A stretch of DNA of 64,000 nucleotides from a virus. This document shows, piece after piece, positions 1-64,000 of this stretch. How positions within the stretch are numbered: position 1 is the stretch's first letter; the number at the start of each line of letters is the position of its first letter. Location: the IMG/VR virus record IMGVR_UViG_3300017780_004980, positions 33,767 through 97,766 of that record; one strand, 5' to 3'. Under the pieces are notes generated by a model. The model saw only the letters and a program-made list of their open reading frames with translations. It was not told the DNA's origin and made no database searches. A program made the position numbers and the translations under genes.

Positions 1-56
1 GATCATCCCGACGATCTCTCCTGTCGTGGAGTTGTATATCACGCTGGTCCCGGCGG

Positions 57-3000
57 TCATGTGGCCCTCTTAATTTCGCTGATCGACAGAAGACGGTTAG
101 TGATCGTCACCGTGTTTCCGCTCGTGTTGATCAGGTAGACCCGGAACGTATGGCTACCAGCAGACAGGCCGGTCACCAACCACTTGAACACTTTCGGCAT
201 TTTGACGACCCCGCTACCCGGGGCCCGGACAACAATACTGTCGTACACCGAGCCTACAGGGTTTCCCCCAGACGCCGTTATCGTGTTGTCGATGGTCAGG
301 TAGTAGCCGAAATTGTCGTTACCGATGATTTCGTCGAGGATGTACGCCTCGACCTCCAGCAGGTCTCCCGTGCATACCACCACCAAGCTCATGAGCAGGT
401 TTGCGAACGCCCCGGAATTCACCTGGGTGATCGTGCTGGTGTTGTACGAGGCGCCGACGGAGTGGATCGCCTTGGTGGCCACCTGCTCGGTTTGCAACAG
501 GCTGGTCGTGGCGTTGATCGAGCCGGAGAAGGCCGAGACATTCCCCGATGTGTCGACAGCCTTGAACCAGTAGTACCGCTGCACGGCATTTCCCAAGCCA
601 CCCCGGGCGTAAGCTCCGGGCGCCGATGCCGCTCCCTGCACCGTGGCGATCTTGGTGGCCGAACCACTGGAGTTTGACGTGTGCTCCCAGATTTCGATCT
701 GGGCGACATCCGCGTCCGCCGGACAGGTCCAGGTCAGCATGATCTGGCCGATCATCCCGGTCGCCGCACCGGCCGTAGGGGCGGACGGAGCCGTGGTATC
801 CTTCGCTGACGTGTGGCTGCCTGTCGCCGATGACCAGGCGGATTTGTTGCCAAGGCTATCGTAGGCCCGGATGCGGGCGGTGAAACCGACGTTACCCTTG
901 ACAAGCCACTCGGCCCTGTTGGTCGAGGTCGTCAGCTGGGTGATCGTGCTGCCGCCTTCGGTCAGCTCGACATTGTAGCCGGCGAGGTCACTTTCGACGT
1001 TGGCCGTCCAGGCGGCCACCAGGACCACCCGCTGCTTTCCATCGGTATCCAGGGTGACGGAGGAGGACAGCGCCAGGCCGGAAGGAACCGCCGGCGGCGT
1101 GGTGTCAATGTCCGAGGTCGAAACGGTCGTGGTCGTGGCGCTGACCACCGTCGTGAAGGCGCTGGCGTTACCGGAGAAGTCCACCGCCTTGAACCAGTAG
1201 TAGTACAGGGTCGAGTTGGCCCGGCCGGTGCGGCTGTAGGTCTGGCCGGCGGCCGAGGTCGCCTGCACCGAAGCGATCTTCGTGGCCGTGCCCGAGTCGT
1301 TGGCCGTGTTCTCGTAAATGTCGACGTGGTCAAGGTCCGCCGCCGTGGGGTTGACCCACGACAGGCTGACAGCCTGGAAGCCGGCGGCTGCGGCTGGCGA
1401 CGTCGGGGCGCTGGGGGCCGTAGTGTCCGCCGTGGAGGTCTGGGTCACCGGGGTCGTGTACGCCGAGCGGTTGCCCAGCTTGTCCACGGCCAGCACCTTC
1501 ACCGCATAGGAGACATTGCCCTTGACCGGGAAGATATCGCTCACGGCGGTGCCAATGGCCCGCACGACGTACGCTCCGCCGTTCTCGGAGACGGCGATCT
1601 CATAGTGGTCCAGGTCGCTGTCGGCGACGCCCGTGAAGCTGGCGGTCATCTTGACCACCTGGGTACCGTCAGTGTCCAGCGTCAGCGCCGAGGACAGACC
1701 CAGCCCGGTCGGTACCGCCGGCGCCGTCGTGTCCAGGTCTCCGCCGACCACCCCGACCGTCGTGCCGCTGGCCACGGACGTGAACGCCGAGGCGTTGCCG
1801 GACGTATCTACGGCCTTCAGCCAGTAGTAGCGGAGCTGCCCCGTGGCGAGACCCGAACGGGTCCAGCTGCCGCCCGCCAAGGGCTTGGCGGTGATCGTGG
1901 CCACCAGGGACGCCGAACCACTGGAGTTGGACGTGTGTTCGTAGACCTCCACGAAGGCCAGGTCGGTCGCCGCCGGGTTGACCCAGGCGAGGGCCAGGTT
2001 CTGCAAGCTGGCGGTGACGGCAAAGCTGCTGGGCGCGGACGGCGCCGTCGTGTCCTTCGCCGAGGTATGCGTGCCGGTCGCCGAGCTCCAGGCGCTCTTG
2101 TTGTTGAACGTATCATACGAGCGAACACGGGCCGTGAAGCCGACGTTCCCCTTGACCTGCCATTCGTAGCGGTTGGTGGCTGCGTTGAAGATCGTGACGT
2201 CCGAGCCTTCGGTCAGCTCGATCTCGTAGCCCTTCAGGTCCGTCTCGACGTTCGCGGTCCAGGTCGCGGACAGCTTCACGCGCTGGGTGCCGTCAGTGTC
2301 GACGGTCAGCACCGAAGACAGGGCCAGGTCGGCGGGGACGCCAGGCGGGGTGGTGTCTACCTCGTTCGTCTGGATCACCAGCGGGGTCGCGGTCACCGAC
2401 GCCGAGAAGGCCGACTTGTTGCCGCTCTTGTCCACCGACTTGAAGAAGAAGTACCGGGCGACGCCGTTGGTCAGGTTCCCCCGCACGAACGACATATTGG
2501 CCGAGGGCGCCCCGCCGACGGTCGTGACCAGAGTGGCGCCTACCGACGTGTTGGTGCTGTTCTCGTAGACCTCGACGACATGGAAGTCGGCAGCTACCGG
2601 ATTGGTCCAGGTCAGGGTCACCTGCGAGAAGCCGGCCGTAGCCGACAACGAGGTGGGGGTAGACGGAGCCGTCGTGTCAGCCGCCGTGGTGTGGGTCACC
2701 GCCGTGCAGAGCGCCGAGCGGTTGTTGACCCGGTCGAAGGCCCGGAGCTGGATGTAGTAGAGCTTGCCCGGCTTGGCCAGGAACTCGTCGTGGTTCGTCG
2801 ACGTGATGTTGACGTGACCCAGGCCCGTGCTGTCGCCGTGCTCGAAGTAAATGACGTCGTAGCCGGCCAGGTCCGCGTCGACGTTGGCGGTCCAGTCCAC
2901 GACCATCTTGACCACCAGGGCGCCGTCGACGTTGCTGGCGATGGACGACGTGACCGTGGGCGTCGCCGGGACCGCCGGCGGCGTGGTCTCCATGTCCGCG

Positions 3001-6000
3001 ACGGCGACGGACGGCGTGGTCAGCGTCTCCTCGTCCGTGGGATCGCCGTAGCCGAATTCGTCGTAGTGCCGGAACCGGTAGTAATAGGTCGTGCCCGGGT
3101 CCAGCGCGAGCGTGACGTTCTCGCGGCCGATGGCCCACTGATGGCTGAGGTCCGTCAGGACGCCAGGCGAGGTGCCGGCGTAAACAATCACCCCCCGGTA
3201 GTCGGGGTCCACGATCTCGTCGAAAGTGAACGTCACCCCGTAGGCCGTAACGTCCACCTCCGAAGGCTCGTAGGCCGGCGGCGGCGGGTTGGCGATGGTG
3301 ACCGTGGTCTCGGTGCTGGCGACGTCGTTCTTGTCGATCAGCGCCACGCTGATCTTGTACTCCCGCACGCCGGCGCTGACGAGAAGCAGGTCGTCAATCG
3401 GGATGGTCAGGCGGGGCGTGTGCGTGGTGTAGGTCTTCAAGATCGACAGGGTGTCGGTGTCGCGCAAGCGGACCCGGAACTCCTTGAAATACGGGTCCAC
3501 CCCGTCGGTCGGCAGCGTCCCGTCCGGCGCGTAGATGGGCTTGGCCAACCATTGCAGGAAGACGTTCCGGCCCGACCACTCAAGGCCCCCGCCCTGGATT
3601 TCGACGTCGGTGATCAGCGTCTTGCCCGAGGCGGTACCGGCCGTCAGGTCGATGCGGCGCAGCTTGGGCCGCGACTTGTAGCCCTTCAAGCTGACAGCCC
3701 GGACCCAGACGGTGACGTACTCCATCTTCGGGTTCGGCAGCGTCACCTCGGTCATCTTCTGCATGGGCAGGACGATGATGTTGTCCTCCCCGTACTGGAC
3801 CGAGACGATGTACCCGTCGAGGTAGGGGTCGGGGCTGGCCTCCCAGTCCACGTAGAGGAAGCCCTGCGAGGTCGTGCCTTGGGTTCGCGCGGTGTAATAG
3901 CGGAGCGACATGGTCGCCACCGGCTCCACCACCTCGGTGCCAGGCAGATCGGAGAACGCCCGGGTGACTTCCGGGATTTTGTTCTCGATCAGGGCGAACT
4001 TCTCAGGCGCGTGCTGGGTCCCCAGGACCTTGTACTGACCCTTCTCCTCGTCGTCCGCGATGGACATGATCCGGAAGCTGCGGGGCTCCAGGACGTCCGA
4101 CGAGACGCCGAACATGGCATTGACGATGGGCATGTCGTCGCCGTCGAGCGGGGTCACCAGGGTGGCCGTGATGTAGTCCCCGGTTCCCGGGTTGACCAGT
4201 TCGCGCTCGACCATCTGGTTGCCGGCGGTGATCGTGGTCAGGTAGTAGGTCCGCGCACCGTCGAAGGACAGCGGCCGGTCGAACTTCACCTCGCTCGTGG
4301 AGACCTCACGCAGACGGCCGGCCCATTCCGCCTGGGTCATCATCGGGTCGTAGATATCGACGATGCTGCCCGGCAGGATATCGGCCTCGCCCATGCCGAT
4401 GCGGAACTGGACGGTGTCGGTCTCCAGGTATTCAGTGTGCAGGGCGAAGCGGGCCAGCCGCAGGGCCTGGGCCTTGCTCGTGCAGCCGTACGCCGTGATC
4501 GACAGGACGTTGTAGCCGTACCGGAGGATGCCCTCCTTATGCTCCACCAGGAGGTCGTCGGCGATGTAGCCCAGGTCCGGGTTGGTCCAGGTCACCGTAC
4601 AGGCGGTGTGCCGGGCCCGCAGGGCCGTGCCGCTGTAGTTGAAGACCCCCTCGATGACGTTGGCCGGGGAGAACACCTTGGTGGCCGGCTTAGGGGCGTC
4701 CTGGATGAAGGTCATCTGGCCGGCGGCCCAGACGGCGCTCGTCCGCATCATCCCGCAGATCGCGGTGATGGCGTTGTAGGCCGACATACGCTGGTTGACG
4801 ACCGTGTTGAACGTGAACATCGGCTCGACGCCGGCGAACTCGATGTCGTCCGACCCCATCGTGGTGATGGCGTGGCAGCAGCGGAAGAACTTGTCGGCGT
4901 AGGTCCCGCCATAGACCGCGAAGGTAGCGCCCAGGACGTCGCCGGCGGCGTCCATGTCCGTGGCTCGGGTCATAGCCAGGTCTTGGCCGTTGTAGACCCA
5001 GATGCCGTTCTCGGCTTTGTCCGTCTGCCCGATCAGACCAACCCGGACCCCCGCGTCCATCTTCCAGCCGTCGATGTATTCCGGGGCGTCGTTGACGTCG
5101 ATGTTGACGTCGCTGACCAGGGTCACCCGCTCCTTGCGGACCTCGACCACGTCGGGATCGAAGCCTACCCCCGTGCCGTCGGACACCAGCCGGTCGTTGT
5201 ACCGGCCGATGTTGTACAGGTCCCATTTGCTCACCCGCGCGTCCGGCAGCACCTCGCCGATGCCGAAGCGGGTGTTGGTCAGCAGGTCCCACAGCACCCA
5301 GGCCGGATTGTTGCAGTAGGCCAGCTTGAACGTGCCGTCCCAGATACCCTCGTAGGTGCGCTCGATGGGATCGTAGTTCGACGGGACGTTGATGATCCGC
5401 CCGTAAATCTCGTAGCCCCGGCTGGGGAACGAGTTGCCGAAGAACTCGGCGTCGAACTGGCAGCCGAACAGGGCCGTGTCCGGGTAGATGTAGCGATGGT
5501 CGACGATCTCGGTGTACGAGGTCCAGAAGAACCGCGACTGCACATTGGCGCTGTCGTCGTCCGGCGAGACCCGACGCACCCGCACGTCCCAGGGGCCGGT
5601 CCCGTCGAGCGGGATGCGGTACTGCTGCTGGAACTGGGACGTGGTCTTGCCCCGGATCGGCTCCGCCACCTTCTGCACCCAGGCCGAGCCCGGATTGTTG
5701 GCGTTCGACCGGACCTCAATCGAAATCTCGACCTTGTATCCGGTCAACTCACCGGTGTCGGCCACGGCCTGGGTCAGGCCGGACAAGGTCAGCAGGACCC
5801 GCACGGCGTTGGCGTTGTCGTTGTTGATCCGGCGGACAAGGGCGCCCGAGTAACTGTCACCCAGGTGCTGGACCTCGACCCCTACACCGAAGGGCGTGGT
5901 CGTGGCCTCGAAGCCCTCGATCACATCCTGATCAGGCAGGCCGAGGCGCCATTTGATAGTCGCCCCACCGAAGTTGTAGGTCCGGTCCGCGTTCTGGAAC

Positions 6001-6215
6001 GGCGTGTCATTCAGGTAGACCGACCGAAGGCCGTTCACCAGCCCCCTGATCGGACCCTCACTGACGACGTCCAGCACCTTGGCGATGGACTTCGACTGGA
6101 GGGTGTTCGGGTACTCGTACGGCTCCTGGCCGCCGTTGCCCCCGGACTTACCCCCGGAGCCCATACGCTCGCCCTGCGCCAGCAGGGGATCGCGCACTTT
6201 GATCAGGGCCGCCAT
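57..6215 (-). CDS. Tail tip / host-specificity protein J (lambda gpJ-like) with C-terminal fibronectin type III repeats
   Basis: 2052 aa. N-terminal gpJ motifs (DVVSEGPIRGLV, YPDTAL, WDGTFKLAYCNNPAWVLWDLLTN, GCTSKAQALR). Four tandem ~210-aa units starting D/ETT(P/A)P(A/G)VP with YYWFKAVDxSGN FN3 signatures. Last gene of the M-L-K-I-J block. Confidence 0.93.
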   Translation of the reverse strand: MAALIKVRDPLLAQGERMGSGGKSGGNGGQEPYEYPNTLQSKSIAKVLDVVSEGPIRGLVNGLRSVYLNDTPFQNADRTYNFGGATIKWRLGLPDQDVIEGFEATTTPFGVGVEVQHLGDSYSGALVRRINNDNANAVRVLLTLSGLTQAVADTGELTGYKVEISIEVRSNANNPGSAWVQKVAEPIRGKTTSQFQQQYRIPLDGTGPWDVRVRRVSPDDDSANVQSRFFWTSYTEIVDHRYIYPDTALFGCQFDAEFFGNSFPSRGYEIYGRIINVPSNYDPIERTYEGIWDGTFKLAYCNNPAWVLWDLLTNTRFGIGEVLPDARVSKWDLYNIGRYNDRLVSDGTGVGFDPDVVEVRKERVTLVSDVNIDVNDAPEYIDGWKMDAGVRVGLIGQTDKAENGIWVYNGQDLAMTRATDMDAAGDVLGATFAVYGGTYADKFFRCCHAITTMGSDDIEFAGVEPMFTFNTVVNQRMSAYNAITAICGMMRTSAVWAAGQMTFIQDAPKPATKVFSPANVIEGVFNYSGTALRARHTACTVTWTNPDLGYIADDLLVEHKEGILRYGYNVLSITAYGCTSKAQALRLARFALHTEYLETDTVQFRIGMGEADILPGSIVDIYDPMMTQAEWAGRLREVSTSEVKFDRPLSFDGARTYYLTTITAGNQMVERELVNPGTGDYITATLVTPLDGDDMPIVNAMFGVSSDVLEPRSFRIMSIADDEEKGQYKVLGTQHAPEKFALIENKIPEVTRAFSDLPGTEVVEPVATMSLRYYTARTQGTTSQGFLYVDWEASPDPYLDGYIVSVQYGEDNIIVLPMQKMTEVTLPNPKMEYVTVWVRAVSLKGYKSRPKLRRIDLTAGTASGKTLITDVEIQGGGLEWSGRNVFLQWLAKPIYAPDGTLPTDGVDPYFKEFRVRLRDTDTLSILKTYTTHTPRLTIPIDDLLLVSAGVREYKISVALIDKNDVASTETTVTIANPPPPAYEPSEVDVTAYGVTFTFDEIVDPDYRGVIVYAGTSPGVLTDLSHQWAIGRENVTLALDPGTTYYYRFRHYDEFGYGDPTDEETLTTPSVAVADMETTPPAVPATPTVTSSIASNVDGALVVKMVVDWTANVDADLAGYDVIYFEHGDSTGLGHVNITSTNHDEFLAKPGKLYYIQLRAFDRVNNRSALCTAVTHTTAADTTAPSTPTSLSATAGFSQVTLTWTNPVAADFHVVEVYENSTNTSVGATLVTTVGGAPSANMSFVRGNLTNGVARYFFFKSVDKSGNKSAFSASVTATPLVIQTNEVDTTPPGVPADLALSSVLTVDTDGTQRVKLSATWTANVETDLKGYEIELTEGSDVTIFNAATNRYEWQVKGNVGFTARVRSYDTFNNKSAWSSATGTHTSAKDTTAPSAPSSFAVTASLQNLALAWVNPAATDLAFVEVYEHTSNSSGSASLVATITAKPLAGGSWTRSGLATGQLRYYWLKAVDTSGNASAFTSVASGTTVGVVGGDLDTTAPAVPTGLGLSSALTLDTDGTQVVKMTASFTGVADSDLDHYEIAVSENGGAYVVRAIGTAVSDIFPVKGNVSYAVKVLAVDKLGNRSAYTTPVTQTSTADTTAPSAPTSPAAAAGFQAVSLSWVNPTAADLDHVDIYENTANDSGTATKIASVQATSAAGQTYSRTGRANSTLYYYWFKAVDFSGNASAFTTVVSATTTTVSTSDIDTTPPAVPSGLALSSSVTLDTDGKQRVVLVAAWTANVESDLAGYNVELTEGGSTITQLTTSTNRAEWLVKGNVGFTARIRAYDSLGNKSAWSSATGSHTSAKDTTAPSAPTAGAATGMIGQIMLTWTCPADADVAQIEIWEHTSNSSGSATKIATVQGAASAPGAYARGGLGNAVQRYYWFKAVDTSGNVSAFSGSINATTSLLQTEQVATKAIHSVGASYNTSTITQVNSGAFANLLMSLVVVCTGDLLEVEAYILDEIIGNDNFGYYLTIDNTITASGGNPVGSVYDSIVVRAPGSGVVKMPKVFKWLVTGLSAGSHTFRVYLINTSGNTVTITNRLLSISEIKRAT

Positions 6216-7111
6216 CAGATGAACACCGGGTCTTCGATGGTGTCGTCGTCGTCCTCGCCGCCGACGATGGTATCCCAGCCGGGCATCACCGTGCCCGGGT
6301 CGACACCACCATTGTCAATACCACCTCCGTTGCCACCCCCGCCACCACCAGGCCCAATCGGGACTTCGCTGTAGCCGTCGTAGGTGCCTTCCGGAACGAT
6401 CTGGATTTTATCGGCCTGGAGGTCGGAAGCAGCCACCACCGAGCCCGCCCGGTGCTTGCCGTAGACGATAGGCACGATGTTGCCTTGCTCGGTCACATTG
6501 GCCACCCCATCGAACAGGAAGGAGTTCGTGTCCTTCGCTTGCGAGGAGGTCGAACCGGCCGGCGACGGGGCGGCGAGCATGGCAATCCCGGACAACGCGA
6601 TGGCCGCGCCGAACATGGCGATCTGACCGTAGCTGATGCCCATGAAGGCAGGGGCGGACATGGCCGCGCCGGCGGCGGCGAAGTCCCCGGAAAGGAACGG
6701 CGAGGTGGCGCCGGCGGAATAGACCGTGACGACAATCAGCACGATGCCGATGATCACCTTGGCGACGCCCTTGCTGTCCTGCTTCCTCTCGGCGCTTTGT
6801 TGCTGCCGCGAGATGGACCGACGGTTCTGCTGCCACGCATTGCTCGGCTGGTTTACGGCGTCACCGACGGGGACCGGAGTGAAGATGATCTCGCCGTCGG
6901 TCAGCCCCAGGAACAGGGTGTCGTAGTCGAGCTCGTATTCGTGGCCGCGCCGGACCTGGGTGATGCGCCAGGAACCCTCTGCGATGGCGGTCTCGAAGCC
7001 CTCCAGCTGACAGGCGAGGGCTTTCACGGCTTCGACGGCGGACCTGACGTCCATGAGGTAGGGGCCGCCAAATCGCTCACCGAGCGACCCCTTCAGGATC
7101 ACCTTGTTCAT
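6215..7111 (-). CDS. Tail assembly protein I (lambda gpI-like)
   Basis: N-terminal ubiquitin-like VILKGSLGERFG...SAVEAVKAL, hydrophobic middle, SFLFDGVANVTEQGNIVPIVYG; lies between K and J. Confidence 0.88.
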   Translation of the reverse strand: MNKVILKGSLGERFGGPYLMDVRSAVEAVKALACQLEGFETAIAEGSWRITQVRRGHEYELDYDTLFLGLTDGEIIFTPVPVGDAVNQPSNAWQQNRRSISRQQQSAERKQDSKGVAKVIIGIVLIVVTVYSAGATSPFLSGDFAAAGAAMSAPAFMGISYGQIAMFGAAIALSGIAMLAAPSPAGSTSSQAKDTNSFLFDGVANVTEQGNIVPIVYGKHRAGSVVAASDLQADKIQIVPEGTYDGYSEVPIGPGGGGGGNGGGIDNGGVDPGTVMPGWDTIVGGEDDDDTIEDPVFI

Positions 7112-7131
7112 TGCCCCCGATCCCTTGCCGC

Positions 7132-7851
7132 TTAGGCTTCGATCATACTCTCATGCCGCAACCACCTGGCCGCCCGGTTCGCCCACACTTCGGCGGCGGT
7201 GACCGTGCTCAACTGGCCCGGCATGTGGTGATAGACGCGCCCATCACCATTGTAGACCAATGCGTGTTGTTCGGTCTTGAAGTCCAGCTTGAACGTGAAA
7301 ATGTCCCCGGCTTTCGCCTCCGAGAGGGACAGGCCTTTCATCTCGACAAAGCCGTATTGCCTGAAGTGATCGACGTACAGGTTCTCGCCTTTCTCCCACC
7401 AGCGATCCTGCCGCACGAAGTCCGGGAACAGGCGGTTCTGCTTCTGCCACCACCAGGATCGGAGGAGCGCGAAACAGTCGAAGATGCCATGGCAAAACGG
7501 GCGACCTTCCAGCTCCCAGTCCAGGAGATGGTCTCCGAGTTCCAGGTGGACCCACCCGGTCATCGGGTGGTGGGCTGCGATCACATACGGGATGCCGACG
7601 TCGATCTGAGCCCGCATGTCGCCGCAACTGGGATGTATCGGCCCATCCGGGTGGCTGTGGACGATGGCTTCCAGCAGCGGGTCTTCGAGGTACCGGTCCA
7701 TGTCAGCGTTCGACATGGCGAAGTGTTTCTCGGGGTCCAGGTCGACGTTCTTGAGCCGGACGTACTTGTCGTTGTGGATGATCCCGAGGCACTCCTCCGG
7801 GAACACCTCTTCCGCGTGGCGGACAATCTCCGCCCGGTGTTTCTCAAACAT
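7132..7851 (-). CDS. Tail assembly protein K (JAB/MPN + NlpC/P60 domains)
   Basis: PEECLG, IVHSHPDG..PS..D (JAB) and GIFDCFALLR...HALVY...HH (NlpC/P60). Confidence 0.92.
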   Translation of the reverse strand: MFEKHRAEIVRHAEEVFPEECLGIIHNDKYVRLKNVDLDPEKHFAMSNADMDRYLEDPLLEAIVHSHPDGPIHPSCGDMRAQIDVGIPYVIAAHHPMTGWVHLELGDHLLDWELEGRPFCHGIFDCFALLRSWWWQKQNRLFPDFVRQDRWWEKGENLYVDHFRQYGFVEMKGLSLSEAKAGDIFTFKLDFKTEQHALVYNGDGRVYHHMPGQLSTVTAAEVWANRAARWLRHESMIEA

Positions 7852-8579
7852 CAGCCCGCTCTTGTTCTGGACATCCCAGGAAAGCCCCCGAAGGGCTTGT
7901 TCACGCTGACAGGGTAGCGCAGGGAGCAGCCGGCGTCATCATTGGAACAGACGTCCTGCTCCGGGTCCACGGTGGGCTCCCCGTCGACCGTGAACATAGC
8001 GTCTCCCGCGTAGGGGCAGGGTCTGACCGTCGAGACATCGAAGGAGGCCGCGTCCGCGTTGTAGCGCCGGTAGCGCAGCAGGCAGATATCCTTGAAGCAG
8101 GGCCGACCAACCAGGCGGTCCCCGGTGTCGGCCAACACCCGCAGCGCAAACTCGCCGTACAGGTTGTTCAGGTTCAACTTCTGCTCGATGACGAACAGGT
8201 CGTAGTGGATCATGGCGTTGCCGTCAGCCATCGGCTTACCGTCGAGGAACTGCTCGAAAGTGACGATCCGGGTCAGCTCGGCCCCGACCATGTCCCCGTA
8301 GGCGACGACCAACCCGGCCGCGAACTTGTTGTAGTTCGGGACCACCACCTTCGGCTGGGGCGTCTCTCCCGTGGCCGTACGCTCGATGCCGGTGATGTTG
8401 ATGGCGGCCTGCGAATACACCTGGCCGGCGAAGGAGATGGGGCTGCCGTCAGGCTCCGACGAGATCGTGAAATAGTAGACGTCCGTGGCGCCGATGGGGG
8501 TCAGGTCCAGTTTGTAGAGCTCCACCCGGGCGCCTGGTGTCAGGCTCTGCTGGGCGGCGAAAAGCTCGGGGGTGCTCAT
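7851..8579 (-). CDS. Minor tail protein L (lambda gpL-like)
   Basis: VELYKLDLT, C-terminal Cys cluster (C..C..CPY...DVCS....C..R) and PFGGFPG. Confidence 0.92.
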   Translation of the reverse strand: MSTPELFAAQQSLTPGARVELYKLDLTPIGATDVYYFTISSEPDGSPISFAGQVYSQAAINITGIERTATGETPQPKVVVPNYNKFAAGLVVAYGDMVGAELTRIVTFEQFLDGKPMADGNAMIHYDLFVIEQKLNLNNLYGEFALRVLADTGDRLVGRPCFKDICLLRYRRYNADAASFDVSTVRPCPYAGDAMFTVDGEPTVDPEQDVCSNDDAGCSLRYPVSVNKPFGGFPGMSRTRAG

Positions 8580-9460
8580 CCTTCGACAACCTGCTCAAAC
8601 GTGGCTTCGATGGTGTAGTTGCTGGCCGAGACCCGCCGACGGGTGTACCGGGGGGCCAACCACTTCTTCCGGTCCGTCACCACCGCCCCAACCTCCGAGG
8701 TGCCATTGGTCACGCCGGTACCGCTGACGGCCGCCGAGCCCAAGGTCCCCGCCGCCAGGTCGACGTTTATGTAAGCGGAGTCCGAGACGGTCGTGCCGTA
8801 GACCATGGCGCGGACCTCCGTGCGCTCATCGAACTTCACCAGCCAGACCGCCTCGTAGTCGATGTCGGAAGCCGCCTTGGCGATACCAGGCAAGGTGACC
8901 AGGTGGCTGCTGGTGACCCCGTTTTCGGTGACGACGTACCCGCCGAATTCTTCCTCGTGGTTGTAGACGGTGGCGTCGTAGACCGTCGTGACGTTGGTGT
9001 CAGTCCAGGTCGTAACGTCCTGCTCGGTGATCGACAGCAGCTCGGTGTCAGAGCCTACCACCTTCAGCGATACCGATCCGATGGTGAAGGCGTCCATGCT
9101 GTTGCCGGCAAAGGAGATCGCGCCCCCGGACAGCGCGTACAGCCGCAGGGCCAGGGTGGTGTGTGCGGAACTCACCGTGAACCGGTGGGTGATCGACACC
9201 CAGTCCGGCGACAGGTTGAACGGCAAGGCGTACCAGAAGCTCTCCACCGCCTTGCGAGCCCGCAGGAACCGCCAGATTTCGGCGGCTTCTTCCCGGGTGA
9301 GGTTCTCCCAGCGGAGCATAACCCTGGCGAGATCGTGGTTGATCCCATCCTGGGACCGGCCGACGTAGCCGTCCCCGAACGTCTGACGCAGGACCCGGGG
9401 CTCCCGGCTGTCATCGAGGTCGAAGCTGGGCCCGACCGGGGGTTCGAAAGTCAAGGTCAT
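8576..9460 (-). CDS. Distal tail protein (lambda gpM-like) with ~180-aa internal insertion
   Basis: FGDGYVGRSQDGIN, FLRARKAVESFWY and terminal IEATFEQV gpM motifs separated by a beta-rich insert. Confidence 0.8.
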   Translation of the reverse strand: MTLTFEPPVGPSFDLDDSREPRVLRQTFGDGYVGRSQDGINHDLARVMLRWENLTREEAAEIWRFLRARKAVESFWYALPFNLSPDWVSITHRFTVSSAHTTLALRLYALSGGAISFAGNSMDAFTIGSVSLKVVGSDTELLSITEQDVTTWTDTNVTTVYDATVYNHEEEFGGYVVTENGVTSSHLVTLPGIAKAASDIDYEAVWLVKFDERTEVRAMVYGTTVSDSAYINVDLAAGTLGSAAVSGTGVTNGTSEVGAVVTDRKKWLAPRYTRRRVSASNYTIEATFEQVVEG

Positions 9461-9461
9461 G

Positions 9462-12400
9462 TTACGCCCCGTTGAACGGGCGGTTGTTCACGCCGCCATT
9501 CATCTTGGCCCGGATGAGAGCCTCGTTCACCCGCTTATCCACCATATCCCCGATGGCGGAAACCAACTTCTTCATGGTGCGCTGGTCGACCTCCTCGTTC
9601 CCAGACGACTGGAACGGGATGGTGACCGGCATGTCGATGCTGACCTGGTAGGTGTCTCCGCCGGTAGAGCCAGCCAGGCCGCGCCCTTGCGTGGCGCCGT
9701 AGCCAATGCTCTCCGTCGCGCCCCCGGCCATCGGGCGGCCAGCGAGGGATTGCGCCGTCAGGTAACTGTCCGGCTCAGGCATCTGCCATTGCTTGGCGGC
9801 CTGGGTCATGGCCGTGATCGCCGAGGTCAGGGCGCTGACGTCGATGTTTGCAACCACTTGCAAAGTCTGAGCATTCTGCTGCGCCTGGATCGACATGACC
9901 CCGAGCTTGCCGTCCTTGGTGCGAACCAACGGCATGACCGCCTCGGGACCGGCCTCACCCATCACCCCCTGCTTGGTGCGCCCGCCCTTATTGAAGGCGA
10001 ACGGGGTCGCCTGGTTGACGACGGAGTTGGCGAAGGCCGAGCCCTTGGCGAAGGCCGTGATCCCGCCATCGAAGCTACCGCCGTTGCGGTACCCCGTCCG
10101 GGGGGACGACCCGGCCTTATTGGCCGCGTTGGAGAACTGCGCGCCGCCGACGATCAGCTGGCTGGAGCCGGGCGAGATCGCCTCCATCGCGTAGAGCACC
10201 GCCTGCATGGCCAGGGCCTGCACGATCATGGCGGCGACGCTGGCGGCGAGGTTGGCGACCATCTCCCCCCAGCCCACCTCCTGACCCATGAAGAACTGCT
10301 TGGCGGCCTGCCCCACGCTGTCGAACGCTTGCGTCCAGCCGTCCCGGAAGATGGTCAGGGCGGTGGTGTCGGCGGCCTGCGCCGTCAGCTGCGCCATCAA
10401 GGCGTCCCAGGTCGCCAGGTTTGACGTGTCGGCGGTGAACTCGCCACGAGCCAGCTGGGCCGCCTTGAGCCCTTCAGCAGCCGCCAGGGCCTTGTCCTTG
10501 GTCTGGCCTAGAACCTCGTTGTACGTGCGGATGTAGGCCGTCTGGGCTGCGATCTCACGGGCGTCGGTCGAGCGGATGCGTCCGAGCTGCTCAAGGACCG
10601 TGATGTTGTCCTGCTGGGCCTTCTGGCCTTCCCGCAGCTTGGTCAGGTAGTCCTGATCGAACCTTTGGCCGGCGGCCCGGGCCGCGTTCGTCGCGCGGAT
10701 GGCAGCCAGGCGCTTACCCTCAGCGGAGCTATCCTGATCGAGGGCGGCCCGCTCGGCATCGAGATAGGCAATCCGCATCGCCCGGCTACGGGCGTCGAGG
10801 TCCGCAGCAGCGATGTACTGCTGCATGTATCGGGTCGCCGTCTCGTAGGCCCGGCCCTCCTCCAGAACGGAGGTCGTGACGCCCGTATCGAAGGCGGAGG
10901 CGGCCTTCTTCTTGGCGTTCTCGATGGCGGTTTCGGTCTGGGTCGCCGACAGGTATCGCTTCTTGGCATCGGTCTGGGCGTTGATGGCTGCCGTCTGGAT
11001 CGCGCGGGTGCGCGCGTCCGACAAGGCCAGCTGTCCCAGCGCCTTGTTGGCTTCGATGTCCAGGCCGACAGCCCGGGTCTGCGCCTCTATCTCGGAGGTG
11101 TACTTGGTCTCGACCGCCAAAGCGACCTTCTGGCTGTCCGTCAGGGCGGTCTTGGCCGCGAGGGCCGCCTTGGCCGCTTCGAGCTGCTTCTCGTAGTTAC
11201 CCAGAGCCGCCTGAGACGTGTCGATCCCGGCCTGCTCGGCGGACGTCAGGTATTCCTGCGCCTCGGCCGACTGGCGGTAGGCGAGGGCCTGCTGCCGCAG
11301 CTGGTCGAGGACCTGCTTCAGCTTGTCGACGCTCTCCTTGGCCGACTTGCGGTCCGCCCCGCCCGTGTCACCGCCCTCCAGGTTCGGCATGGGCGGCATG
11401 GTGATGGGCTTGCTGAGATCGGCCACCAGCTTGGCGATCCGGTCGTACTCCTCCTTCTCCTTCTTCTGCGCTTCCTGGAGGACCTTGACCCGGGCCTGCG
11501 CTTTGGCTTCCCGCGCACCCATGGCGGCGGCCTGAGCAGCCGGGGCCTCCGCGTTGAGCCCCTTGCTCATGACTTCGTTATTACGCGCGGCGACGACGGC
11601 CAGGTGGGCCCGCGCTTCACCCAACAGGATACCGGTATGCTGGTACGCCATGTTGGCTTCGATGCGCTTCGCTTCGGCGTTCGCAATCGCAGCCTTCCGG
11701 TCCTCGCCGGTGGCCTGGGCCGCAATCATGGCGGCGTCAGCGTAATTCTTCAGCGCGGTGTCGGCGACGCCGGTCACACCGGCGAGCTCCTGGGTGGCCG
11801 ACGTAGTGTAGCGGGTGCTGTCCGCCGTGTAGATGGCCACGGCGGCAAGGGTGCCAAGACCGACAATCAGGGCCCCGACGCCGGTGCTGATCATGGCGAG
11901 CTTGAAGGCGTGGGCCGCAGCCGAGCTGATACCGAAGCCGGTAGCCACCAGCAACAGCTGGGATTGCATGAAGGTCAGGCCCGCCGACATGGCACCGATG
12001 ACGGCCGTGGTCGCCGAGAAGATGGCTCCTCGGTTCATGACCAGCCACAAGGCGACGAAGGCGGTGGTCACCCCGCCGAGCACGGCCTTTAGGATCGCCA
12101 ATCGGTTGGCGGCCTCCTGGGTCGGGGCCATGAAGTAGTTCCAGGCCTCGATCATCGAGCGGATGCCTGCGATGATGACGGGCATGACGGCGGTGCCGAA
12201 CTCGATCATCGTCAAGCGCAGCAGCTGCATACCCTGATCGAGCGACAGGACGCCGCTGTCCGCTGCGATCTTGAAGGCGTCCCGTAGGTCCTTGGCCGAG
12301 GCAACGGCGACCTTGCCGAAGGTTTCCGTGGCCTTGCCCAGGTTCTGCATGATGATCTGGATCGCGCCGAAGCCTTCGGCGTCGTCGATCACCTTCCGCA

Positions 12401-13280
12401 GGTTCACGTCGTCCAGCTTCTCGCGCAGGGCCGTGACACCCGCCAGGAAGCCCTTGTCCCGGAAAATGTCCTGGAAGTATTTCATATCCAGGTTGAGGTC
12501 TTTCAACGTCTTCCGGGCTTGGGTGGTCGGGGCGACGACCTTGTACATGATCTGGCGCAGCGCCGTGATGGCTTCGCCCGCCGAGGAGCCGGTCTGCGAC
12601 AGGAAGGCCGCGCCGGCGGAGACTTCCTTGAATTCGACCCCCAGCGCCGACGAGACGCCCAGGACCCGGCCGACGGAGATCGAGAATTCCCGCGCCTCCA
12701 TCTTACCTTCGCGGACCGCCGCGATCATGGTGCCGGTGGCCTCGGCCGCCGTAATGTTCGAGGTCCGGTAGGCGTTCAGCGCCGAGGTGACGGCGTTGGC
12801 CACGTCCTTGGTATCACCCAGGCCGACGATGGCGCCCTTCGACGCCGCGTCCATGACTTCCATGGTCCGGCTGACGTCGATACCCGACGAGGCGACGTAT
12901 TGCAGGGCGGTAGCGAGTTCCCGGGGGTCCTTACCCGTGGTCAGGGACAAGCCCTTGAGCTCCGCACCCCACTTCTTCACCTGCTCGGCGTTGGCGCCGG
13001 CGAGGGTCTGCGACTGGACCAGGGCCTTGTTGTACTCGTTGGTCAGGACCAACGACTGGCGGATGGTCGCCGCCGCCGACAGGGCCCCGAAGGCCCCGGC
13101 CAGTCCGCGCACCATGGTGGTGGCGGCAGACGTGGCGGCAGCGAGACCCCGGGCCTGGATTTGAGCCTCCGCCGCCCCGCGCGCCAGGCCCCGCATGTCG
13201 AGACCGGCAGCACGAAGGGCTGCGGAGGCCTCGTCCCGGACCCGCAGGATGAACAGCATCTCCTGAGAAAGCGTGCTCAT
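9462..13280 (-). CDS. Tail tape measure protein
   Basis: 1272 aa, Ala-rich and helical; TP901-type core (ELATALQYVASSG), C-terminal FAKG..GVMGEAGPEAVMPL motif; follows the chaperone genes. Confidence 0.95.
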   Translation of the reverse strand: MSTLSQEMLFILRVRDEASAALRAAGLDMRGLARGAAEAQIQARGLAAATSAATTMVRGLAGAFGALSAAATIRQSLVLTNEYNKALVQSQTLAGANAEQVKKWGAELKGLSLTTGKDPRELATALQYVASSGIDVSRTMEVMDAASKGAIVGLGDTKDVANAVTSALNAYRTSNITAAEATGTMIAAVREGKMEAREFSISVGRVLGVSSALGVEFKEVSAGAAFLSQTGSSAGEAITALRQIMYKVVAPTTQARKTLKDLNLDMKYFQDIFRDKGFLAGVTALREKLDDVNLRKVIDDAEGFGAIQIIMQNLGKATETFGKVAVASAKDLRDAFKIAADSGVLSLDQGMQLLRLTMIEFGTAVMPVIIAGIRSMIEAWNYFMAPTQEAANRLAILKAVLGGVTTAFVALWLVMNRGAIFSATTAVIGAMSAGLTFMQSQLLLVATGFGISSAAAHAFKLAMISTGVGALIVGLGTLAAVAIYTADSTRYTTSATQELAGVTGVADTALKNYADAAMIAAQATGEDRKAAIANAEAKRIEANMAYQHTGILLGEARAHLAVVAARNNEVMSKGLNAEAPAAQAAAMGAREAKAQARVKVLQEAQKKEKEEYDRIAKLVADLSKPITMPPMPNLEGGDTGGADRKSAKESVDKLKQVLDQLRQQALAYRQSAEAQEYLTSAEQAGIDTSQAALGNYEKQLEAAKAALAAKTALTDSQKVALAVETKYTSEIEAQTRAVGLDIEANKALGQLALSDARTRAIQTAAINAQTDAKKRYLSATQTETAIENAKKKAASAFDTGVTTSVLEEGRAYETATRYMQQYIAAADLDARSRAMRIAYLDAERAALDQDSSAEGKRLAAIRATNAARAAGQRFDQDYLTKLREGQKAQQDNITVLEQLGRIRSTDAREIAAQTAYIRTYNEVLGQTKDKALAAAEGLKAAQLARGEFTADTSNLATWDALMAQLTAQAADTTALTIFRDGWTQAFDSVGQAAKQFFMGQEVGWGEMVANLAASVAAMIVQALAMQAVLYAMEAISPGSSQLIVGGAQFSNAANKAGSSPRTGYRNGGSFDGGITAFAKGSAFANSVVNQATPFAFNKGGRTKQGVMGEAGPEAVMPLVRTKDGKLGVMSIQAQQNAQTLQVVANIDVSALTSAITAMTQAAKQWQMPEPDSYLTAQSLAGRPMAGGATESIGYGATQGRGLAGSTGGDTYQVSIDMPVTIPFQSSGNEEVDQRTMKKLVSAIGDMVDKRVNEALIRAKMNGGVNNRPFNGA
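9849..9862 (-). repeat. 14-bp dispersed motif TGCAAGTGGTTGCA (copy 1, inside tape measure)
   Basis: Exact match. Confidence 0.9.
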
Positions 13281-13283
13281 AGC

Positions 13284-13670
13284 CTACCCCCTGGACGACA
13301 CCCGCCGTCCGCCACCACCATCTTGCCCGTGTCGGGACTGTTTGTCCCGATGAAATTGCTCGACCTTATTGTACGCCCGGTCGAGGATATTGAAGACCTG
13401 CACCGCAATCGCAGCCTGCTGCATGAAAGCACCGGGCTCCGGCAGGATGCCGTTCTTGTAGTTCCTGTACGCCTGAAGCCAGTAGGCGAAGGAGGCGGGG
13501 TCTTCGTAGATCGGGCGGCGGGGGCAGCGCCAGTGGTCCACCCCCATGATCTTGATCGGCATCACCGCCTTCTCTACGCAGCCCCGCTCCTGCTTCTTGG
13601 CCGCCGTACACGTCAGACAGTCGTACTCCGGAAGCAGCTCGACGACGACTACTCCGGTTTCAAGTTTTTT
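13284..13670 (-). CDS. Tail assembly chaperone, -1 frameshift extension (gpT-like part of gpGT)
   Basis: The -1 frame is open from slippery A AAA AAC (13664-13670) through KLETGVVVVELLPEYDCLTC...CVEKAVMPIKIMG into ORF 13284..13565. Confidence 0.85.
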   Translation of the reverse strand, partial: KKLETGVVVVELLPEYDCLTCTAAKKQERGCVEKAVMPIKIMGVDHWRCPRRPIYEDPASFAYWLQAYRNYKNGILPEPGAFMQQAAIAVQVFNILDRAYNKVEQFHRDKQSRHGQDGGGGRRVSSRG

Positions 13671-14131
13671 GCCTGGTCCACCGTGATCGTGTTGGCCTTC
13701 TGGACCTTGTTGAAGATCGCCAGGCAGAGGGTCGGATCGAGGCTCCGGATGAAGTTGTCGTCCGCGACCAGCCGCTTCCGGCCGGCGACGAAGTCATCGA
13801 CCATCTGGAGTTCGACCTGCTTTCCCTCGTCGTCCTGGATGTTGCGCACACCCCGGATGGCCAGGCGCGCGGTCAGGACGGCGGCCTTGTAGGTCTCCAC
13901 CCGGCGCTGGGACAGCTGGGTCATGATCGCCATTTCGATCTCGGCTTCCGTGGTGCCGGTCGAGGTGACTTCCCCGTCGAACGAGGTCATGCGGTCATTG
14001 ATGTAGGCGTGGTCGTAGGCGTCCAGGTAGCCCAGCTCGAAGACCGTGGCCTTCTTGGGGTCATCCTTGTCCGGGTCCTGGTCCCAGATGAAATCAAACG
14101 TCTTCGTCAGGTTCGCTACGCGAATGGCCAT
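13649..14131 (-). CDS. Tail assembly chaperone (gpG-like)
   Basis: Between tail tube and tape measure genes; AAGGAG RBS before MAIRVANL; ends ..DQAKNLKPE with the slippery site at AKN. Confidence 0.85.
   Translation of the reverse strand: MAIRVANLTKTFDFIWDQDPDKDDPKKATVFELGYLDAYDHAYINDRMTSFDGEVTSTGTTEAEIEMAIMTQLSQRRVETYKAAVLTARLAIRGVRNIQDDEGKQVELQMVDDFVAGRKRLVADDNFIRSLDPTLCLAIFNKVQKANTITVDQAKNLKPE
13664..13670 (-). other. Programmed -1 ribosomal frameshift slippery heptamer A AAA AAC
   Basis: GCA AAA AAC near the end of the chaperone ORF; the -1 frame joins the downstream ORF in frame. Confidence 0.88.
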
Positions 14132-14336
14132 TTGCTGCTCCTTTGGTGCTGCGGCTTGGCGGTTGAATGTCAAACTTACTCGGTCCCGCGTCCTTGGTGG
14201 CGATCAGCTTGTGCCACCCTCTGTTCGGAGCCTGCTTTGCAAGACCTACGGTGGCCTCAAGCGTAAGGCGGGCGCCAACCGGATGGTCGATGCCCGCCTC
14301 GTCACGCTGGAAGACTACCCAGACCTTGGTCTGCAC
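14094..14336 (-). CDS. Small hypothetical protein
   Basis: 80-aa ORF filling the gap after the tail tube gene; overlaps the chaperone start; no motif recognised. Confidence 0.4.
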   Translation of the reverse strand: MQTKVWVVFQRDEAGIDHPVGARLTLEATVGLAKQAPNRGWHKLIATKDAGPSKFDIQPPSRSTKGAANGHSRSEPDEDV

Positions 14337-14344
14337 GAGTCACC

Positions 14345-15607
14345 CTATCCGAAGAACAGGATGACTTCGTCGTCCCCCGACTGGAACTGGTTGAAGGCCA
14401 GCGCCGCATCGAGAACCCGGAGACTGTCCCGGGATTGGTAGGTCAGTCCGGTGTACTGGACGGCGGGACCCAGCAGCCAGATTTGGTTGCCGATGACCGA
14501 GCCGAACCGGGTGCGGAACGGCATGATCGTCGAGTTGGCCAGGCGGAGCCAGAAGTTCTCGTCGGCGACCAGCTGCATTTCCGGGTCGATGCCGCCCTTG
14601 GCCATCCGGTCGACGATGATCACGCCGTTGTAGCCGTCCGAGCTGTTGGCATCCGCACGCGGAACCACCTCAACGCCGGCGTCGAAGGTGACCTTGTCGA
14701 CCACCGCCGCGATGCCGTTGATGTAGAGCTTGGCGTTCTCGAAGATCGGCGGCAGGGTCGTCTCGTACACCGACGTGGTCGGCAAGGAGGCGTCCGTCGG
14801 GGCGACGTACTGGCCGGTGAAGGTGAAGGTCACCTTGCCGTACTGCCCGGCCTGGCCATCGACGGTGAACGTCCCACGGGCGCCGGTCAGCTTGTGCAGC
14901 AGGCCGTCGAAGTACCCGTAGATCGTGCCGCTCTCGTAACCCGAGGACACCGGGTCGTACCGGTAGCCCGCCGGGAACCACCAGACGTAATACTTGGCGC
15001 CCAGCACGAACGAGCCCGTGAAGGTCGGGGTGATGGTCACGCCGGTTTTCAGGGTGAAAGCCGACCCCGAAGTGACGACCGCAGCGGAGATCGCCGCCGC
15101 ATAGGACGACGCCACCGCGTTGGCGTCCGGGGTCACCGTCATCTTGGCGGTGCCGGAAGCGCCGGCCGTGGTGACTTCCAGGGTGAACATCACCGGTTCC
15201 GTCGGCAACGAACCCGAGGCGGCGGAACCCCAGGTCAGCGTGGTCGGGTTGGTGTTGGCCTGATCCGCGACCACCGCCGAAACCTGGGAGGCGCCGGACG
15301 TGATCGCGGTTTCCGAGAAGCCGCACATGCGGAGCAGGCGTCCCAGGCGGGCCGCGCTGGCCGCCGAGCCCCCGCCACGGAGTTCGTGGCTGAAGGTGAA
15401 CGAGGCGAGCTTGCGGCCGACCTTGTGCGCCAGGCGGGACAGCGAGTTCCGCGAGAAGTTCCGTTCCAGCACGGTCGGGTCGACCTTGTAGTCCGGGTCC
15501 TCGCAGAGCAGCGCATCCACCGTAGGGGTGGGCGTCGGGTCCGTGTTGTAGGTGGTCTCGATCTTGGCGAGAACCACCGCACGGCGGGTCAGAAGCGGGT
15601 TGGGCAT
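14345..15607 (-). CDS. Major tail tube protein with inserted beta-sandwich segment
   Basis: LLTRRAVVLAKIETTY, FSHELRG, TGARGTF, FTFTG tail-tube pattern; upstream of the chaperones. Confidence 0.85.
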   Translation of the reverse strand: MPNPLLTRRAVVLAKIETTYNTDPTPTPTVDALLCEDPDYKVDPTVLERNFSRNSLSRLAHKVGRKLASFTFSHELRGGGSAASAARLGRLLRMCGFSETAITSGASQVSAVVADQANTNPTTLTWGSAASGSLPTEPVMFTLEVTTAGASGTAKMTVTPDANAVASSYAAAISAAVVTSGSAFTLKTGVTITPTFTGSFVLGAKYYVWWFPAGYRYDPVSSGYESGTIYGYFDGLLHKLTGARGTFTVDGQAGQYGKVTFTFTGQYVAPTDASLPTTSVYETTLPPIFENAKLYINGIAAVVDKVTFDAGVEVVPRADANSSDGYNGVIIVDRMAKGGIDPEMQLVADENFWLRLANSTIMPFRTRFGSVIGNQIWLLGPAVQYTGLTYQSRDSLRVLDAALAFNQFQSGDDEVILFFG

Positions 15608-15631
15608 CGGAGGGTCCTCCTAACTTTCCGC

Positions 15632-16384
15632 TTACAGCGCCACGACGGTGGGCACCAGGGTGCGCGAACCGTTCGTGGCCTCGTTCAGCTTGGCGGCGCA
15701 GGTGGCGATGACGCCGGCCACCGCCGTCAGATACGTGTCGACCGCCGCCTTGGACATGGTGCCCAGGGCCGCAGCTTCCGGGGCCGTGGCCGCAGTGCCG
15801 GTATCGGTACCCAGGGCCGCGAAGGTCCGCGACTTGCTGGCCGAGCCGCCCGAGCTGTCGGTGATCGGGGTCAGGGCGACCGCCGTGGCGATCTCGTTGA
15901 CGTAGGCAACCACCTCGGAGAGGTAGGTGCGCAGGGCGATCATGTAGAGCGACCCGGTGTCGTACGCGATGCCGGCGGCGCCCGAACCCGCGACGGCGGT
16001 GACCGACTTGGTCATGGCGGCGATGGTGCCCGAACCGTTGGTGCCGCCGGTCGAGATGGTGACCGTCTGCACGGAGATGGCATCACCGATGGTCTTGGCG
16101 CTGTTGAGCAGCGTGGTGATCGCGTTCTTCACCGTGCCGAGCGCGGTTTCGGTACCGGCCTTGGGCGCGGTGTCGGTGCCGGCGCTGGTGAAGGCGGCCG
16201 GGATGGCGATGGCGGCGATGGTGTCGCCGCCCGAGGTGCCGGTCGAGTTGTCCGTGATGTCGGCCAGGGCCTTGGCGGTGGTGGCGCACTGGTACTGGGC
16301 CAATTCGCGGATGGCGTTGGCCAGAGTCCCGTCATAGAGCTTGGCGCCGCCCGAGAAATGGCGCGAGGAAAGGCGGATAGTCAT
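15632..16384 (-). CDS. Putative virion structural protein (Ala/Thr-rich, helical repeats)
   Basis: 250 aa inside the structural operon; internal repeats of the ITDNS/ITDSS GG type. Confidence 0.55.
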   Translation of the reverse strand: MTIRLSSRHFSGGAKLYDGTLANAIRELAQYQCATTAKALADITDNSTGTSGGDTIAAIAIPAAFTSAGTDTAPKAGTETALGTVKNAITTLLNSAKTIGDAISVQTVTISTGGTNGSGTIAAMTKSVTAVAGSGAAGIAYDTGSLYMIALRTYLSEVVAYVNEIATAVALTPITDSSGGSASKSRTFAALGTDTGTAATAPEAAALGTMSKAAVDTYLTAVAGVIATCAAKLNEATNGSRTLVPTVVAL

Positions 16385-16436
16385 CGGGGCATCCTTTCAA
16401 GTGATGCGGTGACCAACGACTACCCGCCTTGGGACC

Positions 16437-16670
16437 CTAGACCTCGGCGTCGTCCTTGTGAACGCCCGCGTCGATCTGAGTGTCGTCCGTCAGCAGCACC
16501 CGCTCGCCACCCCCAAGGTGAACGTACGTGCCTCCCAGGCGGCGGCTCTCATGAACCTTCGGCCCGTCAGGCACGACCGGGGTATCCTGCGTTTTCGTTT
16601 CAGTCGAGGGGGTGGTCTCGTCCGTGGGGTCGTTGTCCCCCGAATTCGTGATGTTCAGGTTTCTGGCCAT
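16437..16670 (-). CDS. Hypothetical protein
   Basis: 77 aa with AGGAG RBS, in the structural operon. Confidence 0.6.
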   Translation of the reverse strand: MARNLNITNSGDNDPTDETTPSTETKTQDTPVVPDGPKVHESRRLGGTYVHLGGGERVLLTDDTQIDAGVHKDDAEV

Positions 16671-16672
16671 GG

Positions 16673-17149
16673 TCAGCTCCTTCCGATGGTTGGGTCGTCT
16701 TCGCGGTGGAAATACAGGACGTCGAAATACAGAGCCGCGTCAACCTGGTTGTCATACGGTCCGTCGATGTTGGTCTGTTCCCCCGTCACCTCGATGTTCA
16801 CGACGAGACCACCCAGCGTGCTGTTGGCCTTCAGGACGGTCTCGGCGACGGCCAGCATGCGCTCCAGCGCCTTGGTCTTGCCCCCGCTGTCCGTGCTGTA
16901 GAAGTAGACCTCCAGGGTGCAGGGCAGCAGGACCCGCTGGAAGGACGTGGTGGCCGCGCGGGCCGCAGTGCCGCCGTAGACCCCCAGCGCCGTCTTCTTG
17001 CCCTTGGGTAGCTGGTCGAGGGCATCCCTGGACGTGACCGACCATTCCAGCCCGTAGTCGGTCAGGAACTGCTCCGCCGCCGGCGTGCCCTTCTGGGGGA
17101 ATAGAGCGAGGATCGCGTCGAGCACCTGGCTCCGCATGGCATCAGACAC
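16673..17149 (-). CDS. Putative tail terminator protein
   Basis: 158 aa; N.TLGGLV and FDVLYFH..DP pattern; position after the neck genes. Confidence 0.65.
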   Translation of the reverse strand: MSDAMRSQVLDAILALFPQKGTPAAEQFLTDYGLEWSVTSRDALDQLPKGKKTALGVYGGTAARAATTSFQRVLLPCTLEVYFYSTDSGGKTKALERMLAVAETVLKANSTLGGLVVNIEVTGEQTNIDGPYDNQVDAALYFDVLYFHREDDPTIGRS

Positions 17150-17774
17150 GAGACATCTCCCCCATCAAATTCTTGGCCGTCTTCTCGATGAACCGTTCGA
17201 GGCTGGCTGTGGCCACCGCCTGGCGAAGGCCGAGGCGCGGCTTGATCCTGATACTTTCCAGCAGCAGGTACAAGGGCACGATCCGCCGACCCCTCTTCTG
17301 GAAGATCAGCAGGTTCCCCTTCCGGCTCCGGCCGACGAAGGTGTTCAACCATTGGCGGGCGTGCAGGTACTTCGGAGTGCCGTCCGGGTTCTTGGCTGCC
17401 TTCAACGGCATGGTCAGGTACTTGCCCGTCCTCGGCTTCAGGACACCCCCGGTCTCATGGATGACGAGATGAGGGGCCACCAGGAAGGCCGCCACGGTAG
17501 CCCCAAGGGCTCCACCCGTGACGACGACGCCCTTCTCTATGCTGCGTACGCCCTCGCCGGTACGGGAGGCCAACGAGGTCTCCGTGGTGGTACTGCCGCT
17601 ATGTCGGGCGGCGACCTGTTTTGCAACCACTTGCAAATGGGCCCGGAGCTCCTGCTGGAACTGGGGCGTGGTGCGCGCGACCGACGTGGTCCAGCTGTTG
17701 GCCACGGTGTTCAGGCCCTGCGAGACGTCCGCGAATTCCTTGCCGCCTATGGCCAGCCGGAAGTCGAAGTCCAT
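17142..17774 (-). CDS. Putative neck / tail completion protein
   Basis: LASRTG, IHETGGVLKP...YLTMPL, IKPRLGL motifs; position. Confidence 0.65.
   Translation of the reverse strand: MDFDFRLAIGGKEFADVSQGLNTVANSWTTSVARTTPQFQQELRAHLQVVAKQVAARHSGSTTTETSLASRTGEGVRSIEKGVVVTGGALGATVAAFLVAPHLVIHETGGVLKPRTGKYLTMPLKAAKNPDGTPKYLHARQWLNTFVGRSRKGNLLIFQKRGRRIVPLYLLLESIRIKPRLGLRQAVATASLERFIEKTAKNLMGEMSRV
17622..17635 (-). repeat. 14-bp motif (copy 2, inside neck gene)
   Basis: Exact match. Confidence 0.9.
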
Positions 17775-17776
17775 GG

Positions 17777-18403
17777 CTACACCAGCGGATGGACCGCAGC
17801 GGGAAAGTACCGGATGCGGGGTTCGGTGTTCAGGCAGACGCTGCGCTTCAGCACGTCCACGTTCACGGGCACCTTGCTGTCCGAGCGCATCTGCGGCCGG
17901 GCGGAGTCTAGGCGGATGATCGCCTGGGCCACGGCCGCTTCTTTCAGCCAGGTCGGCACCTGGTCTTGGTCGTACAGGTCAGCCTCGGTGTCGTCGACTT
18001 CAATGCCGGCGGTGTACGTGGCCTGGATGTAGCAGTCGTTCACGTCGGTATCGAGCAGAACCAGAACGCCCTTCTCAGCGCCCACCTTCTGCTTGGCCGC
18101 GTCCGGGGTGATCGGGTCCTCCGTCAGCCCTGTGGTCGTCGTCGCGTAGGTCACCGTGACCGAACCGACAACAAGCCCCCTGGAGAGCGCCAGGGACACG
18201 CGGTAGCCCGCGCCGCCCAGCTTCAGGACGTTGGCCTCCGGGGTGAAGAACAGGTCGGTGACCGAAGCTCGTGCGAACTCCGTACGGAGGATCGTTTCAA
18301 GGTCCCCTGTGGCAGAATGGATCGCGTTTTCGATGGCGGCGTCTTCAAGACCCGCCTCGAACCCGATGGCGTCCAGAACCGATTGGAGCGGCACGAGCTT
18401 CAT
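17777..18403 (-). CDS. Head-tail adaptor protein (gp6/gp15-like)
   Basis: AIHSAT..LE, TYTAG...VPTWLKEAA; downstream of the capsid gene. Confidence 0.7.
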   Translation of the reverse strand: MKLVPLQSVLDAIGFEAGLEDAAIENAIHSATGDLETILRTEFARASVTDLFFTPEANVLKLGGAGYRVSLALSRGLVVGSVTVTYATTTTGLTEDPITPDAAKQKVGAEKGVLVLLDTDVNDCYIQATYTAGIEVDDTEADLYDQDQVPTWLKEAAVAQAIIRLDSARPQMRSDSKVPVNVDVLKRSVCLNTEPRIRYFPAAVHPLV

Positions 18404-18408
18404 CGCCG

Positions 18409-18885
18409 TCAGACCGTGGTGCCGGCGCCGGTGTCGAAGTCGCCTTCGTCGTCGACCCCACCTTCCGACTGGGCGTCTCCGCCGCCGAACTTCTTGGCGT
18501 AGGCCTCAGCCACCAGGTCGTTCAGACCCTTCAGGGACCGGTTCTTGTCAAGAACCAGGTCCGGGAGGTGCTTGGCCGCCCAGGCGATGGCCTTGTCCTT
18601 GGTGGCGAAGCCGGTGGCCGGCAGCACCGGGACAACCTTCGTGAGGTCGAGGTCCTCCGGTTCGGTAACCTTCTTCTTGCCGCCCAGCTTCAGGCGCGTA
18701 CCGCCCGTGGCCGGCGCGTCAGCCGCGTCAGCCTTGAGCACCTTGAAGCGATCCGTCCGGGCTTCCAGTTCCTTGAACAGCTCGTCGCCGATCTCCTGAC
18801 GGGTCTTGATCTCGCCTCGCTGGAAGCGGGTCGCGCCGACCGTGAGAGAGGCGGCGGTGCCAATGAACTTGATCTTGTCGGTCAT
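18409..18885 (-). CDS. Hypothetical protein following the capsid gene
   Basis: Start MTDKIKFIG with GAGG RBS; 158 aa. Confidence 0.65.
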   Translation of the reverse strand: MTDKIKFIGTAASLTVGATRFQRGEIKTRQEIGDELFKELEARTDRFKVLKADAADAPATGGTRLKLGGKKKVTEPEDLDLTKVVPVLPATGFATKDKAIAWAAKHLPDLVLDKNRSLKGLNDLVAEAYAKKFGGGDAQSEGGVDDEGDFDTGAGTTV

Positions 18886-18907
18886 GGTATCCTCGTTTTC
18901 ATCCGTG

Positions 18908-18943
18908 AAAGAAAAAGGGCCGGCAGCGTGTGCCACCGACCCT
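18908..18943 (-). terminator. Rho-independent terminator after the major capsid gene
   Basis: AGGGTCGGTGGC-ACAC-GCTGCCGGCCCT hairpin followed by a T-rich run. Confidence 0.75.
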
Positions 18944-19002
18944 ATCACTCCCCGCCAGGTTGGCAAGGTAGAGCTCCCCCGAGCCCCGGATCAGCGCACC
19001 TA

Positions 19003-19959
19003 CTAGGTGGTGGCGCCGATGTTGTCGTAGCGCACGACGGCGTCAGCTTCTTCGATCTGAAGGGCGACGCGGGCGGTCAGGACGATGATGTAGACGCGGG
19101 CAGTGATGTCCTTGTCGTACTCCATCGAGACCTGGCGCTGGATGCCGAAGATCAGGTTCTTCGGGTTGCAGAACAGGCCGTCGCTGTCGGGCATTAGCGC
19201 AACCGGCACCAGCGGCGAACCGTAGGGGCTGATGGCGCGTTGGCCGTTGACCACGTCGTCGCCGAGGGCGGTCGGGCGGTCGGCCAGGGTGTCCATGTAC
19301 TCGGTGTACTGGTCCACCGACACGAAGTGCCGCATCGAGCCGACGTCGCGCAGGTAGGCCTTCGGCATGGCCATCTTGCCGCGCTTGAAGGTCGTCTTGG
19401 AGATCGTGGCGTTGGCCCGGTCCACGACGTTGCCGTCCTGGTAGCCACGCTTCAGATACCCGTCCTGCATGGCGAGGTAGGTGTCGCCGCTGTCGTCGTC
19501 GGCCAGGATGCCGAGTTCTTCCAGGTCGAGGGCCGCCCGTTCCGCGATCAGTTCGATCAGGGTGGTGCGGAGGCCGCCGGGGCCGCCGTTGGAGCCTTCG
19601 TTGTTGGCCGCGCCGGCGCTCTCGATGTTGTCTTCCAGGACATCGTAGGGCAGGCGGATTTCCGCGATGACTTCGTCGGTGTCGAGCTGGATTTGCTCGG
19701 TGGTCGGCTTGGCGCGGTCGCCCGAGCTCAGGGCGGTCGAGGAGACGGCCTTGCGCAGGATGCGGCTGCCGAAGCCGATCTTGTTGATCTTGCGTTGCGG
19801 CGCCGACATGCCAACCACCCGGACGTCCTGAAGCAGGGTCGGCTGAATGATCATCTTGCGGATGAAGGTGTCGGCTTGTTCCGGCAGCAGCAGGCCGCCG
19901 TCGGTGGTCAGGTCCGAGAGGGCCAGATCGGCCTTACGGAGCAGGGATTGGTTCTTCAT
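19003..19959 (-). CDS. Major capsid protein (HK97 fold, PBSX XkdG-like)
   Basis: GGLLLPEQADTFI, KIGFGSRILR, LPYDVLEDNIE, NPKNLIFGIQR; follows protease and scaffold. Confidence 0.92.
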   Translation of the reverse strand: MKNQSLLRKADLALSDLTTDGGLLLPEQADTFIRKMIIQPTLLQDVRVVGMSAPQRKINKIGFGSRILRKAVSSTALSSGDRAKPTTEQIQLDTDEVIAEIRLPYDVLEDNIESAGAANNEGSNGGPGGLRTTLIELIAERAALDLEELGILADDDSGDTYLAMQDGYLKRGYQDGNVVDRANATISKTTFKRGKMAMPKAYLRDVGSMRHFVSVDQYTEYMDTLADRPTALGDDVVNGQRAISPYGSPLVPVALMPDSDGLFCNPKNLIFGIQRQVSMEYDKDITARVYIIVLTARVALQIEEADAVVRYDNIGATT

Positions 19960-19986
19960 TTCGGTAGCCCCCAAAAGGTTTGCTGG

Positions 19987-21171
19987 TTAGCCGCGCAGCC
20001 GCGCGACCTGGCCGGCGCGACGGTCGCGTTCGGCCTTCTTGTCATTCACGAAGGGATCGCTGAAGCCGGTGTCGATCAGACCGAACTGTCCGTTGTCGGA
20101 CCGGTCGCCCTTGCGGGTGACCTCCGGGTCTTCTTCGGTATCTGCTCCCACGATGCCCGAACCGAGCACGTCGTCCATCTTCTTCAGACCGGCGGAAGTG
20201 GCCGCGACCTGTTCGGTCAGGCTGGTCAGGGCGGTACCCTGCTCATCCTGCTTCTTGGCCACGCCCTCGACGACGCCGGACATCTTCTCGATGGCCGCCA
20301 TGACCGCAGCCAGGCCGTCCGGCTCGGCCGTTTTGGCGACCGTGGCGGGGGCATCAGCGGCGGGTTCGGGAGCAGCTTCCGGGTCCGACTTCTCGGCCGC
20401 CACAGGGGCGGCTTCGGCAGCGGGCTCGGGAGCCGGTTCCGCAGCGGCCGGGGCCGGCGCGGGGTCGCCCTTCTTGGTGCTGTCGGTCGTGGCCGCGATC
20501 TCCCCCTTCGGGGCGTCAGCCTTGAGGACAACATCTTCCAGCTTGAAGGCGTTGACAGGGATCGCCTTGACGGTCCCCAGAACCACTTCGGTGAAGTCGG
20601 ACAGAGCCGCTTTCACCAACTTGGCGGCATCGGCAGGCGAGGACGCCATGCCCATGGTGTTGTAGATCGTGTCCATCAGGGCCGAGCAGGCGATGCTGAC
20701 CATCGGGAGGGCGCCCTCCTGGGAGAAGACCTCCTTGAAGTCGCCGCTCTGCCAGTTGTAGCCCTCGAAGCCCTTGGTCAGGGTTTCCGGCATGTCGGCG
20801 ACGCCGATGAAGACGTGATCGTTCAGCTTGACGGCGACGTAGTCGTCTTCGTCGCGGAAACCTTCCTGCTTGAACAGGTAGCCGGTTTCCTGTTCCTCGA
20901 CGTTGTCGACGGTGAAGCCACCCTGGGTCACCAGACCCGAGGCTTCTTCCATCGAATAGGTCTTGGCGACGGCGATGAAGCCCACCGACGGCGGGGCGAG
21001 CACCTTGTCCTTCTTGCGGAAGGCGAACACCCCCAGGTCGATGCCAGCCATGTTGTCTTCCCCTGATTTGCGCTTCACCAGCCGGAACGGCTCGCGGTTA
21101 GCCCCGTGATCGACGAGAGAGATGAACTGAACTTTTCCGCGCGTCAACTCGTTTGCAGTAGTTTTGGACAT
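19987..21171 (-). CDS. Capsid scaffolding / maturation protein
   Basis: N-terminal ISLVDHGAN..F motif, Pro/Ala-rich linker, C-terminal coiled coil; directly before the capsid gene. Confidence 0.7.
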   Translation of the reverse strand: MSKTTANELTRGKVQFISLVDHGANREPFRLVKRKSGEDNMAGIDLGVFAFRKKDKVLAPPSVGFIAVAKTYSMEEASGLVTQGGFTVDNVEEQETGYLFKQEGFRDEDDYVAVKLNDHVFIGVADMPETLTKGFEGYNWQSGDFKEVFSQEGALPMVSIACSALMDTIYNTMGMASSPADAAKLVKAALSDFTEVVLGTVKAIPVNAFKLEDVVLKADAPKGEIAATTDSTKKGDPAPAPAAAEPAPEPAAEAAPVAAEKSDPEAAPEPAADAPATVAKTAEPDGLAAVMAAIEKMSGVVEGVAKKQDEQGTALTSLTEQVAATSAGLKKMDDVLGSGIVGADTEEDPEVTRKGDRSDNGQFGLIDTGFSDPFVNDKKAERDRRAGQVARLRG

Positions 21172-21912
21172 CTAAGCCCCCACCATTTTCTCGATAAAGG
21201 CGAACCGATGGGAGTGATCCCCAGATTTCTCAGTCGCCGTGCCACGCTTGATGACGTGGAGATGGCTCGTGCCGTCCGCGTCGGTGTGTATGGAAGTTCG
21301 GCCGCCGATCAACTTTCCGTCCTCGTCGTAGTAGACCTCGAACTCGTGCTCGTGGTCGTCCGAACCTGACTTGAAGGTGCGACCAAAGGCGACGCCCGGC
21401 GCCTCGATGACCAGCTCGGCCTCCTTACGGACAGCGAGCACCTCCATGCTGAAGCCGTTCAGAGTGCCGTCTTTCACCAGAGCCCACAGCTCGGGGTCGG
21501 GGATTTTCACCGCCACCACCCAGCTACCAGGGATCGGGAAATCCGGGTCGCCCTTGCGGACGATGAAGCTCTCGACCACGAAGCAGCCGTAGGCCCGGTT
21601 GTCGTGCATGACGTCGATGGCCTTCAGGTCGCCGTCCTCGGCGTACTTGTAGGCCATGGTCTCGATTTCCGAGGCCGTCATGAAGTCGTTGTGCGTGTCC
21701 GGCACGTCGGGCGCGTAGACGACGCCCCAGACGATTTGCTTGTCGGCGTCAGCCTTCTTGCTGAAGACCAGGTCCGCCCCAGGGACGTGGGTGATTTCGT
21801 CCATCACCGGATCGACGACGCCCTTGCGCCGGCCAAGCTGTCGCTCCTCGTCCGTAAGACGGAACGGCAGGAGCACTCGGCCCCCCAGCGCGTGTTTCGT
21901 GATCCCCGACAT
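21172..21912 (-). CDS. Prohead protease (XkdF-like serine protease) with His-rich C-terminal extension; start uncertain (21912 or 21804)
   Basis: QIVWGVVYAPDVPDTHNDFM, IDVMHD, VVESFI, GSWV, VKDGTLNGFSM. Confidence 0.88.
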   Translation of the reverse strand: MSGITKHALGGRVLLPFRLTDEERQLGRRKGVVDPVMDEITHVPGADLVFSKKADADKQIVWGVVYAPDVPDTHNDFMTASEIETMAYKYAEDGDLKAIDVMHDNRAYGCFVVESFIVRKGDPDFPIPGSWVVAVKIPDPELWALVKDGTLNGFSMEVLAVRKEAELVIEAPGVAFGRTFKSGSDDHEHEFEVYYDEDGKLIGGRTSIHTDADGTSHLHVIKRGTATEKSGDHSHRFAFIEKMVGA

Positions 21913-21933
21913 GCCTGCCTGTATCAGGCACTT

Positions 21934-21947
21934 TGCAAGTGGTTGCA
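21934..21947 (+). repeat. 14-bp motif (copy 3, portal/protease junction)
   Basis: Exact match. Confidence 0.9.
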
Positions 21948-21957
21948 AGACCCCTGC

Positions 21958-23562
21958 TTACGCAGCGGCGGGCGTTTTCACCGGGGTCGGCTTCTTGCTG
22001 CCGGGCTTCACCTGATTGGCCGTCGCGCTGTTCGCCGGCGCCGGGTTCTTCAGCCCCTCGATTTCAGCGGCCCCGCGCTCCTCGAATTCCTGGTCGGCCC
22101 CCGGGCGCACAGTCAGATGCAACGAAGTCGAGGTGTTGATCGCCTCAACCAGTTCAGTCGGCGTGATCGCCCGCGCATTGACGGCGAGCTCCAGGGCGGT
22201 GAGCTGGTTGGTCACATCGTTGACCGAGGTCGGCAGAGACCGGAACGCCACCGAACCAGTCGGGTCGAGCTCCCGGATGATGGTCGAGTTGATCGTGGCG
22301 TCGAACTCCCGGCGCATGGGGGCAAACACCTGGGCCTCGGCCATCGTGTACGAGGCGTAGGCGGTGGCGAAGGTGTAGTCCTTGGCCGACCCGACGAACA
22401 ACGGAGGCAGGCGCCAGGCGCGGCGGATGCGCTCCTCGCACTTGGCGTCGTAGTTCTCGAACATGCTGTCCTTCTGGCGCTCGTTCCCGAACCGCTCGAC
22501 CGTCACCCGGACGGAGCCACTGCTGTCCAGGCTGCCGCCGGAGGCGTAGGTCTCGAACACCGGGACGCCCTGTTTCGCGCCCGGCTTGGAGGCCAGGTAG
22601 TGCTGCAAGTCGATCTTGGCCTGCGTGGCCATGATCCCGCCGTGGACGAAGACCATGAAGGGCGGGACGCCGCCCGCGTTGAAGTAGTCGAGGTTGAACT
22701 CCTCGGCCTTGCGGCTGCCCAGCACCGACGGGGTCTGGGTGATCCAGGCCGGCACGCAATACGGCGTGTCCACGTCCGGCATCTTGGTGAAGGCCAAGAT
22801 TTCGGAGCCGAGCTCCTTCTTGGTCATCATCTTGACCCGCTCGTTCGGCTCCTTGAACTCGCCGTTCTTCTTGTTGATCGGCAGCGGGCAGCCGTATTCC
22901 TTGAAGTAGATGAACTTCGAGCCCAGCTGCTGGACATACCGGCGATAGCGCATCGCCGTGTTGACCTTGATCTCCTCCCCGCCCCGCCAGATCGAGATGT
23001 TGACGGTGATCGGCTCGCCGAGCTTCACCATCCGCATCGGTTTGGGGTCCAGGCGGCGAAGCATGACCAGCTGTCCGCGCATGTTGCGGACGATCTCGAC
23101 GTAGGCCATGCCGAAAATCTCGACGTCCTCGCCGATCTGCTTCCGCAGCTGGTTGAAGGTAGTCTTCGGCCAGACCTCGTCGAAGAATTCCAACACCTTC
23201 TTGGCTTCGGGCGTGATCTTGGCTTCGCCCTCCAGGTTCGGGTCCTTGCTCTCGACGACGTAGCCCGTCCCGTGGACGTTGGTCACGACCGCCTCGATGC
23301 AGGCCTGAACGGCGTTGCTCTGCTGGACGAGGCCTTGCAGGAGCTTGGGCAGGAACGGCGGTTCGATGATCCCCGAGGAGGCGCCGGCGACGCCGCTGCT
23401 GACGTACTTGCCGGCGAACTCGTCCTCATACTCCAGACCATTCGGCTCGACATCGGCCTTCGACAAGAACGACTTCATCGGCCGGATGAAGTTGTAGCCG
23501 ACCTCCCGGATTTGCTCCTGGGCTTCCTTGATCGTGACTTCACCGGCCTCGGCCATGAGCAT
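21958..23562 (-). CDS. Portal protein (PBSX/HK97 family)
   Basis: IIEPPF, FGMAYVEIVRN, YFNAGGVP, AWRLPPLFVG, FATA...AEAQVF.P motifs. Confidence 0.92.
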   Translation of the reverse strand: MLMAEAGEVTIKEAQEQIREVGYNFIRPMKSFLSKADVEPNGLEYEDEFAGKYVSSGVAGASSGIIEPPFLPKLLQGLVQQSNAVQACIEAVVTNVHGTGYVVESKDPNLEGEAKITPEAKKVLEFFDEVWPKTTFNQLRKQIGEDVEIFGMAYVEIVRNMRGQLVMLRRLDPKPMRMVKLGEPITVNISIWRGGEEIKVNTAMRYRRYVQQLGSKFIYFKEYGCPLPINKKNGEFKEPNERVKMMTKKELGSEILAFTKMPDVDTPYCVPAWITQTPSVLGSRKAEEFNLDYFNAGGVPPFMVFVHGGIMATQAKIDLQHYLASKPGAKQGVPVFETYASGGSLDSSGSVRVTVERFGNERQKDSMFENYDAKCEERIRRAWRLPPLFVGSAKDYTFATAYASYTMAEAQVFAPMRREFDATINSTIIRELDPTGSVAFRSLPTSVNDVTNQLTALELAVNARAITPTELVEAINTSTSLHLTVRPGADQEFEERGAAEIEGLKNPAPANSATANQVKPGSKKPTPVKTPAAA

Positions 23563-23567
23563 CCCCC

Positions 23568-23581
23568 TGCAAGTGGTTGCA
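23568..23581 (+). repeat. 14-bp motif (copy 4, polA/portal junction)
   Basis: Exact match. Confidence 0.9.
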
Positions 23582-23588
23582 ACGCCGA

Positions 23589-26003
23589 TCAGGCGGGCAA
23601 AACATACTTCTTGCAATCGCTCATATTCGTCCCGACTTCAAGGTCCACCGGGAAGTCGATCTGGTGGTTCCAGCCCATCGTGGACTTCAGGGGCAGGGTC
23701 GACATGATCTCCTTGACCCGGCCCAGGTAGTAGTCGGCATGCTCGGCGTTGACATAGCCGTACAGGTTGTCGTGGGTAGCTCCGGCGATCCAGAGCTTGT
23801 CCTCTCCGCCAATGTCGGCTTCGAGCAGGGCCGCCGCCCAGATGTTCATGTCCGACAAACAGCCCTGGACCGGGCTGTTGATCGCCTGGCGCTCGGCTTC
23901 GGACTTCAACTGCCAGTTCTTCGAGTTGATCAGGGGAAGGTGGCGGACCCGGCCAAGCGGAGAAACCACCCATTCGTTCCGGCGGGCGAAGTCGATGTAG
24001 TCTTCGTGCCACGCGACCAGACCCGGGTAGGTCTCGAAGAACTTGTTCCGTACGCCCTCGGCCTCCTCGGCCGAGAGCTTCAGGCCGTAGGCCGTCCGCG
24101 CGTACTCCCGGAAGCCCGGGGCCTGCATGCCGTACAGCAGGCCGAAGTTGGCCGGCTTGGCCCGGTTCCGGAACTTGGCGAACAAGGACTTGCCTTCGGA
24201 CCCCTCCTCCAGTTCGTTCAGCGCCAGGAATTCGTCGAGCTCATAGCCAGCCATCGACGCCCCGGTCACCGCGTGCAGATCGAGCCCCGCCTTGTAGGCG
24301 GCGAGCATCGTCTCCTCGTTGGCGAGACAGGCGGTGATCCGCAACTCACCCTGGCTGTAGTCGGCCGACCAGAACACCATCCCGGGCGGCGCCGGGAAGC
24401 AGGCGCGCAACCGGGGAGCCCAGACCTTGTCGTGCTTGGGCACCGTCTGCATGGCCGGCTCCTTGGCCGCCAGTCGTCCGGTGACCGTACCGCTGTCATC
24501 GGCACTGGTGTCGTCGAACATGGCGCCGGCGAACAGCATGTAGGTCGGATGGAACCGGCCATCGGGCCGCAGGTGCGCCAGGAAACCCCGGACATAAGTG
24601 CCGAGGAACTTCCCGCACTTCGACCACTCGGAGTAGGCCTTGATGAACGGACCCGCGACCTCATGGTCCGCGAACAACATCAGGTGGGCCTTGTTGATCT
24701 GCGGGTCCTGCTTCTTGTCCGTCACCATCAGCGGCTTCAGGTTCAGGCCGGCAGGCGAGAACAGGAAGTCCCGGATCATGGTGCCCCGGGTCAGGCTCAG
24801 GTCATCGGCGTAGCGGGCGCGGATGCGTCCCGGGATCATCTGGAGGGCGACCTTCTCCCACTTGGCCATCTCCTCCATGAGATCGAGCTCAAGCTGCTGG
24901 AACTTGTCCAGGTCCACCACCAGTCCCCGGTGCTCGATCTTCTCGAACGCCCGGGCCGCCGGGTGCAGCACCTTCGTGTAGAACCGCGACAGGATCGGCT
25001 GCTGTCGGAGCTCCTCCTTCATGTAGTCGGCGATCCGGTAGGCCGCGTCGGTATCCCCGCCGGCGTAGATCAGGAACCCCTCGGGGTCCTTGACTATCTC
25101 CTTCTCCATCTTGCCCTTGTCGGCCGTGGAGGCGAAGGGGTCGTCATAGCCGCCAATGGCCGTGTGCTCCTTGGCGTGCCAGTTCAGGCCGTTGCTCCGG
25201 TTCTCGTTCAGCAGCGATCCGACTATGGTCGTGTCCAGGCGGAAGTTGGTGCACTCAAGCCCCCACTTCACCCTGATCCAGTTGAGGTCGAACTTCAGGT
25301 TCGCGCCGATCAGCGCCACCCTCGGGTCGTTGAGAAGGGTGCGCAGCTCCGACAAAAAGAGGGACAGGTTCTTCGGGTCTTCGAAGTGCGGGTCCATCAT
25401 GTTGATGACGTCCGCGACCCCCTCGGCGACGGTGACCTGCACCGTGACGATTTTCTTCTCGGGGTACCACGGGTGGAAGCCCATCGTCTCAAGGTCTAGG
25501 GAGACTTGGATAGGCTTCTGTTTGGCCTCGTAGGACTGTCGCACATACTCTTGGACGTACTTTAGGGTGGTTGTGTAGGCGTACGTGCCGACAGGAGGCT
25601 GGAGGCTCTGGGTGGTCAGGTACCTGTGGGCCAGGCGGATGTCCCAGATGATCTGGCCCGCCTTGTCGGCCTCCATGTTGGCCAGGGCCGGGGAGAACGA
25701 CACCATCCAGTGACCGACGCCGACCGGCTGACCCTCGTTGTCGAGGCAGGTATGCGTGAACAGCTTGCCCCGCTGGCCGGTCACCGCCCGGTTCTTGGGG
25801 ACCACGCCCGCGTACTTCAGCTCCTCGTAGATATCGGAGCCCATACCTAGGACCAATTCATCGGGGTCCGGGTAGACTACCTTCTGGACCTTGTGCTCGA
25901 TGATCCGCCAGTCGACGACCGGCGCCAGCTTTGGCATCACCGTCTTGACCGTCTTCTTGAGGCCGGCGTCGTCGTTCTTGCACCAGAAAGTCAGGATGGC
26001 CAA
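23589..26003 (-). CDS. polA: DNA polymerase family A with 3'-5' exonuclease and degenerate UDG-like N-terminal domain
   Basis: Exo I DLETMG, Exo II NLKFD, Exo III YAGGD; TGRL; motif A ADYSQGELR; motif B RAKPANFGLLYG; motif C THDN. Confidence 0.95.
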   Translation of the reverse strand: MAILTFWCKNDDAGLKKTVKTVMPKLAPVVDWRIIEHKVQKVVYPDPDELVLGMGSDIYEELKYAGVVPKNRAVTGQRGKLFTHTCLDNEGQPVGVGHWMVSFSPALANMEADKAGQIIWDIRLAHRYLTTQSLQPPVGTYAYTTTLKYVQEYVRQSYEAKQKPIQVSLDLETMGFHPWYPEKKIVTVQVTVAEGVADVINMMDPHFEDPKNLSLFLSELRTLLNDPRVALIGANLKFDLNWIRVKWGLECTNFRLDTTIVGSLLNENRSNGLNWHAKEHTAIGGYDDPFASTADKGKMEKEIVKDPEGFLIYAGGDTDAAYRIADYMKEELRQQPILSRFYTKVLHPAARAFEKIEHRGLVVDLDKFQQLELDLMEEMAKWEKVALQMIPGRIRARYADDLSLTRGTMIRDFLFSPAGLNLKPLMVTDKKQDPQINKAHLMLFADHEVAGPFIKAYSEWSKCGKFLGTYVRGFLAHLRPDGRFHPTYMLFAGAMFDDTSADDSGTVTGRLAAKEPAMQTVPKHDKVWAPRLRACFPAPPGMVFWSADYSQGELRITACLANEETMLAAYKAGLDLHAVTGASMAGYELDEFLALNELEEGSEGKSLFAKFRNRAKPANFGLLYGMQAPGFREYARTAYGLKLSAEEAEGVRNKFFETYPGLVAWHEDYIDFARRNEWVVSPLGRVRHLPLINSKNWQLKSEAERQAINSPVQGCLSDMNIWAAALLEADIGGEDKLWIAGATHDNLYGYVNAEHADYYLGRVKEIMSTLPLKSTMGWNHQIDFPVDLEVGTNMSDCKKYVLPA

Positions 26004-26006
26004 TGT

Positions 26007-26555
26007 CTAGTCCCCGGGAAGCGCCAACTCCATTTGGCTTTGGGGGGCGAGCCTGGAAGGGGTCACCCACCCCTCTACAGTAGCCTCTCGGGCGGCAGAT
26101 GCAAGGACGTGGGGGCGGAGGCTTTCGAGGATTTCGTCAATCGGGGCCGGGTCCAGCTTTTCGAACAGGCCGGTCATCGCCGTGACCCGCCCCTTGATGC
26201 CGGGATCGGTCAGCACCTTGCGGCTGTCCAGCATGATCAGGTCGAAATCGGGCACGATGGGGCCCGGGTTGTCCGCCGTCGGAACGTACGTCTGTGTCGC
26301 CACCAGATACAGGCTGCCGCGCAGGTGGACGACGACCGCGATCCGCTCCGGGAACACGTAGTTATCGCCCCACTCGATCCGCGACGAAACGATCACGGCA
26401 TTGAACTTCATCGTCAGGCCCAGCGTCGGGGCCTTGACCTCTCGAACCACCTCGCCCCGGATGACCTGCTGGTCATTGGCGTCCAGGGTCATGTTGAGCA
26501 TGTCGGCCAGGGGGTACAGGGCCGAGGGGGTCAGTCTTTTCAGGCTGTCTGCCAC
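26007..26555 (-). CDS. Hypothetical protein
   Basis: 182-aa ORF tightly packed upstream of polA. Confidence 0.7.
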   Translation of the reverse strand: MADSLKRLTPSALYPLADMLNMTLDANDQQVIRGEVVREVKAPTLGLTMKFNAVIVSSRIEWGDNYVFPERIAVVVHLRGSLYLVATQTYVPTADNPGPIVPDFDLIMLDSRKVLTDPGIKGRVTAMTGLFEKLDPAPIDEILESLRPHVLASAAREATVEGWVTPSRLAPQSQMELALPGD

Positions 26556-26770
26556 CGGATTTTTCCTTCTTCAATACGGGCCCGCATGTCGGCCATCTTG
26601 GCCCCAAAATACCGAACCTCGAAGGTCCAGCCGGCCAAGCCGTTGCCGGCGCCGTCAGCCTTCTTGGTCACCTTCAAGATCAGAGGTTCGCCAAGGACCG
26701 CCACCGGGCCGGGCACCTCGACGGTGTCTCCCTCGACCATCTTCATCAGGTTTCTGGCAGATGCGTTCAT
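26540..26770 (-). CDS. Hypothetical protein
   Basis: Start MNASARNL in an ATGA overlap with the upstream stop; 76 aa. Confidence 0.6.
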   Translation of the reverse strand: MNASARNLMKMVEGDTVEVPGPVAVLGEPLILKVTKKADGAGNGLAGWTFEVRYFGAKMADMRARIEEGKIRWQTA

Positions 26771-27612
26771 GCGACCAGGGTCTCCATAATAGCCACGGGG
26801 GGCAGGGGGGTGCAGAGAGAGACCATCGAGCAAACCGCGTGGACGGCACCCAAAATCTTGTAGATATCGACGAAGTTGGCGCACTGGACGTGCATCGACA
26901 TATACTTGTCGCTCATGCCGCCATCGCCGCCGTTGCCGAACATGCCGGCCTGGGTCATCAGGTTGGCCAATTGTTGGCCATACTTCTCAAGCCGGATGCT
27001 AACCGAGTAACCCTCGTCGTCATCCTGTTCGAGGATACGGACCGCACAGGCTACGGCCGGCGACAGGAAGACGACAAAGTACCGGCTTCCGGTGCTTGTG
27101 CCTTTGACCGGATAGAGCAGCTGCGAAGCCGTCTCCAGCGCGGTCTGCGGGGCCGTTTTCCCGTTGCCTTGAAACACCGGATAGGCGGGTGGGGTCCAGA
27201 CCTTGGGGTCCGGGTCGACCGGGGTCTGGATGGTCTCTACGGAGGCCCCCACCAGGTCCGCGTCGCCGGTGACGGTCAGCTTGCCCGCTTTCAGATCAGA
27301 CTTAGGCGGTTGCCCGGGGCTCGGGGTTTGCATGAAGGTCAGGAGCTGCGTCAGATGCCCGTGCAGGATTGAGATCAGCGTCAGGTGCGCCGAGTTACTG
27401 AGGTCCGCGCCGCTGTCCACCATGGTCAGCAGCAAGTGCGTGGTCAGGGGTATCTGGTATCCCGCCGCCGTCGGCAGCGCCTTCGAAATGGCTTTCAGGT
27501 ACGCGCCGCTGACCTGGAACTCCAAGTCGTCGTCGGTCTGGACCATCAGGTCGTTCAAGACGATTTCGAGTTCCGGGGTGAACTTCAGGTCGTCGACTGT
27601 GATCTTCGTCAT
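26767..27612 (-). CDS. Hypothetical protein
   Basis: Start MTKITVDD after a GGAGG hairpin; 281 aa. Confidence 0.7.
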   Translation of the reverse strand: MTKITVDDLKFTPELEIVLNDLMVQTDDDLEFQVSGAYLKAISKALPTAAGYQIPLTTHLLLTMVDSGADLSNSAHLTLISILHGHLTQLLTFMQTPSPGQPPKSDLKAGKLTVTGDADLVGASVETIQTPVDPDPKVWTPPAYPVFQGNGKTAPQTALETASQLLYPVKGTSTGSRYFVVFLSPAVACAVRILEQDDDEGYSVSIRLEKYGQQLANLMTQAGMFGNGGDGGMSDKYMSMHVQCANFVDIYKILGAVHAVCSMVSLCTPLPPVAIMETLVA

Positions 27613-27681
27613 GTGATCCTCCGTGATCAGTACCTTCTGGACTTCCGTCGAACCTATGGTGTGTAGGTCTAGGTACGTCAT

Positions 27682-28431
27682 CTACGATATCTCTGCCCCC
27701 TCGGGGGTCAATATGGAAGCCGACCAGATGGACAGATGTTCGTTCAGGGGCCCGCCCGTCGTGATGATCTTGCCCGAGGCCGGCGGCTTGGTCGGCTTGT
27801 AGGCATCGAAGTCCTGCAACTTACCGCCCGTGATCTTGGACAGCGTGGGCTTCTTCGCCTCATACGAACCCCAGCCGGCGTGGTGGAACAGATCGGCCTT
27901 GCTGCCCTCCACCTTCTTGGCGCCGTAGGTCGCGTGCAGGAAGTTGACCTGCTTGCTGTTTTCCACCGCCTTCTTGCAGTAGTTCACCCGCACGAAGGTG
28001 ATCGGGTCGTCGTCCGCTGGCACCAGCCGGGCGCGCAGGGCTGCCAGGAACATACCGGTCCGGCCGTGGCCGCCGATGCAGCCACAGTGGATTTTCTTGC
28101 CCTCCTTGAGCCTGGACGCCGTCCATTGGACCATGTTCTCGAACTCAGAGGGACTGGTCGGGATATCCATGTCCTGGATGCGGAAGAAGACCTCCTCGCC
28201 CTCGGTCCAGGGGTAAATCTTCGAGGTGGGCCGCATACCGCTGTCGAAGCCGATGTAGATATCGGCGTCCTTGACGATGGGGCTGATGCAGCTGCCGCCG
28301 TAGATCGTCAGGCCTGGGGCGATTTCCAGAGGGGGGTGGCTTTCGTAGCAGCGGGGAGGTACCGGCCCTTTGGGAGTCTTGCTCTCCCAGCCGTCGAAAT
28401 CCTCCCACTGCTTCTTCTTGGGTTTAGGCAT
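27682..28431 (-). CDS. Cys-based (dual-specificity / PTP-like) phosphatase
   Basis: CX5R loop HCGCIGGHGRTG, upstream IQDMDIP acid loop, downstream AVEN..Q. Confidence 0.9.
   Translation of the reverse strand: MPKPKKKQWEDFDGWESKTPKGPVPPRCYESHPPLEIAPGLTIYGGSCISPIVKDADIYIGFDSGMRPTSKIYPWTEGEEVFFRIQDMDIPTSPSEFENMVQWTASRLKEGKKIHCGCIGGHGRTGMFLAALRARLVPADDDPITFVRVNYCKKAVENSKQVNFLHATYGAKKVEGSKADLFHHAGWGSYEAKKPTLSKITGGKLQDFDAYKPTKPPASGKIITTGGPLNEHLSIWSASILTPEGAEIS
27684..27711 (-). promoter_or_regulatory. Sigma70-type promoter
   Basis: TTGACC-N16-TATCGT. Confidence 0.6.
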
Positions 28432-29581
28432 GCTCGGGGACCTTTCTGGGGATTTTCTTGACCCCGATCTTCTGGGTGATCAGGACGTGGGTTTCGGTCG
28501 TCATATGGCCATTCGGCAGCGGGACCGGAGGGATCACCCCGGGCCCAGGCGGGGCCACGGCCTCCAGAGGCGCCGGATAGATCACCTTCGGTTTCTTGCC
28601 GGCCTTGAACGGCGGGGCGGCCTTCTGCTGGGCCGGGGTCATGTACTTGCTGTACGGGTGCATGGAGCCGAGCTCGTGGACCTTGATCCAGTCGACCGGC
28701 TGCCTGGCGAAGTCCGCCGCGCCCGGCACTTCCTCATGAACCCGACGAGCGAACTCGATCATCTCGTTGTCGACGTGCGTGTGCGAGAACAGCGAGGTCG
28801 GGTACGGATAAGGCATCATGCCCTTCGACCGCACCAGGGCCGGTATTTGCCCCGACCTCTGGACGTCCAGGATTTCGTAGAGGCCCGCGCCGTAATTATT
28901 GTAGAGCATGCCCTTGTTGAAGATCGGGCCGCCGTTGTGGGCCAGGGTCCAGACCGTGTCGAGGAACATCTCCGCCGTCGTGTGGCCCCGGACAAACGAC
29001 ACCAGAGGGTCGGTCACCTGCCCCCAGGCCGGGCCGCCGAAGCTGCTGCTGTAGCTCCCGTAGTAGTGCGTGTACTGGAGACTGGCGGCGAAATCACCGA
29101 TGGAGACATCCTTCAGATTGTTCCGGAATACGCTCATCGTGTTGCTGATTTCCGACGTGTCCTTGTAAGCCTTAAGGGCATCCGCGCAGGGTTGACCGAA
29201 GTGCTTGGCGATTATCGGCTGCATCTCGGACTTGTTCTCAAGGTGCCGAGCTTCGCGGGCCGTGATCACCGCCACGTAGTAGACCGCCCGCAGCATGCTC
29301 CGGGCCGCCCTGTCGTGGTATTCCTCGCAGATGGCCAGCACCGGATCGGGCAAGGGTTCATAGGGATCGAACGCCTGGGCGATGCAGTGCATCGCGTGGT
29401 TCGCCAGATAGAACCAAAGCGCGTGCTTCTCGGGCACCATACTGTCCGTGGCCGAGGCCCTGAAGTGGTCGATCTGGTCGGCGAAAACGTGCATGGGGGT
29501 GGCCGACAAGTCCCGCCGCATCATCAGGGGTCGGCCCTGAAGCTGATAGGCCACCGTGTTCTTCTTGGCTGAAAAGGCCAC
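28424..29581 (-). CDS. Hypothetical protein of the dikinase/phosphatase cluster
   Basis: 385 aa; conserved-looking motifs REARH, FGGPAW, DTVWTLAHNGGPIFNKG, LDVQRSGQIP; no family assigned. Confidence 0.75.
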   Translation of the reverse strand: MAFSAKKNTVAYQLQGRPLMMRRDLSATPMHVFADQIDHFRASATDSMVPEKHALWFYLANHAMHCIAQAFDPYEPLPDPVLAICEEYHDRAARSMLRAVYYVAVITAREARHLENKSEMQPIIAKHFGQPCADALKAYKDTSEISNTMSVFRNNLKDVSIGDFAASLQYTHYYGSYSSSFGGPAWGQVTDPLVSFVRGHTTAEMFLDTVWTLAHNGGPIFNKGMLYNNYGAGLYEILDVQRSGQIPALVRSKGMMPYPYPTSLFSHTHVDNEMIEFARRVHEEVPGAADFARQPVDWIKVHELGSMHPYSKYMTPAQQKAAPPFKAGKKPKVIYPAPLEAVAPPGPGVIPPVPLPNGHMTTETHVLITQKIGVKKIPRKVPEHA

Positions 29582-29615
29582 CTCGCATCCTCCATGATGC
29601 CTTAGAGATACTCGT

Positions 29616-29643
29616 ACTTTAGCTCTGGGGGCCGACGGGTCAA
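29616..29643 (-). promoter_or_regulatory. Sigma70-type promoter
   Basis: TTGACC-N16-TAAAGT (GCTAAAGT). Confidence 0.65.
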
Positions 29644-29668
29644 ACTTGAAGGCGCCGGCCCCCGGCTT

Positions 29669-30163
29669 TTACCGGAGCAGGCCCAGCCAGGCCCGGACGG
29701 CCCAGCCGAACAGTTTCTTGCGGATCGGCTTCGGGTCGAAGGCGTCGATGAAGTCCTGCTGCCCTTTCGTCTCGACGGCGTGGTCCAGATAATGCTCGCG
29801 CACCCAGATCACCGCGACGGGCGGGCCCCAGTTGTCATCATCCTCGTCCTCGTCAGGCAGGAACACCTTGGCCAGGCAGCTGTAGAACGTGCCGGTCCGG
29901 CCGATGCCGCCCATGCAGCCGGCGTAGACCTCGTTGCCGATCATGGCCTGCTTGATGGCGAACTCGACACCGGCCGCCATATCGGCCTGGGTCGGGGTGC
30001 TGAAGTCCGCGCAGGGCACGGAGTGATCGAAGGGCTTTTCGATCTCGGCGGCGAGCTTGATACCGACCAGCGCCGCCGGCCGGTTGCGGTAGGGTCCGCC
30101 TCGGAACCGCAGGGTGCGGCCGAGATAGCGGAAGCTGAACGGATCATAGTGGGCAGTCGACAT
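29669..30163 (-). CDS. Cys-based (dual-specificity / PTP-like) phosphatase
   Basis: CADFSTP acid loop, YAGCMGGIGRTG CX5R, AVET..Q. Confidence 0.9.
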   Translation of the reverse strand: MSTAHYDPFSFRYLGRTLRFRGGPYRNRPAALVGIKLAAEIEKPFDHSVPCADFSTPTQADMAAGVEFAIKQAMIGNEVYAGCMGGIGRTGTFYSCLAKVFLPDEDEDDDNWGPPVAVIWVREHYLDHAVETKGQQDFIDAFDPKPIRKKLFGWAVRAWLGLLR

Positions 30164-30186
30164 TTGACCCTCCTTGGTCTTTCTCT

Positions 30187-30214
30187 ACGGTAACTCTGGT
30201 GCAAGTGGTTGCAA
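30187..30214 (-). promoter_or_regulatory. Sigma70-type promoter whose -35 overlaps the 14-bp repeat
   Basis: TTGCAA-N16-TACCGT; TGCAACCACTTGCA covers the -35 box and part of the spacer. Confidence 0.55.
30200..30213 (+). repeat. 14-bp motif (copy 5, overlapping a promoter)
   Basis: Exact match. Confidence 0.9.
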
Positions 30215-30217
30215 ACT

Positions 30218-30580
30218 TTAGAGCAGCGAGGCGACGTCCTCGTCGATTTGTTTCTGGGTGCGCAGAGCCCGGCCGGTGTAGCCGCAGTCCGCGCAGCCCG
30301 CGCCGCTGCACAGGCCGCATTCGACCTGCTGCTGCCGGTGCTCATATTCGTGGCGGTAGGCGTCCTCGGTCCAGACCTGGTAAATCACCTCGTCATGGAC
30401 CTCCAGCACGTAGTCTTCGTACCGACGGTTCATCTGTCCCAGTGTGAACGGGGCGCCGAGATACCCCATCTCCGCGACCTTCTCGTAGGACAAGCCCAAC
30501 CTTTCGGCTTGATGCCCGGCTTTGTCGAATATCGCGTACCGGTGCGACGTGCTCTGCCCGGGATCACCCGTTCTTGGCAT
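30218..30580 (-). CDS. Hypothetical protein with C-terminal CxxC..CxxC zinc ribbon
   Basis: ECGLCSGAGCADCGYTG; likely start MPRTGD. Confidence 0.65.
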   Translation of the reverse strand: MPRTGDPGQSTSHRYAIFDKAGHQAERLGLSYEKVAEMGYLGAPFTLGQMNRRYEDYVLEVHDEVIYQVWTEDAYRHEYEHRQQQVECGLCSGAGCADCGYTGRALRTQKQIDEDVASLL

Positions 30581-30857
30581 GGAACACCTCGCCACGGTCG
30601 ATCTTGATTTCCAGGGCCGCCTGGAACACCGCGCGGACCTTGCTGGACAGGACCCGGGGACCTTCCGACACCCGGACACCGGGCAGTATTTCAGTCGCCT
30701 TCTCGGGGCCGATTTCGTACTGCTCGCCGGTACTGACCCGGGTCAGGGTAAAGGCTTCGTCGGAAAACATCTCCGTCATCACGAACCGCGCCGGCGTCTC
30801 TCCGGGCAGCGTGATGTACAGGTCTTCCTTTTCCGCCAATGTCAGGGCCAGGGCCAT
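30564..30857 (-). CDS. csrA: CsrA/RsmA-like RNA-binding translational regulator with internal insertion
   Basis: MALALTLAEKEDLYI aligns with CsrA MLILTRRVGETLMI; KVRAVFQAALEIKIDRGEVF aligns with [20 protein letters not shown], keeping the Arg44 equivalent. Confidence 0.6.
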   Translation of the reverse strand: MALALTLAEKEDLYITLPGETPARFVMTEMFSDEAFTLTRVSTGEQYEIGPEKATEILPGVRVSEGPRVLSSKVRAVFQAALEIKIDRGEVFHAKNG

Positions 30858-30905
30858 TATGCGATCCTCATGATCTTGTGGCTGTGCGTCGGTCGAGCCA
30901 CCATA

Positions 30906-32999
30906 TCAAGCACTCTTGAGGACCGCAAACGCCGCCTCACCCTTGAACATCGGTTTCGGCATCAATCTGGCCTTCGGGTTCTTCCCGAGCACCAGGTCCA
31001 TAACCTCCTTCACCTGAGCTCCGTGACCTAGGGCCGCGCGGAGGTTGTCGCTGACCGTGACGAAGCCCTCGACATGAAGCAGGCTGTGCAGGGTCAGGGC
31101 CTCCGGGACTTCCATCATGGTCTTCTTCAGCACGTCCCTGATCGGGTCGCGGTCCGTGACGAAGTACGTCTTGGTCAAGTCCGCGCCCTTGACGCCGGCC
31201 AGCACGTTCTGGACGAAGCGGGCCTGCTCGGGGACGACCCCCATAGCGTTCCAGATCATGGCGTCCGGTTTGTCGCCATAGGCATCGGCCGGGGTCGCGT
31301 CGAGGATCACCAGCTGCCCGTCATCGTTCAGCAGCTTCAGCGTATCGACCATGGTGACGATCTCCGCCGGGGTCCGGTGCAGCCATTCGGCCAGCATCAC
31401 GCAGCTGTTCGCGCGGGGCTGGACGACCTTCTCGATCATGCCGTGGTCTTCGAACAGCCAGCGGAAGAACTGGTCGAGGTATTCGTCCTCCTCGCCGCCG
31501 GCGACGGGAACCTCCTGCTTCCAGACTTCGCCGGTCGAACCGTTGATGCTGATCATGTGGCCCGGAAGCAGCGGGTCATCGACGTTCAGGTCCGTGCAGC
31601 CGACGACACAGGGCTTGTTCATGCCTCGGGCGACCACGGCAGCGTGGCTGGTGGCGCCGCCGGTCTTGGTCAGGATGCCGAGGGCCGCGTCCATGCCGGC
31701 GATGTCGTCCGGCGTCGTCTCGTGCGTCACCAGGATCACCTTCAAGCCCTGCTTGGCGGCCGAAACAGCCGCTGCGGCCGACGTGACGACATGCCCGCTG
31801 ACAACGCCAGGCGAAGCCGGAATGCCCTTCATCCAGGGCGGCGTCTTGAACTTCGGGTCGATGACCGGCCGGCTGGCGAGCAGATACTGCTTGGCGGTCA
31901 CCCGACGGTAGACCTCCTTGCGCTCGATCATGCCCTCCATGGCCAGGTCGACGGCGATCCTGAAGGCCGCCTTGGCGGTGCGCTTGCCGTTGCGGGTCTG
32001 GAGCATGAACAGCTCGCCATCCTGCACCGTGAACTCCACGTCCTGCATATCGCGGGCGTCGAGCTCCAGCTTCTCGGCGATGTCCAGCAGCTGGTGGCGA
32101 ATGGGCTCCCAGTCTTTGTCCTGCGCCATTTCGTCGAGCCCGAGCGGGGTCCGGATGCCAGCGACCACGTCCTCGCCCTGGGCGTTCGGGAGAAACTCGC
32201 CAAGCACCACCTTCTCGCCGGTCGACGGGTCGCGCGTGAACAGCACACCCGAACCCGACCGGTCGTTCATGTTGCCGAACACCATGGCCTGAACAACAAC
32301 GGCAGTGCCCATGTCCTCCGAGATGCCCTCCATCTTCCGGTAGTGGATCGCGCGCTCGCTGTTCCACGATTTGAACACCGCGCCGATGGCGAACCGCAGC
32401 TGGGTCAGCAGATCGTCGGGCGGGGTTTTGAGGCCGGCGTCCGAATAGATCGTCCAGTACCGCTTGCAGACCGAGCGAAGGGCGTCGACCGTCATGTCCG
32501 CGTCCGTGTGGGCCTTGGTCTCCTTCTTCACGGTCTCGAAGGTGGTGTCGAACCGCTTGGCGTCCAGGTTCAGCGCCGTGGTGCCCAGCATCTGGAGCAT
32601 CCTGCGGTAGCTGTCATAGGCCGCCCGCTCGTTCAGGCGCTCCTTCCAGTCGGGCAACACCTCGCGGCACATGCCGACATTGAGGATGGTGTCCATCATG
32701 CCCGGCATGGATACCGGGGCGCCCGACCGGACCGACAGCAACGGCATGTAGCCGAAGTGGTTGCGGAGCCAGTCGAGGTAGGGGCCGAGGTCGGCCATCA
32801 CCGCGTCCATCACCGCGTTCGGGGCTTCCGCGAACATCGGCGACAACGCCGTGGGGATGATGAAGCCGGGGGGCACGTTGTAGCCCCGGGCCGCCATCTT
32901 CGAAAGGTTGGCCCCTTTGCCGCCAAGCTCCCAGGCGTCGGCGTTTTGATCACCGAAACCTGCGCCAAAGCGGGGGAAAGCCTCAAATTGGTCTGTCAC
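30906..32999 (-). CDS. Pyruvate-phosphate-dikinase-like protein: ATP-grasp and phospho-His swivel domains, PEP/pyruvate TIM barrel replaced
   Basis: LGGKGANL, LLSVRSGA, MPGMMDTILN, QAMVFGN, NAQGEDVVAG, QDVEFT..LQTR, GGATSHAAVVARG. About 700 aa, ending in ~200 aa that do not resemble the PPDK barrel. GTG start at 32999. Confidence 0.9.
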   Translation of the reverse strand: MTDQFEAFPRFGAGFGDQNADAWELGGKGANLSKMAARGYNVPPGFIIPTALSPMFAEAPNAVMDAVMADLGPYLDWLRNHFGYMPLLSVRSGAPVSMPGMMDTILNVGMCREVLPDWKERLNERAAYDSYRRMLQMLGTTALNLDAKRFDTTFETVKKETKAHTDADMTVDALRSVCKRYWTIYSDAGLKTPPDDLLTQLRFAIGAVFKSWNSERAIHYRKMEGISEDMGTAVVVQAMVFGNMNDRSGSGVLFTRDPSTGEKVVLGEFLPNAQGEDVVAGIRTPLGLDEMAQDKDWEPIRHQLLDIAEKLELDARDMQDVEFTVQDGELFMLQTRNGKRTAKAAFRIAVDLAMEGMIERKEVYRRVTAKQYLLASRPVIDPKFKTPPWMKGIPASPGVVSGHVVTSAAAAVSAAKQGLKVILVTHETTPDDIAGMDAALGILTKTGGATSHAAVVARGMNKPCVVGCTDLNVDDPLLPGHMISINGSTGEVWKQEVPVAGGEEDEYLDQFFRWLFEDHGMIEKVVQPRANSCVMLAEWLHRTPAEIVTMVDTLKLLNDDGQLVILDATPADAYGDKPDAMIWNAMGVVPEQARFVQNVLAGVKGADLTKTYFVTDRDPIRDVLKKTMMEVPEALTLHSLLHVEGFVTVSDNLRAALGHGAQVKEVMDLVLGKNPKARLMPKPMFKGEAAFAVLKSA

Positions 33000-33023
33000 C
33001 TGATCCTCCATGATCATACGATT

Positions 33024-33051
33024 ACACTAGGCTCTGGGGTCTGCTGGTCAA
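33024..33051 (-). promoter_or_regulatory. Sigma70-type promoter
   Basis: TTGACC-N16-TAGTGT. Confidence 0.65.
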
Positions 33052-33069
33052 GGAGTATATCAGCCGGCG

Positions 33070-33315
33070 TCAATGGGGGGGTCCGGGCGTGTGCGCCTTG
33101 ATGACCACCACCATGTCCGTCGTCATGAACACCTCCATCTCCGTCTGGAACGGGAAGGCGGTCAGGGCCGACAGGAGGCTGTCCTTGGACACCTCCGCAA
33201 CCAGCTTGGCGGCGTACGTCACGCCGGCCGTGGTGAGTGTTACCGGGGTCTCCAGCATGACCTTGACCCCGCCCTGCTTGATCAAGGCCTTCACCTTGGA
33301 GAGCTTCATCTTCAT
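33070..33315 (-). CDS. Hypothetical protein
   Basis: Start MKMKLSKV in an ATGA overlap; 81 aa. Confidence 0.6.
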   Translation of the reverse strand: MKMKLSKVKALIKQGGVKVMLETPVTLTTAGVTYAAKLVAEVSKDSLLSALTAFPFQTEMEVFMTTDMVVVIKAHTPGPPH

Positions 33316-33581
33316 GCGAGGATCGGAGCCACTTTCACCGGCATGTCGTCCACGCCGATTTCTTCGATGCTGAGGCGGAAGCACCGGCCGTCGCCCGGCT
33401 TGTAGTAGATCACGCCCTCGCGGTCGAGGGCGGCGCCAACCTTGAACTCCGAGGTCAGGCCGGTGCGTTGCCGGTGCGTCTTCTGCAACGGGTTGTGGTT
33501 CTTCACCTTGCGGCCGAGCCATTGGGTGAAGCCGCCGAGCTCGCTCTTTGCGTTCCGCAGCTTGTTGTTGTGGGCAGGCAT
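33312..33581 (-). CDS. Hypothetical protein
   Basis: 89 aa with strong AAGGAGG RBS and upstream promoter. Confidence 0.7.
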   Translation of the reverse strand: MPAHNNKLRNAKSELGGFTQWLGRKVKNHNPLQKTHRQRTGLTSEFKVGAALDREGVIYYKPGDGRCFRLSIEEIGVDDMPVKVAPILA

Positions 33582-33609
33582 ATATGACCCTCCTTGGTCT
33601 GATACCCCT

Positions 33610-33637
33610 ATTGTATCTGGAGGGTCCGACGGGACAA
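33610..33637 (-). promoter_or_regulatory. Sigma70-type promoter
   Basis: TTGTCC-N16-TACAAT. Confidence 0.65.
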
Positions 33638-33641
33638 GGGG

Positions 33642-34121
33642 TTATCCGGCCGCCAGGATGAGATGGCTGAAGTACCCGCGATGCCGGGCCTCCTTCTCCA
33701 TCTTGCGGGCCGCATCCATGATCGTAGAGATGCGTCCGTAGGCGCCATCCTCGTCCTGCTCGTCCTCGCCCGTGGCTTCGCCGGCAATCGCCAGGCACAC
33801 CAGCATGGCGTTCTCTTCGACGTCGTGGCCGCGCTTCTGAAGGTTCACGAACATGACGCAGACGCCCGCCAGGAGCGCCGGCAGCTGGTCTTCGTTCGAG
33901 GCCTTGAGAATGTCGTAGCCGTCCTTCTCGATGGCCCGCGCCACGGTCTGTCTAGCCACAGGAGGAAGGTCCTTGACCGACAGGACCGACGCCTTGCCGG
34001 CCAGGTCTTCAAGGTCCTTCCTGATCTCCAGGCCGACATTCTTCATGCTGGCCAGCACGAGGGAGATCATGAAGCCGGGCAGGCCCTTCTGGACCCGGGC
34101 GTGGTTGAGATCAGCGTGCAT
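33642..34121 (-). CDS. Hypothetical protein
   Basis: About 159-aa helical ORF in operon orientation. Confidence 0.65.
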   Translation of the reverse strand: MHADLNHARVQKGLPGFMISLVLASMKNVGLEIRKDLEDLAGKASVLSVKDLPPVARQTVARAIEKDGYDILKASNEDQLPALLAGVCVMFVNLQKRGHDVEENAMLVCLAIAGEATGEDEQDEDGAYGRISTIMDAARKMEKEARHRGYFSHLILAAG

Positions 34122-34132
34122 GTTCAAAGCCT

Positions 34133-34146
34133 TGCAAGTGGTTGCA
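34133..34146 (+). repeat. 14-bp motif (copy 6, intergenic)
   Basis: Exact match. Confidence 0.9.
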
Positions 34147-34147
34147 A

Positions 34148-34339
34148 TCAGTCGTCGTCTTCCATGACGCCGTTGTGGTCGACCACCAGGCGCATGATCT
34201 GCGCGTTTGGGTCGCCCCCAAGAAAGCGGACCGTACGCGCTTCCTTGTCCAATTCCAAGAGGTTCGACGGGTAGCGCAGGTCCAGGAATTCGGTGAACAG
34301 GCTGAAATTCGTGTCCGAGGTGAATGACACCAGCATCAT
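34148..34339 (-). CDS. Small hypothetical protein
   Basis: 63 aa, ATGA overlap with the upstream gene. Confidence 0.5.
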   Translation of the reverse strand: MMLVSFTSDTNFSLFTEFLDLRYPSNLLELDKEARTVRFLGGDPNAQIMRLVVDHNGVMEDDD

Positions 34340-37074
34340 TGCACTTGCATGCTGATCAGAACCTTGTGCGTGCGGCCCTGCGCGGTGACGCCGATCACCC
34401 CGATACGCGCGTTGGCGCCGGCCGTACCAGCACTAAGCCAGAAGGTGGTGATGCCGCCGGCAGTGCTTATGTCGCCAAGGACCAAGCCGTCTGACGGCGT
34501 GATGGTCACCGTCAGGATCGTGTCGTCAGACAGCAGGGCTTGCCAGTCGACCTGGTAGTCCAGCACTTCGCTCGAAAACTTCTTCGGCAGGGTGAGCAAG
34601 ATCAGGTCTCCTTTCCGGACTACAGCGTTTCCGGCTCCGGGCCGCAGCATACGCGAAACATAGGGAATAGACAGAGCCCGGTCCTCGCTGAGGAGCGTGA
34701 TCTTTCGGCTGGTGTACGCCAGCGTCAGGCGTCTCTGTCTCGGGGTAACAAGCGGGTCCAGGTAAAAAGCCGATAGGACCAGGGCCCCGAGGGTCGACGC
34801 GGCGGTACCAACAATCTGGACGGCGCCGGCGGCGGCGCTGGCCAAAGAGCCCAGGACGGCGCTGGCTGCCGCCGTGATGGCCAGGGCGCCCGTGGACGCG
34901 CCCGTCAACACACCGAGGGTGGTGCTCGTCGTCCCCGCGATGGGCAGGGTGCCTGACGACAGAACGGTGACCGCGCCGAGGGTGTTGTCGGAGGCGCCGG
35001 TAGCGGCGGGGCCGCCAGTCGCAACCGCCGTAACCGCACCGAGGGTTTGGGTCGCGGCTCCGGAAACAGCCACGGCTGCCGTTGCGGTGGTCGTAAGGGT
35101 TCCGAGCTCCGGGGCCGCCGATCCGGTGAGGGAGATCGCGCCGCTGGCGGTAACCCCGACCGCGCCGAGCGCCGGGGCCGCAGTGCCGGCAACAGCAACG
35201 AGGCCCGCCGATGAGGCGGTGATCGCGCCTAGGGTGCCGTCTAGCTCCCCGAGTGCCGCCTGCCCAGCCGAGGCCGACAGGGTCACCTCGCCGAGGGTGA
35301 GGCTCGCCGCGCCGGCGATGGAGACGGCGCCAGCTCCTGTGGTCGTAACCAGGCCCAGGGTCGGCCCGGCCTCCCCGGCGACGGTCACGGCGCCGGCCGC
35401 CGCTATAGTGGCCGGGGCCAGGGTCGGTGTCGCCGCCCCGATAACGGACACCGCACCAGCGGCCGAAGCCGCCACTGCGCCGAGGGTGAGGCTCGCCGCC
35501 CCTGAAACCGAGACGGCTCCGCTCGAAGACGCCGTGACCGCGCCCAGGTCCGGGGCTGCCGAGCCTCCGACAAGCACCGTGCCTGCCGCCGACGTCCCGA
35601 GAGCGCCCAGCGACGGCGAGGCCGATCCCGTGACAGAAACCGTGCCCGCACCGGTAGCAGCCGCGTCCCCGAGCGTGGCAGACAGGGCCCCGTACGCGAC
35701 TTGCTCTGACGAGGCCTCCAGCGTTACCGCACCGAGGGTGGCATTGACCTCGCCCGCGATGGCCACAACCCCGGTAGCCGAGCTTGTCGCGGCCCCCAGG
35801 GTTGAAGCGACCTCCCCGACGATAGCAACAACGCCAGCAGCGGACGGCGTGACGGCCCCGAGAGTAGCCGCCAGCGTGCCGGTGATTTCCGTGACCGCTT
35901 GCGTGTATCGTAACGCGAAGCCACGGGGAGTCAGAGTGCCATCGTGGTCGCTGATCTTGACCGACAGCAGGTCGCCCGTCGAGACCGCGACGCTGTTGGA
36001 CGTGTCCGCGAATAGTCCGGTGGCGCCCGCCGTTATGGCGATGGTTACAGCCGTATCCGCCCCGGCCTTCCGAAGCGTGATGTTGGACGTGACCGTCGAG
36101 GCGTTGGCGGAAAGGCTGTAGGTCAGGTAGCTGGCCGTGCCGTCAAACGGCGCGGGAGCCTGGACGGTGGACTCCGTGGAGGTAACCGCGAACCGCCCCA
36201 TCACAGGGTTGAACCTGTTGGCCCCCGCCGACGCCGAGGTGGACGCCATGATGGGGGCCGCAATCACCGAAGCCCCCGCCGTGCTCGGCGTAAAGGTCGA
36301 AGAGGCGTTTACAATCGTCAGCGTATCAGCGCCGCTTCCCGTCACCAGGGAGATGCTGAGATTGTCGCCGGCAGCTACGGTGTCACTGTTGCTGGTGTCC
36401 TCAAAGGCGCCCGTGCCCGTGATACTCAGAAGCTGGTTGCCGTTGGCGCTGTTCTTCCGGCTGCGAACAGTGGTCGTCGTCGCCCGCGCCGCCGTGACAT
36501 ACAGCCGAAGATGCGACCACGACCCGGCCACGGGGGTCTTCAGTTGCGCTTCGCTTTCCGTCGCCAGCATAGACTGGAGGCGGCCCCCAAGGGCTATGTA
36601 GCGGGTCGCGCTGGCCGTGGTCAGCGAGACCGTCCCGAAGCACGACAGCGGGCTGACAGATTGACCGGTGCTTTCCAGTTCTGCCGTCAGGGCGTTCAGC
36701 AGGAGCGTGCCAGAGGTGGCGCCGATGGCCAGGGCGTAGCTGTAGGTATCGCCCGCCGTCAGGGAGACGGTGTTGGTCAGGTCCGTGTACGTGCCCGTCG
36801 TCGAAGCGGTGATCGTCACCACCTGCGACGTGGCCGATCCGTTCTTCTGGGTCGTGATGGTCGAGTTCGCCGCGCGGCTGTTGGTCGTCAGTCGGGCGCG
36901 AAGGTTCTGCAACACACAGTCCGACCCGCGATGAACAATAGCCGCATGGGCCTCGTTCGTGTTCGCCGGCTGCGTGGCCGCTACAGAGTTTCCATAGTTG
37001 CCGTAGTATGTGACGCTCGATGCCGGGGAGATACCGGCGCTGTCAGTCGCCCCGACGAACGCACTCTCAGCCAA
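34336..37074 (-). CDS. Putative head/tail fibre protein with 21-aa tandem repeats and C-terminal adaptor-like domain
   Basis: 912 aa: three ~125-aa beta-rich N-terminal repeats, 18 copies of xGxxxxTLGAVTxxAxGxVxx, and a C-terminal K..EVLDYQVDW...TFWLSAG domain. Confidence 0.7.
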   Translation of the reverse strand: MAESAFVGATDSAGISPASSVTYYGNYGNSVAATQPANTNEAHAAIVHRGSDCVLQNLRARLTTNSRAANSTITTQKNGSATSQVVTITASTTGTYTDLTNTVSLTAGDTYSYALAIGATSGTLLLNALTAELESTGQSVSPLSCFGTVSLTTASATRYIALGGRLQSMLATESEAQLKTPVAGSWSHLRLYVTAARATTTTVRSRKNSANGNQLLSITGTGAFEDTSNSDTVAAGDNLSISLVTGSGADTLTIVNASSTFTPSTAGASVIAAPIMASTSASAGANRFNPVMGRFAVTSTESTVQAPAPFDGTASYLTYSLSANASTVTSNITLRKAGADTAVTIAITAGATGLFADTSNSVAVSTGDLLSVKISDHDGTLTPRGFALRYTQAVTEITGTLAATLGAVTPSAAGVVAIVGEVASTLGAATSSATGVVAIAGEVNATLGAVTLEASSEQVAYGALSATLGDAAATGAGTVSVTGSASPSLGALGTSAAGTVLVGGSAAPDLGAVTASSSGAVSVSGAASLTLGAVAASAAGAVSVIGAATPTLAPATIAAAGAVTVAGEAGPTLGLVTTTGAGAVSIAGAASLTLGEVTLSASAGQAALGELDGTLGAITASSAGLVAVAGTAAPALGAVGVTASGAISLTGSAAPELGTLTTTATAAVAVSGAATQTLGAVTAVATGGPAATGASDNTLGAVTVLSSGTLPIAGTTSTTLGVLTGASTGALAITAAASAVLGSLASAAAGAVQIVGTAASTLGALVLSAFYLDPLVTPRQRRLTLAYTSRKITLLSEDRALSIPYVSRMLRPGAGNAVVRKGDLILLTLPKKFSSEVLDYQVDWQALLSDDTILTVTITPSDGLVLGDISTAGGITTFWLSAGTAGANARIGVIGVTAQGRTHKVLISMQVQ
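34762..35883 (-). repeat. About 18 degenerate 63-bp (21-aa) coding tandem repeats
   Basis: Translated periodicity with TLG/SLG/DLG every 21 residues. Confidence 0.85.
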
Positions 37075-37405
37075 CGGTCACACCTTCGGGGACGAGGCCC
37101 CGAAGTTGCTCCAAAACCGGGTCAGTAGCGCCCGGGATGGTGAAGGACAGCAGGCCGTCAGCCACACCAAAATCCCATTCGACGCTCTCCGGGTCGATCC
37201 AGGCCGGGAGGTTTTCGCGGATCAGGTTGAGCGTGGTGTTCTTAAGCTGGTTCTCCAGCAGAACAGCATCGTACACGGCCTGCGAGTCCAGGACCTCTTC
37301 ACCGTTTACGATAGCTTTCGTACAGCCTTGAAACTCGTCCCCGTCCCAGAGCGTGTGAAGCTCGTGGCCGGGGTGAGTGTCAGGCCACCAGGCCTGGGTT
37401 CTCAT
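37067..37405 (-). CDS. Hypothetical protein (fibre module)
   Basis: 112 aa, translationally coupled to both neighbours. Confidence 0.65.
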   Translation of the reverse strand: MRTQAWWPDTHPGHELHTLWDGDEFQGCTKAIVNGEEVLDSQAVYDAVLLENQLKNTTLNLIRENLPAWIDPESVEWDFGVADGLLSFTIPGATDPVLEQLRGLVPEGVTVG

Positions 37406-37812
37406 CAGGCGTTGGCGTCGGTCAGGGTGAAGCTGGAGATGGTCACGGCCTGCCCGGAGGCGATGGAGGTGTTGTCCAGCGTGAGGTCGCCGCCGCCGCC
37501 CGTGGCCGTCACCGTGCCCTGCAATCCGCAGGTGGTGCCGTCCGAGGCGAAGATGCGGAAGTGGCCCGCCGTGCCCGTCGCGTCAGCGGTGGCGTCGGTC
37601 CAGGTGCCGCTCTTGGCCTTCGCGCCCGCCGAAGCAGCCGCCATCCAGTCAGAGCCGAGGGCGATGGTCGCCAGCACGGTTCCGCTGTTGGCAGTCGCAC
37701 AGGTGGCCGGCGCCGAGCCCGAGCGGATTTCCATGATCGCGCTCGTGCCGATGGAGGTTTCGATAGCGTCAAGCCGCGCGTTGCGCACAGCGACAGAGAG
37801 TTGGATTGCCAT
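37405..37812 (-). CDS. Putative fibre base / virion structural protein
   Basis: RNARLDAIE...IRSGSAP...GTVLA...ATGTAGHFRI...LQGTV...GGDL.LDNTSIASGQ pattern typical of small phage structural proteins found before fibre genes. Confidence 0.65.
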   Translation of the reverse strand: MAIQLSVAVRNARLDAIETSIGTSAIMEIRSGSAPATCATANSGTVLATIALGSDWMAAASAGAKAKSGTWTDATADATGTAGHFRIFASDGTTCGLQGTVTATGGGGDLTLDNTSIASGQAVTISSFTLTDANA

Positions 37813-37872
37813 GAGTGACTCCCGCTTGGCCCAGGGCTGGACTAGTATGCGACTTTGCGGGGTTCCGCAAGA

Positions 37873-39756
37873 TCAGCCGCGTTGCTGCTGCTGATAGATC
37901 GTGGGCGTAATCCCGTGCTGGAACCAGAGTTCGGTCCGCATGGTCAGCCCATAAGCGACCCCGGCCATGGCGTCCGAGCAGTCCTTCGACCCCTGCGGCG
38001 GGTGGTCGATCTTGCTTGTCAGCATGTTGCGTTCCAGATGGATCGTCTCGGTCATAGCCACCTCATGCTCAGGGGCCAGGACCCGGCCATCCCCCAGGGC
38101 GGTCTTGAACGTATCGTACGGCAGGGTGTCGATATCCACCGACTTGATCCCCGTCATGAAGCCGTTCTGAGCCAGGATTTGCCGGGTGTCCGCCGACTGG
38201 AAGCTGTCCATGGTCACGTACTTGATCGGCAGGCCGAGGTCGCGCAGCCGCATGAGCATGTCCCGGATACGGCTGAAGACGATCTCGCCGTTCTCCGGCC
38301 GGCGGACCCGCAGGATGAAGTCATAGACGATCTCAGGCAGCATCTCGACAGTGGTCGGGCTACGCTTCATCGGCACGAACCGCTTGATGTACCCGCACGC
38401 CACGCCGGCGGCGTCCCCGGTCAAGGCCAGGTCGAGGTGGACCCATCGCGGGTTCTCCGTGTCCCGGAACAGCTTCGGATGGGTCTGGGCGAACGAGGCC
38501 ACAAAGTCGCAGTCCGGGCGGGACAGGATCGAGGGAACCTTGCCGAAGCAAGCCTTCACCGGTTCCGGGTCCATAATGTACGGGTTGATGGCGTAGGTCG
38601 AGTGGCCGCCGATGTTGCGGATCGCCTTCAGGATATCGTTGCGGAACGAGGGCCTGAACTCCTCCGGCACCCTCAGCACCAGGTGAGCGTCCTTCTCGGG
38701 GATTTTGTCCCCCTCTTTGACCAGGAACGGTTTCCGGGTCGCGTCCCCCAGGAACACGTCGAACCACTTGCCGGTGAAGAAGTGGAGCGGCTTCACGTCC
38801 CAGACCCGCTTGTCGTAGACGTAGATCGTCGTGACGCCCTGCTCCTTGAGCTCCTTGCGCGCCTCGTCGATCTTCCGGTCGGTGAACTCGCCCGGGTAAC
38901 GCTTCGAGGACGCCATGCACAGCATCCCCGCCAGCTTGCCGTTCTTCGAGAAGCGCGACCGGCGACGTTCAGCGATGGTGTCGTACAGCGCCTTGGCCTG
39001 GTCGAAGGTCTCGCTGTCCATGTTCTGCTTCGAATTCTCGACGATGGCCATGTAGTTGACCTCGTCCAGCAGACCGCCAATGACGTTCTGACCGATGGCC
39101 GCCGCCGTCGAGCCAGAGTAGTACCGGCAGCAGATGCGGTTCGGGAAGATCAGCTCCGACGTCCGCTCCCGATCCCACTGGAACTCGTTCTGGAAGTACG
39201 GCGCCGCCGTGATCAGGTTGTACAGGCGCTCGAAGGCGTTCTTCGTCGGGCCGCCGGCCGAGAACGACTGGATGGCGAAGACGATTTCGTCGGTGCTGGC
39301 CAGGCCGAACTCCGCGTGCGGGTTCCGATACCGGGACAGGATGTAAATCTGGTAGGCGATGGTGTAGTTGGCCAGGGTCGTCTTCGCGGACCCGATCCCG
39401 CCGGTCAGCACCGCCTCGACGTAGCGTCCGCTGTTCAGCTCAGAGCCACACTTCAGCACCTCGGGGTAAATCTCGTGGGCCCGGTCCAGATACTCCTTGC
39501 CCGTGACGAACTCCGCGAAAGAGACCGGCAGGACGTTGTCCTTGTAGAGGCTGTACTCCTCCTCGTAGGCGAAGGCGTCCTCCACGGCCTGGGCCAGCCG
39601 GCGCAGCCCTGCCTCCAGGAACCCGCGCTGGTCGACCTGCTTCATGCCTTGGGCGGCCAGCCACACCGACTGCCCCGGAACCCCGAACTCCATCAGGAGT
39701 TCGTGGATTTCAGGCAACGTGAGTTTGGGTGACTTCTTCTTCGTAATCGCCGTCAT
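37873..39756 (-). CDS. terL: Terminase large subunit
   Basis: Walker A GGIGSAKT, Walker B GLLDE, coupling motif ASS, nuclease HLDLA / MDSFQS / KDCSDA; likely start MTAITKK. Confidence 0.9.
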   Translation of the reverse strand: MTAITKKKSPKLTLPEIHELLMEFGVPGQSVWLAAQGMKQVDQRGFLEAGLRRLAQAVEDAFAYEEEYSLYKDNVLPVSFAEFVTGKEYLDRAHEIYPEVLKCGSELNSGRYVEAVLTGGIGSAKTTLANYTIAYQIYILSRYRNPHAEFGLASTDEIVFAIQSFSAGGPTKNAFERLYNLITAAPYFQNEFQWDRERTSELIFPNRICCRYYSGSTAAAIGQNVIGGLLDEVNYMAIVENSKQNMDSETFDQAKALYDTIAERRRSRFSKNGKLAGMLCMASSKRYPGEFTDRKIDEARKELKEQGVTTIYVYDKRVWDVKPLHFFTGKWFDVFLGDATRKPFLVKEGDKIPEKDAHLVLRVPEEFRPSFRNDILKAIRNIGGHSTYAINPYIMDPEPVKACFGKVPSILSRPDCDFVASFAQTHPKLFRDTENPRWVHLDLALTGDAAGVACGYIKRFVPMKRSPTTVEMLPEIVYDFILRVRRPENGEIVFSRIRDMLMRLRDLGLPIKYVTMDSFQSADTRQILAQNGFMTGIKSVDIDTLPYDTFKTALGDGRVLAPEHEVAMTETIHLERNMLTSKIDHPPQGSKDCSDAMAGVAYGLTMRTELWFQHGITPTIYQQQQRG

Positions 39757-40333
39757 CGGCGTCCCCCAGGGCTTCATGGATGCGCTTGGCGGCGCGGGCA
39801 ACGGCGGGGGTGATCTCGATGCGGGCGACGCGCGGGTCGCTCGACGGAGCAACGGCCTCGCGGTAGGTCATCTTCATCTTCGGACGCAGGCCGAGCTTGT
39901 CCAACAGCAGACTGTACTCGGAGTTGGCCTTAAACGCCGCCGCGACGCCGTCGGTGAACTGCTTCGGGATGACCGGCGTGCCCTGTTCCATGAGCTCGTC
40001 GATCTTCTTCTTGCCGTGGTAGCCGACCTCCGCCAGGGACATGGCCATTTCGTGGGCCACGTTCAGCGGGTTGTAGGCCGAGGCCATGCGCCGGACGTCG
40101 GCCAGACCCGCCTTATCCAGCTCCCGCATCAGGTTGGCTTCGACGACCTCCCGCTTGTAGCGGGTGAGCAGCTTCTCGCAGGCGCCGTCCGACTTCTCAG
40201 CCCAGAGCTTCCAGTCGATCTTGATGACCGAGCGCATGCGCTTGGCCCCGGCGCCGGCGGCCATCATCTCGTCGATCTGCTTAACCCGCTCGGGGCCCAG
40301 CGCGATGATGTCGGCAAACCGCCCCTTAGCCAT
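39710..40333 (-). CDS. terS: Probable terminase small subunit
   Basis: 207-aa helical protein immediately upstream of and overlapping terL; call is positional. Confidence 0.55.
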   Translation of the reverse strand: MAKGRFADIIALGPERVKQIDEMMAAGAGAKRMRSVIKIDWKLWAEKSDGACEKLLTRYKREVVEANLMRELDKAGLADVRRMASAYNPLNVAHEMAMSLAEVGYHGKKKIDELMEQGTPVIPKQFTDGVAAAFKANSEYSLLLDKLGLRPKMKMTYREAVAPSSDPRVARIEITPAVARAAKRIHEALGDADDGDYEEEVTQTHVA

Positions 40334-40769
40334 GTGCTCCCGCCCACGTACGCCCGAGTAACAGCTTGCTTACTGTCGCCTGGGTCACCCCATATTCCTC
40401 GGCTAGGTCAGCTTGCCTGATCTTTCCAGGAACGTAGGCCTCTTGTATGGCCAAAACGGCGGCATCCGTCAATTTGCTATTCCCTGCGGCGGCTCCTCTG
40501 GCCGTTCTTCCGCGCACCTGTCGGTCGTCTATGTTTTGCTGATGCGTCCCGTATAGGAGATGAGCGGGGTTCACGCAGCGCGGCTGGTCGCAGGTGTGCC
40601 GAACTTCCTGATCCGGCGGGCACGACCCATGAGCCAGTTCGCAAACGTACCGATGGACGTACATCTGCCGGCCTTTAACTTTGACAAAGCCGTAGACCTC
40701 ACCGGCTCCTGTGAAAATCCAGCAGTCTCCCGCCGGGAACACCTTGTCCATGATCCGATCTGGGATCAC
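40326..40769 (-). CDS. HNH homing endonuclease with C-terminal HTH
   Basis: CWIFTG, HR...VRHTCDQPRCVNPAHL..GT...N, QADLAEEYGVTQATVS. Confidence 0.92.
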   Translation of the reverse strand: MIPDRIMDKVFPAGDCWIFTGAGEVYGFVKVKGRQMYVHRYVCELAHGSCPPDQEVRHTCDQPRCVNPAHLLYGTHQQNIDDRQVRGRTARGAAAGNSKLTDAAVLAIQEAYVPGKIRQADLAEEYGVTQATVSKLLLGRTWAGAHG

Positions 40770-41713
40770 AGGCCCTCCACCTTCTTCAAATTGTCCAAAG
40801 TCGGGGCGACCAGCATGTCCTTGGGCATTTTCACCAGCGGCGTGTTGTCAAACGCGGCTTGCACCAAGGCAGGCTGCTCGCCCTTGGCGATCTCCTGAAT
40901 GACGTACCCAATGACGGCGTCCATGGAGCGGTTCTGCTCGATGCAGGCTTGCCCGATCAAGGTGAGCGCGTCCCACGATTTCTTGTCCGCCAGCCTGAGC
41001 CAGATCGACTGCTGCCCGCCATAGTCCATGATGAGGTACCCATAGGGTAGCGTGTCCCCGTACATCGTGAACATATGGTTCAGTAGCTTGGCCAGGCCGT
41101 CGACCGTCTTGATCTCGGCCGCCGCCTCGCGGAACGTCTGCTGCAAGTCCTTCGGCAAGGTCTTGGCCGACTGCTCGATCAGCTTCTTGAACTCCGCCTC
41201 GTCGGCGAAGCCGAACATATCCTGGATGACGTCTTCGCCGTAGCCCTTGGTCAGGTACTTCTCGTACAGGCCGAAGAACCGCTGCGGGTCCAGCCGGCCC
41301 TTGATGGCGTTGTGCCGCATCAGCTGCACTTCCGCCTCCTCCTCGTTGAAGGCCGGGTCGACGATCACCGTGCAGGGAATGTCCAGTTCTTCGTTGAACT
41401 TGGCGGCTTCGGTACGGTGGTGGCCCCCGATGATGCGGAAGACGACGCCCTCGCCCTGCAAGGCGGCGTAGAAGGCGGCGAGGCTCTCGTCGGTGGGCTC
41501 GGCCCCCAACAGCTTCTTGTGAGCGTCCCAGACCTTCCTGAACAGCTTCAGATCGAACGGCCAGACGAGGACGGCGTCGGTGTGGCCGACCCGCTGCCGG
41601 TTCTCCACCAAGAGATCGAACTCCCGGTCGGTCATCTTGTTCGGGTTGTTCTCGGACGGGATCAGCAGCTTGATCGGCAGCTTGGTCCGCACCGGCTCGT
41701 AGGATTTCGCCAA
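40766..41713 (-). CDS. ParB/sulfiredoxin-like N-terminal domain protein
   Basis: L.PSENNPNKM, RIIGGHHR..AA, HNAIKG motifs; TTG start. Confidence 0.85.
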   Translation of the reverse strand: MAKSYEPVRTKLPIKLLIPSENNPNKMTDREFDLLVENRQRVGHTDAVLVWPFDLKLFRKVWDAHKKLLGAEPTDESLAAFYAALQGEGVVFRIIGGHHRTEAAKFNEELDIPCTVIVDPAFNEEEAEVQLMRHNAIKGRLDPQRFFGLYEKYLTKGYGEDVIQDMFGFADEAEFKKLIEQSAKTLPKDLQQTFREAAAEIKTVDGLAKLLNHMFTMYGDTLPYGYLIMDYGGQQSIWLRLADKKSWDALTLIGQACIEQNRSMDAVIGYVIQEIAKGEQPALVQAAFDNTPLVKMPKDMLVAPTLDNLKKVEGL

Positions 41714-41727
41714 AGCCCCCTCCTTGG

Positions 41728-43212
41728 TCAGGATCGGAGGCGAAGATGCCCCGTCACCGTGCTTGCGTCCTCATAGCCATAGTGCAGTTTCAGGCCGATG
41801 CGAAGGGTATTCCAGGCTTGGCTGAAGGTGATCGACCGCTTCAGCCGGTCCCCGTCCCGCGTCTTGTCGGCCAGCACGCCCATGGCGCCGGTCTTGCCCA
41901 GCCGCTTGACGGTCTCGAACATCGTCTCCTCGCCGGATTTCATCTCCTCGGCCAGCAGCTTCACGGCGGCGTTGTCCTTCAGGACCTGGAGGTCTTCGGT
42001 CTCCTCCATCATGGTCTCGTACCGGAGCAGAGCGTCGTAGAGCTTCGGGTACAGCAAGTCGTCCGCGAACCGCTTGGCGTAGGTGGTCTTGAACCAGCCT
42101 TGCTGCCATTCGACGAACCGGGCGTACTGGCCGGCGTAGTCGTCATAGAGCGCCTTGAACATGCCGTACACGCTCGCCGGCCCGGGGCAGTAGAACGGAT
42201 AGTCAGGCCCGAGCATGCTTTCATGGACCGGCGTGCGGGTCGTGATGACCGGGGTGCCGAGCATCAGCGGCTCGATCAGCGACAGACTGAAGCCGCCGCC
42301 TTTTGGCATGTAGATGAAGGCGTGGAGCTCCGACTTGACGATCTCCCAGAACTGCTCTCGGGGCGGGAACCGGACGTCGACAATGTCCTCGTCGAAGCCC
42401 TTGATGATCGTCGACACCGTGCAGGCGATCAGCTTGACCTGATCCCCGCGCAGGACCCAGGCCTTCTCCATGATCTGGTAGATATCGTCGACGTTGTTCG
42501 CCTTCTCCATCCGGCCGATGTAGGCCAGGCCGAACGGCTGCTCTCCACCCTTCTGGAAGAAGCTGTCCTCCGGCTTGATCCGGTATTCCTCGAACTGGCC
42601 GGTGACCACCGGGGTGATCTTCGGTTCCAGTTGGCGGACCAGCGACGGGGTGAAGTGGTTGCGGGCCTCCCGCAGGATACCGGGCTTCTCATGGTACGAG
42701 CAGACCCAGACGTTGTCGGCCGCCAGGTAGCCGTCGATGGTCCAGCGGTCCTGAACCCCGGGCACCATCTGCGGAACCGTGTCCTTGAAGCTGACCATCG
42801 GCATCACCTCCAGCACCCAGACCTGCTTGGTCCAGTGCCAGCGGCGCTCGCGCGGCGAGGTCATGATCAGGCGCATCAGCGGGGTCAGTCCGGTCCGCAC
42901 GGTCAGCACGACGTCCGCATCCCAGGTCTCGCCGTTGAAGGCCAGGTAGTCCTCCAGTTCGGCGCCGAGCGTGATGTACTCCCGCACCCGGTCCTTGGTG
43001 CTGGTGTTCCGCAGGTACCTGATGTTCGGGTGCTTCGGGTACCAGTCCATGTCGGCCTCTTCGACATAGGACGGGACCACCCAGTAGAAGAACACGTCCT
43101 CGCGCTTCTCATCCAGCAGCACCCGGTCGACGAAGGTCCGGAACATGATCGTCGTCGAGCACTTGCCCGGCGTCGAGGTCAGGATCGGATCGAGCAAGAT
43201 TTTCGTGGTCAT
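41728..43212 (-). CDS. Glycosyltransferase (GT-B fold, GT4-like)
   Basis: YIGRMEKAN and GFSLSLIEPLMLGTPVI nucleotide-sugar-binding motif. Confidence 0.8.
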   Translation of the reverse strand: MTTKILLDPILTSTPGKCSTTIMFRTFVDRVLLDEKREDVFFYWVVPSYVEEADMDWYPKHPNIRYLRNTSTKDRVREYITLGAELEDYLAFNGETWDADVVLTVRTGLTPLMRLIMTSPRERRWHWTKQVWVLEVMPMVSFKDTVPQMVPGVQDRWTIDGYLAADNVWVCSYHEKPGILREARNHFTPSLVRQLEPKITPVVTGQFEEYRIKPEDSFFQKGGEQPFGLAYIGRMEKANNVDDIYQIMEKAWVLRGDQVKLIACTVSTIIKGFDEDIVDVRFPPREQFWEIVKSELHAFIYMPKGGGFSLSLIEPLMLGTPVITTRTPVHESMLGPDYPFYCPGPASVYGMFKALYDDYAGQYARFVEWQQGWFKTTYAKRFADDLLYPKLYDALLRYETMMEETEDLQVLKDNAAVKLLAEEMKSGEETMFETVKRLGKTGAMGVLADKTRDGDRLKRSITFSQAWNTLRIGLKLHYGYEDASTVTGHLRLRS

Positions 43213-43856
43213 GCTTGGGTCGCCCGGAGCAAGAGGAAGCGTTCAGCGTGGGTTCGGTTGACTTGCATCCCCCGCATACGGGTGTGGACTTCGGCGCCTT
43301 TGATCGAAATCAGGCCGGTCGCCAGGTCCAGCCGTTGGGTGGCGTGCAGCATAAGGGCCGCGCCCTTCCGTTCGATATCGGGTTCGATCAGGGCCTCGTA
43401 GCGCCAGCCGAATTCCTGGGGCGGGTGCTGTCCGGGCATCTCGTAGGCCCATAGGTCCGGGCCCTCGGCACGGCGTGCAACCACTTGCAATGCGTCCCAG
43501 AGCGCCGTGTGGTCCTGATTGAACCAGGGCAGGCAGACGTAGACGGCGCTCGGCGCGTGTTGCAACAGCAGGCCGTCGATCCAGTCGGCGACTTCGCTCC
43601 TCGGCACCAGGTCCAGCTTGTTCTCGGCGTCGAACGGCCGCCAGTGCCAGTGCGCTCCCAGCACATGACAAGCGGCCATCTGATCCAGTTCACGGTCTTC
43701 CGGAGAGACCACCAGACCATCCCGGTTTTCGTACTTCGAGGCGCAGGCGACGGCGATGACCACCTCCTGTTTCCTCCGGTGGCACCACTTGGCGATAGTA
43801 CCCCCCATAGCCAGTTCGGCGTCGTCGGCATGGGGGGACAGGACGAGGATGGTCAC
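43209..43856 (-). CDS. PIG-L/LmbE-family N-acetyl-sugar deacetylase
   Basis: LSPHADDAELAMGG, R..D, NQDH, H.TQ, AERF; GTG start overlaps the upstream stop. Confidence 0.9.
   Translation of the reverse strand: MTILVLSPHADDAELAMGGTIAKWCHRRKQEVVIAVACASKYENRDGLVVSPEDRELDQMAACHVLGAHWHWRPFDAENKLDLVPRSEVADWIDGLLLQHAPSAVYVCLPWFNQDHTALWDALQVVARRAEGPDLWAYEMPGQHPPQEFGWRYEALIEPDIERKGAALMLHATQRLDLATGLISIKGAEVHTRMRGMQVNRTHAERFLLLRATQA
43476..43489 (-). repeat. 14-bp motif (copy 7, inside PIG-L gene)
   Basis: Exact match. Confidence 0.9.
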
Positions 43857-44491
43857 AGGTGCTCCAATCGGTAGTCGCGCAGGAAGTCCGCCGGCCGCTC
43901 CTCGCGGGCGATGATCTCCAGGAAGCTGCGACGGTCTGGGTTGTTCATTACATGAACCAACGCCGGGATATGCGCGGTCTCGTCGGCCAGACGATAGTCC
44001 CGCACCGCCGGCCCGCACAAGTACAGCTTGGCGTCCGGGGCGTATAATTGCACCCGGGCCAGGTTCCGCCGGAAGGTCGTGTGCCCGGGCGGGTAGGTCT
44101 TGCATAGCCGGATATACGCCCCGGCGCCAACGAGGCCCTGGATCGTCTGAGCCATGGCCAACCAGACCTTGCTGTACGGCTTGCCCTCGGAGACTTCCAG
44201 CAGGTTGGCGATCTTCTCCAGCCGGGCTCCAAACCTGTTGCGCCGGGACATGAGCAGCTGGCGGATCGTCTTGGCCGCCTTGTCCGTCCCGGTAACCCGG
44301 GCTTCTCCAATGGTCTTCTCTCTGGTCAGACCAACGCCGAATTGACCCTGTGCCGTGATCTCCCCGCGCCCAAGATGATCCTCCTGCCGCAGGGCGACGT
44401 CGAGCATGGCGATGTGCGTGTCGGCAGCGAACACCTTCGACCAGTAGCCGGCATGGCCGAACAGGAAGGGCTGGTGGTCGGAGACGATCAT
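43853..44491 (-). CDS. wbqC: WbqC-like protein (putative aminoacyl/glycyl transferase for amino sugars)
   Basis: N-terminal HQPFLF..GYW.K...AD....LDV and YLCGP...DY, S.LE motifs. Confidence 0.75.
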   Translation of the reverse strand: MIVSDHQPFLFGHAGYWSKVFAADTHIAMLDVALRQEDHLGRGEITAQGQFGVGLTREKTIGEARVTGTDKAAKTIRQLLMSRRNRFGARLEKIANLLEVSEGKPYSKVWLAMAQTIQGLVGAGAYIRLCKTYPPGHTTFRRNLARVQLYAPDAKLYLCGPAVRDYRLADETAHIPALVHVMNNPDRRSFLEIIAREERPADFLRDYRLEHL

Positions 44492-45159
44492 TTTTGGGCC
44501 ACGACGAAAACGGCCTTCTGCTTGGCGTGGCGGAACCAGCTGTTCCCGGTCAGGCGCTCCAGCGCCACCGCCAGCCGTTGCGGGACCAGTTTTGAGTACG
44601 CCCAGGTCAGCAGCCCCGGGCGCTTGTCGGTCTGGTGCATGGTGCCGTGCCAGAGAACTTCGAGGCCCGCCATCTCGACGGCCTTCACCAACCCGGCTTC
44701 GGTCACCGGGTGGACGTGGGTCGGGTCGTCCCAGAAGTAGGCGGAAGTCGTGTGCCAGTCCGGCGCCATGACGACCAGCACGCCGCTGTCGGCAAGCATC
44801 GCGGCCAGCTTCTCGATGAAGCCGACCTGATCCCCGATGTGCTCGATCACCGACTTGCAGAACACCATGTCGGCCTGGCCCATGAGCAGCACCGGGACCT
44901 CGCCGAAGTCCCAGTACCGGAACATATCGGACAAGTGCCCCCTGATCGCCATGCGGGAGCGATCCAGCAGCCAGAGCGTCGATTTCTTCGTGGTCTTGTA
45001 CAGCAGGGCCTCTCCGAAATCCCCGGTGCCGCAGCCGACGTCAAAGATCGTGATGTCGTCGTCGAGCAGGCTCTCCTCCCAGAGGTCCCGCGCCAGTCGC
45101 GCCGGGAAGCCGCTCGGAGCGGCCTGGGTCAGCTCGGTCTTGGCGTAGGCGTCAGACAC
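44488..45159 (-). CDS. Class I SAM-dependent methyltransferase
   Basis: FDVGCGTG, SVIEHI, WDDPTH. Confidence 0.9.
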   Translation of the reverse strand: MSDAYAKTELTQAAPSGFPARLARDLWEESLLDDDITIFDVGCGTGDFGEALLYKTTKKSTLWLLDRSRMAIRGHLSDMFRYWDFGEVPVLLMGQADMVFCKSVIEHIGDQVGFIEKLAAMLADSGVLVVMAPDWHTTSAYFWDDPTHVHPVTEAGLVKAVEMAGLEVLWHGTMHQTDKRPGLLTWAYSKLVPQRLAVALERLTGNSWFRHAKQKAVFVVAQK

Positions 45160-46231
45160 GGTAGTCTCCAGTGTAGGTCGGAACCAGTTCCTTCAAGAGC
45201 CGCAGCGCGGCCTCCCGGTGTCGGAGCGGCACCGCGACCTTGAGCTTGAGCAGGGTCTGCGACAACTCCGGGTCCAGCTGGATCGTGCCGGCCATTACGC
45301 CGGGGATCACCGTGGACGGCTTCGGGGCCTCGTCCGGGTAGAACAGCTCCTCGGACAGCTTTTCGCCCGGTCGGATGCCTATCTCCTTGATGCAGATATC
45401 GACGCCCGGCTCCTTGTCGGCCAGCTTGATCAGCATGGTCGCCAGGTCGATGATCCTGATCGGCTCGCCCATATCCAGGACGAACAGGGATCGGGGCTCG
45501 TAGTCCAGCGACAAGGACCCCAGGACGAGGGTGACCGCGTCGGTCAGCGTCATCATGTAGCGGGTCATGGCGTGGTGGGTGATCGTCACCGGGCCGCCGG
45601 CCGCGATCTGCTCACGGAACAGGGGGACGGCCGACCCCGCCGAGTTCACGACATTGCCGAAGCGCACCACGGAATACTGGGTCGCCGGGTACAGCCGGCT
45701 GTCGCTGTAATGGGCGGTGATCAGTTCGGCCGCGCGCTTGGTCAATCCCAGGATCGAAGACGGGTTCACCGCCTTGTCGGTCGAAATCACCACCACCTTC
45801 TCGGCCTTGTGGTAGCCCGCACAGGCCAGGACATTGTCGGTCCCGTCGATGTTCGTGGTCATCGCCTCCATGACGTTGTGCGCGATCTCCAGCATCGGGA
45901 CGTGCTTGAGCGCCGCTGCGTGCAGGACGATGTGCGGCTGGTATGCCGTGAAGACCTCGTCCAGCGCCTCGTAGTTCCGGATATCGCACAGGATCGTCGT
46001 GCCTCGGCCGTGCAGGGCCTTATGGGCGTGGTACAGACCGACTTCCGAGTGATCGACGAGGATCAGCTTGGCCAGCGAGTGCTCCAGGCGTTTGGCCAGG
46101 GCCCCGCCGATGGAACCGCCGGCGCCCGTGATCATCACCGTCTTGTTGTCGAATTGGGCCAGGTCCAGAGCAATGCTGGACCGGTCGAGCAGGAGGTGGC
46201 CTAGAGCCGCTCCGCGATCAGCTGAAACCAT
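45152..46231 (-). CDS. UDP-GlcNAc 4,6-dehydratase (PglF/CapD/WbpM catalytic domain, SDR); start approximate
   Basis: TGAGGSIG, HAAALKHVP, ISTDKAVNP, TKR, VRFGNV, MTRY, RPGEKL.EEL. Confidence 0.92.
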   Translation of the reverse strand: MVSADRGAALGHLLLDRSSIALDLAQFDNKTVMITGAGGSIGGALAKRLEHSLAKLILVDHSEVGLYHAHKALHGRGTTILCDIRNYEALDEVFTAYQPHIVLHAAALKHVPMLEIAHNVMEAMTTNIDGTDNVLACAGYHKAEKVVVISTDKAVNPSSILGLTKRAAELITAHYSDSRLYPATQYSVVRFGNVVNSAGSAVPLFREQIAAGGPVTITHHAMTRYMMTLTDAVTLVLGSLSLDYEPRSLFVLDMGEPIRIIDLATMLIKLADKEPGVDICIKEIGIRPGEKLSEELFYPDEAPKPSTVIPGVMAGTIQLDPELSQTLLKLKVAVPLRHREAALRLLKELVPTYTGDYRV

Positions 46232-46836
46232 TGGCGAGTATTGTCCCCCAGGAACGAATAGGCCTTTCGGCCGACATAGGTGATGACGATGTTGCGGAAG
46301 CCGGCGGCGTAAACCAGGTCGTGCAGCTGCGTCTCCGACCACATCTGGCGGATCGTTGGATCGCCCTTGTACCCGGAAAGCAGGTTGTCGAGGGCGAGCC
46401 ATTTGTCGTGACGAGGGTTGGCCACCAGCATGCCCAGCTTCCCGCCAGGTTGCAGGGTGTCGCGCATCGACTTGAGTAGCTCCGCCGGATACGCCGTGTG
46501 GGGCAGAGTATGGATGCAGACGACGTGCCCGACGTTTCTCTCTTTGATCGTGACGCCGTCGAAGGCGCATAGCTGTCGGTGCGGGGCCTTCTCCAAGCCC
46601 AGCTGGATGGCCTCCGGGTTGTAATCGACACCATGATACCGAGCCGCCGGGTTGAAGGCCCGCAGCACGTCGTGCAGGGCGCCCTGATTGCAGCCAACGT
46701 CGAGGACTTTCGGACTGCCGGCGATCTTCATGGTCTGGAACAGAGCGGTGGCGGTCCTCCACCATTGACCGCTCGTTGACCACTCGTCGACGGCCTTCGA
46801 ATAGTCCTTCAGATCGCCTTGTTTATGGTCTCGCAT
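46201..46836 (-). CDS. Class I SAM-dependent methyltransferase; start uncertain
   Basis: VLDVGCNQG, GVDYN, HTLPH, LQPGGKL. Confidence 0.88.
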   Translation of the reverse strand: MRDHKQGDLKDYSKAVDEWSTSGQWWRTATALFQTMKIAGSPKVLDVGCNQGALHDVLRAFNPAARYHGVDYNPEAIQLGLEKAPHRQLCAFDGVTIKERNVGHVVCIHTLPHTAYPAELLKSMRDTLQPGGKLGMLVANPRHDKWLALDNLLSGYKGDPTIRQMWSETQLHDLVYAAGFRNIVITYVGRKAYSFLGDNTRQWFQLIAERL

Positions 46837-47867
46837 ATCCTGTCGACCTCCATGTCGGTGAGCCCGGGGTAAATCGGCAGGGACAGCATACAGCCCGATG
46901 CGCGGGTTGCAACCGGCGTGTCCCAGCCGCTGAGAATGTGCGGCTGAAGGGCCGTCAGGTCGGTCAGCAGCGGGTAGTGCTTGGACACCCGGATACCGGC
47001 CGCCCAGAGCGCCGCGACCACCCTGGACCGCATGGTCGTGTCAAGAAACTCGACCACCATCATCGTCAGGCTATGCCCCGCGTGGGGGGCCTGAATAGCT
47101 GCTCCCTGAAGGGCAAGCCCTCGGCTGTACCTATTTCTGATGGCCAGCCTCTGGGTCTTGAACCCGTCCAGCTTCTTCAGCTGCTCCAAACCCATCGCGG
47201 CGGCGATGTCCGTCATGTTCGCCTTGTTGCCCAGCATCTCGACATCGTAGTCCAGCACCGGGCCGGCGGCTTGATCCCGTCCGTGCGCGTCCATGCTGAT
47301 CCCGTGCAGGCGAGACTGGCGAGCGTAGGCCGCGAGATCATCGTCCTGGGTCATCAGGGCGCCGCCCTCGCCGGTGGTCATACCCTTGTTGGCGTAGAAC
47401 GATGTGACCGCGTGATTTCGGTGCCGCCGGGGTCCGTGGTAGCAGGCGCTGTCGTACAGGGCGAAATTGCTGACTCCTTCGACAGGGCGGCCGGCGTAGT
47501 CGGTCGGAACCGAGAAGACGTAGTCCGAACTCGATCCGATGACCATGTTATAGTTGTTCGGGTCCACGTCCTTGATCAGGATTTTGCCCCCGCGCTTGGC
47601 CCACTGGATCGCCAAGGACGAGAAGGTCAGGTTCGGAAAAGCGATGGCCCAGAGATGCGGGTCCCGGGCCTTCGCCCAGTCAAAGAAGATGGCGCCGGCC
47701 ATGGTCGCCGAGTTCGTGGCGATGACGTGCTTCCACCCCCACCGCTTCTCAAGGGCTTGCTCGAACTCCCGCACGACAGGCCCGTTGGTCAGCCAGCCTG
47801 ACTTCAGGACCCGGGCAACGGCTTCCGCCTCTTCGATGCCGACGGACGGCTTGGAGATCGGGATCAT
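46809..47867 (-). CDS. DegT/DnrJ/EryC1/StrS PLP-dependent nucleotide-sugar aminotransferase
   Basis: SGWLTNGP, NSATMA, DSAC, SFYANKGMTTGEGG (PLP Lys), LSLPIYP. Confidence 0.93.
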   Translation of the reverse strand: MIPISKPSVGIEEAEAVARVLKSGWLTNGPVVREFEQALEKRWGWKHVIATNSATMAGAIFFDWAKARDPHLWAIAFPNLTFSSLAIQWAKRGGKILIKDVDPNNYNMVIGSSSDYVFSVPTDYAGRPVEGVSNFALYDSACYHGPRRHRNHAVTSFYANKGMTTGEGGALMTQDDDLAAYARQSRLHGISMDAHGRDQAAGPVLDYDVEMLGNKANMTDIAAAMGLEQLKKLDGFKTQRLAIRNRYSRGLALQGAAIQAPHAGHSLTMMVVEFLDTTMRSRVVAALWAAGIRVSKHYPLLTDLTALQPHILSGWDTPVATRASGCMLSLPIYPGLTDMEVDRICETINKAI

Positions 47868-48239
47868 CTAGTCCTCCTTGACGTACGCAATATCGAATTT
47901 GACCCTGACCGACGACCCGTCCTTGAGGTACGCCAAGGTCGACTTGAACAAGCCAAGCACGTTGTTCTGGCCCGCCGGCGGGGGGCTGCGCAGGGCCTCC
48001 AGCATTTTCGGCGCCAATCGGGACGCCAGCAGGCCGGGCCGCACGGCAATCTCGGGCTCCCATTCCAGGACGAATGTGAAGGTCTCGGCCGCCAGGAGCA
48101 GGTCGGCGCCGTGCGTGCTCAGACGGGGCACTTTGCGCAGCGGGGTGTGCATAGGCACCAGCCGCCAGTCCGCGAACTGCGGGCTTGCGGTAATGGTGCG
48201 CAGGAACCCGGACCATTCAATTTCTGTCAGCTTTCTCAC
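47868..48239 (-). CDS. Hypothetical protein
   Basis: 123 aa, coupled to neighbours. Confidence 0.6.
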   Translation of the reverse strand: MRKLTEIEWSGFLRTITASPQFADWRLVPMHTPLRKVPRLSTHGADLLLAAETFTFVLEWEPEIAVRPGLLASRLAPKMLEALRSPPPAGQNNVLGLFKSTLAYLKDGSSVRVKFDIAYVKED

Positions 48240-49504
48240 AGGCTCAGTACCTTCTTGCGGGCCTTGATCAGCTGTCGAAGGTCCCGCGCCACGTCATGGA
48301 TCAGGCCGGTGACCTGGTCCGGTTCAAGCTGGTAGTTGTCGAAGAAATACTGGTTCCGGAAGCCCTTGAAGGCCGCGTCGGAGTTGTCGTAGTGCAGGCG
48401 TGGTCCGAGCAGGCCGACCTCCGCGTAGAAAAGGGCCTCCTTGACCGCGCCGGTGAAGGTTGCAAGTGGTTGCAAGGCGTGCTCCGCCATGGCCGGCGAG
48501 GCCTTGAGCCAGTAACCGATGGCCTTGCGCCCGTAGTGGGTATGCTGGTCAACCGCAGCGGCCAGCAGGAAGTCCGCGTTGGCGCCCAGATGCACGAAGG
48601 CCGCGATCTCGTCCGGGTTCCCGGGGATCATGGTCGGGTGGTACGGATCGAGGTCCGCCGAGGCTTTAGTGGCCTGGCACAGGCGCTCCCACACCAACGG
48701 CACCGGGACGTTCAGGCCGTAGCCGGTCGCCGTCCGCGTCCAGTGGAACAGGTAGCTGATCAAGCCCGGCATCCGCATCACCTCGATCAGGGTCTCGCGG
48801 TGCTCGGCGGTCAGGCCGTCCGTGTACTTTTTGCCCTCGATGATCAGCTCGCGGGGGTAGAAGTTCCATAGCAGGCCCATCCGCTCGTTGAACGGGTTGC
48901 CGTCGTCGGCGATCCTGCTGATGATCTCCACCGGGTCCCGGCCGATGCTGGCCTCGTAGACCTGCTGGATCGGGTTGCCGTCGGCCAGCGAGCTCACGAA
49001 GGGGTCCGTCAAGTCCCGCGACTTCGGCATGTCGGGCCGGCACATCTGCGTCAGGAGCCACGACAGCAGTTTCGGGCCCAGCTTGTTCCGGGTGGTCTTC
49101 GACCGGGTGGCGTAGACGGCGATGGCCGTCAGGTAGGGGTCGCCGAAAGCAATGTCCTCGGCGGCGATGACCGACAGCCGGGTCCACATCTTGTCCTCGA
49201 ACTCGTGCTCGATCAGCCAGTTGGCCGACCGCCAGGCCTGCTTGAAGTTGCCGCGCCGGATGGCCTTCTGCATGTTCGAGGTGTGCAGCCAGCGGTCACC
49301 GAAAGACGGAATGTTCGTCGTCAGGGTGTGTTCGTGGTGCGCCAGGTCCGCCTTGATGAACTCGTACAAGCCCTGCTCGACCTCGGCGGCAGACGCCGGC
49401 CGCAGGTGGTAGTCGAAGGTCAGCCCGTGGTCGTGGGCCCGCTGCACCGTGTCGAGAAACAGGAAATCATGCACCTGATCGGCGGGATACTGGCTTTGGT
49501 ACAT
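48236..49504 (-). CDS. Protein with MgsA/RarA C-terminal-like helical domain, no ATPase
   Basis: SNMQKAIRRG...W.RL.VIAAEDI..GDP resembles the RarA SAxxKSxRGS..RRL...ASEDIG.ADP segment; no Walker A. Confidence 0.55.
   Translation of the reverse strand: MYQSQYPADQVHDFLFLDTVQRAHDHGLTFDYHLRPASAAEVEQGLYEFIKADLAHHEHTLTTNIPSFGDRWLHTSNMQKAIRRGNFKQAWRSANWLIEHEFEDKMWTRLSVIAAEDIAFGDPYLTAIAVYATRSKTTRNKLGPKLLSWLLTQMCRPDMPKSRDLTDPFVSSLADGNPIQQVYEASIGRDPVEIISRIADDGNPFNERMGLLWNFYPRELIIEGKKYTDGLTAEHRETLIEVMRMPGLISYLFHWTRTATGYGLNVPVPLVWERLCQATKASADLDPYHPTMIPGNPDEIAAFVHLGANADFLLAAAVDQHTHYGRKAIGYWLKASPAMAEHALQPLATFTGAVKEALFYAEVGLLGPRLHYDNSDAAFKGFRNQYFFDNYQLEPDQVTGLIHDVARDLRQLIKARKKVLSL
48461..48474 (+). repeat. 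14-bp motif (copy 8, inside 422-aa gene)
   Basis: Exact match. Confidence 0.9.
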
Positions 49505-49528
49505 CGGACACCCTGTTGTTGTTACGAT

Positions 49529-49556
49529 ACTCTATCTGGTGGGTCGGGTAGGTCAA
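49529..49556 (-). promoter_or_regulatory. Sigma70-type promoter
   Basis: TTGACC-N16-TAGAGT; heads the sugar/terminase transcription unit. Confidence 0.65.
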
Positions 49557-49560
49557 ACTG

Positions 49561-50280
49561 TTAGCCGAGCGACCATAGCTTCCGGTTTGTTCTCACCCGG
49601 TGCCACGACGTCAGCACGAAGTAGTCTTTGACCAGCGCGAAGGCCTTCTTGTGCGGAACCCCATGGATCAAATCCACCACAGTCGCTGCATCCAGGTCGT
49701 ACACACCCCAGCTTGCATTGCCGGCGTTGAGATGCTCGGCCTGAAGCGCCTTTCCGAGCGCGCAAAGGGCGTCTGCCATCTCATTGCCCATTTTGCCGGC
49801 GTGTCCCGGCGTATGCTTCATGGTCCAGTTACCGATCTTGCTGCGGGCCAGTAGGCCTTCCCAATAGGGTTGGTTCAGCACCGGCTTTCCGTCAGCGGTT
49901 TTCCACCCTTTGGCCTGCCAAGTGCTTACCCATTGGGTCAGGCCCTTCACGACGTACTGGCTGTCCGACCAGATTGTGAATTCCGGCCACGGGCAGGCCT
50001 TCACCTTGTCCTCGCCGATGTTGCAGATCACGTCGTTGGTGCAAACCCCTTTGAACCCGAGGACGCCGCAATCCGAGCAGCGGCGGGCCATGTAGTAGGG
50101 GACGATGCGCTCGAAGGCGATGATCGCGCCGAGCAGTTCCGCCTGATTGTTCGAGAGCTGCGGGGCCGTGACGATGGCCGCCGAATGCAGCTGCCCGTCG
50201 ATGTAGAGAACGGCTGCGCCGGCGCCTGCCGAGTGCTGCTCAACGATCCCGCCGTCGACGTAAATTTCATATTTGGGCAC
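49561..50280 (-). CDS. rnhA: Ribonuclease HI with Cys-rich insertion and C-terminal extension
   Basis: YVDG, NNQAEL, SDSQYV, W...GWKTADGKPV.N, GHAG..GNEMAD. Confidence 0.9.
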   Translation of the reverse strand: MPKYEIYVDGGIVEQHSAGAGAAVLYIDGQLHSAAIVTAPQLSNNQAELLGAIIAFERIVPYYMARRCSDCGVLGFKGVCTNDVICNIGEDKVKACPWPEFTIWSDSQYVVKGLTQWVSTWQAKGWKTADGKPVLNQPYWEGLLARSKIGNWTMKHTPGHAGKMGNEMADALCALGKALQAEHLNAGNASWGVYDLDAATVVDLIHGVPHKKAFALVKDYFVLTSWHRVRTNRKLWSLG

Positions 50281-50343
50281 GGACCCTCCTGGTCCTTCAA
50301 AGACAAGGTGGGGGGCCAGGCATTGCCTATCCTGACCCCCCGG

Positions 50344-50415
50344 TTTGTCATCGAGGTATCGAACCCCGAACCGACGGATTATGAATCCGTAGCTCTACCA
50401 TTGAGCTAATGACAG
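50344..50415 (-). tRNA. tRNA with CAT anticodon (Met, or Ile2), C1:A72 mismatch, no encoded CCA
   Basis: CTGTCAT TA GCTC AATGGTA GAGC T ACGGA TTCATAA TCCGT CGGTT CGGGG TTCGATA CCTCG ATGACAA A folds as a full cloverleaf. Confidence 0.85.
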
Positions 50416-50424
50416 TCGGCTTCG

Positions 50425-50588
50425 TCCAACACTTACGACCTAGACGCCTCATTTTCATTTGGTGCTGCTCTACCACTGAGCTAAGGGCCACCAAATACCT
50501 TGTAGTTTCTTCCAAGAGATTTGGCTGGCCCTCGGGGACTCGAACCCCGGACCTGCATTGGTCAGGACGTCTTAAGCGGGTGTCTGGA
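50425..50588 (-). ncRNA. Circularly permuted tRNA-like RNA (YrlA/Y-RNA-like topology)
   Basis: T arm plus AGGGCCA-G-CCA precedes TGGCCCT-TA-GCTCAGTGGTAGAGC (D arm); acceptor stem closed by a hairpin; flanks pair into a long terminal stem in place of the anticodon arm. Confidence 0.75.
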
Positions 50589-50719
50589 ACTCCGTCTGTT
50601 TAAGTCTTAGGGATATCACGCTGATCAGCTACTGTTTCTGAACCACGCAAGGCGAAGTCCAAGCAGCTATCAATACAACAACAAGGCTTACAGCAAGTCT
50701 GTCCCTTTTGGGCTCTGGA

Positions 50720-50753
50720 GGGGGTGGGGCGGATCAGCCCGCTCACCACCCCC
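50720..50753 (-). other. GC-rich hairpin just after the 251-aa gene (processing or stability element)
   Basis: GGGGGTGG...CCACCCCC stem with inner GCGG/CCGC; no U-tract. Confidence 0.55.
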
Positions 50754-50761
50754 AATCTCGA

Positions 50762-51517
50762 TTACTTCAGGCCGGCGTGGAGGTAGCCGAACAGGGCGGC
50801 ACCGAAGCCGTCGCCGTTGATCTGGTCAGCGCCGTTGGCCTTCTGCCTCGCCTTCTTGACCGCCCGGATCAGGGCGTCGAGGCGTTCCAGAAGGTCGGAC
50901 TTCTCGCCGGCCGAGAGCATGCCGGAAGCTTCCTGCACGACCTTCTTGGCCACCGGGACGTCGACTTCCAGCGCCTTGACCTGGGCCGGGTGTTCCTTGG
51001 TCGCCGGCGACAGCTCGAAGGGGGTCAGGGTGCGGCGGGTGACCGACCGCTCCTCGGGGTGCTTGTTCAGGTACACCCCCTGACGGACGGCGTCCGGCTC
51101 CCAGACCTTGCCCGGCGCCAGGGTCGGGATGGCCTCGTAGACGGCGCGCAGTTCCTTCAGCCGGCTTTCCATGCCCAGCAGGGCGGTGGCCGGCACGTTG
51201 CCGAAGATGACCACGCCGTTGACGACAACGTCGGCGTGGGCGACCTGGTTGGTCAGTTCCTTCGACAGGAAGGCGTCGAAGTATCGGCCGACCGCGCCGG
51301 TCATGTACTTCAGCTTGGCGCCGACCGTGGTGACCAGGGCCTTGGTTTCGCTGGTGTTCAGGTTCTGCTGGCTGTCGTCGAAATACTTCGTTTCGGCCGT
51401 CTGTTCCTGGAAGTGGTCCGGCTTCTTGTCGAAGGTCGCCCGGGTTTCCGTGATGATCTTGTCGGCGGTGCCCTTCAGGTCACCCTCGACAGCCAGCACC
51501 TCATGCAGTTTGGCCAT
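50762..51517 (-). CDS. Conserved hypothetical protein (MAKLHEVLAVE... / ATKEHPAQV family)
   Basis: 251 aa with its own promoter; from memory resembles an uncharacterised family of phages and actinobacteria (not verified). Confidence 0.8.
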   Translation of the reverse strand: MAKLHEVLAVEGDLKGTADKIITETRATFDKKPDHFQEQTAETKYFDDSQQNLNTSETKALVTTVGAKLKYMTGAVGRYFDAFLSKELTNQVAHADVVVNGVVIFGNVPATALLGMESRLKELRAVYEAIPTLAPGKVWEPDAVRQGVYLNKHPEERSVTRRTLTPFELSPATKEHPAQVKALEVDVPVAKKVVQEASGMLSAGEKSDLLERLDALIRAVKKARQKANGADQINGDGFGAALFGYLHAGLK

Positions 51518-51596
51518 CCGTGGCCCCTTTTCTGTTCGTCGGTTGATGCCGGGATAAACCCCGGTGGGCCCTCCATGGCCCTGTAGTTACCCTCAG

Positions 51597-51624
51597 ACTA
51601 TAGCTGGGGATAACCGGGTGACAA
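51597..51624 (-). promoter_or_regulatory. Sigma70-type promoter with DnaA-box-like TTATCCCCA in the spacer
   Basis: TTGTCA-N16-TATAGT (GCTATAGT). Confidence 0.65.
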
Positions 51625-51637
51625 TAGGGTTGTTCGG

Positions 51638-52240
51638 TCAGAAGGGAATTTGATCGTCTTCGTCTTGGTCCGTGCTCATGGAGTGCTCCATAGGCGGGTC
51701 GAACCGGTCGTTGTTGAAGTTCGTCCAGGCGTGCGGCCCGTACAGCCTCAGCACCGCTTCGTCGTAGGCCAAGGCCGCCTCAATCGGCGAGTCGTAGTAG
51801 CCAATGTGCTGGTACTGGCCATCGAATTTCAGCTTGGCCCGCCAGCGATGCCCCCGCTTGTCTACGCCTCGGAAGCCGGCCGCGCTGATCCGAAACTTGG
51901 CGTTCATATTCTGGGCGTTCGACCCGAAGCCACATACCCGCAGGTTCTTCCGCCTGTTGTTCAGGCCGCAGAAATCCCAGTGATCCACCACGCCGGCTGT
52001 ACGAGCCTGGGCCACCATCCGGTGCATGTAGAGCTTCTTGCGGGTCCCGGGCTCCTGTGAGGCTGCGTAGCAGGTGTTTCTGCCGAACTGGACCCGCCAG
52101 CTGTACTTCGAGACCAGCGGGTAGTCGGCCTCGTCGATGATCGCTTCGTAGCCGCGCGTCAGGAATATCAGGCGCTCACCCTTCTTGGGCTCGAAGCGCA
52201 CAGGCTCAAAGCGGCTCTCTTCGATTGCAAGTGGTTGCAT
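51638..52240 (-). CDS. HNH endonuclease with AP2 DNA-binding domain
   Basis: AIIDEADY, MHR, VDH...GLNNRRKNLR, FRGV...WRA....HIGYY.....AALAYD. Confidence 0.92.
   Translation of the reverse strand: MQPLAIEESRFEPVRFEPKKGERLIFLTRGYEAIIDEADYPLVSKYSWRVQFGRNTCYAASQEPGTRKKLYMHRMVAQARTAGVVDHWDFCGLNNRRKNLRVCGFGSNAQNMNAKFRISAAGFRGVDKRGHRWRAKLKFDGQYQHIGYYDSPIEAALAYDEAVLRLYGPHAWTNFNNDRFDPPMEHSMSTDQDEDDQIPF
52226..52239 (+). repeat. 14-bp motif (copy 9, at the HNH-AP2 start codon)
   Basis: Exact match. Confidence 0.9.
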
Positions 52241-52500
52241 TATGCGGGGCGGACGCTGTCGGCCACCGGACCCTTGGTCCCCTCGATCACGTAGACCCGG
52301 ATCGCCTTGCCGACTTCCATGGTCTTGACCACAGCGGGGTCGAGCCGGTCGATGTGGAAATGGACGTCCTTGCCGCCTCCGGTCCGCTCCAGGAAGCCGT
52401 AGCCTCGTGGGTGCAGGAACTTGATGATGGCGGGTTCATAGTCTTCGTCAGGGATCACCTGCGGCGTCTTCTTCCGACTGTCGCTGAACTTCTCGCGCAT
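52240..52500 (-). CDS. Cold-shock domain protein
   Basis: IKF....GYGFL.....KDVHFH and GTKGPVA.SV (RNP1/RNP2). Confidence 0.85.
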   Translation of the reverse strand: MREKFSDSRKKTPQVIPDEDYEPAIIKFLHPRGYGFLERTGGGKDVHFHIDRLDPAVVKTMEVGKAIRVYVIEGTKGPVADSVRPA

Positions 52501-52564
52501 GGGGCTCTCCCGAAACTGCCAAAATATCAGCACAGCGTTTTACGAGATGCAAGAGGCTCTAAAT

Positions 52565-52759
52565 GGCGGGAGGCCCGCGTGGTTCCACCCACTACGGACC
52601 TCCTGTCGAGCGGCTCCTGGGAACGTCCCGGTACCCAACCGCCTCTCTCACCTTGGTATCTTCCAGCCCCGCGTGGCTGGTCACCTTGCTGATTTAGGTG
52701 CGGCCTTTCGAGGGGCCAACGGGCGAAACCCGCATTCGCTACTTGGGGCTGGAAGACCC
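52565..52759 (-). ncRNA. Putative structured RNA / 5' leader (4-way junction plus two hairpins)
   Basis: 12-bp stem TCTTCCAGCCCC/GGGGCTGGAAGA enclosing three hairpins, starting at the predicted TSS. Confidence 0.5.
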
Positions 52760-52763
52760 TCTT

Positions 52764-52791
52764 ACTGTACGAGTTGTCCCCAGATGGTCAA
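52764..52791 (-). promoter_or_regulatory. Sigma70-type promoter
   Basis: TTGACC-N16-TACAGT. Confidence 0.65.
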
Positions 52792-53165
52792 GGAGATTTC
52801 CGGCGGGATCGGCTGTGGGCCTGCTTGAAGCGAGGGTACAGCATGTACCGCTCGGCGTTGCCCTTGCGGATCGCTTTCCAGTCGGTCAAGGCCAGGCCGT
52901 TAACGGCCCCCGCGAACAGCTCCAGCTGGTCGATGGTCGGCATCGTCTCGACATCCCGCTTCAGGCGGGCGTACTCGGTCGGCGACGCCGGCACCGTGAC
53001 CTGGATCACGCTCTGGGGGTCTACCGGGTAGTAGCCGACACCCTGCCCCACCGCGACCGCGTAGTTGCCTTCCGGGTCCGCCGAGTGCTCCGGCAGCACG
53101 GCGACGACATCACCGGTTAGGTACTTGCGAAAAAGGACCACGGTTTTTACGGGCTCGTCGGACAT
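52788..53165 (-). CDS. Hypothetical protein
   Basis: Start MSDEPVKT; VLFRK...GDVVAVLP pattern; 125 aa. Confidence 0.65.
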   Translation of the reverse strand: MSDEPVKTVVLFRKYLTGDVVAVLPEHSADPEGNYAVAVGQGVGYYPVDPQSVIQVTVPASPTEYARLKRDVETMPTIDQLELFAGAVNGLALTDWKAIRKGNAERYMLYPRFKQAHSRSRRKSP

Positions 53166-53616
53166 CTTCGGCCGGCTCCTGAACTTTGTTGATGCTTTCG
53201 ATGCGCTGATCCGTCTCATGGATCAAGGTTTCGAAGACCTCGCGCATGGTGTTCGCCATCTCCGGAGACATAGTCGGATCGTCCTGCACCAGTTCCACCA
53301 TACGCTCGAAGCAGCGCCGGTAGTGCTCGGCGATTTCCTTCTGGGCCTCCATGAGCCACCAGGCGGTCCACATTTTCAGTTGGGCGTCCTGCAACGGGTC
53401 CAACCCGAGGGTCTGCCCCGGGAACATCTTCTGCGCGGTGTCGAAGGCCGTCATCTGAAGCGTATTGGTCGGTCGGTGTGGGTCAGCGGAGGCGAACCAC
53501 TTTTCCAGGTCTTCCGGGGTAAGACGGGTGCCGGGCGAGCCCTCGATGACCGCGACGATCTTCTTCTCGTTCGTCTTCAGCAGCAGGGCGATGGCGGCAA
53601 ATATGGCGGCAGTCAT
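53110..53616 (-). CDS. Hypothetical protein
   Basis: Start MTAAIFAA after AAGGAGG; coiled-coil C-terminus. Confidence 0.65.
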   Translation of the reverse strand: MTAAIFAAIALLLKTNEKKIVAVIEGSPGTRLTPEDLEKWFASADPHRPTNTLQMTAFDTAQKMFPGQTLGLDPLQDAQLKMWTAWWLMEAQKEIAEHYRRCFERMVELVQDDPTMSPEMANTMREVFETLIHETDQRIESINKVQEPAEDVRRARKNRGPFSQVPNR

Positions 53617-53642
53617 GCGGGTGATCCTCCTTGATCTACACA

Positions 53643-53978
53643 TTAGGGTAGGCTCTGGGGGGCTGGTGACAAGGGGTTTTGCAGCCGGGCTACCATCTCA
53701 GACAGGATCAAGTAATCCCGGACGTACCGAGGCTCCCGCTCCAGCTTCTTGGCCAGGGATAGGGTGCCCGCGCAGACCGTTGTATGGTCTCGACCACCTG
53801 ACAGCCTCCCTATAGAGGGCGTCGACAGGTCGGTGTATTCCCGCGCCAGCCGCCACACCATCTGTCGAGCCAGGATGATGTGCCCGAACCGGCGATCACC
53901 ATCTATGTCCTCGACAGGCACGCCGTAATACCCGGACACGGCTTTCTTTATGGCTGCGAACGACACCCTCGTAGTCAT
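53643..53978 (-). CDS. Stand-alone DnaA C-terminal (domain IV) HTH DNA-binding protein
   Basis: I...VSGYYGV...DI...RR......ARQMVW.LARE.T.LS.PSIGR..GGRDHTTV. Confidence 0.9.
   Translation of the reverse strand: MTTRVSFAAIKKAVSGYYGVPVEDIDGDRRFGHIILARQMVWRLAREYTDLSTPSIGRLSGGRDHTTVCAGTLSLAKKLEREPRYVRDYLILSEMVARLQNPLSPAPQSLP
53645..53672 (-). promoter_or_regulatory. Sigma70-type promoter
   Basis: TTGTCA-N16-TACCCT. Confidence 0.55.
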
Positions 53979-54066
53979 GCCCGTACCCCATTATCCAGAC
54001 TGGGGATAACTTGACACAGAAACAGGGTGCGTCGTCAAGACGGGCAATCGGCTCCCCGAGGAAGGA

Positions 54067-54873
54067 TCAGGTCGCGCTACTGCCGATAGCCGTCATAAAG
54101 GCGACATAGGCGTTCCACAGGGCGGTATGCTCCGCGTCGGAGATCGCCTGGCCGACGAAGCCGAGGGCCACCTGCTTGGACGTCAGGTTCGTCCCGTCCG
54201 ACGTCAAGATCAGGAAGTTGGCATTGGTCGGAGCTGTTGAGGTCTGGCCTACCGACGCCTGGGCCACGCCGTTCTTCTGGGGCGTGTACGAGCCAGCCGC
54301 AGACCGGCTCATACCATACAGGCCTTTCCCCGTGTTGGCGGAAACAATGACGTTCACCGTCGTCGACCCGCCGTACATGATCCAGTCCCCACCCGTCGCC
54401 CGGCGCGGCATGGTCCGCATGTTGGCGACGCCACCCAGCGCCTTGACGTTGTTGCTGTCCGCCGCGTCCGTGAGTGTGGCGAATCCGTACGAGACGTCGT
54501 CCTGGGCGAGTTTCCTGCCGGCGGCCGTGGACGGGTTGAACCCGCTATCCAGGTACGACGACGCCGCACTGGTCCAGCCCCCGTCTGCCGTGAAAGTCGG
54601 GGTGTTGACCTTGGTGAGGTCGTACGTGCCGGGGTTGACGAGGTTGATCCGGGTGGCCGCGTCGGCGTGACCCACCAGCAGATACAGCAGGTCCATCTTT
54701 GTCCAGCCACCGGCGGTGAAGACACTGTCGATGAACGTGCGAAGATGGCCTTCCCGGGTCGCGTCGGGGGATACTCCCAGCGCCGACATTCTATCCAGCA
54801 CCGCCGTTTGAGCCGGCATGGAGCCGGTCGCGCGGCGGCTCAAAATCAATCGTCGCCGGCGGGTCGGGTCCAT
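54067..54873 (-). CDS. Putative virion accessory protein (lectin-like beta-sandwich)
   Basis: Start MDPTRRRRLI; W.KMDLLY, INL.NPG, YLDSGFNPST pattern; coupled to the upstream fibre-like gene. Confidence 0.55.
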   Translation of the reverse strand: MDPTRRRRLILSRRATGSMPAQTAVLDRMSALGVSPDATREGHLRTFIDSVFTAGGWTKMDLLYLLVGHADAATRINLVNPGTYDLTKVNTPTFTADGGWTSAASSYLDSGFNPSTAAGRKLAQDDVSYGFATLTDAADSNNVKALGGVANMRTMPRRATGGDWIMYGGSTTVNVIVSANTGKGLYGMSRSAAGSYTPQKNGVAQASVGQTSTAPTNANFLILTSDGTNLTSKQVALGFVGQAISDAEHTALWNAYVAFMTAIGSSAT

Positions 54874-56405
54874 CAGTTGTTGTCCGCCGTCACCTTCAGC
54901 GTCCAGTCCGACGTGGTGCCGGGCGTAAACGCACCACGGGTCAGGATCAGGATGAACAGGTCGGTGCCGGCCTGCCCTTGGAACGGAATGCGGCACTCCA
55001 CCGCGCCGACCGTCTTGGTTCCTCCGAGGGGGCGCCAGGTGTCAATCCGGGCATGGCCAAGAATGTTGGCTTCGTCCCCCGCCGACAGAGTCAGAGCCCC
55101 GTTGTCGGTGTAGGTGCCGCTGGCCGGCGTGGCCTTGAACAGGATGATATCGAGCGCCTGCGCCACCGCCGTCTTCGAAACAATGTCGATGTACGTGATG
55201 TAGCCGCTCTTGGCCGTAGCCCGGGCGATGGCCGACAGGGTGATGATGCCGCCGACCACGTCGTCCGCCGCGTAGGCCGAGGTCGAGATCGTCGGGGTCA
55301 CCGACACGGTGATCATGCTGCCCGCGACTTCGCCGATATGCCCTTCGTTGGCGTCGATGGCGCCGATCCGCGTATGCAGACGACCGACGCTGTCGTAAAT
55401 CGCCAGGGTGTAGTCCCCGTCCGTGCCGGCCAAAGACGCCGCCGTGTCCTTGCGGACCCCGAGGGCGCCAATTCCGGAGTCCCCCGACCCATGCGCCGCA
55501 TCTTCCGCGTACTGGGTGACCGCGCTGGAGCCGGACCCGCCGACAGGAGCCACCGCCGCAGGCGCCAGGGTCCGCCCGGTGCTCAGGGTCACGGCGATTT
55601 CGTCGATATCCAGGCAGGCGATCCGGGAGATCACCACGTTGGTGTTCGTGGCCGGCGTAGAACCATTCTTGAAGTGCAGTTGCAGCTTGTACAGTCGGCC
55701 AGGGTGCGGGACCTGCGAGCTCAGGCGGAGAGCCGTGGCCGTGGGGGCGGTGACCACGTCCTTGGCCTGTGCGTGGTAGAAGACGTCCTGCGGCCGGACA
55801 ACCATGGCGTACTCACCACCAGTGGTCAGGCTCTGCGAGGCGGTCGTGTTGACGGCTAGGACCGAGCTGTCTTCAGAGATCGTCTCCAGTTCCGCACGGG
55901 CCGCCGTGGTCGTGTTCCCGAAATACATGCTGGCCCGGTTCTTGTAGTCTCCGGACAGGCTCGCGTGGGCCACGGCAGCCAGCGTGGTGGCGTCGACTTC
56001 GATCAGGCTGATCCGGACCTGGTTCGCGGCCAGGCGCTGCGACAGCGACAGGATGGCTCGGATATCGGTCGGGATCGTGAAGGTCTCGACGGACCGAAGG
56101 ATCAGCTCGGCGCCATTGGTCGTGCCCATACCCACCGTCAGGGTGCTGGCACTGACCGTCTTGGTCATACCCCCCGTGTCGGTGATCGTCTCCCACAGGG
56201 TCGCGTCAATGGCGGAGCCTGAGAAGCAGTCCGTGAAGGTCTTCTTGGTCGTCGACACCCCAAGGCGGGGCTGACCATCAGCACCAAGGACCTCCGAGTC
56301 GGACGCCGCGTACTGGGCGTAGATATCCGTCTCGCCGGCCACCACCCGCATGCCGAATTTCTTCGACACACCGTTGCGGTCCTGTCCCGTGTAGAAGTCG
56401 GTCAT
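54873..56405 (-). CDS. Putative virion fibre/decoration protein
   Basis: 510 aa, Thr/Ser/Ala beta-rich; YAEDAAH.SGD.G..ALGVR.D and AYAADDVVGG segments typical of phage structural proteins. Confidence 0.55.
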   Translation of the reverse strand: MTDFYTGQDRNGVSKKFGMRVVAGETDIYAQYAASDSEVLGADGQPRLGVSTTKKTFTDCFSGSAIDATLWETITDTGGMTKTVSASTLTVGMGTTNGAELILRSVETFTIPTDIRAILSLSQRLAANQVRISLIEVDATTLAAVAHASLSGDYKNRASMYFGNTTTAARAELETISEDSSVLAVNTTASQSLTTGGEYAMVVRPQDVFYHAQAKDVVTAPTATALRLSSQVPHPGRLYKLQLHFKNGSTPATNTNVVISRIACLDIDEIAVTLSTGRTLAPAAVAPVGGSGSSAVTQYAEDAAHGSGDSGIGALGVRKDTAASLAGTDGDYTLAIYDSVGRLHTRIGAIDANEGHIGEVAGSMITVSVTPTISTSAYAADDVVGGIITLSAIARATAKSGYITYIDIVSKTAVAQALDIILFKATPASGTYTDNGALTLSAGDEANILGHARIDTWRPLGGTKTVGAVECRIPFQGQAGTDLFILILTRGAFTPGTTSDWTLKVTADNN

Positions 56406-56493
56406 GCGTGCCCCCGTAGCGATCCATGCTGGATTACCACGTTTTCCTGGGGACGCGACGGTTCAGATGAGGGTCATGCCCAGAAAACTGGAT

Positions 56494-56507
56494 TGCAACC
56501 ACTTGCA
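56494..56507 (-). repeat. 14-bp motif (copy 10, intergenic)
   Basis: Exact match. Confidence 0.9.
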
Positions 56508-56791
56508 ATTCTTACCGAGGTCTGGGTCAGCCTTCTCGCCAGCTTCGGGGTTCTGGCCTGCGGGCCATGGGCGAGACGAGGTCGTCGATCAGGTCTTCGC
56601 ACGCTTGGCAGGTCCGGGGTGTTTTTTCCGGGGACGGGTCGAGACGCCCGAAGCACAGTTGGCAGATACGACCGGTGCGAATGTCCTCAACTGAGGTCTG
56701 CATAGAAACTCCCCGAAACTCTCAAACAGCCTACGGGTCAGTCGGGCTGTGGACAACCCTTTAACCAGCCATGACGGAGAGTACAACCCAG

Positions 56792-57214
56792 CTACTTCTC
56801 GGTGTTCAAATCCATGTACTTTCCGTCCATGAACACCCCCTGAGATTTGGCCGACAGCGTGCGGATGATCAACCCATCCTTGGCTACCGCCTTGAGGCCA
56901 AGACTTATATAAGTCCGCCTCCATGCTTCGTCGGTCGTTCCCGGCGTAACATGGGCGGTCCAGTCCTTGCCTTGTCCGATGTCGATCAGCATGCCGATCT
57001 TGTTCGGTTTCCAGTCTCGGGGCAGATGACCCAGGGCCCAGGCGCAGAACCAGGTTCGGCAGGAGTCGGGTCGGGTCTGGTATATGCGGCAGCCCCGCGA
57101 GCAGATGTGTGGGCACTTGGCCCGCATCGGCTTTTCCAGCTCGACGACGGCCATCACGGTGCAGCAGGCCGTACAGTCTCCGCAGCGACGGGTGGCTTTG
57201 ACGGGCTCAGTCAT
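56792..57214 (-). CDS. YkgJ-family cysteine-cluster (CxxCxxCC) protein
   Basis: CGDCTACC...CPH....C.IY..RP..CR.WFC. Confidence 0.85.
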   Translation of the reverse strand: MTEPVKATRRCGDCTACCTVMAVVELEKPMRAKCPHICSRGCRIYQTRPDSCRTWFCAWALGHLPRDWKPNKIGMLIDIGQGKDWTAHVTPGTTDEAWRRTYISLGLKAVAKDGLIIRTLSAKSQGVFMDGKYMDLNTEK

Positions 57215-58077
57215 CCTTGGAGACCGGCGGCCAGCTTGTCGAGCAGGTCAGATATTTCCTTCCGGCGTTTGTCGAAATCCTCCATCGCCTTGAGGAAGTC
57301 CTCCTCCAGCTGGACCAGCCGCGCTCGGTAGGCATCCAGCTTCACCGTATTCTGATCAGCGGCTTTGGACCGGTCGGGTCCGTACAAGGCCTCCCGCACT
57401 TCGGCGATCCACGCCCGGGGGACATCCATCTTTTCAGCCAGCTTCTTGTCCGACCAGGAGCCATTGTACATCTCGGCTTCCGGGTCGTAGTAGTGCGCCA
57501 GGGCCTCGTCTACCGCACGCCTCTGGGCCCGGGTCGGCTGCCTCGGCGGATCAGCGGTGATCCCGATCTCGGCGCCGGGGCGATCTTGCCGGTCTTCTTC
57601 TGGAATAGGCATGGTCGGCTCTTTCTCTGGCTCGCGCGGCGGAGGGGGTGCAAGAGGCGCCACCGGGGCAGAGCGAGGCTTCCGGGGCTTTATGGGCTTG
57701 ATGGGCTTCGCCGGCGGAGGCTCGGCCGGCAGGTCATGGATTTCGTGGTCCCGCGTGTTGCGGACTTCCAGGGCGGCGCCCTCGGCTATGTGAACCAGCC
57801 GATCCAGGCCGGCTTCCGGTGCTGACTTGGCGCGCTCCCAGCCCGCGCACGTCGGGCACTTGTCCTTGGTCCGGCTCGACCCCATGGACCATCCGCGTTT
57901 GCGGAACAACTTCTCGCCGGCTTCCGGCGGCACGGAGCCGCTCAGGTTCGCGGCTATCAAGAAATCCTTCTTCGGGCATTTCGAGCACGAGACGACGATA
58001 GCGGGTTTCGGCTTTGGGTCGTCGCCTACCAGATGGCTTTCTACCGGGAAGCCTCTCCGTTCCATTCTCTGGCTCAT
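57211..58077 (-). CDS. Hypothetical protein with N-terminal zinc finger, Pro-rich linker and HTH/coiled-coil C-terminus
   Basis: CSKC...CPTC; WSDKKLAEKMDVPRAWI..VRE..YGP. Confidence 0.7.
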   Translation of the reverse strand: MSQRMERRGFPVESHLVGDDPKPKPAIVVSCSKCPKKDFLIAANLSGSVPPEAGEKLFRKRGWSMGSSRTKDKCPTCAGWERAKSAPEAGLDRLVHIAEGAALEVRNTRDHEIHDLPAEPPPAKPIKPIKPRKPRSAPVAPLAPPPPREPEKEPTMPIPEEDRQDRPGAEIGITADPPRQPTRAQRRAVDEALAHYYDPEAEMYNGSWSDKKLAEKMDVPRAWIAEVREALYGPDRSKAADQNTVKLDAYRARLVQLEEDFLKAMEDFDKRRKEISDLLDKLAAGLQG

Positions 58078-58865
58078 TCCGGCGTGTACCATCCTTCCTG
58101 GGACAGGTAATACCCCGTGTCCCCAGCGTATTCGAAGAAGTCCTCGATGACCGAGTCATCGTCGTCAGGGGCTGGCTGCGGGTGCGACACGTGGGACCAC
58201 ATCTCACGGCAATACTCGGCCAGCTCCTTGCGACCTAACTCCTTGGTGGCGAACAGGCGATAGAAGGCGGAGGTTTCCGGCTCCTCGATCAGATACCCGT
58301 AGACCTCCTTCAAGGCGGTCTTCAGGCCAGGCACTTTCGCGCTGTCGTGGACGTCGATGTATTCCTGATCGTTGTGCTCGAAGTAGAAGTCGATCACCAT
58401 CTGATCCGGGATGCCGGTATGGTCGTCCGGCACTTCGTCGTGGTCTGAAACTTCATCCCAGCAGTCCCGGCAGTATTGCGCCATCTGCTTGGTCAGGCCG
58501 TCGTCCGTGGTGTCGACGTAGAAGTTGTGGCCGTGCTTGTGTGAGATCGTCGCCACCCAGATCACCGGGTCCTCGGTCTTCGGTTCCGGCATGAGGCTCG
58601 GCGTTCCGAAAGTGATTGTGGCGTGCTGGAAGGGAAGCTGCCCGTCCGGGTCCATCCTCTCGGACGACCAATGGTCAAGGCCGCGCCGGACGAGGTCTGC
58701 GGCGTCATAACCCAGGCTTTCCGCGTAGTGGCAAATGTCCCCGATCATATCTCCAATGATCGTGTTCATCTCCTCTCCGTGCAGGGGGCCATCGCTGACG
58801 ATGCTGTAGGCCACCGCCGCTGTCCGGCCGGCGCCGGCCCGGTAGTCGTTGTTCTTGGATTCCAT
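58074..58865 (-). CDS. Hypothetical acidic protein with internal duplication
   Basis: Start MESKNND after AAGGAGG; two copies of A.YCR..W..V......P.D...I..(Y/F)FE. Confidence 0.7.
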   Translation of the reverse strand: MESKNNDYRAGAGRTAAVAYSIVSDGPLHGEEMNTIIGDMIGDICHYAESLGYDAADLVRRGLDHWSSERMDPDGQLPFQHATITFGTPSLMPEPKTEDPVIWVATISHKHGHNFYVDTTDDGLTKQMAQYCRDCWDEVSDHDEVPDDHTGIPDQMVIDFYFEHNDQEYIDVHDSAKVPGLKTALKEVYGYLIEEPETSAFYRLFATKELGRKELAEYCREMWSHVSHPQPAPDDDDSVIEDFFEYAGDTGYYLSQEGWYTPE

Positions 58866-58890
58866 TCTGACCCTCCTTGGTCTTCGTCTT

Positions 58891-58918
58891 ACGGTAGGGG
58901 TTATACCCCCTGCTTCAA
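58891..58918 (-). promoter_or_regulatory. Sigma70-type promoter
   Basis: TTGAAG-N16-TACCGT. Confidence 0.5.
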
Positions 58919-59320
58919 GTAGTTTTTCTTGCGCTCGACGATCTTCCAGTATTCCCGGAGGCACTCGACCATAGCCGGCCGGTCGTCCTTCAGGATCGCC
59001 GTGACCACGTCGACGGACGCCTGGGCGACCTGCTTCCAGCGGTGGAACCAGATCACGTACGACAGGTCGTAGGTGTGCTTGGCGAGCTCGTCCCGGAGCG
59101 CCTGAATGTCTCCCAGCTGGCCCTTGTTGAGCAGGGCGTCCGCGAGCGGCGGCATGTCGAATAGCGCCTTGGTTTTCGGCTTGGCGAGCTCCCAGGGCGT
59201 CCCGCCGAGGTCGGCGGCGGTAACCTTGTCCTCCCCCGGCTCCTTGTCGCCGATGACCAGGCGTTTCGGCGCAGGCTTAGGCGGGGGCGGCGGAGTGCGG
59301 TTCGTGATGTTCAGCGGCAT
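58901..59320 (-). CDS. Hypothetical protein
   Basis: 139 aa, Pro-rich N-terminus. Confidence 0.65.
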   Translation of the reverse strand: MPLNITNRTPPPPPKPAPKRLVIGDKEPGEDKVTAADLGGTPWELAKPKTKALFDMPPLADALLNKGQLGDIQALRDELAKHTYDLSYVIWFHRWKQVAQASVDVVTAILKDDRPAMVECLREYWKIVERKKNYLKQGV

Positions 59321-59361
59321 CGGGGCTCTCGTTGTTGGGGCCTGCCCGGATTAGCAGGCCC

Positions 59362-59375
59362 TGCAAGTGGTTGCA
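59362..59375 (+). repeat. 14-bp motif (copy 11, intergenic)
   Basis: Exact match. Confidence 0.9.
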
Positions 59376-59383
59376 AAGTCAGA

Positions 59384-59500
59384 TCAGAACGGTGCTGATC
59401 TTCTGGGCCCGCTGGTACAGGGCCTTGACGTCTTCCATCGGCGTCGTCGGGGACACTCGTTGCAGGGCTTCTTGTGGACGAGGGGGTACCGGTCGGCCAA
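59384..59500 (-). pseudogene. Short ORF / deletion remnant (MADRYPLVHKKPCNECP...)
   Basis: TTG start after a GGAGG hairpin; the KPCxECP motif runs into a basic, frameshift-like tail; an overlapping frame encodes MEDVKALYQRAQKISTVLI. Confidence 0.4.
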
Positions 59501-59617
59501 GGCATCCTCCGTGATGCGTCAAAAGGTGGGGGAGACCGGCTGGGTGCGAGTGGGCCGATCTCCCCTGCTCCTGCCTGGCGGGGGGTGTGCTGGGCAGGAG
59601 GGTCTTGTTGTACGTCT

Positions 59618-59645
59618 ACGATGGCACAGGGGCCGTGATGGTCAA
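59618..59645 (-). promoter_or_regulatory. Sigma70-type promoter
   Basis: TTGACC-N16-CATCGT. Confidence 0.5.
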
Positions 59646-59653
59646 GGAAAGGA

Positions 59654-60190
59654 TCAGGCGGCGACTTGTTGGTTGTCCGCCGTGATCTTGGAGTAAACGG
59701 GGACGCCGGCCACCGTCCAGTCGACCTCGCCGGTGTCGTTGAAGTGCGTGAGGACCTTGATCGCCTGTTCCTTGGTGATGGTATTCCAGAGGCTCATGGG
59801 TTGGGGCATGAACAGCGCCGACCGCTGCAACAGAGTCAGGCCCAGGTACGTGGCGGCGTAGTCGCCCCAGTCATCCAAGGGTTCCTCGCTATCTTTCGGG
59901 CGGAAGCCGGCCGCCAGGGCCAGCAAGGAGGCCTCTCCGGCGATGCAGGCGACGGTGCCACAGGCGGGGGCATCCAGGGCCTTCTTCTGCAACCCGGTCA
60001 CCCGGACAGCCTCGTCCCGGGCCATCTTCCAGACCTTGTCGTCGTCCACGACTTCGTAGAGGTTGCTGTAGTTCTCTATGTCGAAGACGGCGGCGCCGTC
60101 GATCCATCCGGACATATCGAACGCCTCTGCCGGCATCTTCTCCAGATGCGTGATCAGCTTTTCGAGACGTTTCTGGTGTATACGGTCCAT
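59654..60190 (-). CDS. Hypothetical protein (C.TVACIAG family, paralogue of 61952..62431)
   Basis: F.M..W, CGTVACIAGEA, LGLT......LF.P, I.KE.AI..L.....TGEVDW. Confidence 0.8.
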   Translation of the reverse strand: MDRIHQKRLEKLITHLEKMPAEAFDMSGWIDGAAVFDIENYSNLYEVVDDDKVWKMARDEAVRVTGLQKKALDAPACGTVACIAGEASLLALAAGFRPKDSEEPLDDWGDYAATYLGLTLLQRSALFMPQPMSLWNTITKEQAIKVLTHFNDTGEVDWTVAGVPVYSKITADNQQVAA

Positions 60191-60225
60191 TTATCGGCCC
60201 CTCCATGGGCTAGGTGGCTTGAGGT

Positions 60226-60253
60226 ACTCTGTACTATACGCCTGTGTTGTCAA
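60226..60253 (-). promoter_or_regulatory. Sigma70-type promoter
   Basis: TTGACA-N16-CAGAGT. Confidence 0.45.
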
Positions 60254-60257
60254 TGGG

Positions 60258-60638
60258 TTACAGCGGCAATTCGAACTGCCGGGTGATGATGCCATGCACG
60301 TTCCGGGCGTTCATCTGGAAAGTCGCCCATCGGAGATTGCCGCGCCGGGCGTCCATCTTGTTCCCGTTCATGTGGTCTCCGATGTGGTACCGGGGGTCGG
60401 AATGGGGGCCGACCGCGCGCATAAGGACTTCCTTATGTAACCAGATCAGCCGACCGCCCTCCGAGCGCACCGGGTACATGGTCTTCCACTTCTTGTGGAT
60501 CGCGTGGGTGACGAACCAGTTGCCCCGGTCCTTCGCCCATTCGTAATCCTCCGGGGATACCAAGGCCGTCATCTCGTAGGTCTTGCCGCAGCATATCAGC
60601 TCGAAATACGGGCCCCGGCCGTCGGGATGCTCAATCAT
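60258..60638 (-). CDS. HNH endonuclease
   Basis: ALVSPEDY, LHKEV, DHMNGNKMD.RR.NLRWAT...N; start MIEHPDG. Confidence 0.85.
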   Translation of the reverse strand: MIEHPDGRGPYFELICCGKTYEMTALVSPEDYEWAKDRGNWFVTHAIHKKWKTMYPVRSEGGRLIWLHKEVLMRAVGPHSDPRYHIGDHMNGNKMDARRGNLRWATFQMNARNVHGIITRQFELPL

Positions 60639-61035
60639 CCCCGTCGTCGACCGGCTTGTAGGCCCGCTCCCAGACCTCCTTCGGCACCACTTTGGAAATC
60701 GTCCCGCCTTCGTCCAAGAAATTGATCCCGGGGATTTCGGCATCGGGGCCGACGATGATGATCTCGTCGATGTAGATGACCTGCTTGCCGTTCGGGCCCT
60801 CGAACAGGACGCCCATCATATCGAGCTCCGCTTCGATCTCGGCGACCCGCTTCTGGGCCTCCTCGTCGGCCAGGGCGACCGCGATATCGCCGTCGTCGAT
60901 CTTCTGGTCGAAGAAGTCCCGCACCCGGGCGAACAGGTACTCGGTCGACTTGTCCGGGTCCTCGGCCTCGACGTCGTTCCAGGCGATGATGATCTCGTCG
61001 TTCGAAATCCCGGCGTCGTTGCTCTCGTCAGTCAC
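60631..61035 (-). CDS. Hypothetical acidic protein
   Basis: 134 aa, strongly Asp/Glu-rich. Confidence 0.7.
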   Translation of the reverse strand: MTDESNDAGISNDEIIIAWNDVEAEDPDKSTEYLFARVRDFFDQKIDDGDIAVALADEEAQKRVAEIEAELDMMGVLFEGPNGKQVIYIDEIIIVGPDAEIPGINFLDEGGTISKVVPKEVWERAYKPVDDGDD

Positions 61036-61261
61036 TTTTCGTCATCTCCCTAATTGCCCGGCCGGCGGCCTGGCGAATGTTGTTGAGGGCGTTGTCCCGA
61101 TTGATCGGGGAACTGCTGATCGTGACCAGGCGGGTCTTTTCACCAATCGTGATCTCGATCTTGGTGTGCCCTCGGCCCCCGGTCGTGTGCTTGGCATCGC
61201 CGCCGGCGCTCTGGGCCATCTGCCGGATCGTCCGCAGGGCCTCGCGTTCATGCTTCTGCAT
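61028..61261 (-). CDS. Small basic protein, HicA-like dsRBD pattern
   Basis: GRGHTKIEI...VTISSSP......N pattern; 77 aa. Confidence 0.5.
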   Translation of the reverse strand: MQKHEREALRTIRQMAQSAGGDAKHTTGGRGHTKIEITIGEKTRLVTISSSPINRDNALNNIRQAAGRAIREMTKSD

Positions 61262-61461
61262 CAGCGGTCATCACCGGGCTGGTCGACCCTGCTGACCACC
61301 ATGCCGACGCCGTTTGGACGGACGAAGTCCAGAGCGCGCCGTTGCTCCTTGGTCGGGTTAACGAACAGGCGAGACACCGCGTCCAGCGGACTGTCCCCCA
61401 TCTTGAATATGTGCGTCACGCTGCCGTCCGTGCATGTGACGCTGATCCGCCAATAATCCAT
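61261..61461 (-). CDS. Hypothetical protein
   Basis: 66 aa with AAGGAGG RBS and promoter. Confidence 0.65.
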   Translation of the reverse strand: MDYWRISVTCTDGSVTHIFKMGDSPLDAVSRLFVNPTKEQRRALDFVRPNGVGMVVSRVDQPGDDR

Positions 61462-61490
61462 CTCTGTGACCCTCCTTGGTCTGTTCTCTA

Positions 61491-61518
61491 ACTATGGCTG
61501 GTGTGTCCGGCAGGTCAA
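61491..61518 (-). promoter_or_regulatory. Sigma70-type promoter
   Basis: TTGACC-N16-CATAGT. Confidence 0.55.
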
Positions 61519-61691
61519 GGGGTGGGTCATGGGGGAGACACTGGTGTCTAGGGGGTCGCCCCCACCGTCGCCCCCATGACTCAAAGGTTAACGCCTTTTT
61601 TGCCTTTAAAGCCCAATTTTCAGCCTGGCCGATAAGAGTCGGACTGAAGGCGCCTTCGGGGCCCCCCATTTGCAGTATGCCCGAGCTGGGC

Positions 61692-61952
61692 CTAGACCTC
61701 CCGGACCTGGCAGACGTCAACGGCCGTCCAAGGGATCAGGGTCACGTAGTCGGCATCCCCCCACTCCTTGTCCGGTAAGCCGTGCGGTCTATGGGGACGG
61801 ATGATCAGACCGAGCTCGTCGTAAGACAGCACGGCGGACCAGGCTCCGAAATTACTCCTGTCCCGACATTGGAGCCTAACATCGTAGACTTGTCCCTCGG
61901 CGTCGAGGGTGCGGAAGTGGGCGAGCATCCCCATAGGGGTCTTGGTGGCCAT
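61692..61952 (-). CDS. Hypothetical protein
   Basis: 86 aa, coupled to the upstream gene. Confidence 0.6.
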   Translation of the reverse strand: MATKTPMGMLAHFRTLDAEGQVYDVRLQCRDRSNFGAWSAVLSYDELGLIIRPHRPHGLPDKEWGDADYVTLIPWTAVDVCQVREV

Positions 61953-62431
61953 CAGGCGGTCTCCTTCTTCTTCCTCGGCTTGACCAGATGGCTCCAGTCG
62001 ACCTCACCGGTCTCCAGCAGCTTCTCCAAGGTCCTGATCGCCTCGTCCTTGCTGATCCCCACCATACCGCCGGTCCGCTTGGCGGGCAGGTCATCCATAC
62101 CTGGCGTAAACAGGGCCATCGACTGTCCTAGGGTCAGGCCCAACCACTCAGCGGCGGCGGGAGCAAAACCCAGGGCTCCCAATTCTTCTCCCCGCGCCTT
62201 GGCGAGCAGGACCGCCTCCCCGGCTATGCAGGCGACAGTCTTACAGGGGTGGCCACGCTCGGCGGTCTTCTGGGCCTCGATTATGGCCTTGGCTTGGTCC
62301 TGCTCCAGCTGCCCGGCGAAATTGTAGGCCCCGGCGGGACCCATCAACCAGTCGCCCATGTTGAAGGCCCGCTTCGGCATGACCTTCATGTGGTCGATCA
62401 GGATTTGCAGGTTCTCTGTGTTCAAGGCCAT
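61952..62431 (-). CDS. Hypothetical protein (paralogue of 59654..60190)
   Basis: FNMGDW, CKTVACIAGEA, LGLTL....ALF.P, TGEVDW. Confidence 0.8.
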   Translation of the reverse strand: MALNTENLQILIDHMKVMPKRAFNMGDWLMGPAGAYNFAGQLEQDQAKAIIEAQKTAERGHPCKTVACIAGEAVLLAKARGEELGALGFAPAAAEWLGLTLGQSMALFTPGMDDLPAKRTGGMVGISKDEAIRTLEKLLETGEVDWSHLVKPRKKKETA

Positions 62432-62607
62432 CAGGCAGTCCTCTTGGTGCGGGGTTGATAGCGGGTGCGGGCTGCGACCTCGCCCTGGGTCTTCTCCAGC
62501 GCCGTGGCGAGCTTGCGGATCATCGCGGTGGCCTCCGCCATGCTGTAGTGCCCCAGGGCCAGGTCGCCGGCCAGCTGCCGGGCTTCTCGTACGAGTTTCT
62601 TGGTCAT
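62431..62607 (-). CDS. Small hypothetical protein
   Basis: Start MTKKLVRE in an ATGA overlap; 58 aa. Confidence 0.55.
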   Translation of the reverse strand: MTKKLVREARQLAGDLALGHYSMAEATAMIRKLATALEKTQGEVAARTRYQPRTKRTA

Positions 62608-62963
62608 GCCATCTCCTTGAGGACCGCCAGGACGTCGGCCTTCTTCCGCAGCGGGCTGTCGTGCCATTCGATGATCGGCCTGACCCCGATGATCTCCCGC
62701 ACCTTGTTGGCGATGTTGGCGAGAGCCGCGATCTTCTCCTGGGTCATGCCGGTACGACCCTGCCTGAAAGCCACCCGGTGCAGAGCCCCGAGGATGCAGA
62801 AGCTGCACGCCTTGGAGCTGTCGTACATGACCTTGTTCCCCTCCGCGTCCTTGGCCGAGGACCCCTGCGTCCACCCGTTGGGTTTCTCCAGCAGGACGAG
62901 CGCCGCTGCCGCGATTTTCTTCTCCGCCGGGGAGAGCACGATCTTGTCTTGGGTGTCGCTCAT
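62604..62963 (-). CDS. Hypothetical phage protein (GWTQG...C..GAL...W.D family)
   Basis: Start MSDTQDK; GWTQG, FCILGAL, IIEWHD...R....V motifs. Confidence 0.7.
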   Translation of the reverse strand: MSDTQDKIVLSPAEKKIAAAALVLLEKPNGWTQGSSAKDAEGNKVMYDSSKACSFCILGALHRVAFRQGRTGMTQEKIAALANIANKVREIIGVRPIIEWHDSPLRKKADVLAVLKEMA

Positions 62964-63325
62964 TGGTCCGTCACCAGTTCGAGGTAGCTGTCGTCCGGCC
63001 GGGTAAACCAACCCTTGCCGGCAGAGGGGTGAAACTCGACGAAGGTCCCAACAGGGTCCTCCCACTGGACGATGTCCGGTCCCGGGTCCGATCCCATCCC
63101 AGGACGCCAGCCCTTGCAGGTAAGGACCTCCCCCACAGGGACGGCCCGGCCCCAGCCCTGCCAGCCCCCGGTGATAGGCTTCCACCCCCAGAGGCGGGCC
63201 CCGTCCTTGATGATCCGGTACCTGCCGCCCTTGGCGTAGGGATGCTGCGTGGGCGGGGGCGCGGGCGTCTCCTCGGCAGGGCGCTGGTTCGTCCCGGGGC
63301 CGTCCTGTGCCTGAATGTCCGTCAT
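62960..63325 (-). CDS. Hypothetical protein
   Basis: 121 aa with AGGAGG RBS. Confidence 0.65.
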   Translation of the reverse strand: MTDIQAQDGPGTNQRPAEETPAPPPTQHPYAKGGRYRIIKDGARLWGWKPITGGWQGWGRAVPVGEVLTCKGWRPGMGSDPGPDIVQWEDPVGTFVEFHPSAGKGWFTRPDDSYLELVTDQ

Positions 63326-63738
63326 GCGATCCTCCTGATCGTCTATGTCTTCCGAAATTTCCCGAAATTTTCCGGGCTATCGTGTGCCGGGTTTCTGGGA
63401 TGGTGTCGAACTCTTACTCTAGCTGAAATGGGGCTGGTGTCCGAGAAATGTCAGCCATTTGTCTGATGTGTCGTCCGTGGTCCCATGAGGGGCGCACAGG
63501 TCTTCGAGGGGCTCCGTGGGGCTTCGAGGGGCAATGAGGGGCGCCTGGTGCCTCCTGGACGCTGTGTGACACAGTGTCGGTCCTCCCGGGCGAATTTGAC
63601 AGCTGGTCCTGTGAAAACCTTGGAAATTCGTACGACGTCGGCGGGACGATGCATTTCGTCGCCAGCATTCCTATTCCTGCGAAATCTGCGGTCAGACGGC
63701 CGGCCCATTGGACCGACCATCCTTCGCCTTCTCGTCGG

Positions 63739-63957
63739 CTACTCCTCCTGCTCCCCCCAGGCGACCAACTCCTTGGCCATCTTCAACAATGCGGGGCTAG
63801 GCTTGCGGGCGTTCTGGCAGGCCCACCCCATAGCCTGCGCTGCTATCTGGTCTGCGTCGTCCTGACTGTACACCCGCAACTGGGCAATCTCCCTGCCCCT
63901 GTCGTCGTTCCCCTGTATGACCAGGCTGTCCAGGGCTCGGTGCGCTCTCGTCTTCAT
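63739..63957 (-). CDS. Hypothetical protein
   Basis: Start MKTRAH after a GGAGG hairpin; 72 aa. Confidence 0.6.
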   Translation of the reverse strand: MKTRAHRALDSLVIQGNDDRGREIAQLRVYSQDDADQIAAQAMGWACQNARKPSPALLKMAKELVAWGEQEE

Positions 63958-64000
63958 CTGTCGGTCCTCCATGACCAATGGGGGGGCGGGGGCCATCCCT

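Follow-up and report, generated by a model that had tools for sequence, protein, structure and literature searches.

A near-palindromic 14-mer dispersed over a phage genome is one version of a family-wide site putatively bound by a phage-encoded protein

The window analysed here is a 64-kb stretch of a 97,766-bp phage genome, in which every gene called with a heuristic, codon-usage-based caller lies on the minus strand. Distributed over it are eleven exact copies of a 14-mer, seven on the plus and four on the minus strand, all of which were recovered where the first-pass annotation had placed them (Table 1). As had been argued there, chance does not account for these copies, since shuffles of the window yielded 0.00 copies compared to the 11 observed. 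No additional copy with up to two mismatches was found in the 64-kb window. A scan of the complete genome, which had been proposed as a check, revealed 21 exact copies, about one per 4 kb, together with three copies of TGCAAGTGCTTGCA (chance expectation about zero) and one TGCAATTGCTTGCA in the script scan. The motif is indeed AT-richer than its surroundings, with 50% G+C compared to 63% for the genome. The described invariance of the GTGG core holds for the 21 exact copies, but not for the three copies that read GTGC.

Table 1. Motif copies and candidate reader proteins (window coordinates unless marked as genome coordinates)
Feature	Position	Strand	Context
Motif copy	9849..9862	-	Within 1272-aa gene 9462-13280; coding strand GTGG; encodes LQVVA
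Motif copy	17622..17635	-	Within gene 17142-17774; encodes LQVVA
Motif copy	21934..21947	+	Intergenic; 10 nt past portal stop, 21 nt ahead of protease start
Motif copy	23568..23581	+	Intergenic; occupies most of 26-nt polA/portal gap
Motif copy	30200..30213	+	Intergenic; 4 nt past stop of gene 30218-30580, 36 nt before phosphatase gene
Motif copy	34133..34146	+	Intergenic; stop codon 1 nt before, next start codon 11 nt after
Motif copy	43476..43489	-	Within PIG-L deacetylase gene 43209-43856
Motif copy	48461..48474	+	Within gene 48236-49504; encodes LQPLA
Motif copy	52226..52239	+	Intergenic; abuts cold-shock-domain gene stop; 24 nt ahead of HNH/AP2 gene
Motif copy	56494..56507	-	Intergenic, minority orientation; 88 nt upstream of gene 54873-56405
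Motif copy	59362..59375	+	Intergenic; 41 nt upstream of gene 58901-59320
ParB-like protein	40766..41713	-	N-terminal domain and HTH, ParB/KorB/Noc-type fold, GGHHR motif
Small DnaA domain IV HTH protein	53643..53978	-	Bac_DnaA_C match, E 1.8e-19
phrog_17202 protein	genome 11414-12670	-	21 kb before the window; candidate reader

The placement of the copies largely agreed with the earlier description. Four of them (9849, 17622, 43476 and 48461) lie deep in coding sequence, where three of them specify LQVVA and one LQPLA, and the remaining seven occupy intergenic gaps at gene junctions, five of these 0-10 nt past a stop codon. The first of the interrupted genes is a putative tape measure gene, annotated from size and synteny. 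At the 17622 position, orthologues in the related phages TM16 and RcZahn read LTNVV and LTSVA, respectively. DLP3, Summit, RcZahn, SIO-2 and TM16 likewise carry a site ahead of the protease gene, and TM16 has another one at the junction matching the 30200 copy. A copy said to cover a start codon is a loose fit, as the 23568 copy ends 5 nt short of the ATG, and the reported overlap with a -35 box in the window was not reproduced, since none of five promoter-like sites at 48-64 kb touches any copy. Promoter-linked copies are found outside the window, within the initial 13 kb of the genome. Some copies of this early region either stop 7-8 nt short of a sigma-70-like -35 box, which then lies downstream, or overlap such a box. 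Read by eye, five copies are followed by 7-8 nt, TTGACC or TTGCAx, 16 nt and yAnnGT; a promoter consensus scan confirmed one of these five, and promoter counts were not above chance. The early promoter-linked copies probably also act as operators.

A scan of relatives, likewise proposed earlier, detected the motif family in every relative tested: Stenotrophomonas phages DLP3 and Summit, Rhizobium phages TM16 and Y1_11, Rhodobacter phage RcZahn, and Vibrio phages KarBoss and SIO-2. The general form of the site can be written TGCA-xy-YR-y'x'-TGCA, and the coding strand of the phage studied here reads TGCA-AC-CA-CT-TGCA, so that we regard the 14-mer as one lineage's version of a family-wide site. 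Counts of TGCAANNNNTTGCA were 31 each in Summit and DLP3, 17 in TM16, 15 in Y1_11 and 9 in RcZahn, and the reversed-pattern control gave zero. KarBoss and SIO-2 each contain 25 sites within one mismatch of TGCAATYRATTGCA, compared to none in shuffles. Variants also occur in many IMG/VR loci and contigs. In the 4.8-Mb genome of Roseococcus pinisoli, 19 of 20 matches fall inside a prophage-like stretch of about 95 kb, and given this restriction the array is phage-specific. Related phages keep their own versions at matching positions, pointing to a putative conserved, genome-wide docking signal. We did not find a description of the array in the DLP3 paper, nor the motif strings in the literature searched.

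The sites are more evenly spaced than expected by chance. Gap coefficients of variation were 0.44-0.70 compared to about 0.95 for random placement, with P values from <0.0002 to 0.047 for this phage, DLP3, Summit, TM16, SIO-2, KarBoss and G003. The value for the phage studied here is marginal (P 0.047), because ten sites crowd into its early region. Sites are enriched in intergenic gaps (P 5e-4 to 3e-14), and most DLP3 sites are intragenic. Comparison of DLP3 with Summit revealed that all 33 alignable sites are kept, with 98.1% identity at motif positions versus 82.1% in the flanks. Reverse-oriented copies are equally conserved, and one site is flipped from TTGA to TCAA. The motif is hence under strong purifying selection in both orientations. 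Some site positions are even common to distant lineages whose proteins share 40-50% identity. Furthermore, the same codons of the ParB-like gene translate to VQSIA in both DLP3 and Summit and to LQQIA in TM16, each fitting the core of its lineage; at this position the family shares the consensus QLIA, the peptide that TGCAATTGATTGCA would specify. At this intragenic site the residues track the motif. The orientation ratio of intergenic sites is 16:2 in this phage, 9:0 in DLP3 and 12:4 in TM16. G003 shows no orientation bias, with a CA:TG ratio of 16:15, and KarBoss sites have a symmetric TA centre. Orientation is thus not essential for the site. The 16:2 bias in this phage is not explained by a purely symmetric reader. 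It was also observed that the copies in this genome are exact, with none degenerate, which is unusual for operators and would suit an enzyme target as well.

The ParB-like protein encoded in the window had been named as a possible reader of the site. Its AF2 model (pLDDT 89) supports a genuine ParB/KorB/Noc fold with N-terminal NTPase-type and HTH domains: the N-terminal domain matched Noc, ParB, KorB and PadC (VIA; Z 12-13, rmsd 1.4-1.7 A), and the match extended through the HTH to KorB-KorA-DNA, Noc and ParB-parS structures (145 residues, residues 6-219, Z 11-12). The gene adjoins glycosyltransferase and terminase genes in five lineages, it contains a conserved site in DLP3, Summit, TM16, L214 and L215, and the size and symmetry of the site resemble parS, OB and NBS. 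These features would agree with parS- or OB-like sites at which the protein loads as a nucleotide-dependent clamp and spreads over the genome; such a clamp might recruit the neighboring glycosylation enzymes or terminase. We nevertheless consider this rather unlikely. A profile search that detected the DLP3 and KarBoss proteins as positive controls revealed no homologue in the complete genomes of SIO-2, G003 and G005, which carry 25, 35 and 31 sites, respectively, and the same search, run before these controls, found none in the complete genomes G002 and G004. SIO-2 also lacks the glycosyltransferase/sugar gene block, so the ParB-like protein tracks this module and not the array. Moreover, the arginine patch GERRxR of CTP-binding ParBs is replaced by an invariant GGHHR in the family alignment, and the phage studied here has none of its sites within or close to its own ParB-like gene. 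Searches of the complete genome for a ParA partner with PF13614 and PF01656 gave no match, while controls matched in 14 of 14 genomes. The ParB-like protein is missing from array-bearing complete relatives and is therefore unlikely to be the reader; as a candidate, it failed the phyletic test of being present wherever sites occur.

Two further suggested readers fared no better. The putative small terminase (TerS) is too divergent for the invariant outer TGCA. For the DnaA-domain-IV protein, no homologue was found in six compared array-carrying genomes; among the genomes compared it is specific to this phage, which excludes it as a reader for the whole family. A relation to the CCAC core is conceivable, as this core could have evolved as a lineage add-on so that the protein also reads the sites. 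The clear Bac_DnaA_C match speaks for this, as does the finding that neither the protein nor the CCAC core occurs in any other compared genome, and the core plus flank, AACCACT, is similar to the CCACA segment of the DnaA box. Still, the DnaA box is matched at only 5-6 of 9 positions, and the co-occurrence, with TTGCAACCACTTGCAA as the candidate target, is a single one, leaving such an add-on very unlikely. Targets of a site-specific enzyme, either T5-like programmed single-strand nicks or cleavage and strand-exchange points of recombination-dependent replication, are unlikely as well. The extreme exactness of the copies, their regular spacing and the retained central YR step, which would be the scissile position, fit such an enzyme, and RecA, two resolvase-like proteins, an exonuclease and PolA are common to all array genomes, with several HNH nucleases present. 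However, no nuclease or recombinase of suitable specificity was identified, a search revealed no tyrosine integrase, and the fixed promoter phasing better suits a binding protein. The sites occur in both orientations, whereas known phage nick sets are confined to one strand.

A small intercistronic mRNA hairpin acting in processing, stability or translational control would be in line with the bias of intergenic copies in this phage and with the many copies that lie 0-10 nt past a stop codon, just ahead of a ribosome-binding site. At -3.6 kcal/mol the predicted hairpin is weak, and in its sequence context it did not surpass shuffled sequence, with z-scores that are not significant; the copies lack the U-tract of an intrinsic terminator, and an Rfam scan matched only a tRNA and nothing at the motif. 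The equal conservation of reverse-oriented copies, the unbiased orientation in G003 and the intragenic position of most DLP3 sites also argue against an RNA-level signal, which we regard as highly improbable. Identical copies at gene junctions could finally be selfish or neutral miniature palindromic elements without function for the phage, but their conserved positions, the identity contrast between motif and flanks, the residues imposed by intragenic copies and the even spacing make this barely conceivable. Mobile palindromes of the REP/MITE type were rejected on the 33 alignable sites common to DLP3 and Summit and the positions shared across distant lineages.

Conservation, even spacing, intragenic placement and retention of both orientations together point to a double-stranded DNA site and a phage-encoded dimeric reader. 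We therefore favor, as reasonably probable, that the 14-mer represents the form taken in this phage by a near-palindromic site shared across the family and putatively bound by a phage-encoded, sequence-specific protein. The earlier proposal that a phage protein binds sites throughout the genome is thus supported with regard to recurrence, confinement to phages and purifying selection, but not for the readers first named (ParB-like, DnaA-IV and TerS). In this large family of tailed phages with genomes of 80-120 kb the site recurs roughly every 3-4 kb, and the protein most likely binds it as a symmetric dimer. A conserved protein surface would read the outer TGCA arms, the inner bases would be set lineage by lineage, and the central pyrimidine-purine step is probably a flexible hinge. 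Copies occupy short intergenic gaps where these are present and are written into coding sequence elsewhere, which suggests selection for having a site at regular chromosome intervals.

The best remaining candidate for this reader, by its genomic distribution, is the phrog_17202 protein. All 11 complete relatives encode it, also those that lack the ParB-like protein, and its gene is closely preceded by a site in 6 of 8 reference genomes and in 13 of 20 further loci. It had no sequence-level match to any DNA-binding family, and structural leads were weak (TM-score 0.50-0.55, from a low-confidence Atlas model). Most small early proteins were likewise without a family match. The site upstream of the protease gene is as conserved as that upstream of phrog_17202, which counts against this lead. 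It is conceivable, though we hold it only tentatively, that the array is the nucleation grid of a chromosome-organizing system, in which phrog_17202 would bind the evenly spaced sites, regulate its own gene and label or cover the entire phage chromosome as self, to the benefit of silencing, protection, modification or packaging. This protein has perhaps a ParB-HTH-like domain without the clamp domain, often with a lysine/alanine-rich tail. Such a system would be previously unrecognized and would be shared by phages of 80-120 kb that infect alpha- and gamma-proteobacteria.

An exact DNA word that is regularly spaced and kept across distant phages implies a whole-chromosome process outside current phage annotation, which could be organization, silencing, self-marking or processing. 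Culturable phages and phages considered for therapy belong to the family (DLP3, DLP5, Summit, RcZahn and the Vibrio SIO-2 group), so that ordinary pull-down or ChIP could identify the reader. The tempting assignment to the neighboring ParB-like protein is corrected, as this protein is not needed for the array. The motif also provides a compact signature for recognizing family members and prophages, and it calls for caution in genome engineering, where synonymous recoding may destroy functional DNA sites.

Dispersed sites of this kind have precedents. Cluster A stoperators, bound by the monomeric immunity repressor (L5 gp71), are asymmetric 13-mers present as dozens of near-identical, transcription-oriented sites in short intergenic gaps genome-wide, and they differ between related phages. 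Stoperator-like behavior, as first proposed, fits the intergenic 16:2 ratio of this genome, but not the family, in which G003 is unbiased and KarBoss symmetric. The phage site is, in addition, near-palindromic. The P1 C1 operators are dispersed copies of one operator in a phage of about 94 kb that lysogenizes as a plasmid; they are asymmetric 17-mers at promoters, neither evenly spaced nor within coding sequence, whereas the sites described here are near-palindromic, evenly spaced and also intragenic. OB occurs on the IncP-1 plasmid RK2 in 12 copies of a 13-bp palindrome over a 60-kb replicon. In the phage group, by comparison, the array does not depend on the ParB-family protein, and neither KorA nor a ParA/IncC partner was detected; many sites are intragenic, and the array tiles the genome at regular intervals. 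KorB itself is a ParB-family clamp-repressor that binds OB and acts on promoters locally and at distance (McLean et al., 2025, PMC11790492). Members of the SIO-2 group are described as lytic (e.g., PMC10835289) and keep the array, with no repressor identified, unlike stoperator-bearing phages, and the relative DLP5 was isolated as a phagemid (PMC7326821).

The closest pattern is the 17-bp repeat TGTTCGG-NNN-CCGAACA of Cluster O mycobacteriophages, for which the excerpted description gives more than 30 copies across a genome of about 70 kb, within and between genes and without meaningful orientation (Cresawn et al., 2015, PMC4351075). Both systems combine dispersed intergenic and intragenic copies, invariant inverted arms and a variable centre, with methyltransferase and glycosyltransferase genes near the terminase. 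Phages, hosts and sequences are unrelated, and the likeness is one of pattern, not ancestry. Even spacing, family-wide variants and positional conservation are seen here and do not appear in that excerpted description of Cluster O. As in the Cluster O pattern, multiple copies whose arms are constant and whose centre varies recur in every relative tested.

All eleven exact copies of a 14-letter near-palindrome that the first-pass annotation had listed were recovered at their window positions (11 copies of TGCAAGTGGTTGCA versus 0.00 in shuffled sequence), and a window scan allowing up to 2 mismatches revealed no extra copy of TGCAAGTGGTTGCA. The window covers bases 33767-97766 of an IMG/VR phage record that spans 97,766 bp and has a terminal repeat of 123 bp. 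Over this whole genome the exact motif occurs 21 times and TGCAAGTGCTTGCA 3 times; the core that had been called invariant is therefore constant among the 21 exact copies, but not in the 3 further ones. Sixteen copies share the extended form TTGCAA-N4-TTGCAA. According to our own codon-usage gene caller the real genes all lie on the minus strand, so that the usual coding-strand reading of the motif is TGCAACCACTTGCA. We consider our phage atypical, since its main form has a broken inner symmetry (C...C), while symmetry is intact in the minor form, TGCAAG-CA-CTTGCA.

When 20 kb were compared with GenBank phages by megablast, a match of 57 bp was all that was returned, a single-protein TerL scan of IMG/VR gave no match, and the exact 14-mer produced single chance matches only among the IMG/VR matches listed. 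TerL searches retrieved distant relatives with 41-49% identity, namely the Stenotrophomonas phages DLP3, DLP5 and Summit, the Rhizobium phages TM16 and Y1_11, the Rhodobacter capsulatus phage RcZahn and the Vibrio SIO-2 group. TerL relatives in IMG/VR number 187. Synteny with these relatives extends over the sugar-gene block, glycosyltransferase, ParB-like protein, putative small terminase and TerL, over the PPDK-like protein, two phosphatases, a 385-aa protein and PolA, and over the portal, protease and capsid genes. A k-mer count of DLP3 yielded TGCAATCAATTGCA 24 times. Copies of TGCAANNNNTTGCA were found in Summit and DLP3 (31 each), TM16 (17), Y1_11 (15) and RcZahn (9), with 0 copies of the reversed-pattern control, and the Vibrio phages KarBoss and SIO-2 each carry 25 sites with at most 1 mismatch to TGCAATYRATTGCA. 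More versions, TGCAGT-YR-ACTGCA, TGCACTTAAGTGCA, CGCAAT-YR-ATTGCG and TGCACC-YR-GGTGCA, were observed at IMG/VR and genome loci. The versions follow a general scheme, TGCA-x-y-[YR]-y'-x'-TGCA. Its outer TGCA hardly varies, some lineages having an outer base mismatched or altered, its inner bases differ lineage by lineage, and nearly every lineage has a pyrimidine-purine step at the centre, TM16 with AT or AA being an exception. The motif is real, strongly selected and family-wide.

Comparison of DLP3 and Summit showed that 33 of 33 alignable sites are kept, with an identity of 98.1% at motif positions versus 82.1% for the 150 nt of flanking sequence. Where the motif does differ, which is rare, its core is still one of the allowed TCAA, TTGA, TTAA and TCGA; one of these differences is a full orientation flip. 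Sites in these two phages are mostly intragenic, and coding bends to the motif: our phage encodes LQVVA where the orthologues of TM16 and RcZahn have LTNVV and LTSVA, and the same codons of the ParB-like gene specify VQSIA in DLP3 as in Summit but LQQIA in TM16, in every case fitting the core of the lineage concerned. Sites are spaced more evenly than at random: the CV of the gaps between them was 0.44-0.45 in DLP3, Summit and the complete genome G003 (P<0.0002) and 0.56 in SIO-2 (P 0.002). TM16, KarBoss and our genome gave 0.66-0.70 (P 0.03-0.05), and the value for RcZahn varies with site definition (0.61, P 0.013, or 0.79, P 0.15). Orientation in our genome is 16:2 for intergenic and 2:4 for intragenic sites; such a bias is not found in all relatives, as G003 has 16:15 and KarBoss a symmetric TA centre. 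These sequence comparisons argue that the motif is selected as double-stranded DNA.

In our genome, 18 of the 25 sites with exact arms are intergenic, although non-coding sequence makes up only 8.8% of it (P 3e-14). Many sites lie 0-10 nt 3' of a stop codon, directly ahead of the next ribosome-binding site. Around ribosome-binding sites, the whole-genome k-mer table also contains the words TCATGGAGGA (n=11), ATCA[C/T]GGAGGAT (n=10) and GACCAAGGAGGGTC (n=4), which set the Shine-Dalgarno sequence within short inverted repeats. Upstream of the window, ten motif sites are crowded into a 13-kb region of small genes, and five of these are followed, when read by eye, by 7-8 nt, TTGACC/TTGCAx, 16 nt and yAnnGT. 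A consensus promoter scan confirmed one alone of these five early promoter-linked copies. The same scan places no promoter at the copies in the window, where one had been thought to overlie a -35 box. On the best reading, the copies form an evenly spaced array along the phage chromosome to which a protein would bind, with a probable operator role at some early promoters.

A phage-specific promoter is ruled out as the identity of the motif: the distance between copies at gene junctions and start codons is 5-24 nt, there is no conserved -10 at a fixed distance 3' of the copies, and the failure to find a phage RNA polymerase among the proteins scanned also counts against it. Likewise, a terminator or RNA hairpin is ruled out, the hairpin being weak and the motif having no Rfam match. 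Spacing or sequence presumably also sets aside a sigma-54 promoter, an FNR/CRP box, IHF, Fis and a DnaA box. A host transcription-factor site is rejected because 19 of 20 matches in the 4.8-Mb Roseococcus pinisoli genome are confined to one 95-kb stretch that carries a ParB-like homologue, the sole match elsewhere being a one-mismatch. The array belongs to the phage rather than the host. The stretch, within a 668-kb contig of strain XZZS9, has its 19 sites in the G+C-rich version TGCACC-YR-GGTGCA, also holds a homologue of the phage protein phrog_17202, and looks like an integrated prophage of the array-bearing family.

Coordinates of features in the phage genome and in Roseococcus pinisoli
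Feature	Position	Strand	Remarks
PPDK-like dikinase, two Cys-phosphatase-like proteins, 385-aa phrog_20946	window 27682-33017
HNH endonuclease	window 40326-40769	-
ParB-like protein with co-occurring glycosyltransferase and amino-sugar pathway genes	window 40766-47867
tRNA gene	window 50344-50415	-	Rfam RF00005, 59.5 bits
HNH endonuclease	window 51638-52201	-
HNH endonuclease	window 60258-60638	-
225-aa protein, GmrSD_N (DUF262) domain	genome 7167-7844	-	early region, outside window
phrog_17202 protein	genome 11414-12670	-	418 aa; ~21 kb before window
Roseococcus pinisoli XZZS9 array stretch	G001:C6:58287-153032		~95 kb

The ParB-like protein was the obvious suspect as reader, i.e., as the protein binding the motif. 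Its model (56-sequence alignment) reached a pLDDT of 89, the N-terminal domain matched Noc, ParB, KorB and PadC at Z 12-13, and the structural match runs on through the HTH domain (KorB-KorA-DNA, Noc and ParB-parS structures). We regard the predicted fold as genuine. The closest relatives of this protein share 59% identity with it. A genome scan with PF02195 was too insensitive and missed known members; it was replaced by a family-specific profile that detects the DLP3 and KarBoss proteins as positive controls. This profile found no homologue in the complete genomes SIO-2, G003 and G005, and an earlier run found none in the complete genomes G002 and G004, although all of these carry arrays of 8-35 sites. 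Consequently, the ParB-like protein fails the phyletic test in SIO-2, G003 and G005, and the reader is probably another protein. Because the glycosyltransferase and sugar block is missing from SIO-2 too, the ParB-like protein goes together with this module, and their joint absence hints that it may serve glycosylation. Neither ParA nor a tyrosine integrase was found in our genome. One of the three HNH endonuclease genes (HNH_3 + HTH_3) is an insertion that separates the ParB-like gene from the putative small terminase, and one of the three products has an AP2 domain.

For the DnaA-domain-IV protein, no counterpart is detectable in the relatives. The putative small terminase (TerS; 207 aa, encoded upstream of TerL) shows no detectable resemblance to the proteins at the equivalent position in the relatives, a divergence that misfits the invariant outer TGCA and speaks against it as reader. 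The earlier proposal of a genome-wide binding site for a phage protein is supported in general terms, the readers it had named are not.

Twenty proteins are common to all 7 fully compared array genomes, and most of them can be assigned to replication, to recombination, to the capsid or to the PPDK/phosphatase module. Of the others, which have no assigned function, phrog_17202 stands out as a candidate reader, a lead rather than a finding. All 11 of the 11 complete relatives encode it, even the ones that lack the ParB-like protein, and a site lies directly upstream of its gene in 6/8 reference genomes and 13/20 further loci, against a chance expectation of about 1/9 loci for an upstream window of the same size. 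The site upstream of the protease gene is equally conserved. The conserved core of phrog_17202 is FxLGGxL...YRKAxYLxxIY...GWTKLKEL (alignments A3, A4), and several orthologues have lysine/alanine/proline-rich, histone-H1-like tails. In DLP3 the orthologue is located at 46848-47657. In the Atlas model the core resembles DUF3102, HTH_ParB and DUF1016_N proteins weakly (TM-score 0.50-0.55). No PDB sequence match was obtained, hhalign detected no similarity to the ParB-like family, and sequence and profile searches give this protein no support as reader. Its helix residues are Q/W in TGCAAC lineages and L in most TGCAAT lineages, a covariation that is suggestive but confounded by relatedness.

The block of PPDK-like dikinase, phosphatase-like proteins and phrog_20946 is kept in every array-bearing genome compared, with orthologous blocks in DLP3, TM16, RcZahn, SIO-2, KarBoss and G003. 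DLP3, a phage of S. maltophilia D1571 sequenced on PacBio, is reported to be temperate and to have DNA that 15 restriction enzymes fail to cut; DLP5, related to it, is reported to have been isolated as a phagemid (PMC7326821). Given this resistance and the conservation of the module, it is a candidate DNA-modification system.

We found no mention of the motif in the DLP3 paper (PMC7326821), nor its exact strings in the roughly 8.4 million papers and preprints searched. Cluster O mycobacteriophages, with their unexplained palindrome of 17 bp (PMC4351075), offer the nearest published parallel, while the nearest mechanistic parallel is KorB with its OB sites (PMC11790492).

Follow-up and report, generated by a model that had tools for sequence, protein, structure and literature searches.

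Covarying GGA-loop hairpins on ribosome-binding sites of a phage that encodes a divergent CsrA-like protein

The kinase operon and the hairpins

The window analyzed here is the whole stretch of 64,000 nt that corresponds to positions 33767-97766 of a 97,766-bp (~98 kb) uncultured phage genome (G000). Coordinates are those of the window unless given as genome positions, and the features of this section are on the minus strand. The first gene of one operon codes for a PPDK-like dikinase (30906-32999; PF01326, PF00391, phrog_18609) and the second for P0001 (30564-30857), a 97-aa CsrA-like protein with a ~45-aa insert, as judged from family homology and an AF2 model. In the pattern scan, the ribosome-binding site of the kinase lies in the hairpin TGATC-ATGGAG-GATCA (33001-33016), and the promoter scan places a sigma70-like promoter, TTGACC-N16-TAGTGT, 7 nt upstream of it (33024-33051). 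On the ribosome-binding site of P0001, the sequence reads GATC-ATGAG-GATC (30863-30875), a hairpin with the same scaffold and no GGA.

Hairpins of this type recur with other stems. GACC-AAGGAG-GGTC is found before an 89-aa gene (33585-33600, with a promoter at 33610-33637), before a DSP-phosphatase gene (30165-30180, the gene being at 29669-30163), before a 263-aa gene (58868-58883), and at 61467-61482 (promoter 61491-61518). GCATC-ATGGAG-GATGC precedes a 385-aa gene (29585-29600; promoter 29616-29643), and GCATC-ACGGAG-GATGC is at 59502-59517. TGATC-ACGGAG-GATCA (27614-27629) stands before a 281-aa gene, GCCC-ATGGAG-GGGC (60197-60210; promoter 60226-60253) before a 178-aa gene, and GATC-AAGGAG-GATC at 53623-53636 (promoter 53645-53672). 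GGTC-ATGGAG-GACC (63963-63976), before a 72-aa gene, belongs to the terminal repeat and is duplicated at genome positions 86-99. Two hairpins have pentaloops, CGATC-AGGAG-GATCG (63327-63341) before a 121-aa gene and GGACC-AGGAG-GGTCC (50281-50295) before an RNase H-like gene. GGGCC-ATGGAG-GGCCC (51566-51581), 15 nt past a promoter (51597-51624), is separated from its downstream gene by 49 nt, and its loop is no Shine-Dalgarno. All 14 hairpins listed in the first-pass annotation are present on the minus strand where it had placed them (14/14). Absent from that list is CGAC-ATGGAG-GTCG (46844-46857), with a promoter-like site at 46885-46912. GCCAA-ATGGAG-TTGGC (26023-26038), with an A-U closing pair, lies ~20 nt ahead of the start codon of the DNA polymerase gene, too far for a Shine-Dalgarno.

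Pairing of the flanks

Over the whole of G000, 154 GGAG sites are followed by a start codon at 3-12 nt, and 24 of them carry a perfect hairpin, defined as four or more Watson-Crick pairs that enclose an (A)NGGAG loop of 5-6 nt. Outside the window (genome 1-33766), the whole-genome scan gives ~10 further perfect copies, and imperfect variants with G-U pairs or bulges are also present in G000. In all, some 25-30 promoter-proximal non-structural genes have their ribosome-binding site folded into a small RNA hairpin that resembles a CsrA site. In the 24 sites, the distance between the end of GGAG and the start codon is 3-11 nt, hence the overlap with the Shine-Dalgarno. The loop contains A-N-G-G-A-G, and the final G of the Shine-Dalgarno, GGAGG, is paired in the stem. 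The stability is moderate (mean -4.9 kcal/mol).

When the 5' and 3' arms are exchanged between sites (2000 trials), the mean number of hairpins falls to 2.5 (sd 1.5, maximum 8) vs. 24 in the real sequence, so that the pattern scan proposed in the first-pass annotation gives pairing far above its control. On the antisense strand of G000, none of the 55 sites has such a hairpin. ANGGAG by itself is no more frequent than chance would give (142 seen vs. 145 expected); the signal is in its paired flanks. The hairpins of G000 have at least 12 different stems. When hairpins of any kind close to a start codon were accepted, the scan gave too much noise to be of use. The counts for the GGAG hairpins support them as real, selected RNA structure.

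Promoters and gene classes

G000 contains ~26 sigma70-like promoters of the form TTGACC-N16-yAnnnT. A perfect hairpin follows within 45 nt downstream at 17 of the 26 promoter-like sites and, for most, it begins 7-33 nt past the -10 box, i.e., at or near the predicted 5' end of the RNA. This position supports the hairpins as marks of the genes that come first in promoter-driven units of non-structural genes. The earlier remark that none was noticed before head or tail genes agrees with the counts: in the portal-to-tail genes (57-23556), the hairpin occurs in 0/19 vs. 24/107 of the others (Fisher p = 0.023). A search against Rfam for a sponge RNA like CsrB or RsmZ returned a single match, to a tRNA-Met. 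One weak variant, with a 4-bp stem that includes a G-U pair, is seen at 16673-16686.

The loop

The hexaloops of G000 all read C-[A-N-G-G-A-G]-G, with A at loop position 1 in 19/19 and a closing C-G pair in 19/19. In the hairpin-less GGAG ribosome-binding sites of G000, the equivalent of loop position 1 is A in only ~32%. In the hexaloops of related phages, loop position 1 is A in 82/90 and the closing pair is C-G in 67/90. Position 2 varies in both sets; since the base that adjoins GGAG is thus not conserved, the loop pattern cannot be put down to pairing with 16S rRNA. The consensus for CsrA/RsmE is (A/U)CANGGANG(U/A) (PMC6849547). Its high-affinity core, CANGGANG, with GGA in the loop of a short hairpin, is matched by 19 of 19 hexaloops in G000, as expected from the initial identification of the ANGGAN hexaloop with the CsrA/RsmA high-affinity site. 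Three copies have no usable distance to a start codon (51566-51581, 26023-26038, and 59502-59517, the last with only a candidate downstream gene), and in two or three copies the ANGGAG loop is kept too far from the start for a Shine-Dalgarno role (51566, 26023).

The CsrA-like protein

P0001 by itself has no match in Pfam (E≤10), in PHROGs, among PDB sequences, or in a word-indexed protein search, and a search of the whole of G000 with PF02599 (CsrA) gives none either. Homologues of P0001 are found in synteny, always immediately downstream of the PPDK-like kinase, in 49 loci, and P0001 matches their HMM at 3.7e-25. PF02599 is matched by 22 of 27 syntenic homologues (best E 7.8e-8), and the family profile matches in the PDB only CsrA, RsmE, RsmN, and RsmF. 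With hhalign, the C-terminal part of the family aligns to E. coli CsrA at E 2.7e-5 and its N-terminal part at 1.8e-3. The CsrA match is in two pieces with the ~45-residue insert between them, and P0001 has 97 aa vs. ~55-75 aa for the CsrA family. Since P0001 has no Pfam match but its homologues match PF02599, the homology is transitive. The resemblance of 30564-30857 to CsrA with a ~40-aa insert, proposed in the first-pass annotation, thus stands for the family and not for P0001 taken alone, and P0001 is supported, through its family, as a divergent CsrA relative with an insert. The closest homologues, P0002 and P0003, are at 49%-52%; viral and metagenome scans for contigs with either of them found none.

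The residues of E. coli CsrA critical for RNA binding are on β1 and β5 (L2, L4, R6, R7, V40, V42, R44, and I47). P0001 keeps L3, L5, I84, I86, R88, and V91 as the equivalents of L2, L4, V40, V42, R44, and I47, and R88 is near-invariant (at least 90% of the family). The equivalents of R6 and R7 are L7 and A8, which are not basic; in most of the family, position 8 is K or R. The AP motif of CsrA is replaced by AA.

The AF2 model of P0001 is a confident compact monomer (pLDDT 95.2, pTM 0.85). A single-sequence AF2 model is poor (pLDDT 64), and Foldseek on it is meaningless. VIA-align of the confident model gives Z 4.8-5.0 with RsmN/RsmF (RsmN at 23%-24% identity) and Z 4.3 with CsrA 1vpz_A (rmsd 2.0, 55/57 residues); Foldseek gives RsmF at E 0.099. 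The Z-scores to CsrA/Rsm are middling, with generic unrelated β-sandwiches scoring higher (Z 8.3). CsrA proteins have five strands and a helix at the C-terminus, and their two interlocked chains make up a homodimer that carries two RNA sites. On the model of P0001, the insert may enable one chain to make the β-sandwich for which CsrA needs two, and one RNA site may then remain, made of the N-terminal and the C-terminal strands. A comparison of the N-terminal and C-terminal halves of P0001 shows no sequence sign of internal duplication (E 0.23).

Related phages

The same hairpins, with other stems, occur in related phages, among them two that are cultured, Rhodobacter phage RcZahn and Rhizobium phage RHph_TM16. 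The 49 related loci contain 117 hairpins vs. 12.8±3.5 by arm swap. RcZahn has 18 hairpins vs. 2.2 by arm swap, and in RHph_TM16 the gene is accompanied by 5 hairpins over 39 kb. At the kinase ribosome-binding site, orthologous across the loci, the hairpin is kept with at least 13 other stems. The core proteins of G000 are about equally distant (40%-65%) from those of RcZahn, TM16, and DLP3; for its tail protein, no genomic relatives were found.

An association between gene and hairpins across related phages, which had been suggested as a check, is seen (Fisher p 3e-8, ignoring the kinship of the loci). We rejected this test as independent evidence, since in the kinase tree the 21 gene-less loci (21/21) form one long-branched clade and the co-occurrence is a single evolutionary contrast. 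The gene is present and the hairpins are absent in the whole genome of Stenotrophomonas phage DLP3, and loci L023, L027, L078, and L016 have the gene with no such hairpins.

A proposed phage circuit and its alternatives

On these sequence comparisons, the phage probably runs its own translational control circuit. We infer that the CsrA-family protein binds the hairpin loops and represses the first cistrons of early/middle units, a reading to which we give a probability of roughly 0.45. Non-structural genes would be transcribed from the ~26 sigma70-like promoters, and most of the short leaders would be little beyond one 4-7 bp hairpin with an A-N-G-G-A-G loop. P0001, or its orthologue in related phages, would bind the loop, clamp the stem, and block 30S binding. 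As P0001 accumulates from the kinase operon, the translation of early/middle first cistrons would be turned down, including that of the first gene of its own operon. The structural genes, which are hairpin-less, would be spared.

Alternatively, and somewhat unlikely in our judgment, the leaders would be designed independently of any protein: a 5' stem-loop would protect short-leader mRNAs from 5'-end-dependent decay and keep the Shine-Dalgarno single-stranded for initiation, with the CsrA-like protein having other targets, e.g., host mRNAs. The start of the hairpins close to the -10 box and their moderate stability are in line with this, as are DLP3 and the other relatives that have the gene alone. 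The hairpin of P0001 itself, scaffold retained and GGA lost, points the same way and against repression by P0001. A transcript could profit from a strong Shine-Dalgarno displayed in a loop at its 5' end even without any protein, and Cluster K mycobacteriophages have an analogous motif, SAS, without a known binding protein (PMC3203893). On the other hand, such a design leaves unexplained why loop position 1 is always A when position 2 is free, why the closing pair is nearly fixed as C-G, and why ANGGAG loops are kept away from Shine-Dalgarno positions.

The host CsrA/RsmA could also bind the hairpins, so that early expression would be coupled to the host Csr state or the leaders would titrate host CsrA, with the phage protein a competitor or mimic. 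We consider this improbable. DLP3 is without hairpins, and its host genus, Stenotrophomonas, presumably carries RsmA/CsrA. RHph_TM16 has hairpins, and CsrA over the Pfam cut-off is found in 0/301 sampled genomes of its host's order (that of Ancylobacter, which also includes Rhizobium), which makes binding by the host CsrA unlikely in that case. A chromosomal csrA is reportedly absent from S. meliloti (PMC7366521). Yet the sites match the bacterial consensus exactly, 62/301 sampled Alphaproteobacteria have CsrA, and relatives infect CsrA-bearing hosts, Stenotrophomonas and Vibrio (PMC12038007). Cleavage by a phage or host endoribonuclease that, like T4 RegB, would inactivate early mRNAs at GGAG in the Shine-Dalgarno loops is very improbable: GGAG, the RegB tetranucleotide, is always in the loop and on early-type transcripts (PMC1702504), but RegB needs neither a covarying stem nor an A-N prefix, and no RegB-like gene was noticed among the ~40 proteins scanned.

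Comparison with known systems

The sites and the protein family are close to CsrA/RsmA/RsmE. As in the RsmE-hcnA complex (PDB 2jpp), an A-N-G-G-A-N hexaloop closed by C-G lies over the Shine-Dalgarno, and the phage family shares the N-terminal β1-β2, the C-terminal β4-β5-helix, and the R44 equivalent. It differs by the insert, by a predicted compact monomer instead of a domain-swapped dimer, and by a sequence below Pfam detection. The candidate targets differ as well: they are the phage's own early/middle genes, with one site per leader and no sponge RNA by Rfam. CsrA is among the best-understood bacterial translational regulators, and phage-encoded CsrA/RsmA homologues are known (Campa et al. 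2021, PMC8450108; Sobrero and Valverde 2020, PMC7366521; Vibrio phage J26 ORF99, PMC12038007). The published copies are described as very close to bacterial CsrA, and they have been interpreted up to now as a means of manipulating host genes, e.g., CRISPR-Cas (PMC8450108, PMC7366521, PMC12038007). In the literature accessible to search, we found no description of a regulon on a phage's own ribosome-binding sites.

The SAS of Cluster K has an AGGAG core with symmetric outer bases and is found, always in the same orientation, 3-7 nt before the starts of non-structural genes only; it has no known function or partner (PMC3203893). The single orientation and the position directly upstream of non-structural starts are found in G000 too. 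SAS is, however, a fixed 13-nt GGGATAGGAGCCC, whereas in G000 the loop is fixed and the stems vary and covary (at least 12); the hosts and the phage lineages are also different.

The sites of T4 RegA are unstructured and AU-rich. No homology to RegA was noticed incidentally. The proposed logic is nevertheless the same, with a small phage protein repressing many early mRNAs at their ribosome-binding sites (PMC3014915). If repression by the phage CsrA-family protein is correct, phages would have solved twice, and independently, the problem for which T4 has RegA. A CsrA scaffold would have been remodeled and turned on the phage's own genes in a clade that reaches Csr-less hosts, and the pair of repressor and operator hairpin would be compact and portable for synthetic biology. 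The wider proposal, rather doubtful at present, is that the family is a single-chain monovalent CsrA derivative acting as a private global translational repressor of early/middle genes across a clade of ~90-105 kb siphophages that includes RcZahn and RHph_TM16, even in Csr-less hosts. Both of these are cultured phages with the hairpins and with the gene, which is gp7 in RcZahn and EVB27_132 in RHph_TM16, and the proposed repression is directly testable in them.

The PPDK-like kinase and two phosphatases are conserved neighbors of the CsrA-like protein and might control it. In Vibrio phage J26, ORF99 adjoins a tyrosine phosphatase in a phage with PPDK (PMC12038007), the same neighborhood as that of P0001.

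Hairpins at the ribosome-binding sites

The short hairpins that hold a GGAG loop, mostly ANGGAG, at ribosome-binding sites of the minus strand are real, and each of the 14 listed in the first-pass annotation is present where it had been placed. A scan of the whole genome gives 24 perfect hairpins among 154 candidate GGAG ribosome-binding sites (a hairpin counts as perfect if its Watson–Crick stem has 4 bp or more, its loop of 5–6 nt closes with GGAG, and a start codon follows 3–12 nt further on), against 2.5 ± 1.5 and a maximum of 8 in 2000 control trials in which the 5′ arm of one site is re-paired with the 3′ arm of another. On the antisense strand, none of the 55 sites has a perfect hairpin. 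The bare ANGGAG motif is not over-represented in the sequence, so it is the pairing between the two flanks that carries the signal. The stems come in at least 12 different versions, among them GATC, CGATC, TGATC, GACC/GGTC, GGTC/GACC, GCATC/GATGC, GCCC/GGGC, GGGCC, GGACC, CGAC/GTCG, GGAAC/GTTCC, and AATC/GATT, and there are additional copies with one G–U pair or a bulge. The minimal hairpins have folding energies between −1 and −9.7 kcal/mol (−4.9 on average), and most of them persist when folded in a wider context.

A perfect hairpin, ATCTC-ATGGAG-GAGAT, is also found within the DNA polymerase gene (window 24868–24883, minus strand), where it shares the frame of an internal ATG; a start there would yield only the C-terminal 426 aa. 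With only 3 nt to this ATG, it is probably due to chance. The ATG of a 211-aa frame (window 46201–46836, minus strand) is preceded by the hairpin 46844–46857; the frame overlaps, in a different reading frame, the long ORF 45152–46783 (minus strand) called as an epimerase/dehydratase.

The loop is more constrained than Shine–Dalgarno function requires. Position 1 of the hexaloop is A and the closing pair is C–G in 19 out of 19 cases, with position 2 free (T in 10, A in 7, C in 2). No such preference exists at the same positions in the GGAG ribosome-binding sites without hairpins. The free base is the one adjoining GGAG, although complementarity to 16S rRNA would favour that base. The hexaloop with its closing pair, C-A-N-G-G-A-G-G, agrees with the RsmE/CsrA consensus (A/U)CANGGANG(U/A) (PMC6849547). 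In two to three copies, the ANGGAG loop is retained where it is unable to act as a Shine–Dalgarno site, as at 51566–51581 (49 nt ahead of its gene) and at 26023–26038 (about 20 nt ahead of the polymerase start).

Promoters and gene classes

The IMG/VR record of 97,766 bp, of which the window covers bases 33767–97766, has a 123-bp direct terminal repeat and about 63% GC, with nearly every gene on the minus strand. On the basis of PHROG and Pfam scans, the portal, protease, major capsid, tail, and tape measure genes lie at window 57–23556, followed by the DNA polymerase (23589–26003), the PPDK-like dikinase (30906–32999) with two DSP-type phosphatases close by, a sugar-pathway block with a ParB-like gene and a probable terminase (37873–47867), and numerous small genes (49000–64000). 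The genome's first 33.7 kb hold genes for replication and recombination along with more small genes. The sole Rfam or ARAGORN match in the genome is a tRNA-Met (CAT) at window 50342–50415 (minus strand).

The absence of hairpins before head and tail genes, already noticed by eye, is borne out by the counts: 0/19 for the genes from portal to tail versus 24/107 for the other genes (p = 0.023). Hairpins are likewise not seen at genes that overlap or abut their upstream gene. The promoter pattern TTG[ATC][CA][CA]-N16-[TC]AnnnT is found at 26 places on the coding strand and at two on the opposite strand; in 17 of the 26, a perfect hairpin follows within 45 nt, and in two or three more an imperfect one. 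The gap between the −10 box and the stem is short (7–33 nt), so that the hairpin constitutes most of a very short leader at the gene that opens a transcription unit. The same pattern of placement is found in the Rhodobacter phage RcZahn.

A quasi-palindrome, TTGCAACCACTTGCA, lies a short way ahead of the portal and protease genes (window about 23560–23580 and about 21925–21945). It recurs at window 30187–30214, where it provides the −35 of the promoter before a phosphatase gene, and at genome 4690–4900 and 5700–5716. It may be an operator or a late-promoter element, distinct from the hairpins.

The CsrA-like protein and its family

P0001, the CsrA-like protein encoded directly downstream of the dikinase (30564–30857, minus strand, 97 aa), taken alone matches no Pfam family, no PHROG, and no PDB sequence; close homologues were not found either. 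An exhaustive HMMER search gives 27 relatives with 35–52% identity. The Pfam CsrA family is matched by 22 of the 27 aligned members (best E 7.8e-8), and the family profile, run against 177,635 PDB sequences, matches only CsrA, RsmE, RsmN, and RsmF (E from 3e-3). The match is split: β1–β2 of CsrA align with the N-terminal stretch (consensus MALVLSLxxGxDFYVGD), and β4–β5 and the helix with the C-terminal one (RVxIDAPRxIxILRGxxYR), the arginine equivalent of R44 included. The hhalign comparison with E. coli CsrA points the same way, with an E value of 2.7e-5 over the C-terminal piece and 1.8e-3 over the N-terminal one. The earlier suggestion of a CsrA with an insert thus stands for the family, but not on matches of P0001 itself, which is divergent: AA replaces AP, and no basic residue is found at the positions of CsrA R6 and R7.

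AlphaFold, given the family alignment, predicts a compact monomer in which nine strands are followed by a helix at the C-terminus (pLDDT 95.2, pTM 0.85). Comparison of this model with CsrA-type structures yields middling scores (Z 4.8–5.0 with 23–24% identity for RsmN/RsmF; Z 4.3, rmsd 2.0 Å over 55/57 residues, model residues 42–97, for CsrA 1vpz), and generic β-sandwiches outscore them, up to Z 8.3. Among predicted viral structures, 11 match the model at E ≤ 1e-3, and the next in rank (12th, E 3e-3, outside this limit) bears the name carbon storage regulator. Judging from the model, the insert may stand in for the partner subunit, which would leave one RNA site.

Related phages

Gene order is shared with the Stenotrophomonas phage DLP3, RcZahn, and the Rhizobium phage RHph_TM16, the core proteins being 40%–65% identical. 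In all three, the order of the block at window 26767–32999 (minus strand) is kept: PPDK-like dikinase, CsrA-like gene, small ORF, DSP phosphatase, a 385-aa unknown, and a second DSP phosphatase. According to its paper, Vibrio phage J26, in which ORF99 is annotated as CsrA, also keeps the order of this block (PMC12038007).

With the neighbouring kinase as query, 80 related viral loci were recovered, and a P0001 homologue is directly downstream of the kinase in 49 of them. These 49 loci contain 117 hairpins versus 12.8 ± 3.5 in the control, with a stem preference that differs phage by phage. Among cultured phages, RcZahn has 18, located at annotated gene starts (2.2 in the control), and RHph_TM16 has 5 in 39 kb. 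The ribosome-binding site of the kinase is an orthologous position at which the hairpin persists from locus to locus while its stem takes at least 13 different sequences, a case of compensatory change.

The expected co-occurrence of gene and hairpins holds in one direction. In 21 loci without the gene, there are 0 hairpins in 242 sites. However, DLP3, which has a family member (DLP3_137, E 4e-10), is devoid of such hairpins throughout its genome, as are several gene-carrying 20-kb loci. Hairpins are thus confined to gene carriers, and the gene does not imply hairpins. In the kinase tree, the 21 gene-less loci form one long-branched clade, so that the co-occurrence amounts to a single contrast and carries little weight. 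A separate lower-GC phage clade (viral contigs L053 and L056–L080) has in common only the PPDK-like kinase (42%–45% identity), with neither a CsrA-like gene nor hairpins.

Possible partners of the hairpins

Phage-borne CsrA homologues are known and were proposed to target host genes (PMC8450108; PMC7366521). The SAS of Cluster K mycobacteriophages, for which no binding partner is known (PMC3203893), is the closest cis element described; our literature search found no paper on CsrA-type hairpins at a phage's own ribosome-binding sites. The reading we put first, at a probability of about 0.45, is that a private CsrA-type repressor acts on the leaders of the early and middle units. The repressor would be produced from the kinase operon, the first cistron of which bears a hairpin; the ribosome-binding site of P0001 has the same scaffold with a loop ATGAG, without GGA.

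The main rival, a rather doubtful one, is a protein-independent leader, in which the 5′ stem-loop confers stability and keeps the Shine–Dalgarno site exposed. Host CsrA as the partner appears improbable: the protein is present in 62 of 301 sampled Alphaproteobacteria, but in the order to which Ancylobacter belongs (and, under the NCBI taxonomy, Rhizobium as well) it exceeds the Pfam cut-off in 0/301 sampled genomes, and RHph_TM16 still has hairpins. A chromosomal csrA is also reported absent from S. meliloti (PMC7366521). For RHph_TM16, host CsrA is thus an unlikely partner, and the remaining choices are the phage protein and a leader that works without any protein. A RegB-like nuclease is most improbable.

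Outside the window, a purine-rich segment (L082:5200–5620 in genome coordinates, minus strand) contains 8 ANGGA motifs within 300 nt, a density five times the average for the genome, including CTCTCC-AAGGAGG-GGAGAG. It falls within a low-GC3 open frame missed by the gene caller and may either encode protein or give rise to a decoy RNA rich in GGA.

Follow-up and report, generated by a model that had tools for sequence, protein, structure and literature searches.

The main result of our analysis is that the glycosyltransferase (GT) and the ParB-like protein encoded side by side in this phage belong to families that are always found together; the ParB-like protein is the obligate partner of the GT. 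The window that we analysed, 64,000 nucleotides, is part of a complete IMG/VR phage genome of 97,766 bp (~98 kb) from freshwater. A GT of ~495 residues and this ParB-like subfamily co-occur in 15 of 15 IMG/VR loci and also in the single match among 185,579 species genomes, a MAG contig that is itself phage. In GenBank, 19 phage records carry this ParB subfamily; 12 of these match the GT by tblastn, and a GT adjoining ParB was confirmed by annotation or profile in three further lineages, RcTiptonus, JP1 and Kitkat. Among 351 terL-related GenBank records, the ~330 others matched neither query. Phages with the pair are found among the ~95-kb siphophages of proteobacteria, in the RcF/JP1 group and in the Arthrobacter Kelleziovirus. 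The GT family (156 clusters at E<=1e-30 among 1.84 billion) is found in phages of Stenotrophomonas, Rhizobium, Rhodobacter, Vibrio, Agrobacterium and Arthrobacter, with a locus GC of 47 to 68%.

The operon described here belongs to a phage-specific module. The invariant core of this module, located just before terS and terL, consists of the ~495-residue GT-B enzyme and its dedicated ParB/Noc-fold protein, in most cases joined by a RarA-C-like protein, and variable sugar-nucleotide genes are plugged around that core. Across relatives, the donor-sugar genes encode an amino-dideoxy sugar pathway or a uronic/SDR set, consist of PIG-L and WbqC alone, or are missing altogether, with PIG-L the commonest companion of the GT (7 loci). 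The module has genes of DNA metabolism around it rather than those of morphogenesis; in three relatives a DCD/dUTPase gene lies between GT and ParB, and in one a dNMP kinase gene is nearby. The source phage is related to the Stenotrophomonas phages DLP3, DLP5 and Summit (Delepquintavirus), the Rhizobium phages RHph_TM16 and Y1_11 and the Rhodobacter phage RcZahn, at 44-48% identity for terL and 40-47% for ParB, and all share syntenic genes for a deacetylase, dehydratase, aminotransferase, methyltransferase, GT, ParB-like protein, terS, terL and a PPDK-like protein. In these published relatives the dehydratase is another SDR enzyme, WcaG/GalE-like, and there is a single methyltransferase, whereas the source phage combines a PseB-type dehydratase with two methyltransferases and a WbqC-like gene. 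Because the named phages carry the same module, the cluster itself is not new, and the first-pass annotation, which called it so, overstated its case: it is already annotated in DLP3, DLP5, Summit, RcZahn and RHph_TM16.

Pfam, NCBIfam, PHROG and fold searches confirmed all eight genes of that annotation, on the minus strand and at the coordinates first assigned, followed by HNH, terS and terL (Table 1). Their tight coupling also held, with neighbouring genes overlapping by 4-31 nt or lying <=14 nt apart, but the extent had to be revised, since the true 5' end is at 49504, two genes upstream of DegT. The operon runs directly into the late packaging genes, and is translationally coupled to these lytic genes, unlike a moron, which would carry its own signals. 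Promoter-like sites are no more numerous here than expected by chance, and only the position of the candidate listed in Table 1 is suggestive.

Table 1. Features of the operon and of the adjoining packaging genes (positions in the window).
Feature	Position	Strand	Evidence or remark
Sigma-70-like promoter candidate, TTGACC-16-TAGAGT	49529..49556	-	in 56-nt gap before g422
g422, RarA/MgsA C-terminal-like helical protein, no AAA+ module	48236..49504	-	first gene of the operon
TTGCAA-N4-TTGCAA site copy	48460..48475	.	within g422
g123, 123-aa protein	47868..48239	-	coupled to g422 and DegT
DegT/PseC-like PLP sugar aminotransferase	46809..47867	-	Pfam DegT PF01041 E 7e-51
Class I SAM methyltransferase 1	46201..46836	-	Methyltransf_23 E 8e-16
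Short soluble UDP-HexNAc 4,6-dehydratase, PseB/FlaA1/FnlA-like	~45152..46231	-	Polysacc_synt_2 E 1e-91
Class I SAM methyltransferase 2	44488..45159	-	Methyltransf_23 E 9e-13
WbqC-like protein	43853..44491	-	PF08889 E 2e-3, under cut-off
PIG-L/LmbE-family de-N-acetylase	43209..43856	-	PF02585 38.4 bits (cut-off 28.2)
TTGCAA-N4-TTGCAA site copy	43475..43490	.	within PIG-L gene
GT-B (GT4-like) glycosyltransferase, 494 aa, signature gene of module	41728..43212	-	AF2 model and Foldseek
ParB/Noc-type CTPase-fold protein, GGHHR motif	40766..41713	-	PHROG 26387 E 1e-68
HNH_3 endonuclease with HTH	40326..40769	-	HNH_3 E 6e-11
Small terminase (terS) candidate	39710..40333	-	position; weak similarity to gene before terL in relatives
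Large terminase (terL)	37873..39852	-	48% identity to terL of Summit, DLP5, DLP3

The g422 protein has no match in Pfam, and was assigned by profile (A7) to PDB 2qw6/2r9g/3pvs (E 5e-10). It is conserved alongside the GT: its homologues precede the sugar genes in related loci (L006, L009, L011, L012, L014, L016, L020, L021, L024), and gp80 of phage Kitkat is another. The g123 protein matched nothing in Pfam, NCBIfam or PHROG. A UDP-HexNAc 4,6-dehydratase and a DegT aminotransferase together give a 4-amino-4,6-dideoxy-HexNAc, and the early pathway logic first proposed for these genes is sound. The best NCBIfam model for the aminotransferase is PseC (169 bits, E 2e-49, under the equivalog cut-off), and for the dehydratase PseB (E 2e-47) and then FnlA (E 2e-39); the latter enzyme, with a start codon at either 46231 or 46138, is of the short soluble PseB/FlaA1 type and not of the long membrane PglF/CapD type originally suggested. 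The sugar may be of the bacillosamine or the L-altro series. Homologues of the WbqC-like protein in relatives reach E 1e-29 and 5e-19, compared to the sub-threshold PF08889 match here. No solved relative of this protein was found and no function could be verified for WbqC, leaving the idea of a glycylated sugar unsupported.

The GT shows a weak Glycos_transf_1 match, and its AF2 model (pLDDT 89) has a clear GT-B/GT4-like fold with a C-terminal helical extension of ~130 residues; E314 and R234 are invariant. SenB, MshA, BshA, GlgM and LmbT are among the Foldseek matches listed, and neither T4 AGT nor BGT, the comparison proposed in the first-pass annotation, is. The ParB-like protein, also without a match in Pfam, aligns with Noc/ParB structures by profile (E 3.5e-10), and its top Foldseek matches are Noc, ParB and KorB, with an alignment that extends into their DNA-binding region. 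One homologue carries an intein. The HNH gene has no match at the same position in relatives, a single weak match elsewhere (in L015), and probably inserted itself between ParB and terS as a mobile element. Family searches gave no match for the terS candidate. The operon partners of the GT (RarA-C-like, HNH, terS, terL) are DNA-transaction proteins, an observation in favour of a DNA target.

We favour a reading in which phage DNA is glycosylated with a cationic amino sugar with the help of ParB, and give it about an even chance of being correct. The PseB-like dehydratase and PseC-like aminotransferase would convert host UDP-HexNAc to UDP-4-amino-4,6-dideoxy-HexNAc, which one or both methyltransferases would methylate and the GT would move onto the acceptor, most likely the phage's own replicated DNA prior to packaging. 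PIG-L enzymes normally work after transfer, on the conjugate. Here the enzyme would, like its relatives MshB, BshB and PIG-L, strip the 2-N-acetyl group from the conjugate to leave a cationic diamino sugar, and the WbqC-like protein may decorate it further. By analogy with the ParB-dependent phage thymine dioxygenases, the ParB-like protein would load on DNA and recruit or activate the GT. We infer the order of these steps, the sugar configuration and the role of ParB, as well as DNA as the most likely target.

Comparative evidence lends real support to DNA as the candidate target: the obligate pairing, a distribution confined to phages, the setting of the operon, cultured relatives whose DNA resists restriction, and a published association of ParB-like proteins, GTs and terminases with phage DNA hypermodification. 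The acceptor-forming enzyme, however, is absent here and in relatives. ParB-like proteins activate phage DNA T-dioxygenases, and the genes most often found beside one another in such clusters are those for GT, ParB and terminase (PMC13229309). Proven phage DNA GT-B enzymes likewise resemble BshA and MshA (10.1101/2023.12.21.572611). The DNA of DLP3 and DLP5 is restriction-resistant, DLP3 to 15 of 15 enzymes (PMC7326821, PMC8228603), but this is unspecific because the same laboratory reports resistance in unrelated phages too (PMC8228603). The DLP3 dehydratase is abundant in lysates (PMC7326821). The missing hydroxymethylase or TET gene, first noted for the window, extends to the complete genome, where ThyA, ThyX, TET/JBP and TGT were all absent; ThyA and TET/JBP were likewise absent from about 20 related genomes, the search for the TET/JBP-type 5mYOX, here and in these relatives, being made with Pfam PF12851 in six frames. 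Therefore no known route leads to an acceptor hydroxyl on a base. Also against a DNA target, the GT and ParB-like proteins are mostly acidic, the closest solved folds of the GT act on small molecules with T4 AGT/BGT not among the matches listed, and the parts of the DLP3 report that describe sequencing on Nextera and PacBio platforms mention no difficulty.

Alternatively, the GT might glycosylate a phage protein, either one of the virion or one that serves packaging or binds DNA, such as ParB itself, with the sugar genes diversifying the virion surface. Capsids and tail tubes of mycobacteriophages are glycosylated, and the nearest viral structural matches of our GT are actinophage GTs. The operon leads directly into late packaging genes, a 912-residue Ala/Thr/Ser/Gly-rich fibre-like protein is encoded three genes past terL, and a 2052-residue fibre has a Ser/Thr-rich tract. 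However, none of 15 relatives with the GT-ParB pair encodes a homologue of the 912-residue protein, the module lies away from morphogenesis genes, and a virion glycan gives no rationale for strict pairing with a ParB-fold protein. In DLP3, the major capsid protein was covered to 92% by unmodified peptides, a figure obtained without glycan searches (PMC7326821). We regard a protein target as rather unlikely.

More improbable still is a target in the host envelope (LPS core, O-antigen, pilin or flagellin) serving superinfection exclusion or lysogenic conversion, although the DLP3 authors proposed such a role for the GT: DLP3 and DLP5 are temperate phages that bring about lysogenic conversion, RfaB/GT4 is the family that the GT matches, and surface glycans typically contain sugars of the Pse/Bac type (PMC7326821). 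One GT family is kept across phages of all the host genera named above yet is absent from bacterial polysaccharide loci in the 185,579 species genomes, and the genes are coupled to lytic packaging genes, unlike morons. The lack of a flippase, polymerase or membrane GT, an earlier argument on this point, was confirmed across the genome, which also has no initiating transferase or polytopic membrane protein. We give similarly little credence to a small-molecule glycoside with the ParB/Srx-fold protein acting as a kinase like SerK or SbnI. A GT4 enzyme and a PIG-L deacetylase catalyse steps 1-2 of the mycothiol, bacillithiol and aminoglycoside (paromamine) pathways; the top solved folds SenB, MshA, BshA and LmbT all use small-molecule acceptors, and BshB1 is the best NCBIfam model for the PIG-L protein. 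The ParB profile touches SerK and SbnI only weakly (E 0.02-0.4), however, and the protein resembles Noc, ParB and KorB much more closely. No acceptor-synthesis genes (cyclitol, thiol) were found in the genome, and the conserved pre-terminase position and RarA-C-like partner would be left unexplained.

Parts of the operon resemble several known systems. The pairing of a GT4-like fold with a PIG-L-family protein is that of mycothiol/bacillithiol steps 1-2 (MshA/BshA and MshB/BshB) and therefore implies HexNAc transfer followed by de-N-acetylation of the conjugate; here, in contrast, there is no later-step ligase or acetyltransferase and the genes belong to a phage packaging operon. The Polysacc_synt_2 4,6-dehydratase and DegT aminotransferase acting on UDP-GlcNAc are shared with the early pseudaminic acid and bacillosamine pathways (PseB/PseC or PglF/PglE), but scores are far under equivalog cut-offs, and in place of PseH, PseG, PseI and PseF, or PglD, we find methyltransferases, PIG-L and the WbqC-like protein. 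As in phage DNA glycosylation based on 5hmC, 5hmU or 5hoC (T4 AGT/BGT; Burke et al. 2021, PMC8256090; 10.1101/2023.12.21.572611; 10.1101/2025.06.16.659550), a phage GT-B accompanies sugar-nucleotide enzymes, glycans vary between related phages, and the genes lie near DNA-metabolism or packaging genes. All characterised cases of that kind need a ThyA homologue or 5mYOX for the acceptor, neither of which is present here, and the donors described are hexose, HexNAc, hexuronic acid, Kdo, heptose and arabinose, with no 4-amino-4,6-dideoxy sugar (PMC8256090; 10.1101/2023.12.21.572611; 10.1101/2025.06.16.659550). In the ParB-dependent clusters of phage 5mYOX, a TET/JBP-type thymine dioxygenase (O'Toole et al. 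2026, PMC13229309), the DNA-modifying enzyme has a protein of the ParB-CTPase fold as its partner, as we propose here; genes for GTs, terminases, endonucleases, sugar epimerases and O-methyltransferases often lie close by, and action is post-replicative (PMC13229309). Our operon differs in being without 5mYOX, and the invariant partner of its ParB is the GT itself.

The phage genome is complete (97,766 bp, 63% GC, with a 123-bp terminal repeat) and carries all of its genes on the minus strand; the window covers its bases 33767-97766. All eight genes named in the first-pass annotation are present as judged by family and profile matches, with the HNH gene, a terS candidate and terL coming after them. 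The tightly coupled block begins two genes upstream of the DegT-family aminotransferase, at g422 and then g123. Neighbouring genes in it overlap by 4-31 nt or stand no more than 14 nt apart, and the 56-nt gap ahead of g422 holds a promoter-like site. The HNH_3 endonuclease that separates the ParB-like gene from terS has no match at this place in relatives, pointing to a homing-type insertion.

Window coordinates of the genes of the coupled block and of the endonuclease gene that follows, with profile matches
Feature	Position	Strand	Match or remark
g422	48236-49504	-	first gene of coupled block
g123	47868-48239	-	second gene of coupled block
DegT/PseC-like aminotransferase	46809-47867	-	Pfam E 7e-51; PF01041 174 bits, above family cut-off
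SAM methyltransferase 1	46201-46836	-	
Polysacc_synt_2 4,6-dehydratase	~45152-46231	-	E 1e-91; PF02719 307 bits vs cut-off 20
SAM methyltransferase 2	44488-45159	-	
WbqC-like protein	43853-44491	-	weak, E 2e-3; PF08889 18.3 bits vs cut-off 21.3
PIG-L deacetylase	43209-43856	-	PF02585 38.4 bits vs cut-off 28.2
Glycosyltransferase (GT), 494 aa	41728-43212	-	Glycos_transf_1 Pfam 21.5 vs cut-off 26.4 (below)
ParB-like protein	40766-41713	-	
HNH_3 endonuclease with HTH	40326-40769	-	between ParB-like gene and terS

The aminotransferase misses the PseC equivalog cut-off (169 vs 423), and the best NCBIfam models for the dehydratase are PseB and FnlA, both of which it matches far under their equivalog cut-offs. 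With 162 bits against 408 for TIGR03589, the scores do not fix PseB (inverting) stereochemistry or the configuration of the sugar. The dehydratase, first described as PglF/CapD-type, is not of that membrane type but of the short, soluble PseB/FlaA1 type. BLAST-linked homologues of the WbqC-like protein in relatives match PF08889 at E 1e-29 and 5e-19; because the WbqC profile found no solved relative and a literature search returned nothing on WbqC function, the glycylated sugar proposed earlier has been dropped. Neither g422 nor g123 has a Pfam, NCBIfam or PHROG match even at E 5, and for g422 an Atlas search returned unnamed clusters only and a word-indexed homologue search a single relative. 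A profile of g422 matches RarA/MgsA-type ATPases in their C-terminal domain (2qw6, 2r9g and 3pvs; E 5e-10), and the protein is here called RarA-C-like; g422 lacks the AAA+ module.

The AlphaFold (AF2) model of the GT (pLDDT 89) shows a GT-B/GT4-like fold, to which ~130 residues of helical extension are added at the C terminus, and Foldseek matches it with probability 1.0 to many GT4 enzymes. Among the matches listed, the closest solved folds are SenB, MshA, BshA, GlgM and LmbT, and T4 AGT and BGT, the comparison proposed in the first-pass annotation, do not appear among the PDB fold matches listed. Among viral proteins, the best structural matches are to full-length GTs, such as the ones from the Arthrobacter phages Kitkat and BeatusComedenti (TM 0.70). 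Residues E314, R234 and K213, corresponding to the conserved C-domain Glu and basic residues, are invariant. The family comprises about 150-300 clusters at 50% identity, with 156 members at E<=1e-30 among 1.84 billion cluster representatives; most members are 470-520 aa long, and many of the remaining ones are fragments.

Pfam PF02195 (ParB_N) does not detect the ParB-like protein. A profile of eleven orthologues finds Noc/ParB structures at E 3.5e-10 to 3e-7, with the Noc alignment spanning positions 13-193, and the best Foldseek matches of the model are Noc, ParB and KorB. NPN and GGHHR motifs, the latter of the GxxR type, are invariant in these proteins, and sequence and model together predict an N-terminal ParB/Srx nucleotide-binding domain. 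A site-specific HTH DNA-binding domain is a candidate feature, the model being of low confidence in its middle region (pLDDT 46-67). A search for fusions of the ParB-like protein found none to a GT. One metagenomic homologue of 638 aa (P0205) contains an intein with Hint and LAGLIDADG domains.

By terL, the nearest cultured phages (44-48% identical) are the Stenotrophomonas phages Summit, DLP5 and DLP3, the Rhizobium phages RHph_TM16 and Y1_11, and the Rhodobacter phage RcZahn. In GenBank and in the DLP3 report (PMC7326821), the annotated order in cultured relatives is deacetylase, dehydratase, aminotransferase, methyltransferase, GT, ParB-like protein, terS, terL, PPDK-like dikinase and phosphatases. 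The cluster, first put forward as a candidate new modification system, is therefore already in GenBank in published cultured phages. No GenBank phage was matched by megablast with the cluster, and a single-protein GT query of IMG/VR returned nothing; the IMG/VR loci were found with an alignment query, and a closer alignment (A4) was used to scan species genomes. The GT is carried by 15 IMG/VR loci and one MAG contig, the GT-bearing loci having 47-68% GC and many of the contigs a length of 92-101 kb. Among the representative genomes of 185,579 species, the sole match was a phage contig binned into a MAG.

The GT and this subfamily of ParB-like proteins go together, and the pairing is obligate. 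Of the 15 IMG/VR loci, 14 have the ParB-like gene downstream of the GT at a distance of no more than ~2.5 kb, and one (L006) has a rearranged order with ParB ~5 kb upstream. By tblastn, the ParB-like protein matched 19 GenBank phage records and the GT matched 12, all within those 19. In RcTiptonus, Agrobacterium phage JP1 and Kitkat, annotation or the GT profile places a GT of ~490-530 aa 0-2 genes upstream of ParB; as to other ParB-positive records, the GT of BeatusComedenti is known from the structural matches, and KellEzio and DanielleIgnace were not checked singly. The ~330 others of 351 terL-family records, including all Vibrio phages but KarBoss, match neither query.

The sugar genes around this pair are variable. 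Some relatives have a dehydratase, DegT and methyltransferases, one (L011) has two SDR enzymes and a UDP-sugar dehydrogenase, and three (L002, L009 and L012) have PIG-L only, with or without WbqC; PIG-L is the commonest companion of the GT. Cultured carriers of the module with the sugar pathway are DLP3, DLP5, Summit, RcZahn and RHph_TM16, and RcTiptonus, JP1 and Kitkat (positions 2019-9666 of its locus, L025) have no annotated sugar genes within the stretches examined. These patterns are most simply read as a phage-intrinsic GT-ParB module whose donor pathways can be exchanged. The Kitkat stretch encodes two GT paralogues (gp88 and gp93), a g422-like protein annotated as an AAA-ATPase (gp80) and the ParB-like gp95. 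Three relatives (L011 11494-13779, L002 3627-4082 and L014 11662-12309) carry a DCD/dUTPase-family gene between GT and ParB, the UDP-sugar dehydrogenase of L011 also falling in this interval; one relative has a dNMP kinase near the module, and four loci share a family of 345-aa proteins without a Pfam match.

Six-frame searches found no ThyA, ThyX, TET/JBP or TGT in the complete genome, and about 20 relatives with complete or near-complete genomes gave no match to ThyA or TET/JBP either (PF00303 for ThyA and PF12851 for TET/JBP), so that the absence of a hydroxymethylase or TET gene, first noted for the window, holds for the rest of the genome as well. A Pfam inventory of the remaining large ORFs returned replication, recombination, structural and lysis genes, two DSP phosphatases and the PPDK-like dikinase, and no DNA methyltransferase or other base-modifying enzyme. 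The genome thus lacks the acceptor-making enzyme of the known route, in which a hydroxylated pyrimidine is paired with a DNA GT. No Pfam families of flippases, polymerases, initiating transferases or membrane Gtr proteins were found in ORFs of at least 140 aa, and a hydropathy scan revealed no polytopic membrane protein. This bears out the earlier remark that flippase, polymerase and membrane GT are missing, and the genome has neither an O-antigen seroconversion set nor a Wzx/Wzy cassette.

Two further loci were seen in passing. The PPDK-like dikinase (ATP-grasp and phospho-His domains) and the two DSP-type phosphatases flank proteins of 385 and 304 aa at 26767-33017 (-) of the window; the dikinase comes after terL in nearly all relatives, and a link to the sugar module is conceivable. 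Outside the window, at 7167-7844 (-) of the genome, a 225-aa protein has a GmrSD_N/DUF262 domain of the ParB superfamily (E 5e-18), a domain that belongs to type IV enzymes aimed at glycosylated DNA.

The sequence TTGCAA-N4-TTGCAA occurs in 24 genome copies with at most one mismatch. One version, TGCAAGTGGTTGCA, has 11 exact copies between positions 9848 and 59376 of the window, against a chance expectation of 0.02, two of them inside the operon, and relatives retain the TTGCAA half-sites with other central 4-mers. At least nine relatives have one copy ~130 bp before the ParB-like stop codon. This copy, near the 3' end of the ParB-like gene, encodes the residues LQLIA, and its TTG and ATT codons are kept even where locus GC is 68%. 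From its distribution, TTGCAA-N4-TTGCAA is a candidate parS-like site, resembling parS inside parB; it could equally be the operator of another regulator.

What does the GT modify? We consider the chance that it acts on phage DNA to be about even. The obligate ParB/Noc-fold partner, the recurrent RarA-C-like protein, the place ahead of terS and terL and the nucleotide-pool enzymes in relatives all point to DNA, so the glyco-DNA interpretation of the first-pass annotation gains from the pairing, the RarA-C-like protein and the terminase context, and is weakened by the missing base-hydroxylating enzyme; on balance it is partly supported. The chief difficulty, a serious one, is that these genomes encode no known means of making an acceptor hydroxyl on a base. 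That the GT and the ParB-like protein are both mostly acidic is a further point against DNA. According to the DLP3 report (PMC7326821), DNA of this Stenotrophomonas phage resisted 15 of 15 restriction enzymes tested, and its authors suspected modified DNA, yet preferred LPS conversion as the role of the GT. Restriction resistance is also found for DLP5 DNA, but equally for the DNA of unrelated phages studied in the same laboratory (PMC8228603), and this indirect evidence for a glycosylated nucleoside in virion DNA is therefore weak to moderate. A paper on glycosylated 5-hydroxycytosine was set aside as evidence for a relative, its DLP3 being an Acinetobacter phage.

LPS conversion would place the acceptor on the host envelope, which we find improbable, as it would call for the same acceptor across phages of six unrelated host genera, and the GT family is missing from bacterial glycan loci. 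A small-molecule glycoside as the product is likewise a remote prospect. Transfer to a phage protein, such as a capsid or tail protein in virion glycosylation of the mycobacteriophage type, is unlikely. The evidence on this is indirect: in DLP3 particle preparations the capsid protein was covered by peptides to 92% (dehydratase gp97 was also detected; PMC7326821). Near the operon a single gene is strongly Ser/Thr-rich; it encodes a 912-aa fibre-like protein, rejected as a conserved acceptor because it has no homologue in 15 related genomes; it is thus probably a lineage-specific insertion. This repetitive, Ala/Thr/Ser/Gly-rich ORF (window 34336-37074, minus strand) lies between terL and the PPDK-like gene and ends in a Gp77 fibre-tail adaptor domain.

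Members of the PIG-L family (PIG-L, MshB, BshB and the aminoglycoside deacetylases) act on a glycoconjugate after transfer. Since PIG-L is also the companion most often found with the GT, this suggests that the GT would transfer a HexNAc-type sugar, after which PIG-L would expose an amine on the product. The product would then be cationic, as in other DNA hypermodifications that neutralise charge. Returning to DNA as the acceptor, we tentatively propose, as a rather doubtful specific version, a third and self-contained glyco-DNA route without a pre-hydroxylated pyrimidine, built on GT and ParB, perhaps with the RarA-C-like protein. Here the ParB-like clamp would load at the dispersed TTGCAA-N4-TTGCAA sites and deliver the GT, which would put the HexNAc-type sugar directly on a canonical base (exocyclic amine or ring nitrogen) or on the backbone. 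Deacetylation of the DNA-bound sugar by PIG-L could then yield a cationic glyco-DNA, with a sugar that varies among related phages.

Should DNA prove to be the target, the module would amount to a widespread system of phage DNA glycosylation, with hosts in at least six bacterial genera, that works without the ThyA or TET/JBP step needed by every characterised pathway. It would bring in new acceptor chemistry, use amino-dideoxy sugars, which have yet to be described on DNA, and give ParB-fold proteins a second role alongside DNA-modifying enzymes, and it would explain the restriction-resistant DNA of DLP3 and DLP5, phages considered for therapy. With a protein or the host envelope as target, one would still have to explain why the ParB partner is obligate.

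O'Toole et al. 2026 (PMC13229309) showed that on dsDNA one subclass of phage thymine dioxygenases is activated by ParB-like proteins, and that the genes most often found nearby in such clusters encode GTs (31%), ParBs (27%), terminases (19%) and endonucleases (17%). A 2025 survey found phage ParB folds frequently fused to DNA methyltransferases (PMC12704722). Characterised glycosylation routes all begin with a ThyA homologue or a TET/JBP-type thymine dioxygenase (5mYOX; see also 10.1101/2025.06.16.659550), and a 2023 preprint shows a variety of glycans being placed on 5hmC by phage GT-A and GT-B enzymes; the GT-B enzymes proven to act on phage DNA resemble BshA, MshA and PglH too (10.1101/2023.12.21.572611). 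The GT described here likewise resembles BshA and MshA, with T4 BGT and AGT not among the matches listed, and its operon is of the same kind as the phage DNA-hypermodification clusters, but dispenses with the base-hydroxylating enzyme that defines them.
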